Source: Verrucomicrobiota bacterium
GTDB lineage: Bacteria; Verrucomicrobiota; Verrucomicrobiia; Verrucomicrobiales; V1-33
Length of the DNA: 38,441 bases
Direction: 5' to 3'
Assembly: GCA_031414455.1 (NCBI GenBank)
Contig: JANNVM010000545.1
Location: 1-38,441 of the forward strand
The translations under genes were made by a program, and so were the position numbers. The notes below the pieces were generated by a model. It did not search any database, had not been told where the DNA came from, and saw nothing but the letters and a program-made list of their open reading frames with translations. This document shows positions 1-38,441 of this stretch, one piece after another. Each line of letters starts with the position of its first letter. Position 1 is the first letter of the stretch.

Positions 1-2
1 CC

Positions 3-491
3 GACGAAGGCAGCACCGGAATCGTGCTCGAAAACAATGTTGTTCATCACTGCAGGAGCGCCGGCTTTCACCAGCATTACGGCCGCGATAACATCGTTCG
101 GAATAGCATTTTCGCCTTCAACGGTGAACACCAGCTCATGCGGTCCCGCGCCGAACCGCACGTCTCGTTCACCTTTACCAATAACATCGTCTGCTTCAAC
201 TCCGGCGATCTGCTCGGCTCCAACTGGTCGAACGACAACTACCGCATGGACGGCAATGTTTACTGGGACACCCGGCCCGGGGCGGCGCAGACGATGACGT
301 TCGCCGGTGCCACATGGGACCAGTGGCGCGCCCGGGGACACGACGCCAACTCCGTTATCGCCGACCCGTTGTTTGTCCCGTCCGAAACGGTGGATTTCCG
401 GCTCCGGCCGGAATCACCCGCGCTGAAAACCGGCTTCAAGCCAATCGACCTGACCCGTATTGGAATCCGTCCGAAACCCCTGCGTCAATGA
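3..491 (+). CDS. Right-handed parallel beta-helix repeat protein, C-terminal portion (5' end outside window)
   Basis: Frame 3 is open from the window edge (DEGSTGIVLENNVVHH...), so the GTG at 24 is internal. Successive short rungs (ENNVVHH, RDNIVRNSIFAF, FTNNIVCFNSG, DGNVYWD) and an ADPLF..DFRL..SPA tail look like pectate-lyase-fold beta-helix proteins. By-eye assignment. Confidence 0.6.
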   Translation, partial: DEGSTGIVLENNVVHHCRSAGFHQHYGRDNIVRNSIFAFNGEHQLMRSRAEPHVSFTFTNNIVCFNSGDLLGSNWSNDNYRMDGNVYWDTRPGAAQTMTFAGATWDQWRARGHDANSVIADPLFVPSETVDFRLRPESPALKTGFKPIDLTRIGIRPKPLRQ

Positions 492-646
492 CCGCAAGTG
501 CCGATGGTTCGCCGTCCGATGAACACTTCCCATGATCGCGAAAGCAATCCTATCACTTTCCGCGTTTGTCCTTTCATGCCGCAGCAGGCCCCGCTTCCTG
601 ATTGAAAACCAGTCCATCCGTTCCATTCAGCGATAACAACTGCCTT

Positions 647-1624
647 ATGAACAACGCTCACGACTGCGGCCTCGAGCCGCCCCGCCACCGGATCAATCAC
701 CGCCGCTTCCTGCGATGGATCGCTGCTGTCTTTGTTGGACTCCCTCTCCTGACGACCCCTTGTGCCCGCGCTGCGGATGAGCCGGCGCTCCTTGAAATTG
801 AACGGAAGGTGGAACACGGCTATGCCACCAACAACGGCGTGCGCATTCATTACGCCCGCCTCGGCAAGGGCCCCCTCGTGGTGATGATACACGGCTTTCC
901 CGACTGCTGGCTTACATGGCGCGTGCAAATGGAGGCGCTGGCAAAGAACCACGAGGTCGTGGCCATCGACCAGCGCGGATACAATCTCAGCGACCGCCCG
1001 AAGGGAGTGGAGAACTATGACATGAGCCTGCTGACCGCTGACGTCGCGGCAGTCATTCGCGCGCGCGGACAGGAGCAGGCGATTGTCGTTGGGCACGACT
1101 GGGGCGGGGCGGTGGCGTGGCAACTCGCCATGGCCCGGCCGGAAATGGTCGGGAAACTGATCGTCCTGAACCTGCCGCACCCCCGCGGGTTGAGCCGCGA
1201 ACTGGCGACGAACCCGGAGCAGCAAAAGAAGAGCGCTTATGCCCGGCAGTTTCAGGAGGACGGAGCACACACCAAACTAACCGCAGAGGGCCTGACGTTT
1301 TGGATCAAGGATCCCGCCGTGCGCGCGCGTTACGTGGAGGCATTCCGCCGCTCGGATTTCGAAGCGATGCTGAACTACTACAAACGCAACTACCCCCGGG
1401 AACCTTATGTCGAAGATACCTCGCCGGTGGTGAAAGTGCAGTGCCCGGTCCTGCTCATCCACGGGCTCAAAGACAAGGCACTGCTGCCCGGAGCCCTGAA
1501 TGACACATGGCAATGGGTCGGGAAAGACCTGACGCTGGTGACTGTGCCGGACGCCGATCATTGGGTGCAGCAGGACGCGGCGGACCTTGTGACGCGAACG
1601 ATGGTCAGTTGGCTGAACCGGTAG
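647..1624 (+). CDS. Secreted alpha/beta-fold hydrolase (epoxide hydrolase / haloalkane dehalogenase-like) with probable Tat signal
   Basis: [23 protein letters not shown] and the VVGHDWGG nucleophile elbow, plus C-terminal HGLKD...DADHW. The N-terminus [23 protein letters not shown] resembles a twin-arginine signal. The ORF opens at TTG 602; ATG 647 is preferred. Confidence 0.85.
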
Positions 1625-1686
1625 AGGCCGCTGGTGGTTGAGCCGCAGAGCGCCCGCGCAGTCAGAGCGACCCGCGGGGCGAGTGT

Positions 1687-1836
1687 TCATCGTTTGAACT
1701 GCGGGATCTTCATCAGTTCGCCGTTCTTAAGCGCTGACTGGTGGGTGACAATGCCGGCGACCGTCAGGCTCAAGGCCATGGCGATGTCCACCAGCGGTTT
1801 GCGGTCCGCGGGAATGGCGGTGACGAACTCGTCCAT
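1687..1836 (-). pseudogene. Possible remnant of the C-terminal end of a Gfo/Idh/MocA-type oxidoreductase
   Basis: The 49-codon ORF MDEFVTAIPADRKPLVDIAMALSLTVAGIVTHQSALKNGELMKIPQF resembles the conserved C-terminal helices of that family. There is no room for the Rossmann domain because glpK ends at 1851. Weak, by eye only. Confidence 0.25.
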
Positions 1837-1850
1837 AAGGAAGCTGTGAT

Positions 1851-3341
1851 TTAAGTCTCGATCCACCCCTTGGTCCGCTCCACTGCTTTCCGCCAGCCGG
1901 TTAGGAGCGGCTGGATGGCGGCGGCTCCGACGCCGGGAGTGAAGCGGGCGTCCACACTCCACTGCCGGGCGATCTCCGACTGCGATTTCCACACGCCGGT
2001 CGCTAGTCCGGCCAGATAGGCGGCCCCGAGCGCGGTGGTTTCGACACAGCGGGGACGCACGACAGGCCGCTGCAGCAGGTCGGACTGGATTTGCATCAGC
2101 AGGGCGCTGCGGGCCGCGCCGCCATCCACGCGCAATTCCTTGAGAGGAATGCCCGAGTCCTTCTCCATGCAGTGAATGAGGTCGGCGCTTTGGAGAGCGA
2201 TGCTGTCGAGAGCGGCGCGGCAGAAGTGGGCGCGGTTGGTCCCGCGGGTCATGCCAAACGCGGCACCGCGGGCGCCTGGATCCCAGTGGGGAGCGCCGAG
2301 CCCGGCGAACGCGGGGACGACAAACAGTCCATTGGCATCCGGAACCGTGGCGGCAAGTTCATCACACTCCGCGGCACTGCGGATGATCTGCAATTCGTCG
2401 CGCAGCCACTGCACCACGGCCCCTCCGATGAACACGGAGCCTTCGAGCGCATATTCGATGCGCCCGTTTATCCGCCATGCAATGGTCGTCAGGAGGTTAT
2501 TTTGTGAGGGCACGGCACTGGCACCGGTGTGCATCAGCAGGAAGCAGCCGGTGCCGTAGGTATTCTTGGCCATGCCGGACTCGAAACACGCCTGCCCGAA
2601 CAACGCGGCCTGCTGGTCACCGGCGATACCGGCGATGGGAATGCCGGCGAGCGGTCCCGGCAGGGCGACTTCACCGATGACACCGCTGCTGTCCGTGACG
2701 ACCGGGAGCATCGCTCGCGGAATGTCGAGCAGGCGCAGGCATTCATCATCCCACTCACCGGTGTGAATGTTCAGCAGCAGGGTGCGGGAGGCGTTAGTGG
2801 CATCGGTGACATGGACTTTGCCGCCGGTGAGTTTCCAGATGAGCCACGAGTCAATGGTGCCGAAGAGCAGTTCGCCCTGCGCGGCGCGGGGGCGGGCGCC
2901 GGGATGCTGGTCGAGCATCCATTTCAGTTTGGTGCCGCTGAAGTAAGGGTCGAGCCGCAGGCCGGTGCGTTCCACGAAGAGCGGTTCTTTGCCCGCGGCT
3001 TTCAGACTGGAGCAAATACCCGCCGTGCGGCGGTCCTGCCAGACGATGGCGTTGCCCGGAGGCTTTCCGGTCGCGGCGTCCCACATGACGCTGGTCTCGC
3101 GCTGATTGGCAACGCCGATGGCGGTGATGTCGCGGGCGGTTAGGCCGCTTTGCGTCAGGGCGTCCAGCGCCACTGCGTATTGGTTTGCCCAAATTTCCTC
3201 TGCGTCGTGCTCCACCCAGCCGGCCCGCGGATAGATCTGGCGATGCTCCTTTTGGGCCGCGGACACCGGCTTGCCGGATTCATCGAAAACGATTGCGCGG
3301 GAACTGGTGGTGCCCTGATCAAGGGCGAGGATGTATTTCAT
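1851..3341 (-). CDS. glpK: Glycerol kinase
   Basis: 496 aa. The N-terminal [20 protein letters not shown] is the FGGY kinase motif. Also present: [23 protein letters not shown] and LRVDGGAA. Confidence 0.97.
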
Positions 3342-3501
3342 AGCGGCGAAAAAGTCAGTTTACAGATCGCCTCAATGGTGACGACATAAAAATGGCCGCT
3401 GTCCGTGGTTGGCCGGGGAGGCCCATTCATCCTGCCGTGACAACAAGTTGGAAGCGGCCCTGTCCCCTTGCGCCGCCCTGCCGGCCCATTCCCTTTAGCG
3501 G

Positions 3502-4734
3502 ATGATATCCCCCACTCCCGACTGGCACGCCGTCCGGGCGCAGTTCCCGATTCTCAGCCAGGTGCAGGCGAACGGGCAGCCGCTCCTGTATTTTGACAGT
3601 GCGGCGAGTTCGCAAAAACCGCAGGCGGTGATTGATGCGCTGTCGCGTTACTACGAACACGACAATGCCAACGTGCATCGCGGGCTCTATGAGTTGAGCG
3701 CGCGGGCCACGGACAGGTACGAATCGGCGCGCCGGCGGGTGGCGCAGTTCATCGGTGCGGAGGAGGAGGAAATCGTTTTCACGCGCGGCACGACGGAGGG
3801 GATCAATCTGGTGGCGCGGGCGTGGTGTGAAAAGAATCTGCGCGCGGGCGACGTGATTCTCCTGACGGAACTCGAGCATCACAGCAATCTCGTTCCCTGG
3901 CAGCTGGCAGCGGAGCGGCATGGCGCGGTGCTGCGGTTTGTGCCGGTGACGGGCGAAGACGGTGCAGTGGACGAGGCGGCGGTCCCGGCGTTGCTCACCG
4001 GGGAGGTAAGGCTGTTTGCCTTCCCTCACATTTCCAATTCGCTCGGCACGATCACCCCGGCGGCGGAATGGTGTGCCCTGGCGCGAAGCCGCGGCGTCAC
4101 CACGCTCGTGGACGCTGCACAAAGCGTCGGGCACATCCCGGTGAATGTGAAGTCGCTCGGCTGCGATTTTCTCGCGTTCTCCGGTCACAAGATCTGCGGT
4201 CCCACCGGCATCGGCGTACTCTACGGCACCGCGCAGGCGCTCGCGGACATGCCGCCCTTTCACGGCGGCGGTGAGATGATCGAAAGCGTGCGCTACGAGC
4301 GCAGCACGTATCGCGCGGCACCCGGCAAGTTCGAAGCCGGCACGCCGCCGATCGCCGGAGCCATCGGACTCGCGGCGGCCTGCGACTATCTGGATGCGCT
4401 CGGCATGGAGAACATCGCGGCGCGCGATGAAGCGCTCACCACCCGGCTCGTGGAGACGCTCGACAGCATTGACGGAGTGCGCGCGATCGGACCGAAGGGT
4501 GCGCGCGGCGCGCTGAGCAGTTTTGTGATGGACGGCGTGCATCCGCACGACCTCGTCACGTTTGCGAGTGAGAAGGGCCTCGCGATGCGAGGCGGCCACC
4601 ACTGCACGCAGCCGTTGATGCGGAAGCTGAAGCTCCCCGGCACCGCGCGCGCCAGCCTTTACTTTTACAACACAGAGGACGAGATCGCCCGCGCCGGCGA
4701 AATCCTCACCGCCACCCGCCGCTACTTTGTATGA
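3502..4734 (+). CDS. sufS: Cysteine desulfurase, SufS type (class V aminotransferase)
   Basis: 410 aa with HHSNLVPWQ, FSGHKICGPTGIG (PLP lysine) and RGGHHCTQPL (catalytic Cys loop). ATGA overlap with the next gene at 4731-4734. Confidence 0.95.
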   Translation: MISPTPDWHAVRAQFPILSQVQANGQPLLYFDSAASSQKPQAVIDALSRYYEHDNANVHRGLYELSARATDRYESARRRVAQFIGAEEEEIVFTRGTTEGINLVARAWCEKNLRAGDVILLTELEHHSNLVPWQLAAERHGAVLRFVPVTGEDGAVDEAAVPALLTGEVRLFAFPHISNSLGTITPAAEWCALARSRGVTTLVDAAQSVGHIPVNVKSLGCDFLAFSGHKICGPTGIGVLYGTAQALADMPPFHGGGEMIESVRYERSTYRAAPGKFEAGTPPIAGAIGLAAACDYLDALGMENIAARDEALTTRLVETLDSIDGVRAIGPKGARGALSSFVMDGVHPHDLVTFASEKGLAMRGGHHCTQPLMRKLKLPGTARASLYFYNTEDEIARAGEILTATRRYFV

Positions 4735-5183
4735 ACCCCCTCGACGAACTCTATCAGTCGGTCATCCTCGATCACTCCCGCCGCCCGCGGAATTCCGGCC
4801 CCCAGCCGGTGCCGCCGGCATTTCATGCCGAGGGCGTGAATCCGTCCTGTGGTGACGAGATCGAAGTCTGGGTCACGTTCGCCGACGACGGAAAAATCGC
4901 GAAAGTCACCTTTCAGGGCCAGGGCTGCGCCATCAGTCAGAGCGCGGCGAGCATCATGACCGTAAAAGCAGCAGGTCGCACGGTGGAGGAAGCCCGCGGG
5001 CTCATCAGCGGATTCCACGACATCGTCAGCACGGAGGCGGATCCTGACATGGACAGGTTCGGAGAGATGGCCGTGTTCGCCGGCGTCCGGCAATTCCCCC
5101 AGCGCGTGAAATGCGCCATGCTGGGCTGGCGCGCGCTGGAGCAGGCGCTGAAGAAACAGGACGCGGCAATCACCACGGAGTAA
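4731..5183 (+). CDS. sufU: SUF-system Fe-S scaffold / sulfur acceptor SufU (IscU/NifU-like)
   Basis: 150 aa with NPSCGDEIEV, GQGCAISQSAASIM and RVKCAMLGW, the three conserved Cys motifs. Translationally coupled to sufS. Confidence 0.93.
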   Translation: MNPLDELYQSVILDHSRRPRNSGPQPVPPAFHAEGVNPSCGDEIEVWVTFADDGKIAKVTFQGQGCAISQSAASIMTVKAAGRTVEEARGLISGFHDIVSTEADPDMDRFGEMAVFAGVRQFPQRVKCAMLGWRALEQALKKQDAAITTE

Positions 5184-5212
5184 AAACTCCAGGCACCAAA
5201 TCCCAGGCTCCA
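5181..5212. repeat. Left arm of an imperfect inverted repeat bracketing the sufU-ndk spacer
   Basis: TAAAAACTCCAGGCACCAAATCCCAGGCTCCA starts on the sufU stop codon. The reverse complement of 5447-5478 reads TAAAAAGCACCAGGCACCAAAGAAGCTCCAAA. Shared blocks are TAAAAA, CCAGGCACCAAA (12/12) and GCTCCA. A third CACCAGGCAC lies at about 5219-5228. Confidence 0.6.
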
Positions 5213-5446
5213 TAGAAACACCAGGCACAGCGCCGCGCGAGCCACACGCCGTCCGGGATGTGTGTTTGGGTAGTGTCTCAGATAGAAAAGGAACGTGCCG
5301 CCGGAGCGGGAAACGATGCCTGTAGCGCGGGCATGGCTTTAGCCTGCCCGTGTTTGCCTGCTCAGTCGGTGGCGGACACGGGCAGGCTGCCGCCATCCCC
5401 GCGCTGCGATTCCCTTACAAAAATTCAAATTGTAACTCTACCGAAG

Positions 5447-5478
5447 TTTGGAGCTTCTTTGGTGCCTGGTGCTTTTTA
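5447..5478. repeat. Right arm of the inverted repeat, ending on the ndk stop codon
   Basis: TTTGGAGCTTCTTTGGTGCCTGGTGCTTTTTA; see the left arm. Between the arms a perfect 13-bp stem AGCCTGCCCGTGT (5341-5353) pairs with ACACGGGCAGGCT (5376-5388) around a 22-nt loop. Confidence 0.6.
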
Positions 5479-5895
5479 GAACACCTCGCCTTCGCCGAAG
5501 AACCGCTTCACTTCCGCTGCCGCCGTCTCCGGTCCGTCGGAGGCGTGGCAGACATTGACCATCATGTTCTCACCGAAATCACCACGGATGGTTCCCTTCG
5601 GAGCTTTAGTGGAATCAGTCGGACCGAGCAGGTCGCGGACGCGGGCGATGACATTTTCACCGCCGAGGGCGAGTGCCACGACGGGGCTGCTCTGCATGAA
5701 GGTTACGATCTCGGGGAAGAACGGTTTGTCGGCGACGTGCGCATAGTGCTCTTTCAGAAGACCGTCGCTGAGGTGCATCATTTTCAGCCCGCGCACGGTG
5801 AAGCCTTCGGCTTCGAAACGCTTGAGCACTTCGCCGCTGAGACGCTTCTGCACGCAGTCAGGCTTGAAAAGAATGAGAGTGGTTTCCTGGGACAT
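5476..5895 (-). CDS. ndk: Nucleoside diphosphate kinase
   Basis: 139 aa with TLILFKPDCV, GLKMM, GPTDS and NVCHASDG (active-site His region). Confidence 0.97.
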   Translation of the reverse strand: MSQETTLILFKPDCVQKRLSGEVLKRFEAEGFTVRGLKMMHLSDGLLKEHYAHVADKPFFPEIVTFMQSSPVVALALGGENVIARVRDLLGPTDSTKAPKGTIRGDFGENMMVNVCHASDGPETAAAEVKRFFGEGEVF

Positions 5896-6139
5896 GGGAT
5901 CGGTAGATAAAGGTGGGGTGCCGCAAAACCGGGGGCGCGGCGGGCTGGTTTCATAGTGGCCGGAGAGGGGAATGCAAGATGGGATCGGGGGTGGGATCGC
6001 TGGTGCAGGGTGCTCATTACCCCTGCTCTCTCAATCGGCGAAGGTTGTAGATTTCCTTCCATTCTCCACGGGTGCGGCTTCGCCCAGTCCGCGGCCCTGC
6101 ACGCGCCCGGCGGTGGCTCCAGTGATTTGCGCGATGTTC

Positions 6140-6379
6140 TTACATGGTCTGTGGGTCGCCGGTCATGGCTTCGGCGCAGCCGCTCCAGCGGTAGCTGCCA
6201 GGATCATCGGTCAGGCCGGCGCGCACGGGGTTGAGATCAATATAGGTGGCCATCGTGCGCAGAGCGTTTGCTTCATCCTGCACGCTCACACTTTTATAAC
6301 GCCCTTCCCGCAGCGTGCCGGTGCGCTCGTTACGGAGGTGCCACGGTCCAGCGACGGACGCGGCACTGGCGGCACCCAC
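6140..6379 (-). pseudogene. Internal fragment of an IS200-like / REP-associated (RayT-like) Y1 tyrosine transposase
   Basis: NERTGTLREGRYKSVSVQDEANALRTMATYIDLNPVRAGLTDDPGSYRWSG matches the family pattern (G.l.qGRfKS..v......l....YIhlNPVRAGLv..p..YrwSS). The HUH-containing N-terminal half has no room, because the sigma gene starts at 6452. The listed start is a GTG artefact. Confidence 0.6.
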
Positions 6380-6451
6380 GGATTCCCACCCCGGAATCCG
6401 CCCGCCGAACTTTTCCTGTCACCGGCGCGCGGGCCGGCGCATCTGTGTGGC

Positions 6452-9139
6452 ATGACGCCCTATTCTCTCTCCACTCCCGCCGCTGGCCTGCCGGATGCCG
6501 AGCTGGCGCGTGCGGCGCAGCGGGGGGAGAAGAAGGCGTTCGTGGAGATCGTGGCGCGGCATCAGGCGATGGTGTGCGGTATCGCGTTCGGGATTCTGAC
6601 GGACTTCGCGGCTAGCGAGGATGCGGCGCAAGACGCGTTCCTCACGGCGTGGCGGAAGATCCATCACCTGCGCGAGCCGGAGCTTCTGCGGGCGTGGCTG
6701 GGGCAGATCGCGCGGACGGCGGCGCTGGGCTACCGGCGCAGGCTGCACGGGGAGGTCGTGACGGATAATTTCGCGGAGGAGGCGGACCCCGCGCCACAGC
6801 CGGACGAGGCGGCGGCGGACGGCGATGAGGCGGCGCTGGTGCGCGATTCCCTGACAAAACTGCCAGAGCAGTTCCGCGTGCCGCTCGTGCTTTTCTACCG
6901 CGAGGGCCAGTCCGTCCGGAGCGTCGCGGAGGCGCTGGACCTGAGCGAGGACGCGGTGAAGCAGCGCCTGGCACGGGGCCGGGAAATGCTGCGTGAGCGC
7001 GTGACGGGGATGATCGAATCGGTGCTGACGCGCACGCGCCCCACGGCGGTTTTCACCATGCTGATCGCCGCGGCTATCGGCGCGCTGACGGCTCCGGCGG
7101 TCATCGCGGGGTCTGTCTTCACCGCGGCCGCCGCGGCATCGGCATCGGCGGCATCCGCTGCCTCCGCCAGCACCGCCGCGGGCGGAGCCACTTCCTCTGC
7201 AACCACAGTCGCCACAGCCATGAGTACCTCGAAATCCACCCTAACTATCGCCGCGGCCATCGCGGCGGCCTGCCTGCCGCTCGGCTACGGAGCGCGCATG
7301 GGCATGGAAACCCGCCCGCCGGATTCTGTCAGGAGGCCGGACGCGCAGTCGGCGGTCGCAGCCGCGAAAGCGCCCGCGAAGCCTGATTTCTCCGACTCCG
7401 CGCTCTATGCGGAGTGGAAGAAGCTGCACGACGAGCACGGCTCGACGGCGGAGGATATGCCGGCGCTCTTCCAGGCCATCGCGGACATCAAGGACCCGGT
7501 GCGGCGGCGTATTTTCCGCGCAGCGCAGAGCGCGGAGTGGGCGGAGCTTTCGCCGGAGGGGGGCTTCGCGTTCTTTATGGAAAAGGGGCGCGACAGCGGC
7601 CAGCGCGAGCAGTTTTTCAGCGAATGGATGCGGCGGGATCCGGCTGCCGCCGTGGCTGCGCTCTCTGGTGGCGGCGAGGGATGGGACGGGCTGGCGCGGA
7701 AGAACCTGACGGAGATCGCCCGGCGCGTGCCCGGGAGCCTCGCCTCGCTGGCTGCGAAGATGCCGAAGTCCGACAATCACTGGGCCAATGAAGTGCGCGA
7801 TGCCTTTGCCATCCTCGCGGAGAGCGGGCTGGAGGCTGCGCGCGCCGCGGCGGAGGGCGTGATTGGCCCCCAGCGCGAGCAGGCGCTGGCGGGGATCGCG
7901 AAGGCATGGGCGAGGACAGACCCGGACGCGGCCATCGCGTGGGCCAAAGCGCTCCCGGAGGGCGTGGACCTCCATAACATTATCCGCGCCGCGCTCCTGG
8001 GCGTGGCTGCCACTGCTCCGGCCTCGGCGCTGGGCCGGGTGAAGGACGTGCCGCCGGGCGGACGCGAAGGATATTTCGCCGATACCACCGGTGCCCGGGT
8101 GCTGCAGGAGGCGGGGAAAACCAACTACGACGCCACGGTGGCCTGGCTGGCCGCGCATCCCGAAAGCTTCAGTCGCGAGGACTTGCTAGGCATGGCAGAT
8201 GCCGTGACGCAGCGCCTGAATGACGACCCGGCGGCCTTCCTGGCACGGCACATGGCGGACGGCTCGCTGAGCGCGTTGATGCCTGCGATCGGCAGCGCAC
8301 TGATGAATCAGTCAGGCTATCAGCGTCCGGTCATTTGGGATTGGCTGAAGACACAGCCCTCGGACCCCGCGCTGGACCAACTTAGGAGCGAAATCATCAA
8401 CTCCGCGGGCTATCAGAATCCGGACTTTGCTCTCCAGATCGCGCGGGACCTGCCGGACACTCCGGAGGGCAAAAAATTCAGTGACTCGCTCGCCCGCAGC
8501 CTGATGAGTGCCTCGCAGATGCCGCACAATTTGGATTCCCTGATGGCGCAGGCTCCGGACACGCTGAAGCCAGCGCTGGTCGAGGCTGCGCTGATGGGGT
8601 TGAACCAAAAAAATTTCGCAGACCCGCAGAAGTGGCTGGCCTTGCTGCCGCAGTTGCGGGATGAGATCCGGGAAAACATGACCGCCCGCGTGGCCCGCGC
8701 ATGGACGGAGCAGGCCCCGGAGGAGGCCGTGGCGTGGGCCACCGCGCTGCCCCCGGGGGCGGAGCGCACTGCGGCGATCGGCTACGTGACCAACGCATGG
8801 GCAGTGGGCGATTCCTGGCGCGCGTCGGAATGGGTGGACACCCTGCCGGCTGGCGCGGAGCGGGACAAGGCAGCCGAATGGCTGGTGCAGGCCATCGCGC
8901 AGGAATCTCCAGACGAAGCATGGGACTGGGCGCAGAATATCGGCGACGAAACCCAGCGCAACTCGGCGATGCTGAACACCCTTCTGTCGATGCGGCGGCG
9001 GGACCCGTCGGCCATCGCTGACACGCTGGCCGGAGCCCGCATCACTCCTCAGGAACGCGCCGCCCTGCTGGAAAAACTGGACCAAATGCCCGTGGAGGCC
9101 ACCCCGCCACCAGCCACCGAAGCCACCCCTATCCGATGA
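6452..9139 (+). CDS. sig1: ECF sigma factor fused via hydrophobic/Ala-Ser-rich segment(s) to a ~600-aa Trp-repeat domain
   Basis: Sigma region 2 is AFVEIVARHQAMVCGIAFGIL..EDAAQDAFLTAWRK..LRAWLGQIARTAA. Region 4 is LPEQFRVPLVLFYREGQSVRSVAEALDLSEDAVKQRLARGREMLR. Next come PTAVFTMLIAAAIGALTAPAVIAG, an A/S low-complexity run and TLTIAAAIAAACLPLGY. Then repeats such as GIAKAWARTDPDAAIAWAKALPEG. The listed ORF begins at 5972, but sigma similarity starts right after ATG 6452. Confidence 0.85.
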   Translation: MTPYSLSTPAAGLPDAELARAAQRGEKKAFVEIVARHQAMVCGIAFGILTDFAASEDAAQDAFLTAWRKIHHLREPELLRAWLGQIARTAALGYRRRLHGEVVTDNFAEEADPAPQPDEAAADGDEAALVRDSLTKLPEQFRVPLVLFYREGQSVRSVAEALDLSEDAVKQRLARGREMLRERVTGMIESVLTRTRPTAVFTMLIAAAIGALTAPAVIAGSVFTAAAAASASAASAASASTAAGGATSSATTVATAMSTSKSTLTIAAAIAAACLPLGYGARMGMETRPPDSVRRPDAQSAVAAAKAPAKPDFSDSALYAEWKKLHDEHGSTAEDMPALFQAIADIKDPVRRRIFRAAQSAEWAELSPEGGFAFFMEKGRDSGQREQFFSEWMRRDPAAAVAALSGGGEGWDGLARKNLTEIARRVPGSLASLAAKMPKSDNHWANEVRDAFAILAESGLEAARAAAEGVIGPQREQALAGIAKAWARTDPDAAIAWAKALPEGVDLHNIIRAALLGVAATAPASALGRVKDVPPGGREGYFADTTGARVLQEAGKTNYDATVAWLAAHPESFSREDLLGMADAVTQRLNDDPAAFLARHMADGSLSALMPAIGSALMNQSGYQRPVIWDWLKTQPSDPALDQLRSEIINSAGYQNPDFALQIARDLPDTPEGKKFSDSLARSLMSASQMPHNLDSLMAQAPDTLKPALVEAALMGLNQKNFADPQKWLALLPQLRDEIRENMTARVARAWTEQAPEEAVAWATALPPGAERTAAIGYVTNAWAVGDSWRASEWVDTLPAGAERDKAAEWLVQAIAQESPDEAWDWAQNIGDETQRNSAMLNTLLSMRRRDPSAIADTLAGARITPQERAALLEKLDQMPVEATPPPATEATPIR

Positions 9140-10791
9140 AAACCAGCCGGCTTTATCTCATCGTCCTCGCTGTCTGCGGTCTCACTGCGGGTTTCGTCGT
9201 GCGCCGCATGCAGCACCCGCCAGCGGAGCCAATGCCTGACTTGTCAGGCATCTCTGAAGACCCTGCCGCCCCTGCCGCGCCAGGCCGTGCACAGCCTCAC
9301 GTCGCGTCCGCCCTGGCCGCAGAGCTGGAGCAGCAGCTCGCCATTTCCCCGGGTGTGAACCGCTGGCTGCTCTGGATGTCTGCTCTGGAAAAGGCAAAGC
9401 TCGCCGACCTGCCGCAGCTCGCCCGCATGGCGAAAGGCGACAGCGTCCTTCTGCGCATCATCGGCGCGCGCTGGATGGAGCTGGGGCCGCAGCATCTCTT
9501 CGACACCATCATCGCCGCCGATTCCGCCAGGCCGCGCGACACCGCGTTCCCCGGGGACCGGCTGGCTGACTATCTGTTTGAGGAATGGACCCGATCCGAT
9601 GCTTCTGCGGCGTTGGCCGCGCTCAACAGCAGCCCCGCCGACACCGGGTTTCTACAGAACATGCGTCATCAGGTGGTCAACGGCATCATCCAGAAGGACC
9701 CCGAGATGGGCCTCAAATGCCTGGCCGACTGGCATATTGATAACTACGGACCATCCATGGACGGCATCACGGCATGGGCAGAGAAGGACCCGCGCCACGC
9801 CGCCGAATTCGCCCTCGCCCATCCCGCGGGCTACGCCACGCAGACCGCGCTCGGGGCCATCGGCAAGGTCTGGGCCGCGCGCGATCCCGAGGCCGCCCTG
9901 ACATTCGCTGCTGGCATCAAAGACAAGTTCGGCACCGCCCTCGCCAACGGCATCGCCAAAGAGTGGGCCGCGAAAGACCTCACGAAAGCCGCCGCATGGC
10001 TCAGCGCGGCGGATCCATCCGTGCGCAGAATGCTGAGCGGCCCGGTTCTGGAGGAGTGGGCCAAAACCGACACCACCGGCGCGATGCAGTGGATCGAGGG
10101 CCACCTCGCCGGCGGCACCATGGATGAAGCAGTGGGTGCCGTGCTGGCCGGAGTGGCGGCCAGGGACGTGAGCGCCGCCGCGGCGCTCGTCAGCGGCATG
10201 GATGCCTCGCTCGCCCGCGCTCGCGCCGCCGTTTCCGTGGCCAAAAAGTGGATGCCATCGCATGGCAGCAACCAGCCGGTGTCTGCGGAAGCCGTGACAT
10301 GGCTCGGCACGCTCGACCCCGATTCCCTGAAGCACGTGCTCGGCGAAGTGCAGTGGCAGTGGTCCGGCAACGATCCCAAAGGCTACGCCGACTTTCTCAC
10401 CACCCCCGCCGGTGCCGCCGCACCGTCATACGCCCTCGCCACCGCCGCGCGCAGCATCGCCCGCGGCGATCCCCAGGCCGCTCTGAAATGGGCCGCCGAG
10501 GTTCAGTCCGCCCGCCGTCTCGAAGCGCTGGAAGGCGTGCTCCAAGAATGGAACAACTCCCAGCCCGCCGCCGCGCTCGACTGGGCAAAACAGCTCCCTG
10601 CCCGCGACCCCCGCCGCGAATCCTACTACACCGCCGTCCTCGAACAGTTCGCCACCCACGAAACTGCCAGCACCGCCGCCAAAGCCCTCGCCTCCGGCAA
10701 CCCCGAAGCCGCCCGCAAAGCACTCAATGGACAGCAGTTACCGCCCGAAGCGCGCGCGAAACTCGACGCCTGGCTGACGAAAGTGCAGTAG
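9136..10791 (+). CDS. par1: signal-anchored Trp-repeat protein partnered with sig1
   Basis: ATGA overlap with the sig1 stop. N-terminal anchor MKTSRLYLIVLAVCGLTAGFVV. Repeats include IGKVWAARDPEAALTFAAGI, IAKEWAAKDLTKAAAWLSAA, VLEEWAKTDTTGAMQWIEGH and VLQEWNNSQPAAALDWAKQLPARDPRRE. Confidence 0.8.
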   Translation: MKTSRLYLIVLAVCGLTAGFVVRRMQHPPAEPMPDLSGISEDPAAPAAPGRAQPHVASALAAELEQQLAISPGVNRWLLWMSALEKAKLADLPQLARMAKGDSVLLRIIGARWMELGPQHLFDTIIAADSARPRDTAFPGDRLADYLFEEWTRSDASAALAALNSSPADTGFLQNMRHQVVNGIIQKDPEMGLKCLADWHIDNYGPSMDGITAWAEKDPRHAAEFALAHPAGYATQTALGAIGKVWAARDPEAALTFAAGIKDKFGTALANGIAKEWAAKDLTKAAAWLSAADPSVRRMLSGPVLEEWAKTDTTGAMQWIEGHLAGGTMDEAVGAVLAGVAARDVSAAAALVSGMDASLARARAAVSVAKKWMPSHGSNQPVSAEAVTWLGTLDPDSLKHVLGEVQWQWSGNDPKGYADFLTTPAGAAAPSYALATAARSIARGDPQAALKWAAEVQSARRLEALEGVLQEWNNSQPAAALDWAKQLPARDPRRESYYTAVLEQFATHETASTAAKALASGNPEAARKALNGQQLPPEARAKLDAWLTKVQ

Positions 10792-10799
10792 AATTGTCC

Positions 10800-10837
10800 G
10801 TCACACTTTTCGGCCGGCGGAGGTTCACTTAATAAAG
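10800..10837 (+). promoter_or_regulatory. Module leader motif, copy A (immediately upstream of sig2a)
   Basis: GTCACACTTTTCGGCCGGCGGAGGTTCACTTAATAAAG followed by ATG. The GTCACAYTTTTC block ends 26 nt before the start codon. Function unknown. Confidence 0.5.
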
Positions 10838-12865
10838 ATGACCACGCACGACGACACCACACTGCTGAATGCCTGGATCCGCGAAGGCTCGGATGAGTCC
10901 TTCGGGGTGCTGGCGCGGCGTTATGCCGGCCTGCTTTTTCATGCCGGGCTGCGGCGGACAGGGAGCCCGGAACTGGCGCAGGAGGCGGCCCAGAATGCGC
11001 TGGCCATTTTGGCCCGGAAGGCAGCGCGCGTGTCCGCCACGCCCAGTCTCGCTCCATGGTTGCACCGCACTGTCAGTTATGAAGCCGCCACGCTCCTCCG
11101 TCGTGAGCGACGCCACGAAGCCCGTATGAAAACCTATATTCCCCCGGATGACAGCCCGGATCCGTGGGCCAGGGCCGCCCCCATTCTCGATGCGGCACTC
11201 AATGACCTGCCAGAGCAAGACCGCCGCGTGCTTCTCATGAAGTATGTGGATGGCTGGACCTTTGAGCAAATGTCAGAACGGCTGGGCGGACAATCCGCCA
11301 CCTGGCGGAAGCGCGGGTCGCGTGCCGTGGAGCAGTTGCGGCGTGCCTTTGCCAGGAAAGGCGTTGCCCTGCCCGGCGCGGTCATCGCTGCGGGACTGCA
11401 TGACGTTCTTACCCAACCCGCACCCGCAGCCATCACGGCAGTCCTCGCCACCGGACCTCTCACCGCTGCCGGCGGACTCTCATGGAAAACGCTCACCCTG
11501 CACACCCTCTACATTATGAAAGTCAAACAAACCGCTATCGCGCTGGGCATCGTGCTCGCAGCGCTTATTCCGCTCGGCCTGCAATATTTCTCCAATGCTG
11601 CCGCCCGCACGCGAGTGGCCGACCTGACAACCTCCGTGCGAGCCATGCGCGCCAATGCTGGACCTGCATCGGACGGGACCGCACGCCGCGAGGCCCGCTC
11701 CGCTCCAGCGACAGCCTCAAGCAAAACAGGCGTGCCGGACGGCATTGACCTGGTCGCATGGGCAGAACTCCTGAGCAAACGCGAGCCGACCAGCACCGCC
11801 GAGATGGCGAAAATGCTCAGCGTTCGAAATACCATCGGCTCGCTTGATGCCGATGCCCTGGAGGGACTGATCCTGGCAGCAGAAAAGCTGGATCTGCCAC
11901 CCGCCAAGCGCAGCGGGCTGATCATCGCTCTGCTTTCACCCCTCACGTTGAAAGCACCAGCCACGGCCCTCAAAATCTCTGTGCGTATGGCAGCGACGGC
12001 CTCAGCAGAAGACAGTTTACCCCTGAGTTTCCAAGCGGGAGCGGCCATCGGACTCTGGGTCTCCAAAGAACCGGAAGCGGCCGAAGCATGGTTCGCCAAA
12101 GCCAAAACAGACGGTGCCTTTGAATCCAGACAGCTTTCCAACATGATGAGCCTGGAGAGCACCCTGCAGCAGCATCGCATCGCTGGTCTGTTGAGGTCCC
12201 GTCCTGATATCGCGGAAAAGGAAATCACCCTGGTCCCCCCGCAGGATGCAGCCAACGCGCTCAGCCTGGCCGTGAAGACCCTCGATCCGGCGCTCGTGCT
12301 GCGGATGGCCAAACTTCTCCCGCCGGGCTACCAGGCCAATGCGGTCGCCGGTGCCGTGAGACACCTGGCGGACACTGACCCCGCTGCCGCAGCGCAATTG
12401 GCGAGATCCATCGATGCGAATGATGATGGCAAACGTGCCCTGCTGGCCGGTGTGGCATCGTCCATCGCCAGAACGGACGAAGGCAAAACTGACTGGACAC
12501 AAGTGAAAGCTCAGGCTGCCTGGTTGCGCCACGAGGCCCCTCAGGGCCAGGCGGAAGAGGCGGTCGGCTTATTCCTCGCCATGCAGGGGCAACAAGACCT
12601 GGCCCGTGCCATGGAGGCCTATCAGCAGGAAATCGCCGCGCAATCCCCGACCGATCCGGTGCTCACCAGTTCCTTTGCCAGAAACCTCGGAATGACCGGA
12701 AAGGCCCAGTTCAAAGCAGCGATGGATCTCGTGGAGGCCATGCCCGCAGGCGCGGAGCGGGAGCGTGCCCTCACCGAACTTGGCGAGTCCCGCTGGTCGG
12801 GGCAGAAGCGAACGCGCGTGATCACGTCCGGGCGCCAAACTCCAGACCCCGCTTCCAAACCATGA
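10838..12865 (+). CDS. sig2a: membrane-tethered ECF sigma fusion
   Basis: Region 2 is FGVLARRYAGLLFHAGLRRTGSPELAQEAAQNALAILARKAA..PWLHRTVSYEAATLLRRERR. Region 4 is LPEQDRRVLLMKYVDGWTFEQMSERLGGQSATWRKRGSRAVEQLRRAF. The TM segment is TAIALGIVLAALIPLGLQYF. The C-terminal domain is about 420 aa, with AAIGLWVSKEPEAAEAWFAKA and VRHLADTDPAAAAQLARSI. Confidence 0.9.
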   Translation: MTTHDDTTLLNAWIREGSDESFGVLARRYAGLLFHAGLRRTGSPELAQEAAQNALAILARKAARVSATPSLAPWLHRTVSYEAATLLRRERRHEARMKTYIPPDDSPDPWARAAPILDAALNDLPEQDRRVLLMKYVDGWTFEQMSERLGGQSATWRKRGSRAVEQLRRAFARKGVALPGAVIAAGLHDVLTQPAPAAITAVLATGPLTAAGGLSWKTLTLHTLYIMKVKQTAIALGIVLAALIPLGLQYFSNAAARTRVADLTTSVRAMRANAGPASDGTARREARSAPATASSKTGVPDGIDLVAWAELLSKREPTSTAEMAKMLSVRNTIGSLDADALEGLILAAEKLDLPPAKRSGLIIALLSPLTLKAPATALKISVRMAATASAEDSLPLSFQAGAAIGLWVSKEPEAAEAWFAKAKTDGAFESRQLSNMMSLESTLQQHRIAGLLRSRPDIAEKEITLVPPQDAANALSLAVKTLDPALVLRMAKLLPPGYQANAVAGAVRHLADTDPAAAAQLARSIDANDDGKRALLAGVASSIARTDEGKTDWTQVKAQAAWLRHEAPQGQAEEAVGLFLAMQGQQDLARAMEAYQQEIAAQSPTDPVLTSSFARNLGMTGKAQFKAAMDLVEAMPAGAERERALTELGESRWSGQKRTRVITSGRQTPDPASKP

Positions 12866-14181
12866 ACCGTCGCCACCTCACTTTTGTTCTGCTGGTCGTT
12901 GCCTCTGCCGCACTTTTCCAATGGTGGCAAAGCACGCAGATCCTCGCCGCTGAAACCAATCTGCGCACCGAACTTGCCAGGCTCAAAGAGCAGAAAGAGC
13001 CGCCGCCAGTCCCTTCCGATCCCGCTGCTCCTGCTGCTGCAAACACCACACCTCCAGAGCCCGAAAAATTTGATCCGGATAAACTGGTCTCTGACTTCAT
13101 GGCACTCGTCCCCCTGATCCGTGACGCCAGAAACAAGGCCCCGGCATCAACGGGCGACCTTGAGCAAAGGGCCATGGTGATCATGGCGCAGATCTCCACC
13201 GCCCCGCCAGCACTGCTGAAGCAGGCCTTCGAAAAACTGATGAGTTCCGCCCTCCCCGACGACATCAAAAACGAAACCAGTCAGGCATTGTTGCTTCGCC
13301 TGGCGGAAACTGACCCGGCGTGGGCGGTCGCGCAAACCGTGAAAATGGCGGACCATCCACATATTCTCCGAAGTATCCTCAAGGTCTGGGCGACGAAAGA
13401 CGCCGCTGCGGCCACCGCATGGATCGAGACCGCCGTCAAGGATGGCAGTCTCGCTGGATTCGACAAAGGCCTCGTCAGATACGACGACGGCGGCCTCGTC
13501 AAATCGCTGAGATATGACGTCGCTGCGGCTCAGGCTGCGGCAGATCCCATGACCGCACTGAATGAACTGCCCGGACTCAGTCCCGAAGAGCAACGTCAAG
13601 CCGTGACGAGCATGGCCTCATCTCTGAAAACCGCTGATCAGCGTCGGGCCGCACTCGAACGTATTGGCGGCGGAGACCAACCGACAGATAAACACTTTCA
13701 GACGCTGCAGCACTTCGCCAAAGCCCTCGGCGAAAACGTCGGCTTTGAGGCCAGTCGCGAAGCCCTGGAGTCAGCAAAACTATCGCCCCACATGCACGAT
13801 GCCACCGCCGCCATCCTCGCCGCCACCGGCATCGGACCCGAGACCGCGGCCCGCGCCAATTGGTTATTGGAAAACCGCCGCACCACCGAACCCGAAGCCC
13901 TCCAGGGCTTCGTTCAAACGTGGACCAAGGCCGACTACAACGGAGCCGCCACCTGGCTGCGCGACCTCCCGCCGAGCACGAACCGCGATGCCGCGATAGC
14001 CGCCTTCGCACCTCTCGTCGCTCAAAAAGAGCCCCCCTCCGCCGTAGATTGGGCCATCACCATCACCGACCCCGCGCAACGCACGACCGCTCTGAACCAA
14101 GTCTGGAAGAACTGGAAAGCCCACGCCCCGGAGGAAGCCGCCTCCTATTTCCGCGAGAAGGGGCTGCCCAGCCCGGAGTGA
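12862..14181 (+). CDS. par2a: signal-anchored Trp-repeat partner of sig2a
   Basis: ATGA overlap with sig2a. The N-terminus is MNRRHLTFVLLVVASAALFQWW, with only about 5 residues before the TM. Repeats include LKVWATKDAAAATAWIETAV, FVQTWTKADYNGAATWLRDLPPSTNRDAAIAAF and LNQVWKNWKAHAPEEAASYF. Confidence 0.85.
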   Translation: MNRRHLTFVLLVVASAALFQWWQSTQILAAETNLRTELARLKEQKEPPPVPSDPAAPAAANTTPPEPEKFDPDKLVSDFMALVPLIRDARNKAPASTGDLEQRAMVIMAQISTAPPALLKQAFEKLMSSALPDDIKNETSQALLLRLAETDPAWAVAQTVKMADHPHILRSILKVWATKDAAAATAWIETAVKDGSLAGFDKGLVRYDDGGLVKSLRYDVAAAQAAADPMTALNELPGLSPEEQRQAVTSMASSLKTADQRRAALERIGGGDQPTDKHFQTLQHFAKALGENVGFEASREALESAKLSPHMHDATAAILAATGIGPETAARANWLLENRRTTEPEALQGFVQTWTKADYNGAATWLRDLPPSTNRDAAIAAFAPLVAQKEPPSAVDWAITITDPAQRTTALNQVWKNWKAHAPEEAASYFREKGLPSPE

Positions 14182-14258
14182 GTCAACGCCTCGCCCACCG
14201 AAACGGGAATGGGGGAATTTCATCCACAACCGAAGCAGCACGGAGCTAAAACTTTTTC
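14182..14258 (+). repeat. Conserved post-partner element, copy 1
   Basis: Contains the 36-nt block CCACCGAAACGGGAATGGGGGAATTTCATCCACAAC (14195-14230), identical to 21364-21399. It is followed by GAAGCAGCACGGAGC and AAAACTTTT, also shared. A partial leader-like CTTTTCGCGGGTGGCGTTCAC follows at about 14272-14292. Confidence 0.7.
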
Positions 14259-14505
14259 TGAAAGGAATTTTCTTTTCGCGGGTGGCGTTCACTGGCGGGA
14301 CGGGGACCGGGGAGAGAGGGGGTCTGGCGGCTTTGGCGGTGGGAAAGCAGACAATATTTTTAGCCCACCACGCTGAACGCGATTCGCGGAACCCTTCGTT
14401 GCAAGAATCACTAGCATTCCTCGTCTGGTTTTCCCTAATTTGAGCGCGCTCCACGGCATGTGTTCCTGGCCTCCGTAAAGATTTTCGAAAAATTGCTTCC
14501 CCCAT

Positions 14506-14541
14506 GTCACATTTTTCCAGTGAGATTGGGTTTATAGAGAG
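14506..14541 (+). promoter_or_regulatory. Module leader motif, copy D (upstream of sig3)
   Basis: GTCACATTTTTCCAGTGAGATTGGGTTTATAGAGAG followed by ATG. The GTCACAYTTTTC block ends 24 nt before the start. Confidence 0.45.
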
Positions 14542-16707
14542 ATGAGTGAGATTCATGACAACCAACTGCTGCGCGATTATGCGTGTGATGCTTCTGAGAC
14601 GGCGTTTGCGTCGTTGGCTCGGCGTTATGCCGGGCTCGTTTTCCATGTTGCCATGCGCTGCTCCGGGTCTGCGGAGTTGGCGGAAGAGGCGGCTCAAAAT
14701 ACCTTCGTGATATTGGCTAGTAAAGCCGCTCGGATCGATGCTTCCGGAGGGTTGGCTCCGTGGTTGCACCGCACGGCATTTTTTGAAGCCAGCAAATTGA
14801 GGGATCGGGAGCATCGCTATCAGCGCAAAGTATCGAGCCTGGCCGAACGAGCCTCCACCGACTGCACTGAGGCTGGATCTTGGGAGGGCACGGCCCCGAT
14901 CCTGGATCTCATGTTGAACGAGCTGGACAAGGAGGATCTCCGGGTGATTTTGCTTCGGTTTTATGAGGGATGCTCCTACCGCGAAATGGCCGGTCGGTTT
15001 GGCAGCGGGGAGGCCACTTGGCGCAAGCGTTGTAATCGGGCTGTGGAGCGTCTGCGAGAGAAACTTACCAAACGAGGGGCCTGCATTCCGACCGCCGTCC
15101 TGATTGCTGCTCTCACGGCTCTGCTGCCGCAACCGGCACCCGCTTCGCTCGTGGAAACATTGGCTCGACCAGTGGTTGCCGCGACTGTGGGAACCGGAAT
15201 TATCCTCATGACCTACGCGAAAGTTGCGGCGCTGGTAATCGGTCTGTTGGTAGTGATGGGGATCGGGATCGGGCTTTTCAGTGTTCCTCACAATAAATCA
15301 TCCGCAGAAATCCCAGCGGCAACTCAGCCTGCAGACTCTGAGAAAGAAACACAGCCTGCTGAAGTTGCTGAACCCACCTCCGTGCCACCATTCAATGCCG
15401 GGCAGCGGCGTGCGTGGCTGAACGCATTTCGAGAACATCTTTACGAGCGGGGTGCTCCTCACAGCAATGATCTGATGCCTCAAATAGGCGGCCTCGGGAG
15501 TCGAGCGGGGCGATCCTCCATCCATGAGTTCGCAGACCGCACTGGAGGCGATGCTTCGGAGGTCATCGCCATCCTCAAGGAGGCCCTCTATTCGGATCGT
15601 GCCACCGTCGCCTATCGGGCGTTAGGTTACTGGGGATGGGTGAGAACTTTTGCCGAAGCAGATGGTGCCAATACCTTGATCAAATTTGTCGGCAAAACAG
15701 CCACCCGGAGCCTTGCGATGTATGCCATGAACATCCTCGGACAATTTCCCATTTATCCACAATCGAACATGCCACAGCGGTTCATCGACCTGATTGAGCA
15801 CGGTTCACAAAACGCCAGGATCGCCCTTTCCTATTACGGAGGCGGCTTTGCGGAGCAGAAAGGCATGGAATCCTTGGCGGAAAATTTACTCCCACTTTTG
15901 AAAAACACCGATCCCACAACACGCTATGCCGCCGCAAGAATTCTGTCCGACATTCCAGCCATGCGGGATGAGCATGTTTTCGCAGCATTGTTGGATATTC
16001 CATCCGGCTTGGAAAAGTATCACTATGAGGGGACACTGTCCCAGCTCCTGGAGATGCCTCCAGAAGCAGCGGAGCCAAACCGCGAGCGGCTCCAAGCTCT
16101 GATGATTGACATGCGGACCAAACTCAGCGCGGACACACAAGTCTATGAGGCCCTGCTAAAATTCAACCTGGCCGATGGCGATGCGGCATCCTTCGCGACC
16201 TGGAAATCCGAAGCAGATGCGCTCAGTGCCCGTCAGGGAGACGAAACCCTCACCGTCCCGGAATTGATCAAAGCCATGGACAATCCCCTGGCGCGGGACA
16301 TCGCCCTCAAAGAGATCGGGCGGATCGGACCTAATGCCATCGACTACCGGGAAACGCTCATTGAGCTGGTGAAAAAGTTCCCACTCGATGAAGCCCTGGC
16401 CGGTGTCGCCCACGACACCGACATCAACGCCCTGCATCCCTCTCCGTGGATAGATATGCGCGGAATGTTCCCTGTGCTAAAAAGCATCGACGAAGCCTTG
16501 GCCGCCTCGCAAGATCCCGCCTGGATCGCCTTTCGCCACGATCTCGACGTTTGGATGATCGACGAACCCAAGACAAATGCCACAGTAGCCCGGAATCTAG
16601 CCGCCGATCTGGGAGATGTCAGCCCGGAGCTGCGAGTGCTATTTCTCCAGCAGCTGCGAACTCACACTCCTGAATTAGCAGACGTGGCGTTTGGGAAAGC
16701 TGAGTGA
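14542..16707 (+). CDS. sig3: membrane-tethered ECF sigma fusion with a different (HEAT-like) C-terminal domain; no partner gene
   Basis: Region 2 is FASLARRYAGLVFHVAMRCSGSAELAEEAAQNTFVILASKAA..PWLHRTAFFEASKLRDRE. Region 4 is DLRVILLRFYEGCSYREMAGRFGSGEATWRKRCNRAVERLREKL. The TM segment is VAALVIGLLVVMGIGIGLFSV. The C-terminal ~470 aa lacks the W..DP..A..W repeat and has HEAT-like stretches (LLKNTDPTTRYAAARILSDIPAMRDEHVFAALLDI). Spot GC is about 52-53%. Confidence 0.85.
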   Translation: MSEIHDNQLLRDYACDASETAFASLARRYAGLVFHVAMRCSGSAELAEEAAQNTFVILASKAARIDASGGLAPWLHRTAFFEASKLRDREHRYQRKVSSLAERASTDCTEAGSWEGTAPILDLMLNELDKEDLRVILLRFYEGCSYREMAGRFGSGEATWRKRCNRAVERLREKLTKRGACIPTAVLIAALTALLPQPAPASLVETLARPVVAATVGTGIILMTYAKVAALVIGLLVVMGIGIGLFSVPHNKSSAEIPAATQPADSEKETQPAEVAEPTSVPPFNAGQRRAWLNAFREHLYERGAPHSNDLMPQIGGLGSRAGRSSIHEFADRTGGDASEVIAILKEALYSDRATVAYRALGYWGWVRTFAEADGANTLIKFVGKTATRSLAMYAMNILGQFPIYPQSNMPQRFIDLIEHGSQNARIALSYYGGGFAEQKGMESLAENLLPLLKNTDPTTRYAAARILSDIPAMRDEHVFAALLDIPSGLEKYHYEGTLSQLLEMPPEAAEPNRERLQALMIDMRTKLSADTQVYEALLKFNLADGDAASFATWKSEADALSARQGDETLTVPELIKAMDNPLARDIALKEIGRIGPNAIDYRETLIELVKKFPLDEALAGVAHDTDINALHPSPWIDMRGMFPVLKSIDEALAASQDPAWIAFRHDLDVWMIDEPKTNATVARNLAADLGDVSPELRVLFLQQLRTHTPELADVAFGKAE

Positions 16708-16734
16708 GAAGGCCCGCTGGCATCGGTCGCAACG

Positions 16735-17010
16735 ATGGCTATTTGCCAGTCTTGGCGGCTCCAGGGAGGCCGGACCCTGGAGATCCTCCGCGAAGGCTAT
16801 AGCAAAACCACCGAGACCCGCCTCACCGGACCGAACCCAGAAGCCGCCCACGAAGCACTGAATTGAAAGCAGTTAACACCCGAAGCGCGCGCGAAACTCG
16901 ACGCCTGGCTGAAGAAAGTTCAGTAGAAATCTGCGTCACACTTTTCCCTCGGTGGCGGTTTTATTTACGGAACGACTACGACGCCATGAGACACTGCCGA
17001 ACTGAACGTG
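16735..17010 (+). pseudogene. Decayed copy of the par1-tail / leader / sig2-start junction
   Basis: The frame reads ..LEILREGYSKTTETRLTGPNPEAAHEALN*KQLTPEARAKLDAWLKKVQ*. The par1 C-terminus reads ..VLEQFATHETASTAAKALASGNPEAARKALNGQQLPPEARAKLDAWLTKVQ*. The in-frame TGA is at 16864-16866. Leader copy B follows at 16935. After it, by-eye similarity to sig2 codons continues (ACGACG..ACACTGC[C/T]GAA..TGCCT) but is out of frame with stops. Confidence 0.6.
16935..16970 (+). promoter_or_regulatory. Module leader motif, copy B (orphan, no intact sigma gene behind it)
   Basis: GTCACACTTTTCCCTCGGTGGCGGTTTTATTTACGG aligns with copy A through GTCACACTTTTC and CGG[C/T]GG[A/C]GGTT. Confidence 0.5.
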
Positions 17011-17115
17011 CCTCCGTCAGGAAAACCCGTCCCGGAGTATCACGAATCAAAGACTTCTCCGGTTTTCTCCGCAACTGGGGAGTAATCTTTCAAGGATCAG
17101 CACTACCCAAACATT

Positions 17116-18075
17116 ATGAAAACAAAACTGCACCACTGGCTATCGGCCATTCTTCTCACCCTCACTGCTGGCCAAGGCCAGGCCGCTACCATCCAACTCG
17201 TCATTCCCAACGCAGGCTTCGAAGAACAGGGCAACGTCCTGGATGGTGATGGCGACAGCATTCCGCTGGCCCAGGATCCGGCTGACTTTGCGGCCAATCG
17301 CGTGCCGGGCTGGTTCCCGACTGGCGACGACGCTGATGTTGGTCCGTCGGTGGGCATTTTTAATCCCATGGGCAGCGGGGCTCAGGGATTCACCACCACC
17401 ACGGCCCATAGCGGCAATCTCGTCCTGCGGGTGGCCGATGAAGACGGTGCGTATGCTCCCATCAGGACAACGGATGGTGCGGCGTTCCTGCTGGGTATAG
17501 GCGACGTTATCACGGTCACAGGCTGGATCGTTCAAGGGAGTGGAATCGACGCGGACATTCGCTTTGAGCTTTACCGCCTGGACGCCCTGCCAGGCTTAAG
17601 CAATATAATTCACCGTGAAGACAGCCATGTCAGAGGGGTGAAAGGCCCGGAATGGGTTCCCTTTTCCCTGACCTTTAGTGTCGATGAAGCCAACGCGCCC
17701 TATGCCGGTGCCCCGTTAGGCTTTGGGTTCGACAGCGAATCAGGGATGCTGCTGGATGACCTTTCCATCTCGGTGGAGCGAATTCCGGAGCCCGGCTCCG
17801 TGGCGCTGGCTGCTACCGGCCTGCTGTGGCTGAATGTCCGCCGGCGGCGCGCTGCACCGGCAGGGTGCGACCGCCAACGCCTGTGGACGCCGGTCCAGGT
17901 GGCTGGAACTCAGGCGTCCCGCCTGTGCTGGCCAGCGGTCATCATGACCGCTGAAAGCAATGGCCTGCCAATGAACAGCGTGGGGGGGCGTAATGCCGCC
18001 GTTCGAATGTGGATCATTCCGGTCACGCTTTTCCATCGGCGGCGGTGTAATAATAAAGATGACCACGCACGATGA
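17116..18075 (+). CDS. PEP-CTERM-anchored secreted protein, with an anomalous ~74-codon extension after the anchor
   Basis: Signal peptide MKTKLHHWLSAILLTLTAGQGQA/AT. The PEP motif is at 17785-17793 (IPEPGSVALAATGLLWLNVRRRR), with RRRR ending at 17850. The frame stays open to 18075 and overlaps the sig2b start by 17 nt. Confidence 0.75.
   Translation: MKTKLHHWLSAILLTLTAGQGQAATIQLVIPNAGFEEQGNVLDGDGDSIPLAQDPADFAANRVPGWFPTGDDADVGPSVGIFNPMGSGAQGFTTTTAHSGNLVLRVADEDGAYAPIRTTDGAAFLLGIGDVITVTGWIVQGSGIDADIRFELYRLDALPGLSNIIHREDSHVRGVKGPEWVPFSLTFSVDEANAPYAGAPLGFGFDSESGMLLDDLSISVERIPEPGSVALAATGLLWLNVRRRRAAPAGCDRQRLWTPVQVAGTQASRLCWPAVIMTAESNGLPMNSVGGRNAAVRMWIIPVTLFHRRRCNNKDDHAR
18022..18058 (+). promoter_or_regulatory. 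Module leader motif, copy C (upstream of sig2b)
   Basis: GTCACGCTTTTCCATCGGCGGCGGTGTAATAATAAAG followed by ATG. The block ends 25 nt before the start, and TAATAAAGATGACCACGCACGA is shared with copy A. Confidence 0.5.
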
Positions 18076-20056
18076 CACTTCCCTGCTGAACGCCTGGATC
18101 CGCGATGGCTCCGATGAGGCCTTCGGGGTGCTGGCGCGACGTTATGCCGGCCTGCTTTTTCATGCCGGGCTGCGGCAGACGGGCAGCCCGGAACTGGCAC
18201 AGGAGGCGGCTCAGAATGCGCTGGCCATCCTGGCCCGGAAGGCAGCGCGTGTTTCCGCCACGCCCAGTCTCGCTCCATGGTTGCACCGCACTGTCAGTTA
18301 TGAAGCCGCCACGCTCCTCCGTCGTGAGCGACGCCACGAAGCTCGTATGAAAACGTATCGTCCCCCTGATGACAGCCCGGATCCGTGGGCCAGGGCTGCC
18401 CCCATGCTCGATGCGGCTCTGAATGACCTGCCCAAGCCCGACCGCTGCGTCCTGCTCATGAAGTATGTGGACGGATGGACCTTTGAGCAAATGTCGGAAC
18501 GGCTGGGCGGAGAGTCGGCCACCTGGCGGAAGCGGGGATCGCGTGCCGTGGAGCGATTGCGGCGGATTTTTGCCAGGAAAGGAGTGGTGCTTTCCACCAC
18601 GATCATTTCCGCCGGGGTCAATGCCGCGCTCACCCAGACCGCCCCTGCAGCCGTCACCACAACTCTAGCCGCAGCATCACTTACGACTGCCGCAAGCCTT
18701 TCCTGGAAAACCCTCACCTTGCACACCCTCTATGTTATGAAAATAAAAAAAACCGCGATCACCCTCGGCATCGTTCTGGCGGCCCTCATCCCGCTGGGCC
18801 TGCAATATCTTAGCAATGCCGGGGATCGAGCCCGGGTGGCGGCATTGAAGACGTCCGTGGAGGCTGTGCGCACCTCTGTGGGGCCAGCATCGGACGGGAT
18901 CGCACGCAGCGGTGGCCGCTCCGCCCCGAAACCAGGCTCGGGCGGCACTGCCGCCGCGGAGGGCATCGATCTGGCCGCATGGGCCGATTTACTGAGCAAA
19001 CGGGAACCAGGCAGCGCTGCCGAAATGGCGAAAATGCTCAGCGTGCGAAACACCATCGGTTCCCTGGATGCCGATGCCCTGGAGGGCTTGATACTCGCAG
19101 CCGAACAAATGGAGCTGCCCCCTGCCAAGCGCATGGGGCTGATCACGGCATTTCTTTCGCAGCTGACGCTTAAAGCACCGGCCTCAGCAGTCCAGATCGC
19201 TGTGCGTCTGGCTACGGCGGCCACAGGCGAAAGCAATATGAACCTATTTTTCCAGGCCGGTGCGGCCATGGGAATCTGGGTAACCAAGGACCCGGAAGCC
19301 GCAGAAGCGTGGTTCGCCAAAGCCAAAGCAGACGGTGCCTTTGAAACAAAGCAACTTTCCAACATGATGAGCCTGGAGGGCACCCTCCAGCAGCATCGCA
19401 TCGCCGGGCTTTTGAGAACCCGCCCTGATCTGGCAGAAAAGGAAATTCAACTCATCGCCCCGCAAGATGCAGCCAATGCGCTTAGCCTGGCAGTGAAAAG
19501 CCTTGATCCAGCGCTTGTCCTCCGTCTGGCCAAACTGCTTCCTCCGGCCCATCAGCCCGCAGCGATGGCGGGTGCGGTGAGGCATCTGGCGGATACTGAC
19601 CCCACTGCCGCTGCCCAATTGGCAAAATCCATTGATGGCAGCGACAGTGATAAACGCGGCCTGCTAGTGGACATCGCCACGTCGATGACCATGGGAAGAT
19701 CCGAAGCCAAACCTGACTTGCAAAAGGTGAAAACCCAAAGCGCCTGGTTGCGGAAGGAGGCCCCGGAAGGCCATGGCGAAAAGGCAGTCGGCACCTATCT
19801 CGCAGGCCTGGGCCGCTATGATTTGTCGCGCGCCATGGAAGCGTATCGACTGGAAACTGACGGTCAATCATCGCCCGATCCGGTGCTGACCGGTGCCTTT
19901 GTCAGAGTCCTCGGCATGACAGGTCCGGCCCACTTCAAAGAAGCCAAACTGCTCGCCGAAGCCATGCCCGCTGGCGAGGAACGCGATCGAGCCTTCCGTG
20001 AATTCGAAAAACTTGCCTGGGCCAAGCAGTCCCCATCCCCCAAGCCAAAGCCATGA
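18059..20056 (+). CDS. sig2b: paralogue of sig2a (membrane-tethered ECF sigma fusion)
   Basis: Starts MTTHDDTSLLNAWIRDGSDEAFGVLARRYAGLLFHAGLRQTGSPELAQEAAQNALAILARKAARVSATPSLAPWLHRTVSYEAATLLRRERRHEARMKTY, nearly identical to sig2a. The TM segment is TAITLGIVLAALIPLGLQYL. The listed ORF start at 17993 is an upstream in-frame extension; ATG 18059 matches sig2a. Confidence 0.9.
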   Translation: MTTHDDTSLLNAWIRDGSDEAFGVLARRYAGLLFHAGLRQTGSPELAQEAAQNALAILARKAARVSATPSLAPWLHRTVSYEAATLLRRERRHEARMKTYRPPDDSPDPWARAAPMLDAALNDLPKPDRCVLLMKYVDGWTFEQMSERLGGESATWRKRGSRAVERLRRIFARKGVVLSTTIISAGVNAALTQTAPAAVTTTLAAASLTTAASLSWKTLTLHTLYVMKIKKTAITLGIVLAALIPLGLQYLSNAGDRARVAALKTSVEAVRTSVGPASDGIARSGGRSAPKPGSGGTAAAEGIDLAAWADLLSKREPGSAAEMAKMLSVRNTIGSLDADALEGLILAAEQMELPPAKRMGLITAFLSQLTLKAPASAVQIAVRLATAATGESNMNLFFQAGAAMGIWVTKDPEAAEAWFAKAKADGAFETKQLSNMMSLEGTLQQHRIAGLLRTRPDLAEKEIQLIAPQDAANALSLAVKSLDPALVLRLAKLLPPAHQPAAMAGAVRHLADTDPTAAAQLAKSIDGSDSDKRGLLVDIATSMTMGRSEAKPDLQKVKTQSAWLRKEAPEGHGEKAVGTYLAGLGRYDLSRAMEAYRLETDGQSSPDPVLTGAFVRVLGMTGPAHFKEAKLLAEAMPAGEERDRAFREFEKLAWAKQSPSPKPKP

Positions 20057-21348
20057 ACCGCCGTCTCATCACGCCCTTTCTTTTACTGGTTGCTGCTGCC
20101 GCCCTTTTCCAGTGGTGGCAACGAACCCGGATTCTGACCAGCGAAACCGAACTCCGAGCCGAGCTGGGCCAACTCAAAGACCTGAGAGCCCAGTCGCCCG
20201 CCGCACCCGTTCGCCCCGTCGGACCTGCTGCCAACTCCTCGCTACAAAAGGCCGAAACCTTTGATCCGGACAAATTTGTAGAGGAGTTCCTCGCACTGGT
20301 CCCGCTACTGCGGGACGCCAGGACCCAGGCCCCAGCGGAAACAAGTGACCTTCAACAACGGGCTTTGGCACTCATCAGTCAAATCGGCACCGCCCCTCCT
20401 GCTCTGGTGAAACAGGCTTACGAAAAAATGATGAAATCATCCCTGCCCGATGAGGGGAAAGAGGAACTCAGTCAGCCCTTCCTCCTCCGCCTCGCGGAAA
20501 CAGAGCCCGCCTGGGCCGCTGCCCAATGCGTCAAAATGGTGAAGTTCCCACACATTCTCCGGAACCTGATCGAAGTCTGGGCAGCCCAGGACGCCGGTGC
20601 AGCCAAAGCGTGGATCGAAACCGCCGTGAAGGAAGGCAGCCTCGCCGGATACGAAGCAAACATCGTCGAAATCCTGATGAACAATGTGGCATCGGCCCAA
20701 GCTTCCAGCGATCCCATGACCGCCTTGAAGGAACTGCCCGGGCTCAGTCCCGAAGGCCAACGCCAGTCCGTCACCAAAATGGCCGGTTCCCTGAAAACCA
20801 CCGATGAACGCCGTGCTGCCCTCGAACGCATCGCTGGTGGTGATCAGGTGACCGATCAGAATTTCCTGACGCTTCGGCACTTTGCCAATGCCCTCGGCGA
20901 AAACGCCGGCTTCGACGCCGGCCGTGCAGCCCTCGATGCCGCAAAACTATCCCCCCACATGCACGACGCTACCGCCGCCATCATCGCCGCCACTGGCATC
21001 GGCCCCGAGACCGCAGCCCGCGCCAATTGGTTATTGGAAAACCGCCGCACCGCCGAACCCGAAGCTCTCGAGGGTTTCATTCAAACGTGGACCAAAGCAG
21101 ACTACAACGGAGCCGCCACCTGGCTGAGTGACCTCCCTCCCAGCGCCAGCCGCGACACCGCCGTAGCTGCCTTCGCACCTCTCGTCGCTCAAAAAGAGCC
21201 CCCCTCCGCCGTAGATTGGGCCATCACTATCACCGACCCCGCGCAACGCACGACCGCTCTGAACCAAGTCTGGAAGGACTGGAAAGCCCACGCCCCGGAG
21301 GAAGCCGCCTCCTATTTCCGCGAGAAGGGGCTGCCCAGCCCGGAATGA
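20053..21348 (+). CDS. par2b: paralogue of par2a
   Basis: ATGA overlap with sig2b. The N-terminus is MNRRLITPFLLLVAAAALFQWW. The last 58 residues differ from par2a at one position (N/D). Confidence 0.85.
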   Translation: MNRRLITPFLLLVAAAALFQWWQRTRILTSETELRAELGQLKDLRAQSPAAPVRPVGPAANSSLQKAETFDPDKFVEEFLALVPLLRDARTQAPAETSDLQQRALALISQIGTAPPALVKQAYEKMMKSSLPDEGKEELSQPFLLRLAETEPAWAAAQCVKMVKFPHILRNLIEVWAAQDAGAAKAWIETAVKEGSLAGYEANIVEILMNNVASAQASSDPMTALKELPGLSPEGQRQSVTKMAGSLKTTDERRAALERIAGGDQVTDQNFLTLRHFANALGENAGFDAGRAALDAAKLSPHMHDATAAIIAATGIGPETAARANWLLENRRTAEPEALEGFIQTWTKADYNGAATWLSDLPPSASRDTAVAAFAPLVAQKEPPSAVDWAITITDPAQRTTALNQVWKDWKAHAPEEAASYFREKGLPSPE

Positions 21349-21427
21349 GTCCACCGCCGTCCGCCACCGAAACGGGAATGGGGGAATTTCATCCACAACG
21401 GAAGCAGCACGGAGCAAAAACTTTTCC
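21349..21427 (+). repeat. Conserved post-partner element, copy 2 (ends 38 nt before sig4 start)
   Basis: Shares the 36-nt identical block and flanking matches with 14182-14258. Confidence 0.7.
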
Positions 21428-21465
21428 GGTTTTTCCGCCAGCCGGGGGATACTCTGTGAACACCG

Positions 21466-23235
21466 ATGAACGACGGCACTTTACTCCAACAATACCGCTC
21501 AGGGAACCATGAGGATTCCTTCCGGGAAGTCGTGCAGCGGCATCTCGGGCTGGTGCGCGGGGTGGCGGGGCGCACCCTCGGCGGGATGGTGGATGCAGGC
21601 GCCATAGATGATGTGGCCATGCGCGTCTTTGCCACCATGGCGCGCAAGGCGGAGTCGCTGGAAGACCGGGCCTCCCTGGCAGGCTGGCTGGTGGTAGCCA
21701 CCCGGCAGGAGTCCCTGCGCCACGCGCGAAACGAACGAACCCGACACGCTGCCATGAAAGCCTACGCCGATGAAGGAAAAGCCGACCTGACAAAACCGGA
21801 GGAGGCCGCCTGGACGGAAGCGCTTCCCCACCTGGACGCCGCTCTGGCCCATCTGTCGGAAACCGACCGCGAGGCGGTAATCCTGCGATTTTATGATGAT
21901 AGGGGCTTCCGGGAAATCAGCGCCGTGCTGGGTCGTGGCGAGGATGCAGCCCGGAAACGCGTCAGCTCCGCGTTGGAAAAAATGAGCGCCTATCTTCGTC
22001 GGTCGGGGGTGGTCCTGCCAGCGGCTGTCCTGGGAGCCGGCCTGGCCTCCGGCCTGAAAGCCGAGGCTGCGACAGGTGCGGCCGGCATTGCGAATAAGGC
22101 GCTGGCTTTCGCCGCTTTGCCCCACCCCTTGACGTTGTGGAGAGCCCTCCAGTCTCATCCGGCGGCGGCGATGCTCTCCGCTGTGCTTGTGGTAGGAGCC
22201 TCGACCGGTGGTGGTTATGTAATTGGCCATGCTGCCTCCAAGCAAAGCGGACCGGCACCCTCCTCAAATCCGCCAAGCCAGCTCACGATCTCCCCGGTCC
22301 TGGCCGTCCCTTCAAGCCGAACGGATGTCGTCTCCCCCGTTAGCCTAACGCTTGAGCAATTGGCCGACGAGTTGGTGCGGCGCAGGCGCAGCCGACCGCC
22401 GGAAATCGGAGTCCCCAGCGACAACGAGCTGATGAACACGATCACCCCCGGTCAATTCGCCAGCCTGATCGCACTGCTGGATTCAAAGTATCGTGGTGAC
22501 TTTCACGTGCATGATGAAGTCGTTGGCGATCTCTTTCGCCGGTGGGCCAGAGCTGAGCCCCAAGTTGCGGGCGATGCCGTCGTGCAGCGGTGGAAGAATG
22601 GAACCTGTGAACTCTGGCAGGCGCGCGGATTGCTTGGGTCTTCCATATACGAATGGGGGAAGACCAACGGCCCTGCGGCCCTGGCATGGCTGGAGTTGCA
22701 GCAGATGCCCAGGGCGACTTTCGAAACCCTGGCACAGACGCTCTTCGGCAGTATGGCAAAGACAGATCCAGCGGCGGCGGTGCAATCCCTCGCTGGTATG
22801 TCGTGGGAAGACCGCTGTTTCTATCTGAAGGAAATGAGTCTCCCGGAGGACGCTCAAGCCCGTGCGTCCTTTACCGAAAAGCTGGCTGCCATTCCGGATG
22901 AAGAAACCCGCTCAGAGATTTTTCTCGGGACTTTTGCCAAACAGAGCAGCCTCACTCTGGCGGAGTTTCAGAGCCTTAAGTTCAGCAGCAGCGATTCCGG
23001 ATGGACCGCCATGCGGGTCATGGCAGACCGCATGGCCGAGACAGATCACGACCCGCAGCGGGCGCTCGATTTCCTGTGGGACAATGCCCCGCAGGAAGCT
23101 CGCCCTGCCATCTGTCGAAACTACCTGACCAAACTCCGCCTGATAGATCCGCCTGCCGCTGCCGCCTGGATGAAGACGCACCACCTAACGGAGGCCGGCA
23201 TCCAGGCCTCCATTCAATCCCTCGAACGCAAGTGA
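21466..23235 (+). CDS. sig4: membrane-tethered ECF sigma fusion
   Basis: Region 2 is FREVVQRHLGLVRGVAGRTLGG..DDVAMRVFATMARKAE..LAGWLVVATRQESLRHARNE. Region 4 is LSETDREAVILRFYDDRGFREISAVLGRGEDAARKRVSSALEKMSAYLRR. The hydrophobic segment is AAAMLSAVLVVGASTGGGYVIG. Trp-repeats include IYEWGKTNGPAALAWLELQQMP, LFGSMAKTDPAAAVQSLAGM and LIDPPAAAAWMKTHHL. Confidence 0.85.
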   Translation: MNDGTLLQQYRSGNHEDSFREVVQRHLGLVRGVAGRTLGGMVDAGAIDDVAMRVFATMARKAESLEDRASLAGWLVVATRQESLRHARNERTRHAAMKAYADEGKADLTKPEEAAWTEALPHLDAALAHLSETDREAVILRFYDDRGFREISAVLGRGEDAARKRVSSALEKMSAYLRRSGVVLPAAVLGAGLASGLKAEAATGAAGIANKALAFAALPHPLTLWRALQSHPAAAMLSAVLVVGASTGGGYVIGHAASKQSGPAPSSNPPSQLTISPVLAVPSSRTDVVSPVSLTLEQLADELVRRRRSRPPEIGVPSDNELMNTITPGQFASLIALLDSKYRGDFHVHDEVVGDLFRRWARAEPQVAGDAVVQRWKNGTCELWQARGLLGSSIYEWGKTNGPAALAWLELQQMPRATFETLAQTLFGSMAKTDPAAAVQSLAGMSWEDRCFYLKEMSLPEDAQARASFTEKLAAIPDEETRSEIFLGTFAKQSSLTLAEFQSLKFSSSDSGWTAMRVMADRMAETDHDPQRALDFLWDNAPQEARPAICRNYLTKLRLIDPPAAAAWMKTHHLTEAGIQASIQSLERK

Positions 23236-23254
23236 AACCCACACCTTCGCAACC

Positions 23255-23461
23255 ATGAAACTTCATTCCAAATACTTCCTGCCCGCAGCAATGATAATGC
23301 TTTCCGCTTCTGCCGCTCAGGCCGACTCCCATGTCCACACGTATGTCTTCACCGAATCCGTTGCGCAGACGCTGCGCAGCATTGGCATCAGTTTTGTCGC
23401 TGGGTGCACCGTGTTCGCTCTGGGCATCGTGGCTGCGGCTGTTGTTTTGAAGAAAAAGTGA
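23255..23461 (+). CDS. Small bitopic membrane protein (68 aa) between sig4 and par4
   Basis: Signal-like N-terminus MKLHSKYFLPAAMIMLSASAAQA/DS. The C-terminal TM is ISFVAGCTVFALGIVAAAVVL, followed by KKK. It fits exactly in the gap, 19 nt after the sig4 stop and 11 nt before the par4 ATG. No homology recognised. Confidence 0.5.
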   Translation: MKLHSKYFLPAAMIMLSASAAQADSHVHTYVFTESVAQTLRSIGISFVAGCTVFALGIVAAAVVLKKK

Positions 23462-23472
23462 GTCACAGGCAC

Positions 23473-24720
23473 ATGAAGCCAGTCCCATTTCTCAGCATCA
23501 CCCTCCTCCTCGCCGCCACCGGTGCCTGGACTGGCTATCGTCTGGCACCCCGACCGCTCAATCCGCCGCCGTCGCCACCCGGAGCCGCAGTTTCCAGTTT
23601 GCCAGTTTCTGAAATGCTGCCGGAACTTGTCAGAACGCCATCTGAACTCGAAGACCTCGTGAGGCGTTTCCTTTCCGCACGAGCCACTGACGAGGCGCTC
23701 GCCCTGTCTCTGCACAAGCAAATCCTGGCCACTGACAGCTCCCTGCTGAAACGAACCTGGGAAGAGCTGGCGGGCCGCAGCAAGGACCTCGAAGCCGGCG
23801 ATGTGCGCCATGTGCTCACCACTCTGCGCTTTGCTCTCGCAGAGCAGGATCCCATGGGGACCATCCAGTGGCTCGCCAGGAAATCCCCTCCTGATCAACT
23901 ACGGAATCAACTCTGGATGATGCTGGAAGACTGGAGCGTCCGCGATCCGATAGCTGCCTGGGAAGGTATGATCGCCGATACGATTGCCCCCAGCGTGCGG
24001 GATGAACTCTACAATGCCTTCACGACAATCTGCGCCAACTACGCGAAGCAAGATCCCGCTGCGGCCTTCGCGGCCTTCCTGAAATTACCCCCCGACCACT
24101 GGCTCAATGACTACGCTGCCGCGATGCTCTGCCGCGATGCGGCCACGCCCGCGCGTCGCATGGAAATGCTGCAACAGTTGGTGCAACAACCGCCGGGACG
24201 CCTGCGCACCGCCGGCCTGAATTCCATCCTGGCCTTTCAAACCCAAAATCAGTCGTTGGAAAAGACCGGCACCTGGCTACTGCAACAGCCTCTGCCCGAA
24301 GCAGAAAAGGATTCTCTCATCGCCGCCGTAGCTGCCTCTGCCGCACCGGATGATCCCCGCGCTGCCCTCACATGGCTGATGGCCAACTCCCGTCCGGAAG
24401 CCGCCATGGCATCCATGGAAAGACTCACCGAAGAGTGGGCCAGCGCTTCCCCTAACGACTGTGGCGAATGGCTCAAAACCCTGCCGCCCGGCCCCTCTAC
24501 CGATGGAGCTCTCTTCGCCTTTGTGGAAGAAGTCATGCAGCACGATCCCGAAAGCGCCTTCCTCTGGACCCGTCAGTTCGACCTCCCCGCCCGCCGTGAA
24601 GCCCGCGCCAAAGCCGTCTGGGAAAAGTGGGTCTCCAACGCCCCAGTCTCAGCCGCTCGTTTCGCCGGGCAATTTGATGCCCGGGAACGCGAATGGCTGA
24701 ACCTGCCCGTGGCCCCATGA
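23473..24720 (+). CDS. par4: signal-anchored Trp-repeat partner of sig4
   Basis: The N-terminus is MKPVPFLSITLLLAATGAWTGY. Repeats include MLEDWSVRDPIAAWEGM, ICANYAKQDPAAAFAAFLKLPP, LTEEWASASPNDCGEWLKTLPPGPSTDGALFAF and VWEKWVSNAPVSAARFAGQF. The listed start at 23404 overlaps the 68-aa ORF; ATG 23473 is preferred. Confidence 0.8.
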   Translation: MKPVPFLSITLLLAATGAWTGYRLAPRPLNPPPSPPGAAVSSLPVSEMLPELVRTPSELEDLVRRFLSARATDEALALSLHKQILATDSSLLKRTWEELAGRSKDLEAGDVRHVLTTLRFALAEQDPMGTIQWLARKSPPDQLRNQLWMMLEDWSVRDPIAAWEGMIADTIAPSVRDELYNAFTTICANYAKQDPAAAFAAFLKLPPDHWLNDYAAAMLCRDAATPARRMEMLQQLVQQPPGRLRTAGLNSILAFQTQNQSLEKTGTWLLQQPLPEAEKDSLIAAVAASAAPDDPRAALTWLMANSRPEAAMASMERLTEEWASASPNDCGEWLKTLPPGPSTDGALFAFVEEVMQHDPESAFLWTRQFDLPARREARAKAVWEKWVSNAPVSAARFAGQFDAREREWLNLPVAP

Positions 24721-24752
24721 AGACGCTTTTGGATCACACCGGAAACTATTTA

Positions 24753-24786
24753 GTCACACATTGCCCCCGGCGGAGGTCAAAATCAT
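24753..24786 (+). promoter_or_regulatory. Module leader motif, copy E (orphan, downstream of par4)
   Basis: GTCACACATTGCCCCCGGCGGAGGTCAAAATCAT shares GTCACAC (7/7) and CGGCGGAGGT (10/10) with copy A. No intact sigma ORF follows. Confidence 0.45.
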
Positions 24787-25079
24787 AGGGGTGGGGGCAG
24801 AGGCGGGGCGGAGGCGCTGGATTGGCGGGGGTTCCGGCAAAACGTGGCGCAGCGCGAGGTGCTTTGTCAGCACGTGAGCGCGGACTCGGAGTTGCCGGAG
24901 TTGTTCACGGCACGGTTCCCGGCGCGATACCGCAGGGCGCGGGTTTTCGACGATGGGCTGTGTCCAGCGACCCAATCATGCAGCCATGGCGCGTCCTTGA
25001 TCCCGCCGCCGCCAGCGCCGGTACCCGCGAAAGCGCCCGGGGATTCTGGTAGATTTACGTACCTCCGGCACTCAACATC

Positions 25080-26048
25080 ATGGTCAGTATGAAGACACTC
25101 CACCGTTCTCACGCATCGCTCGCCGTCCTGTTTTTGCTCGTCCTGCCGCTCGCGGCGCGAACGTGGACTTCGTCTGATGGGCGGAAGCTGGAGGCGGATT
25201 TTGTCTCCGCGACGGAGACGAGCGTGATGCTTAAAAAGGCCGGCGGAAAGCCATTTACTTTGGAACTGGCCAAGCTGTCGGCGGAGGATCAGGAGTTTGT
25301 AAAATCACAGGCAGCAGCGAAGCCGGATGCGAAGCCCGCGGGGGACAAGATGGACGAGAAACCGGCGGGACCGGCGACGGCCAATTCCGGGCCGTATGCC
25401 GCGCGCATCACCGGCGAGTGGAGCCAGTTTGAAGGCAAAGGCGGGCTCCAGGGGATGCTCTTTGGCGCGAAGGAACTGGACGCGAAGGCGAAGCATCCGT
25501 TGCTCATCTATCTGCACGGCAAAGGGAACGATGTGCTCTCGAAAAAGGCCCTCGGCTTTGCCAATGCCTGCTCGAAGCCGGAGAACTACAAAGACCGCCC
25601 CTGCCTCATCTACGCGCCGCAGTGCCCTGACGAAAACGGCTGGCAGGGCACGACCGGCGTCAACCTGATGAAGACGCTCAAGGACCTCATCAAGAACCTG
25701 CCGGTGGACGAAAACCGCATCTATGTCGTGGGTTACAGTATGGGTGGCTACGGCACCTTCGCGTTGCTCAACGAGAATCCGAAGATGTTCGCCGCGGGCA
25801 TTCCCATCGCCGGGGGCGCGCAGGTCGGCGTGGCCAAGAATCTCCGGCGCATTCCCATCTGGATTTGGCACGGCGAGAAGGACGACGTGGTCCCGCCGGA
25901 TCAAAGCCGCGCGATCGCCAAGGCGCTGGAGAAAGTGAAAACTGCGAAATACACCGAAGTCCCCGGCGGCACCCACGGCATCGGCGGCGAAGTGGAAAAG
26001 AACGCCGAGGTGCATACCTGGCTCTTCGCGCAAACGCGCGGGAAGTGA
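25080..26048 (+). CDS. Secreted SHD1-domain + alpha/beta esterase (phospholipase/carboxylesterase or dienelactone-hydrolase-like)
   Basis: Signal LAVLFLLVLPLAA. RTWTSSDGRKLEADFVSATETSVMLKKAGGKPFTLELAKLSAEDQEFV is a typical SLA1-homology-domain-1 module. The esterase part has LLIYLHGKGN, VVGYSMGGYGT (GxSxG), WIWHGEKDDVVP and GGTHG. The start could be ATG 25080 or 25089. Confidence 0.85.
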   Translation: MVSMKTLHRSHASLAVLFLLVLPLAARTWTSSDGRKLEADFVSATETSVMLKKAGGKPFTLELAKLSAEDQEFVKSQAAAKPDAKPAGDKMDEKPAGPATANSGPYAARITGEWSQFEGKGGLQGMLFGAKELDAKAKHPLLIYLHGKGNDVLSKKALGFANACSKPENYKDRPCLIYAPQCPDENGWQGTTGVNLMKTLKDLIKNLPVDENRIYVVGYSMGGYGTFALLNENPKMFAAGIPIAGGAQVGVAKNLRRIPIWIWHGEKDDVVPPDQSRAIAKALEKVKTAKYTEVPGGTHGIGGEVEKNAEVHTWLFAQTRGK

Positions 26049-26106
26049 AGCCGTGCGCGGGCATTCGACCTCGACGGGGCGCGGGCCGCTGGTATCACCG
26101 GGCACC

Positions 26107-26313
26107 ATGAACGAACCCGCTGCCGAATTCCGCGCCACGCGCTGGAGCATTGTCTTTCAGGCTGCGCAGTCGTCCGAGCCGCACCGCGAAGAGGCGGCGC
26201 TGGCGGAGTTTTACCGCACTTATCACTAGCCGCTCTATGTCTTCGCCCGCGACCGCGGGCGGCGCAGCGCGGAGGATGCGGGCGATCTCGTGCAGGATTT
26301 CTTCGGGAACTAG
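26107..26313 (+). pseudogene. Truncated N-terminal fragment of an ECF-type sigma-70 family factor with an in-frame TAG
   Basis: MNEPAAEFRATRWSIVFQAAQSSEPHREEAALAEFYRTYH*PLYVFARDRGRRSAEDAGDLVQDFFGN* matches the common '..F..TRWS.v..a......a.....L...YW.PLY.f.RrrG.s..dA.DL.QeFF..' N-terminus. The TAG at 26227-26229 sits where Trp/Tyr is expected. The reading frame ends at 26313, where GC drops. No region 4 is present. Confidence 0.7.
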
Positions 26314-26617
26314 AAAGCGAGGCGGAGGTTTTGGACAATAAATCTCACCAAACGATCTTCCGCGGGGGTGACCGGAGAACGAACAAGGTCTGCATTGGCA
26401 TGGAGGATACGATTCAGTTCCGGATCACTCACCCGAGCAGACCGGATTTCGCGGTATCCGTCCGAAATCTTGATCTGATTTTCGATCCTCCGTAAGCGGG
26501 CGTCGTTGTTGAAGCGACACCTGAGAAAACCAATCCCGCAATAATCCCGGCGGGTTCCAGCCAAGCCTTAAGGATTTCTCGGATGCTGGGCATGAGTTCG
26601 ATCATGCACCAAATCAT
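26310..26617 (-). pseudogene. Low-GC, apparently frameshifted small ORF of unknown family
   Basis: GGAGG lies 6 nt upstream of ATG 26617 (MIWCMIELMPSIREILKAWLEPAGIIAGLVF...). A second overlapping frame continues to 26310 (..GFLRCRFNNDARLRRIENQIKISDGYREIRSARVSDPELNRILHANADLV..). Spot GC is 45-50%. No family recognised. Confidence 0.25.
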
Positions 26618-26816
26618 ATTAAACCTCCGGAAACTTGTGAATCCGCTCAGGTGAGGACGACGATATCGGCCTTGGCGGCTAGAAAGATGCCCCGCGGAAC
26701 GACTTCTTCCTCTTCATCCAGTGCTCAGTGCTCAGTTCACCGGGAACAAAGCGCGTGGCACCACGAACCTCCCTTGAAACTCCCGCTCCGCAGCCGCGTA
26801 TAGCCGTGCCTCACTC

Positions 26817-27449
26817 ATGGAAATCCTCGCCATCGAATCCTCCGCCCCATCCGGCAGCCTTGCGCTGTGGCGGGACGGCCGGCTCGTGGACGTGCGGGAG
26901 TTTCAATCCGAGCGCGCCCATAATTCTGTGCTCTTTGCACCGCTCGATGCCGTGCTGCGGCAGGCGGCGGCGCTGAAACTCATCGTCTGCGGCACCGGGC
27001 CGGGCAGTTACAGCGGCGTGCGCGTTGGTATCGCGGCGGCGATCGGTGTCTCCCTGGCGCGCGGCGTGCCGCTCATCGGAATGCCATCGGTCTGCGCGAT
27101 CTCTCAGGCTCAGGGACTGGACCGCTATGCTGTCTGCGGCGATGCCCGGCGCGGCGCGTGGTGGTGGTCGGTGGTGGAAGGCGGACAACTGGTCCAGCCG
27201 CCGGTCGCTGCGCCATTGGAGGAAACTGCGGCCCTTGCCACCGCCTGGAACGGGCACATTTTCACGCCGGATGCGGTATCGCCGCCGTTTTGTCAGGCGA
27301 CACCCGTGATTCCCCGGGCCGACATCCTCGCGGCAGCCGCTGCCGGGCTTTCCGCTAACACCATCGCCCGGCTGGCGGCGCAACCGGTGGAGCCGATCTA
27401 TCTCAGCGCGCCGTTCGTCACCGTTTCCAAACAGCCGGTCTTCGCCTGA
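26817..27449 (+). CDS. tsaB: tRNA N6-threonylcarbamoyladenosine synthesis protein TsaB (YeaZ)
   Basis: 210 aa starting MEILAIESSAPSGSLAL, with IVCGTGPGSYSGVRVGIAAAIGVSLARGVPLIG, the hallmark TsaB/YeaZ core. Confidence 0.9.
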   Translation: MEILAIESSAPSGSLALWRDGRLVDVREFQSERAHNSVLFAPLDAVLRQAAALKLIVCGTGPGSYSGVRVGIAAAIGVSLARGVPLIGMPSVCAISQAQGLDRYAVCGDARRGAWWWSVVEGGQLVQPPVAAPLEETAALATAWNGHIFTPDAVSPPFCQATPVIPRADILAAAAAGLSANTIARLAAQPVEPIYLSAPFVTVSKQPVFA

Positions 27450-27461
27450 CATCTTCCCTGC

Positions 27462-29090
27462 ATGTCCCAAAATCCCACCACGCCTCCCGAGTATTCTTCG
27501 ACCGAAGATACGCCGCCGGACAGCCTTCTGGCCCGGCTGCGCAGGATCACCGGCGTCACCGATCCGGCTCCGCTGCCGGACCCGGCGCAGCTGAGAATTG
27601 AAGACGGCGCGCCGCCGGTGGACCGGCTCATCGTTAACCTGCGTGATGGTTTTGCGGCACTCGCTGCCGGCGCTATTGCGGTGGCGGTTGTCGCTGCCGC
27701 TGGAGCGATCTGGCTATGCCGCCGCAGCAAAGATGCCGCGAAACAGGCCCGGCAGTGGCAGGGGAAAATGTCGGTTCGCCTGGCTGCGGCGCGGGCCATG
27801 CGTGCGGAGCGTGTCATCCAGCCGGTGCCGGTGCCGGTCGCGCCTGACATCAGAACCGATGAGGTGCAGGAGCCCGTAGAGACGCAGGAGGTTGTCGCCG
27901 TCGCCTCTCTGCCGCCGGCCCCGCTTGTCGAGCCTGTTCCGCTTGAGACCGGCCGCCGGCGCGTGCTGCAATTCTTTCGCGGCGAAGCACGGGCGGCGGA
28001 GCCTGACACTGACAACGTGACGGCAGTGTTCTCCTCCTCGGTTATGGAGCCGGAGCCGCCGGTGGAAGAAGCCGTTGCAGAGCCCGGCGTGACACCGGTT
28101 GCGCCGGTCCGCGCGAGGCTGGCGCGGCGTTTCAGGCCGGCGTTGATCTCGATCGCCGTGGTGCTTCTCGCGCTGCCCGCCCTCTGGCTGGTGAAACCGG
28201 TGCGCTACTATTTTACAAGCCTCATGGGCTGGGGAAATTCCGCCGTCATTGTGGGGAGCGACGGCTGGCTGTTTTCCCGTGCGGAAAGTGAGCCTGCGGC
28301 TGCACCGCCGCAGTTGAGGGAAACTGCCGCCGCGTTGCGCGCACAGGGAGCGGCGCTGGTTGTTGTTAGTGTCCCGGCGAAGGCGGCGGTCTATCCGGAG
28401 AAACTCACCGGCTCCGGCGGCGGGGAACTGCAGCGGCAGCCGCAAATCGCCACCGTGCTCAAAGAACTAACAGATGACGGGGTGCAGGTGCTCGACCTTG
28501 GTCCCGTGCTGCACGGACTGAAAGCGGCGGACGCAGCGGAAGGATTCGTTTTTTCCCCGCAGAGTGCGCAGTGGAGTCCGCGGGGCATGGCGCTGGCTGC
28601 GTGTGCCGCCGCCGGTTTTATTCAGCAGCAGCCGGGCTACGCCGCGCTGCCGCTGCAGCCGTCGCTGGCGGTGATGACACCCGCCACGGGTGCCGCCACG
28701 ACGGACGATCTTGTCAATGCACTTGATTCTCCGCGACTGCAGAGCCGCTACACAGCCCGGAGTGTTCCGCTCATTCGTCTGCTCAACAGTAAGAAGGAAC
28801 CGCTCGCTTCCGATGCCGCTTCGCCCGTGATGCTCCTTGGCGGTGAATGTGTCAGGCTTTACGATGATCCGGCGCTGGGCCATCCGGCGGAAGGCCTGTC
28901 CGCCGGCCTGCGCAGCAGCGCGGGATTTGCGCAACATCTGGCGTGGCATCTGAGCACGCCGCTGGAAATTCATGCCGCGGGCAGCAGCCTCGAAGCTGCC
29001 AGAACGTGGCTGGCCTCATGGCCGGAGGCAGACCGCAAAACCAAGCGGCTCGTCGTTTGGGTTCTCTCCGACGCCGATCTCTTGCATTGA
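27462..29090 (+). CDS. Membrane protein with Pro-rich N-terminal half and AlgJ/AlgX-like (SGNH-like) C-terminal domain
   Basis: Two hydrophobic segments (FAALAAGAIAVAVVAAAGAIWL and ALISIAVVLLALPALWLV). Then VIVGSDGWLFSRAE ... ALVVVSVPAKAAVYPEKL ... VQVLDLGPVL ... VFSPQSAQWSPRGMALAA, which follows the AlgJ/AlgX pattern (G.DGWLF, VP.K..iYPE.L, DTHW..GA). Confidence 0.65.
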   Translation: MSQNPTTPPEYSSTEDTPPDSLLARLRRITGVTDPAPLPDPAQLRIEDGAPPVDRLIVNLRDGFAALAAGAIAVAVVAAAGAIWLCRRSKDAAKQARQWQGKMSVRLAAARAMRAERVIQPVPVPVAPDIRTDEVQEPVETQEVVAVASLPPAPLVEPVPLETGRRRVLQFFRGEARAAEPDTDNVTAVFSSSVMEPEPPVEEAVAEPGVTPVAPVRARLARRFRPALISIAVVLLALPALWLVKPVRYYFTSLMGWGNSAVIVGSDGWLFSRAESEPAAAPPQLRETAAALRAQGAALVVVSVPAKAAVYPEKLTGSGGGELQRQPQIATVLKELTDDGVQVLDLGPVLHGLKAADAAEGFVFSPQSAQWSPRGMALAACAAAGFIQQQPGYAALPLQPSLAVMTPATGAATTDDLVNALDSPRLQSRYTARSVPLIRLLNSKKEPLASDAASPVMLLGGECVRLYDDPALGHPAEGLSAGLRSSAGFAQHLAWHLSTPLEIHAAGSSLEAARTWLASWPEADRKTKRLVVWVLSDADLLH

Positions 29091-29146
29091 GGAGCAGCAC
29101 GAATTTGACAACGCGGCCTGCTGGCGGCAGTGACGGCGGTATTGAT

Positions 29147-31420
29147 ATGGAGAAAGCACCGCCTGATATGGCTGACCGTCCGGAATTCATCTGGCTCTGG
29201 CCGGTGGATGCCCGGCGTATCGCACCGGTGCCGGGCGGGGTGAGGCTCACGCTTTTGGCGGCCGGGAAATTCCGGGCCCGGCTGGCTGGTGATGTTCGCG
29301 ACACAGCGTCACAGTTCTCAGCGCCGCATGGCTGCGAGGCCGTGCGCCTGACAGTCCCTGAAGTGGACAGCCTGACCGAGGTCACGCTGCAGATGCTGCT
29401 GGATTCCGGGGACTGCGAGGCGGTGATTCTCGCTCTGCCCGGGTGCGATGGGGTGACGGTGTCTTCCGCAACTGAGCCGGTGCCCGGCGCACACGGCATC
29501 TGCGGGAATCACGCCGGAGCCAGTGTGCAGGCGCGCGCCGTGTGGGGCACGATTGAGAGCAAATACGACGCCCTGCTGGCGGCGAATTTGAATGCGTCAG
29601 GGCCGGATGACCGCCGGGTGGTATTCACCCGCGCGCGCCAGTGGCTGCGGCACGGTGACGAGACGCACGAAGTGAGTGGCGGTGCGGTGCGGGAGTTTGT
29701 GGTGCTGTCCTCTACTGAACTCGAATGGCGGTTCGCAGCGATGGGCGCGCAGTGGTCCATTCGACTCACCCTTGGCGAAGGGAACGGGGTGAGTCTGCGC
29801 TGGCATTCCTGGCGGGCACCGGCGGGCGACTGGGAATTCGCGGTGCGTCCGGATTTGGAGAACCGTTCGTTCCATGGCATCACGCAGGCATTCAAAGGAC
29901 CGGAGCACGACTTTCCTGAGGCTCTTCATCTGCCCGGTCCGGGGGCGGTCAGTTTTGCCCTTGGAGACGGCTGGCAGCTTAACCTTGAAAGCCCTGCGGC
30001 CTTCACGCATCAGCCGGAGTGGAATTATATGGTGCCCCTCGCACTGGAGATGGAGCGGGGCCTTGAACCGGCGACGGATGTATTCAGTCCGGGGATTTTC
30101 AGATGGACGCCGGAAAGGACGGGGGTTTTGGAAATCGTCGCATCGGTCGGTGTGGCGCGGGATTCCCACCCGTCAGCCGCACGGATTCATCCGCACGCAC
30201 GGCAGGCCCGTGTCATGGGACTGGCGGAATCCATGCGCGCGGCACTCGACCTTTTTCCCGCGCAGCGCGACGGCGGACTAACGGTTATCGCGGGTTTTCC
30301 GTGGTTTCTCGACTGGGGGCGCGACAGCCTCATTTTCGCACGCGGGCTGGCCGCCGCCGGAAGGTTGCAGGAAGCTCTGGCCGTCGTGCATCGGTTTGCG
30401 GCGTTTGAGTGCGGCGGCAGCATTCCCAATCTCATCCGCGGCAGCGACGCTTCGAACCGCGAAACTTCCGATGCCCCGCTCTGGCTGCTGCTGGCGCTGC
30501 GGGAAATCTGCGTGCAGCAGCCGTCCGCTCTGCGCGAGAAGGCCGGGGGCAGAACACTCGCTGAGGTGGCCGGTGCCATCGTCGCGGCCCATGTGTCAGG
30601 GACCCGCCACGGCGTGAAGCTGGATGAAGCGTCAGGATTGCTGTGGAGCCCGGCCCATTACACATGGATGGATACGGACCGGCCGGCCGGCTCGCCGCGC
30701 GAGGGTTATCCCATCGAGATCCAGGCGCTGTGGGTCGGGGCGCTGGAGTTTGCCCACACGCTGGATGCCTCGCGCGGCTGGGCGGCGCTCGCGGAAAAAG
30801 CGCGCGAAAGTGCGGCGCGTCTCTATTGGCGCGAGGCCGATGGTTTTATGGCCGACTGCCTCCACGGGTCGTCCGGCGTGCCTGCGGCGAACGCGGTGCC
30901 CGATGACCACCTCCGGCCGAATCAACTTTTTGCCATCACTCTCGGACTTGTGAGTGACGCCGACAAATGCCGGCGCATTCTTGAGGCCTGCCAGTGCCTG
31001 CTCACCCCGGGGGCGCTCCGTTCGCTGGCGCCGCGGCGGGTGCAGCATCCCCTGCCGGTGGAGTGGAACGGCACGGCGCTGCAGGATCCCCGTGCGCCCT
31101 ATCATGGAATGTACACCGGCCCGGAAGAGACGTGCCGCAAGCCGTCCTATCACAACGGCACGGCATGGACGTGGCTGTATCCCCTGTTCTGCGAAGCCCT
31201 CGCCGCCGTTTATCCGGCGGCCCGTGATCAGGCCCGTTCGCTCATGAGTGCCAGTGCATGGCTGATGCGCCGCGGCTGCCCGGGCCAGCTCGCCGAAATC
31301 ATTGACGGCGACGCACCGCACGCGCTGCGCGGCTGCGGGGCTCAGGCGTGGAGCGCATCGGAATGGGTGCGCGTGCATGTGGCGCTGGAGCATTCCCCTG
31401 CCGTGGCCCAGGCCCTCTGA
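29147..31420 (+). CDS. Amylo-alpha-1,6-glucosidase family glycogen debranching enzyme
   Basis: About 757 aa. AGFPWFLDWGRDSLIFARGL, DAPLWLL, GYPIEIQALW, LRPNQLFAITLG and YHNGTAWTWL are typical of the GDE_C (six-hairpin) family. The listed ORF start at 28943 overlaps the previous gene; ATG 29147 is preferred. Confidence 0.88.
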   Translation: MEKAPPDMADRPEFIWLWPVDARRIAPVPGGVRLTLLAAGKFRARLAGDVRDTASQFSAPHGCEAVRLTVPEVDSLTEVTLQMLLDSGDCEAVILALPGCDGVTVSSATEPVPGAHGICGNHAGASVQARAVWGTIESKYDALLAANLNASGPDDRRVVFTRARQWLRHGDETHEVSGGAVREFVVLSSTELEWRFAAMGAQWSIRLTLGEGNGVSLRWHSWRAPAGDWEFAVRPDLENRSFHGITQAFKGPEHDFPEALHLPGPGAVSFALGDGWQLNLESPAAFTHQPEWNYMVPLALEMERGLEPATDVFSPGIFRWTPERTGVLEIVASVGVARDSHPSAARIHPHARQARVMGLAESMRAALDLFPAQRDGGLTVIAGFPWFLDWGRDSLIFARGLAAAGRLQEALAVVHRFAAFECGGSIPNLIRGSDASNRETSDAPLWLLLALREICVQQPSALREKAGGRTLAEVAGAIVAAHVSGTRHGVKLDEASGLLWSPAHYTWMDTDRPAGSPREGYPIEIQALWVGALEFAHTLDASRGWAALAEKARESAARLYWREADGFMADCLHGSSGVPAANAVPDDHLRPNQLFAITLGLVSDADKCRRILEACQCLLTPGALRSLAPRRVQHPLPVEWNGTALQDPRAPYHGMYTGPEETCRKPSYHNGTAWTWLYPLFCEALAAVYPAARDQARSLMSASAWLMRRGCPGQLAEIIDGDAPHALRGCGAQAWSASEWVRVHVALEHSPAVAQAL

Positions 31421-31504
31421 GGGAGTGTTCCCTGCGCCAATCTAATGGACAGACAGGCCGACCCGCATCAGGATGCCGGACCTCCATTCATTCCCCTCCC
31501 CAAG

Positions 31505-34500
31505 ATGAACCCCTCATTCCCATCCGCCCGCGGCGCTGTGCCCGCCGCATTCCTTGCCCTTGCCGGCGCGGCCTTCGCCCAGGCTCCGATCAACGATAAT
31601 TTTGCCGCCGCCACGCCGCTGGTCGCGGGTGTGGTCACGTCCGGCACCAATGTGAACGCCACCGTGGAGGCCGGCGAACCGCCGACGCACTGGACGAATA
31701 CCTCCGCCAACGGAGTAGCGACAGGCAAGTCAGTCTGGTTTTCCTACACTCCTGCGGAAAGCGGCCTCGCGAGTTTTTCCATCGTGGCCGGGGGCACCGG
31801 CACGACCGCAGTGGCGATGCAGGGAGCGGCCTATAACGGAACGGCTCCCGGCAACCTCATTCGGATCGCGAGCGCCTCGTCCACTGCGGGTACTGCCGGT
31901 GCGCCAGGCACTGCCTATCCGAGCAATCTTTTCGCCGTCACCGCAGGAGGCCGGATGTTGATTCAGATCACCGGCAATACCGCGGCAGGCGCGGCGGCCT
32001 TCAATGTGACGGTTTCCACTTTTGGCCGCACCGGCTCCGTAGTGCTGCCCCGTTACTCCAATTGGGAATGGCTGCACACGACGACGGGAGCAGACCCCAC
32101 TGCCGCGGCCACCTGGGCCGCGACATGGAAAATCGCGGGCGACCCGACCGACTACGCCGTGGCCCCGCCGGCAGTCAAATTTTCCGCGCCGCAGCCGGCG
32201 CCGCTTGGGTTCGCCGCGATGGAAGGCGCGCCCGGCGTGAAGTCGGATATCGGCACCGCCGCCGGAACGAATAACAATGCCGGCTACGCCCGCACCACGT
32301 TTACTCTGACGAATGACACCAGCAACCTGTGGGCCGAGATCGCCGCAGACGACGGAGCATATATCTACATTGACGACCAACCCGGCGTCCCGGTCAACAT
32401 CGCCTCCCGGCTGTCGGACGGATCCTTCACCACGAACACCGGCTTTTATGATTTCCGGCCGCAGCCGGATGTTTTCCTCACTGGAGCCATCCCCGCCGCC
32501 GCGGCCGGTGCGGTGCCTGGCTGCCGGGCCTATGTGCCGGTTGGGTTTAATGCCGAGCGCAATACGAAGATGATATACGTCAGCGGCCTCGTCGGGCAAC
32601 TGAGCGCGGGCAGCCATCAGATCGCCGTTTCCATTCACCAGACCGGCACGGCCAGTTCGGACATGGCGTTCGATCTGCAATTGCTCGACATGGGTGCCTG
32701 GCCGCTGGCCAATGGCAGTGCCGGAATCACGTTCACCAGTGTTCCGGTAGTGCCGGGCTCCGCTACCGCTGCCGTGGTGCCGGCGGTGGAGCACCATTTT
32801 GCCCCCACGGCGGGACAAGCGGACCTCGCATGGTATTGTGTGTCTCCCGACTCATCCACCGCCCAGGCCTGTGTGGTCCCGGACACCGTCTCCGGCCTCC
32901 AAAATGCTCTGCGGATCAATGCCGCCTCCGACCAGCGCTTTGTTACCGAGCCGGTGAAGGTGGACGGGCTCTCCCAATTTGTCACCAGTCTGCGAATCCG
33001 CACCAATGACACCAGTTCCGGCTTTGAAGCCCCCGACGGATTCCGCGTCTTTCTCGAAACCAGTGGTGACGGCATCAACTTCGCCGAGCCCGCCCCGCCG
33101 CTGGAAGTGCAGCCCCAATTGAACGATGACGAGGCCTATACGCCGTTCAGTGCCGGCTTCGTGACCAAAGCACTCTCCGTAGGGCCAAACCCTTACAAGT
33201 ATGTCCGCATGGTCATCACCGGCACCGCGGATTCGACTTCGGGCAGCGAGAGCATTTACTTTGACGACATCAACTTCAGCCTGTGCCAGTTGCTCGCAAA
33301 CACGGCCAATCTGACCTACAACAACAACGGCGATAACGACCGGACGAATGACACGGTGAGTTTTGAACTCACGGTCACCGGCAGCGGCGCGACCGCGCTG
33401 AGCTGGACCACCACCGGATTCGGCGCGGGAAGCGAAGTCAGCGGCACGATCGGGGGCCCCGCGGTGCTCGTGACACGTCCTGCTGTGGATGCCGCCGGGG
33501 CCAGCCAAAACGTCGTTTTCACCGTCGCCGACGACGGCAATCCGGCGTGCTTCGCCAGGGTGACGGTCACCACCCCCGCAGCCGCCATCGGGACCATCGC
33601 CCTCACCAATCCCGTCCGCTCTCCGGGAGCCGATCCCGCCAGCACGGCGGATGACACCTTCACCTATTCGGTCCTCGTGAACGGCACCGCGACGGGATTC
33701 GACTACGAAATCCGCTCATCCGAAACCGGCAACGCCACGCTCTACGGCACCGGCATTTACGGTGTCTCCGGCACCCTGACACTCCCGGCCACCGTGGCTT
33801 CCCTGACCATCAAAGACAACTCCGTGCCCACGCTGCTGAAGGCTGTGGCTTTGCCGCCGCCCGGCGCGGATCTCGCCATGGGCCGCACCGTGCTCCAGGG
33901 CACCAGTCGCATTCTCTACAGCAACCCCGCGGCCGCCGCAGTGTTTTCCAAATGGACTCAGGCTTCCGGCACCGGAATCACTCCGCCCCCCGCGGACCCC
34001 GGCCTTACCATAACGGAAACGACCACTTTGCTGCATCCGGGCACCGCCCTCGCTGCGGACGAAGGGGTGCTGGAGAGCCCCGTCGTGGATATCACGGGCA
34101 TTCCGAACGTCGTCGTCTCCGCCTCGCTGCGCGCCTTTGAAACCAGCACCGGCTCCGGCTTCGAGGCTGCCGATACGTTTAAGATAGAAGTCATGGAGGA
34201 TCGCGGTGCCGGGGAGACCGCGGTCAATCTCGTCACCGGTTATGCGGCGGATATCGCGCCGGCGAACGAGCTGCTGAACGGCTTCACCGGGACCGCCGCC
34301 GATCCCTATGACAGCGGTCCCCTGCGGGATGAATTTAATGCCGACGGAGCGCTCGCCGCCGGCAACTCCCGCGGCACGTTTTCCTTTTCCTACGCGGTGC
34401 CCGCCAATATCATCCGCCTCCGCGTGAAAGTCACCGGAGTCAATGATTCGGCCAATGAATACTTCTTCCTCCAGAACCTCACCATCACCGACGACCCCAA

Positions 34501-34870
34501 CATAGACAGCGAGGCCGACGGCCTCACCGATGCATGGGAAATCCTCTATTTTGGAAATCTGGCCCAGACCGGCGGCGGTGATCCCGATGGCGACGGGCAA
34601 ACAAATGCGGCGGAACAGGCCGCGGGCACCGTCCCGAATGACGGCACCTCCGTCCTTGCCATTTCGCTCGCTGCCAGAGCCGGGAACCTCATGGATCTCA
34701 CCTTCAACAGTGTCCCCGGCAAAAAATACATCGCCCAATCCTCCGCGGGTTTGGCCGGCTGGACGGACCTTGGCGCCGCGGTCACCGCTGACTCGGGCAC
34801 CACCACGATTGCCGGTCTTCCGGACGGTGGAGCCGCGAAACAATACTTCCGGGTCCGGCTGGTGCCCTGA
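31505..34870 (+). CDS. Large secreted multi-domain protein (~1121 aa)
   Basis: Signal MNPSFPSARGAVPAAFLALAGAAFAQA/AP. The N-terminal module is INDNFAAATPL...NATVEAGEP...SVWFSYTP. It is a long Thr/Ala/Gly-rich, beta-rich sequence. The C-terminal part reads DSEADGLTDAWEILYFGNLAQTGGGDPDGDGQTNAAEQAAGTVPNDGTS, plus a terminal beta-sandwich-like ~70 aa ending KQYFRVRLVP. Confidence 0.85.
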   Translation: MNPSFPSARGAVPAAFLALAGAAFAQAPINDNFAAATPLVAGVVTSGTNVNATVEAGEPPTHWTNTSANGVATGKSVWFSYTPAESGLASFSIVAGGTGTTAVAMQGAAYNGTAPGNLIRIASASSTAGTAGAPGTAYPSNLFAVTAGGRMLIQITGNTAAGAAAFNVTVSTFGRTGSVVLPRYSNWEWLHTTTGADPTAAATWAATWKIAGDPTDYAVAPPAVKFSAPQPAPLGFAAMEGAPGVKSDIGTAAGTNNNAGYARTTFTLTNDTSNLWAEIAADDGAYIYIDDQPGVPVNIASRLSDGSFTTNTGFYDFRPQPDVFLTGAIPAAAAGAVPGCRAYVPVGFNAERNTKMIYVSGLVGQLSAGSHQIAVSIHQTGTASSDMAFDLQLLDMGAWPLANGSAGITFTSVPVVPGSATAAVVPAVEHHFAPTAGQADLAWYCVSPDSSTAQACVVPDTVSGLQNALRINAASDQRFVTEPVKVDGLSQFVTSLRIRTNDTSSGFEAPDGFRVFLETSGDGINFAEPAPPLEVQPQLNDDEAYTPFSAGFVTKALSVGPNPYKYVRMVITGTADSTSGSESIYFDDINFSLCQLLANTANLTYNNNGDNDRTNDTVSFELTVTGSGATALSWTTTGFGAGSEVSGTIGGPAVLVTRPAVDAAGASQNVVFTVADDGNPACFARVTVTTPAAAIGTIALTNPVRSPGADPASTADDTFTYSVLVNGTATGFDYEIRSSETGNATLYGTGIYGVSGTLTLPATVASLTIKDNSVPTLLKAVALPPPGADLAMGRTVLQGTSRILYSNPAAAAVFSKWTQASGTGITPPPADPGLTITETTTLLHPGTALAADEGVLESPVVDITGIPNVVVSASLRAFETSTGSGFEAADTFKIEVMEDRGAGETAVNLVTGYAADIAPANELLNGFTGTAADPYDSGPLRDEFNADGALAAGNSRGTFSFSYAVPANIIRLRVKVTGVNDSANEYFFLQNLTITDDPNIDSEADGLTDAWEILYFGNLAQTGGGDPDGDGQTNAAEQAAGTVPNDGTSVLAISLAARAGNLMDLTFNSVPGKKYIAQSSAGLAGWTDLGAAVTADSGTTTIAGLPDGGAAKQYFRVRLVP

Positions 34871-34875
34871 CAGAT

Positions 34876-34912
34876 CAGCGGGAACGATCCGCTGCCGGCC
34901 TGTTGTTTTGTT
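34876..34912 (+). terminator. Candidate intrinsic terminator after the large secreted protein gene
   Basis: The CAGCGG/CCGCTG stem (34876-34894, 7-nt loop) is followed after 6 nt by the T-rich TGTTGTTTTGTT. The stem is short and the geometry imperfect. Confidence 0.3.
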
Positions 34913-35110
34913 CCCGGTGGTGGCCGGCGAAAATACGGCTTGCGCCTTTTCGGCGCTGGCCCGAATCATGGCCGTTCAGAGATCGCCATTCCACAGGCAC
35001 GCCGTTTTGCAGCGAAGCAACGCCCGTCGGAGACCTGGCATCACTTCTGCTAAATGGCACGACCGTCCCCGCGAGCCGCCGTCATTAAACCCACCTGAAC
35101 TCACAAGGCC

Positions 35111-35488
35111 ATGGCCAAATCCACCGTTAAGAAATCGTCCGTTTCCGAGTCCGCTCCGCCGGCTCCGAAGAAAAAATCCGCGAGCACGAAAGCCGCCGCT
35201 CCAGCGGTGTCCGCCGTCGAAAAAGCCGTGAAGCGCCGCAAGGTGGCCTTCAGTCTCCGGGCACCGCAGGCCCGCGAGGCCGCTGTGGCCGGCAGTTTCA
35301 ACGACTGGCAGCCTCAGCCGCTCAAAGCCGTGCCAACGGATGGCAGCTTCTCCCTGACTTTACTTCTGCCTCCTGGCGCCTACGAATACCGGTTCGTCGT
35401 GGACGGAGAATGGTATAACGATGCCACTTGCCCTGAGTCGGTTCCCAATCCTTATGGTGCCTTCAATTCACTCGTCCGGGTGGCCTGA
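35111..35488 (+). CDS. Stand-alone glycogen-binding (CBM48 / AMPK-beta GBD-like) protein with Lys-rich N-terminal tail
   Basis: 125 aa. KVAFSLRAPQAREAAVAGSFNDWQPQPL...GSFSLTLLLPPGAYEYRFVVDGEWYND...PNPYG is the classic E-set/CBM48 pattern. The first ~45 residues are K/A/S/P-rich (KKSSVSESAPPAPKKKSASTKAAAP). It ends 9 nt before glgA. Confidence 0.85.
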   Translation: MAKSTVKKSSVSESAPPAPKKKSASTKAAAPAVSAVEKAVKRRKVAFSLRAPQAREAAVAGSFNDWQPQPLKAVPTDGSFSLTLLLPPGAYEYRFVVDGEWYNDATCPESVPNPYGAFNSLVRVA

Positions 35489-35497
35489 CGAACGACA

Positions 35498-37048
35498 ATG
35501 AGCACCGTATCCAGCCGCAAGACCCCACGCATTCTCATTGTCACGCCGGAGATAACGTACCTTCCGACCGGCATGGGCAACATGGCCGAGCGCATGTCCG
35601 CCAAGGCCGGCGGCCTCGCCGATGTTTCCGCCGCCCTCGTCTCGGCTCTTCATGACCAGCACGCCGATGTCCACGTGGCCCTGCCGAACTACCGGCGGAT
35701 GTTCAACATGGACGTCTTCACGCTCCACGATCAGGAACTCCAGCGCTACCAGCAAAAACTCCCGCGGGACCGCATTCATCTTGCGGAAGACCGCCTGTTC
35801 TACTACCGCGAGGAAGTTTACAGCGGCTACCGCGATGACTCTCTCCGTGTCGCTCTGACCTTCCAGCGGGAGGTCATCAACAACATCATCCCGCGCGTGC
35901 GTCCGGACCTCATTCACTGCAACGACTGGATGACCGGCCTCATCCCCGCCATGGCACGGCGACTCGGCATTCCGTGCCTTTTCACGGTTCACAATATTCA
36001 CACGCAGCGTGCGTCGGTCGCGGAGATGGAGGACATCGGCATTGATGCCGCTGGCTTCTGGACCAATCTCTACTTCGACCGCCGTCCCGAGTCGTATGAG
36101 GAAAGCCGCTCCGCCAATAAAGTGGACCTGCTCACCAGTGGCATCTTTGCCGCCCACTTCATCAACACCGTAAGCCCGCGATTCCTCGAAGAGATCACAT
36201 GGGGCTGGCACAATGTGGTGCCCGACAGCGTGCGCCGCGAACTTTCCGCCAAGGTCCATTCCGGGTGCGCCACGGGTATTCTCAATGCCCCCGACCCCTC
36301 CTACGACCCGCAATCGGACGAAATGCTCGCGCAGAGATTCGGCCCGGAGGATCACCCGGCAGGCAAGGCTGCGAACAAGCGCGCGTTCCAGAAAGCACTC
36401 GGCCTCGACGTGGATGAACGCGTGCCGCTGCTCTTCTGGCCGTCGCGCCTCGATCCCATCCAAAAGGGCCCTCAGCTCTTCTCCGACATCCTCTATCAGA
36501 CCATCTCTGACTACTGGGATCAGGGCCTCCAGGTAGCCGTGGTGGCCGATGGCCCGCACCAGAAGCACTTCCATGACATTGTCAGGCATCACCACCTCGA
36601 CGGACGCGTAGCCGTGGTGGATTTCGATGAAAAACTTTCGCATCTCGGATATGCAGCGTCTGATTTCATGGTCATGCCGTCGCTCTTCGAGCCCTGCGGA
36701 TTGCCCCAGATGATCAGCCCGCTCTACGGCACGCTGCCGATCGTTCACGCCACCGGCGGACTGCATGACACCGTGCGGCCGTTGAGTCTGGAGCGCAGTA
36801 CGGGCAACGGGTTCCGCTTCGATGTCTATGGCACCGGCGGATTGCGCTGGGCCATTGATGAGGCGCTGAAATTTTACGCGCTGCCTGCCGGCGTGCGCGC
36901 GGCACAAATCGCCCGCGTCATGCGCGAAAGCCCGGTCGAGTTCAGCCACGAAGCCGCGGCCAAGCGTTACATGGATATCTACGAAACCATGCTCGACCGG
37001 CCGCTCGTTTCCCGGGATCATGGTCCGGACGCATCGTCGCCCGCATGA
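35498..37048 (+). CDS. glgA: Glycogen (starch) synthase, GT5
   Basis: 516 aa with RILIVTPEITYL, SAKAGGLADV (K-x-GGL), NDWMTG and MPSLFEPCGLPQM. ATGA overlap with glgB. Confidence 0.95.
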   Translation: MSTVSSRKTPRILIVTPEITYLPTGMGNMAERMSAKAGGLADVSAALVSALHDQHADVHVALPNYRRMFNMDVFTLHDQELQRYQQKLPRDRIHLAEDRLFYYREEVYSGYRDDSLRVALTFQREVINNIIPRVRPDLIHCNDWMTGLIPAMARRLGIPCLFTVHNIHTQRASVAEMEDIGIDAAGFWTNLYFDRRPESYEESRSANKVDLLTSGIFAAHFINTVSPRFLEEITWGWHNVVPDSVRRELSAKVHSGCATGILNAPDPSYDPQSDEMLAQRFGPEDHPAGKAANKRAFQKALGLDVDERVPLLFWPSRLDPIQKGPQLFSDILYQTISDYWDQGLQVAVVADGPHQKHFHDIVRHHHLDGRVAVVDFDEKLSHLGYAASDFMVMPSLFEPCGLPQMISPLYGTLPIVHATGGLHDTVRPLSLERSTGNGFRFDVYGTGGLRWAIDEALKFYALPAGVRAAQIARVMRESPVEFSHEAAAKRYMDIYETMLDRPLVSRDHGPDASSPA

Positions 37049-38441
37049 ATCAACTCCTGCCTCCCACACGCAGCCGTTTTACTGACGACGGCTGGCTCTC
37101 TCCCTACTTTCCGGCTGTCGAGGCGCGGCGTGACCGCGCAGTTGCGGCGGTTCAGGACCTGACCGGAGGTGCGTCGTTGTGGGAGTGGTCGCAGGGGCAC
37201 AAATGGTTCGGTCTGCATCGCAAGCCTGACGACTCGTGGGTCTATCGCGACTGGGCTCCCAACGCGACCGGCCTCGTCCTGATCGGCGATTTTTCCGGCT
37301 GGGTGGAGTTCGATAAATTTCGCGCCGCGCGCGTGAACGAAAAAGGAGAGTGGGAACTGCGCCTGCCCGCCGGAGCGCTCGTCCACGGTCAGCACTATCA
37401 TGTCAAAATGGAATGGTCAGGCGGCAGCGGCGAACGGCTCCCGGCGTGGGGCCGCTTCATGCACCAGGATCCGCTAACGCTGAAGTTTTCCGGCCGCGTG
37501 TGGGCACCGCCGGCCGATTACGAATGGCAGCACTCCGCGCCGCCGCCGCCGCCGTTTGTCAAAATCTACGAAGCCCATCCCGGTATGGCGCTGGAAGTGC
37601 CTCGCGTCGGCACATGGACGGAGTTCCGCGATCAGATGCTCCCGCGCATCGTCGCGGCGGGCTACAACACCATCCAGCTCATGGCCGTGATGGAGCATCC
37701 CTACTACGGATCGTTCGGCTATCATGCCGGCTCGTTCTTCGCGCCGTCGTCGCGCTTCGGCACGCCGGAGGAATTGAAGGCCCTTGTGGATGCCGCGCAC
37801 GGGCTGGGCCTGCGTGTCATCATGGACCTCGTGCATTCGCACGCGGTGAAAAACGAAATGGAAGGCATCTCCTGCTACGACGGCTCGCTCTGGCAGTTTT
37901 TCCACGGCGGCCCGCGCGGCGAACACAGCGCATGGGATTCGCGCTGCTTCGATTACGCGAAGCTCCCCGTGCAGCATTTCCTGCTCTCCAATCTCCGCTA
38001 CTGGCTGGAGGAATTCCGCTTCGACGGCTTCCGCTTCGACGGCGTCACGTCCATGCTCTATCGCGACCACGGGCTCGGCAAACCCTTCAGCAGCTACGAT
38101 GACTACTTCAGCGACAACGTGGATGAAGAAGCCGTCACCTACCTCGCGCTCGCCAACATCCTCATCCACGAAGCCCGGCCCGGCGCCATCACCGTGGCTG
38201 AAGATGTCAGCGGATTTCCCGGGCTCGGCGCCCCGGTGGAGGAGGGCGGTGTCGGCTTCGACTATCGTCTCGCCATGGGCATGCCGGACTGCTGGTTCAA
38301 ACTCGCGAAGGACATTCGCGACGAGGACTGGAGCATGGCGTGGCTGTGGCACGAACTAACGAATCACCGTGGCGAAGAGCGCGCCATCTCCTACGTCGAA
38401 AGCCATGACCAGGCGATGGTCGGCGGCAAGTCGTTCATCTT
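37045..38441 (+). CDS. glgB: 1,4-alpha-glucan branching enzyme, eukaryote-like GH13_8 type (3' end outside window)
   Basis: Not in the supplied ORF track because it has no stop inside the window. I translated frame 1 from ATG 37045 by hand. It reads MNQLLPPTRSRF..WVYRDWAPNATGLVLIGDFSGW, KIYEAHPGMA and YYGSFGYHAGSFFAPSSRFGTPEELKALVDAAHGLGLRVIMDLVHSHAVKN. It continues with FRFDGFRFDGVTSMLY, ITVAEDVSGFPGL and YVESHDQAMVGGKSFI up to the last base. Confidence 0.9.
   Translation, partial: MNQLLPPTRSRFTDDGWLSPYFPAVEARRDRAVAAVQDLTGGASLWEWSQGHKWFGLHRKPDDSWVYRDWAPNATGLVLIGDFSGWVEFDKFRAARVNEKGEWELRLPAGALVHGQHYHVKMEWSGGSGERLPAWGRFMHQDPLTLKFSGRVWAPPADYEWQHSAPPPPPFVKIYEAHPGMALEVPRVGTWTEFRDQMLPRIVAAGYNTIQLMAVMEHPYYGSFGYHAGSFFAPSSRFGTPEELKALVDAAHGLGLRVIMDLVHSHAVKNEMEGISCYDGSLWQFFHGGPRGEHSAWDSRCFDYAKLPVQHFLLSNLRYWLEEFRFDGFRFDGVTSMLYRDHGLGKPFSSYDDYFSDNVDEEAVTYLALANILIHEARPGAITVAEDVSGFPGLGAPVEEGGVGFDYRLAMGMPDCWFKLAKDIRDEDWSMAWLWHELTNHRGEERAISYVESHDQAMVGGKSFI

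Follow-up and report, generated by a model that had tools for sequence, protein, structure and literature searches.

How can an ECF sigma factor be kept in check when its own polypeptide runs through a hydrophobic segment into a large C-terminal domain, and no canonical anti-sigma gene lies beside it? The question is raised by a contig of a Verrucomicrobiota bacterium (assembly GCA_031414455.1, contig JANNVM010000545.1), of which 38,441 nucleotides, the window hereafter, were analysed. In this window we have found five ECF sigma fusion genes (S1 to S5) and four genes for signal-anchored partners (P1, P2, P4 and P5), all nine on the + strand.

Layout and history of the array

The features of the array are as follows.

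6452..9139, + strand: S1, 895 aa; ECF sigma, linker, hydrophobic segments and predicted solenoid tail of ~615 aa
9136..10791, + strand: P1, 551 aa; signal-anchored partner of S1 with predicted solenoid, ATGA overlap
10800..10837, + strand: leader motif GTCACAC-N8-10-GGCGG(R)GG, 5′ of S2
10800..14256, + strand: duplication unit (leader, S2, P2 and ~75 nt); second copy at 18022-21425
10838..12865, + strand: S2; ECF sigma at residues 1-178, conserved linker 179-228, predicted TM 229-252, PLG motif
12862..14181, + strand: P2, 439 aa; signal-anchored partner of S2 with predicted solenoid, ATGA overlap
14542..16707, + strand: S3, 721 aa; ECF sigma, S2-like linker and TM, HEAT_2-type tail, no partner
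16801..16960, + strand: relic 3′ of S3; final 41 codons of a P1-like gene and an S2-type leader
18059..20056, + strand: S4, 665 aa; recent duplicate of S2, 73% aa identity
20053..21348, + strand: P4, 431 aa; recent duplicate of P2, 71% aa identity, ATGA overlap
21466..23235, + strand: S5, 589 aa; ECF sigma, linker, weak predicted TM 235-253 with GGG motif, predicted solenoid tail
23473..24720, + strand: P5, 415 aa; signal-anchored partner with predicted solenoid, 237 nt from S5

The coordinates of all nine genes agree with the original prediction, which had described five same-strand sigma fusions, and the ATGA overlaps that it placed at 9136, 12862 and 20053 can be read directly from the sequence. 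It had also put a partner gene after four of the fusions; this holds for S1, S2 and S4, yet S5 does not adjoin P5: a 237-nt spacer, which contains a 68-aa ORF, separates the two. A start of P5 at GTG 23404 was rejected as an over-extension, and the ATG at 23473 yields the N-terminus MKPVPFLSITLLLAATGAW, which agrees with the pattern of the partner family.

The pattern of the array is far beyond chance, since the block holds a 3.47-kb segmental duplication whose two copies share 76.7% nucleotide identity over 3467 nt (blastn). S3 resembles S2 (37% identity) only within residues 1-300, and 3′ of S3 P1 residues 511-551 can be placed at 16801-16923 with 63% identity (tblastn), while positions 10699-10825 match 16834-16960 with 86% identity (blastn). 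Together, these comparisons indicate that the multi-copy array arose by recent tandem segmental duplication, accompanied by tail swapping and decay.

Further copies of the leader motif lie at 14506 (S3), 16935 (relic), 18022 (S4) and 24753 (orphan), and in six related loci (L001, L002, L004, L005, L009 and L010) the motif is found 30-45 nt 5′ of S2-family genes. The window contains 4 occurrences of its core GTCACAYWY where 1.06 would be expected, a count that none of 100 shuffles reached. A search for a -35 element defined none; the motif may act as a promoter.

The fused proteins and their partners

In every one of the five S proteins, the first ~185 residues score above the Pfam gathering cut-offs for both Sigma70_r2 and Sigma70_r4_2 (in S1, 42.4 and 35.4 bits), which bears out the reading of their N-termini as sigma regions 2 and 4. 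S1 (76.3 bits), S2, S3 and S5 also exceed the cut-off of TIGR02937, the model for the ECF superfamily; S4 falls below it (39.6 vs 42.9) but shares 73% identity with S2. In addition, the N-terminus of the S2 model resembles the ECF sigmas SigL, SigH, AlgU, SigK, SigW and RpoE (Foldseek).

Each S protein has a hydrophobic segment that falls between residues ~197 and 278, as had been predicted, and hydropathy is consistent with a single TM that follows a cytoplasmic sigma domain. In all 25 S2-family members one TM can be told from a non-TM linker, the mean hydropathy of the 19-mers being 1.96 vs 1.31. The S5 segment is weak (KD 1.63). S1, which has an orthologue in L006 (54% identity), carries a PLG-type TM at ~263-281 and an additional strongly hydrophobic stretch at 197-229 (KD 2.19); its topology is less certain because of this second stretch, which could alter it. 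The linker of ~50 aa between sigma domain and TM is strongly conserved in the S2 family, more than a passive tether would need, and it could have an autoinhibitory or RNA polymerase-related role.

Distal to the TM, S2 continues through a juxtamembrane helix and a disordered linker into a solenoid at 305-650 in its AF2 model (mean pLDDT 79.7, near 90 in the tail). The P2 model (pLDDT 82.5) has the same layout of TM helix, disordered spacer and solenoid, with a helix spanning 3-44, disorder through 45-67 and then an all-alpha domain from 72 to 432; the C-terminal 80 aa of P2 are almost invariant. The large C-terminal domains noted originally are all-helical tails of 335-615 aa, and the models indicate a HEAT/ARM-like alpha-solenoid for tails and partners.

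The partners have just 3-6 residues before their hydrophobic N-terminal segment, close to the five or so first described, and a clear signal anchor is present in 101 of 105 partner representatives. The partner family, for which Pfam offers no model, numbers 8,059 clusters; P1, with its TM at residues 3-25 (KD 1.96), gave zero matches in a Pfam search. Profile comparison of P with the S2 tail (hhalign probability 98.7%, E 1.6e-16) shows partner and S tail to be paralogues, and P1 aligns with the S1 tail at 26% identity across 296 aa. Against the partner and tail HMMs the S1 tail scores weakly, the S5 tail scores 31.6 bits with the partner HMM and 23 bits with the tail HMM, and P5 reaches 89 bits with the partner HMM. 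The earlier view that tails and partners are of one repeat type therefore stands for the fusions that have a partner; it does not extend to S3, whose tail matches Pfam HEAT_2 (28.3 bits) and neither the tail HMM nor the partner HMM. A signal-anchored tail paralogue also agrees with the suggestion that the partner's ectodomain shares a compartment with the sigma tail, where it could be a co-sensor or decoy.

Anti-sigma ancestry and conserved pairing

As stated originally, canonical anti-sigma features are absent: none of the nine proteins has an HxxxCxxC or CxxC motif, and the linkers gave zero anti-sigma or FecR Pfam matches even at E<=10. The relatives of the fusions are informative here. In three unfused loci (L016/L017, L018/L019 and L020) a stand-alone sigma of 176-181 aa is followed, with an ATGA overlap, by a gene for a 452-597 aa protein and then by a partner-family gene. 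The N-termini of the middle proteins match anti-sigma-domain families: out of eight, six match DUF4880 (best E 7.6e-5), three zf-HC2 and one RskA_N. The fused family aligns with this unfused anti-sigma family at an hhalign probability of 99.94% (E 1.4e-36), with S2 220-647 pairing with the TM and periplasmic part. By this alignment, the fusions share their TM and tail by homology with the TM and periplasmic part of a separate anti-sigma factor; they have lost its N-terminal anti-sigma domain, of which a search found no remnant. An anti-sigma-derived TM and tail, together with the three-gene relatives, thus mark the proteins as sigma/anti-sigma hybrids and not as a sigma with an unrelated extension, and they support the original idea that the tail itself keeps the sigma at the membrane.

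Two quite different readings fare poorly against these data. One is that the fusions are artefacts or decaying pseudogenes, in which sigma and anti-sigma were merged by frameshift, assembly error or stop loss. Decay of the array is indeed real, with a partner relic 3′ of S3 and S3 itself without a partner. Yet the fused architecture recurs in ~25 distinct protein clusters of 654-727 aa, down to 35% identity and from independent assemblies, the linker is conserved, the sigma domains lie above family cut-offs, and the anti-sigma domain is cleanly missing, which simple read-through would not yield; we therefore regard this as very improbable. The other reading takes the tail as a cytoplasmic regulatory extension as in ECF41/ECF42, with a hydrophobic segment that does not span the membrane. 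Helical-repeat extensions are known on cytoplasmic ECFs, e.g. the TPR of ECF42 (PMC7826278), the S5 segment is weak and S1 could hold an even number of membrane segments. Against it stand the TM hydropathy throughout the S2 family, the homology of segment and tail to the membrane and periplasmic parts of an anti-sigma, the clear signal anchor of the paralogous partner, and a disordered Pro/Ala-rich spacer that follows the TM in S2 and P2 alike, so that it seems highly unlikely. Neither the derivation of the tail from an anti-sigma nor the three-gene relatives had figured in the original prediction.

The pairing of sigma fusion and partner, which the original prediction had proposed for comparison across related genomes, is kept in every testable related Verrucomicrobiota locus. 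On the sigma side, S is followed by a same-strand gene without Pfam match, confirmed as partner family, in L001, L002, L004 and L005; on the partner side, an S-type or contig-truncated tail-bearing gene lies directly upstream in L006, L008-L014, L022 and L025. Tandem pairs of tail-type and partner-type genes also exist without sigma (L024 and L015), and thus signalling may not be what the pair primarily does. Perhaps it is a structural or scaffolding module of the envelope and no sensor, the fusion coupling sigma abundance or turnover to its assembly state. The sigma-less pairs, the very large partner family, the sigma domains on just 2 of 21 long relatives and the typical role of solenoids as protein-protein scaffolds favour such a role. 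However, the same tail is carried by a genuine anti-sigma, with its anti-sigma domain, beside a stand-alone ECF sigma, which is a standard signalling arrangement, and we consider a purely structural role unlikely. It also overlaps with the hybrid model, because monitoring of an assembly state is itself sensing.

Proposed mechanism and known systems

A P[LIM][GS] motif is present in 25/25 fused S2-family TMs and GGG/GGS/GAG in 9/9 unfused anti-sigma TMs, whereas 10 of 88 partner TMs have PxG or GG. Helix-destabilising motifs are thus conserved in the sigma-bearing TMs and mostly absent from those of the partners. Such motifs are typical of site-2 protease substrates, and this weighs against an active sigma that stays tethered, where full-length S would recruit RNA polymerase to membrane-proximal DNA like ToxR/CadC-type factors and switch by conformational change or S-P association instead of cleavage. 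The long, strongly conserved linker, as expected for signal transmission, the absence of an anti-sigma domain for inhibiting sigma, and the lack of any site-1 or site-2 protease gene linked to the modules in the loci examined would suit such a protein. However, a sigma has to cycle on and off core RNA polymerase, a membrane-tethered active sigma is not described in the reviews PMC8999054 and PMC8103513, and IutY, the sole characterised protein of the same architecture, requires cleavage by Prc and RseP (PMC5411451); permanent tethering is accordingly doubtful.

The original prediction had allowed for either proteolytic release or tethered action. The most likely mode of action is that regulated proteolysis sets the sigma domain free while the partner serves as gate or co-sensor, and on balance we think it probable that the array consists of ECF sigma/anti-sigma hybrid modules working in this way. 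S would comprise a cytoplasmic ECF sigma, the ~50-aa linker, one TM helix, a juxtamembrane helix, a disordered spacer and a periplasmic solenoid, the part from the TM onward being derived from a membrane anti-sigma factor minus its cytoplasmic sigma-binding domain. With that domain lost, a covalent tether would replace non-covalent sequestration. P, with about five cytoplasmic residues, signal anchor, juxtamembrane helix, spacer and solenoid, would be translationally coupled to S and form a heteromer with it in periplasm and membrane, sensing an envelope or extracellular cue. The cue would open S to cleavage by a site-1 protease, an intramembrane site-2 protease would next cut its helix-destabilised TM, and the freed sigma fragment of ~20-25 kDa would bind RNA polymerase and switch on target genes as well as its own leader promoter. 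P may serve as gate or co-receptor, a function comparable to that of RseB towards RseA or of the TonB-dependent transducer towards IutY.

RpoE-RseA-RseB is the canonical three-gene envelope-stress module of sigma, membrane anti-sigma and periplasmic accessory protein, in which the accessory protein binds or gates the anti-sigma ectodomain and activation follows regulated intramembrane proteolysis. Its gene order of sigma, anti-sigma and downstream accessory matches the unfused Verrucomicrobial relatives. In the array, by contrast, sigma and anti-sigma are one protein from which the sigma-binding domain is gone; RseB is soluble and of a different fold, whereas the accessory of the array has a membrane anchor and is a paralogue of the anti-sigma ectodomain.

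Among fused sigmas, ECF48, ECF52 and ECF53 of Actinobacteria, e.g. SCO4117, are predicted to be activated by proteolysis (PMC5826349, PMC8999054) and likewise extend C-terminally through TM helices into an extracytoplasmic domain. Between sigma and TM they retain an anti-sigma domain of the zinc-finger (ZAS-like) type, whereas the array proteins have no HxxxCxxC/zf-HC2; the ectodomains of these groups are proline-rich or carbohydrate-binding, and a conserved paralogous partner is not described for these groups. ECF57, a planctomycetal group whose C-terminal extensions are diverse (Pinto & da Fonseca 2020, PMC7671368; PMC7826278), is similar, as far as the main-text descriptions go, in its multi-copy paralogues with long extensions in a PVC-superphylum lineage and in recent duplication with extension exchange, as for S3 vs S2; those main-text descriptions (PMC7671368, PMC7826278) do not mention a conserved paralogous +1 partner.

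The closest design is that of IutY of Pseudomonas putida, a sigma/anti-sigma hybrid of ECF243 (PMC5411451, PMC8999054), in which site-1 proteolysis by Prc and site-2 proteolysis by RseP free a ~23 kDa sigma (PMC5411451; review PMC8999054). Its one polypeptide, too, runs from a cytosolic ECF sigma through a single TM into a periplasmic domain of anti-sigma origin, without a separate cytoplasmic anti-sigma domain, and IutY needs a second envelope protein for signal input, whose counterpart in the array would by analogy be P. However, its periplasmic domain is FecR-type, whereas the tail here is a predicted HEAT/ARM-like solenoid with no FecR match; its partner is a TonB-dependent outer-membrane transducer and not an inner-membrane-anchored tail paralogue; and cleavage, known for IutY, is predicted here, for tandemly amplified modules in Verrucomicrobiota. 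The sigma/anti-sigma hybrid design is therefore rare and already known, and its Verrucomicrobial form would be a lineage-specific one, with a different sensor fold and an apparently obligate paralogous partner.

The gene block and its fused sigma proteins

Nine consecutive genes on the + strand lie within 6452–24720 of the window and encode five fused ECF sigma proteins (S1 to S5) and four signal-anchored solenoid proteins, which we call partners (P); S3 is without a partner.

S1, 6452–9139, + strand: ECF sigma fusion
P1, 9136–10791, + strand: partner of S1
S2, 10838–12865, + strand: ECF sigma fusion
P2, 12862–14181, + strand: partner of S2
S3, 14542–16707, + strand: ECF sigma fusion
S4, 18059–20056, + strand: ECF sigma fusion
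P4, 20053–21348, + strand: partner of S4
S5, 21466–23235, + strand: ECF sigma fusion
P5, 23473–24720, + strand: partner of S5

The flanks of this block, in a window of about 56–69% G+C, carry ordinary housekeeping genes (FGGY kinase, class-V aminotransferase, TsaB-like, AlgX-like and glycogen debranching enzyme), and a further flank gene likely encodes, by inspection of its sequence, a glycogen synthase. At 31445–34870 lies the gene for a 1,141-aa protein, predicted to be secreted and rich in Ala, Gly and Thr, without a Pfam match. Scanning for sigma-70 promoters and terminators gave nothing informative. The long ORF that enters S1 from an ATG at 5972 (5972–6451) is a high-GC over-extension; sigma homology in S1 begins at ~6494, and the orthologue in the related locus L006 favours a start near 6452. 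The three ATGA overlaps at the junctions of S and P genes, as read in the original prediction, are present. Its four gene pairs stand as pairs, but S5 and P5 are not adjacent, being 237 nt apart with a 68-aa ORF in between, and the start of P5 had to be moved from GTG 23404 to ATG 23473. This small ORF (23255–23461) has a signal-peptide-like N-terminus (…SASAAQA/DS), a hydrophobic C-terminal segment and a KKK end, with no relatives in the fetched related loci.

Sigma70_r2 and Sigma70_r4_2 were matched above Pfam cut-offs within the first ~185 residues of all five S proteins, as had been predicted, with no Pfam match to sigma r3 or r1. S1–S5 are therefore ECF (group 4) sigma-70 factors, having regions 2 and 4 without 1.1 or 3. 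The ECF model TIGR02937 was exceeded by four of the five, the exception being S4 (39.6 vs a cut-off of 42.9), which is 73% identical to S2. The N-terminus of the S2 structural model matched the ECF sigmas SigL, SigH, AlgU, SigK, SigW and RpoE in Foldseek. Curated ECF subfamily cut-offs were reached by none of the S proteins, including that of NCBIfam TIGR02989, the Rhodopirellula/Verrucomicrobium ECF subfamily (cut-off 124.55 bits; S1 82.9, the best, S2 31.0, S3 47.1, S4 28.6 and S5 36.0).

A hydrophobic segment follows a linker of ~50 aa in every S protein, and hydropathy gives a single TM in 25/25 members of the S2 family, where the linker (RGVxVSxAALAxGL...APAAV...LSWKTLTLHSLHLMKxK) and the PLG motif of the TM are strikingly conserved. 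S1 is less clear-cut: an Ala-rich, strongly hydrophobic stretch of 33 residues (197–229, KD 2.19; window 7040–7138) lies upstream of its PLG-type TM and is followed by a Ser/Ala/Thr-rich low-complexity run. Judging from these features, S1 could have a topology different from that of the S2 family.

Solenoid tails, partners and unfused relatives

The AF2 model of S2, built from a 25-sequence alignment (mean pLDDT 79.7), places after the sigma domain short linker helices at 180–226 with low to moderate confidence, a long helix at 229–273 (TM and juxtamembrane), a disordered stretch at 274–300 and an all-alpha domain at 305–650 with pLDDT near 90. Weak matches of this C-terminal domain, or tail, were to HEAT/ARM solenoids, among them karyopherins, CAND1 and PP2A. 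The P2 model (pLDDT 82.5) has the layout of S2 after the sigma domain, with a helix at 3–44, disorder at 45–67 and a solenoid at 72–432. Over its whole length the partner solenoid is homologous to the S2 tail (profile-profile probability 98.7%, E 1.6e-16), and the tails of S1 and S5, P1 and P5 fall in the same superfamily. The repeat type shared by partners and S tails was borne out, except that the tail of S3, which has no partner, is of a distinct HEAT_2 type. Foldseek returned generic HEAT/ARM/PPR solenoids for tail and partner, and no specific solved relative.

A sensitive profile search placed 8,059 clusters in the partner family at E<=1e-3; stricter limits left 2,585 (<=1e-10) and 105 (<=1e-30). 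Most members are 420–450 aa long. A short basic N-terminus with a hydrophobic anchor is common to 101/105 full-length representatives; among the 40 listed of these 105, the anchor is followed by a W/Q interface and then a heptad-like helix. The C-terminal patch (WT.ADYNGAATWL...EPPSAVDWA.TI.DP) is almost invariant, and a sigma domain was found in only 2/21 longer relatives. With 3–6 residues ahead of the hydrophobic N-terminus, the partner is ruled out as an anti-sigma factor.

Full-length homologues of S2 form about 25 clusters of 654–727 aa, the most distant at 35% identity; every one has the sigma domain, and the names at source are only “sigma-70 family” or “hypothetical”. In four distant homologues with otherwise unrelated contexts, the next gene is on the same strand, without a Pfam match, and belongs to the partner family. 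Seen from the partner side, an S-type gene or a contig-truncated tail-bearing gene lies directly upstream in L006, L008–L014, L022 and L025; these are all the Verrucomicrobiota loci whose sequence reaches far enough upstream, and the genome matches were without exception Verrucomicrobiota or Verrucomicrobiales MAGs. Conservation of the sigma-partner adjacency, on which the original prediction depended, was thus seen in every testable related locus from both sides.

Relatives in which the sigma is not fused were found in L016/L017, L018/L019 and L020 as three-gene modules: a stand-alone ECF sigma (176–181 aa) overlaps by ATGA a protein of 452–597 aa, which is followed by the partner gene. The N-termini of the middle proteins matched three different families of anti-sigma domains, DUF4880 in 6/8 (best E 7.6e-5, with the one reported bit score, 16.8 for member 1, below the gathering cut-off of 25), zf-HC2 in 3/8 and RskA_N in 1/8, so that the evidence for an anti-sigma domain is convergent, not conclusive; a PDB sequence search with this N-terminus gave noise and no true match. 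The TM and periplasmic part of the same proteins are homologous to residues 220–647 of S2 (hhalign probability 99.94%, E 1.4e-36). A remnant of the anti-sigma domain in the fused linker was considered and ruled out (hhalign probability 0.4%, no Pfam match at E<=10). [quoted passage not shown] The partner is a conserved third component of both fused and unfused modules. Directly before the TM, the unfused relatives (L016 3570–4928 and homologues, alignment A4) carry an invariant juxtamembrane motif, RLARAAAWLGAFTWFGNKAQAA, without counterpart in the fused family, which conserves LSWKTLTLHSLHLMKxK instead.

Tandem repetition and leader motifs

Sigma modules are also repeated in tandem, at least two each, in other Verrucomicrobiota genomes: L006 (1422–6884), L011 (3572–12777) and L020 (5459–8960); L011 includes one tail-bearing ORF (533 aa) without a sigma domain. 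In L024 (3752–8902), signal-anchored tail-type proteins alternate with partner-type ones in arrays with neither sigma nor anti-sigma domain, and L015 (1–4921) is probably a similar array, with its first tail-bearing ORF truncated at the edge of the contig. The existence of such sigma-less pairs suggests that the paralogous tail/partner pair is the ancestral core.

Within the window, a unit of 3,467 nt (leader, S2, P2 and ~75 nt) is duplicated as S4/P4 with 76.7% nucleotide identity. The near-identical MAG contig L025 keeps the order P1-S2-P2, and in the more distant L006 an S2-like and a P2-like gene precede an S1-like one. S3 matches S2 in sigma, linker and TM (residues 1–300 are 37% identical), but its HEAT_2 tail is unrelated, a change resembling the tail exchange described after ECF duplication in Planctomycetes (PMC7671368). 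Directly downstream of S3, a relic at 16801–16960, with a nucleotide match of 127 nt, retains the 41 terminal codons of a gene like P1 (63% aa identity) and an S2-type leader, which suggests either loss of a partner gene or a duplication junction.

The leader is a bipartite motif, GTCACAC-N8-10-GGCGG(R)GG, that precedes S2, S3 and S4 by 30–45 nt and is found at this distance before S2-family genes of six other loci as well. Counted as GTCACAYWY, it has four copies in the window where 1.06 are expected, and 0/100 shuffles reached four. Its sequence would fit a -10 (GTC) element of ECF type under autoregulation, together with a Shine-Dalgarno; no -35 element was definable for it, GAAA-like elements lying at variable spacing. 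A gene for a protein with a PEP-CTERM sorting signal (17116–18075) sits between leader copies at 16935 and 18022 (16935–18047), as if insertion into a leader, or recombination between two, had brought it there; the upstream copy may drive this gene, which is hence a regulon candidate. An orphan copy (GTCACACAttgcccccGGCGGAGG) at 24753–24776 starts 33 nt past the P5 stop with no sigma gene after it, 327 nt upstream of a gene for a secreted alpha/beta-hydrolase with an SHD1-like domain (25080–26048).

Proposed release of the sigma domain and comparison with known systems

Helix-destabilising motifs mark the TMs of sigma-bearing and anti-sigma proteins, P[LIM][GS] in 25/25 fused TMs of the S2 family, LPLGYG in S1, GGG in S5 and GGG-type in 9/9 unfused anti-sigma TMs, and only 10/88 partner TMs have PxG or GG. 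Helix-destabilising residues are typical substrate determinants of site-2 proteases, and we take these motifs as indirect support for a regulated proteolysis that would set the sigma domain free, the most likely mechanism by analogy with IutY of P. putida. In IutY a cytosolic sigma is joined through a single TM to a periplasmic domain of anti-sigma type, and its cleavage by Prc and RseP frees a sigma of ~23 kDa (PMC5411451; review PMC8999054); cleavage of the S proteins would likewise free their sigma domain. The partner is coupled to S in translation, occupies the same compartment, is a paralogue of the tail and has a near-invariant C-terminal patch; the best explanation is that it acts as a heteromeric co-sensor or as a gate of site-1 cleavage. 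In this it would be like RseB or the IutA transducer, but it is homologous to neither. Release, the interaction of S with P and the cue are what we infer.

Perhaps, and we offer this tentatively as the less probable case, the solenoid pair is a previously undescribed periplasmic sensing module widespread in Verrucomicrobiota (thousands of clusters, no Pfam model) that exists in three states, sigma-less, with separate sigma and anti-sigma, and fused after loss of the anti-sigma domain, with the partner as an obligate third component gating proteolysis of its paralogue. If this is true, the fused state would show that a covalent tether alone can replace anti-sigma binding.

Very few sigma/anti-sigma hybrids have been studied, and IutY was termed “unique” when described. 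With the S family the design occurs independently, and in several copies, in a phylum that has received little study. Since unfused and sigma-less relatives coexist with it, one can trace how a canonical module of sigma, anti-sigma and accessory protein became a sensor and regulator in one protein. A large unannotated family of signal-anchored solenoids is also flagged as likely signalling partners, and orthogonal, self-contained membrane-to-transcription modules of this kind could be useful to builders of synthetic circuits. The accepted view of how ECF sigmas are regulated is unchanged.

The 2021 classification lists 19 groups of C-terminally extended ECFs (PMC7826278), and fused membrane-spanning ECFs are established: IutY/ECF243, ECF48/52/53, ECF263 and ECF220 (TM proteins at +1 and -1). 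The S proteins equal IutY in architecture, with ECF sigma, single TM and periplasmic anti-sigma-derived domain in one polypeptide (the topology of S1 being ambiguous). Unlike IutY, the S/P modules are without a FecR periplasmic domain and cognate TonB-dependent transducer: no S or P protein matched FecR or DUF4974, and no TonB-dependent receptor gene was found in the window flanks or related loci. The actinobacterial ECF48/52/53 have a zinc finger (ZAS/zf-HC2) between sigma and TM that the S proteins lack; HxxxCxxC and CxxC motifs are absent from S and P proteins, and neither the proteins nor the linkers matched zf-HC2. The lack of an anti-sigma gene or motif noticed at first reading was confirmed, S and P proteins being free of ZAS, CxxC and anti-sigma or FecR Pfam matches. 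ECF41/ECF42-type extensions are cytoplasmic, SnoaL-like or TPR, without a TM, whereas the S proteins have a TM segment and no SnoaL or TPR Pfam match. No description of the fused sigma/partner family was found in the searchable literature. The S family is thus set apart from the known fused ECFs by having neither anti-sigma domain nor zinc finger, by a solenoid ectodomain in place of the FecR-type one of IutY, by its conserved paralogous inner-membrane partner and by the unfused and sigma-less relatives that coexist with it.
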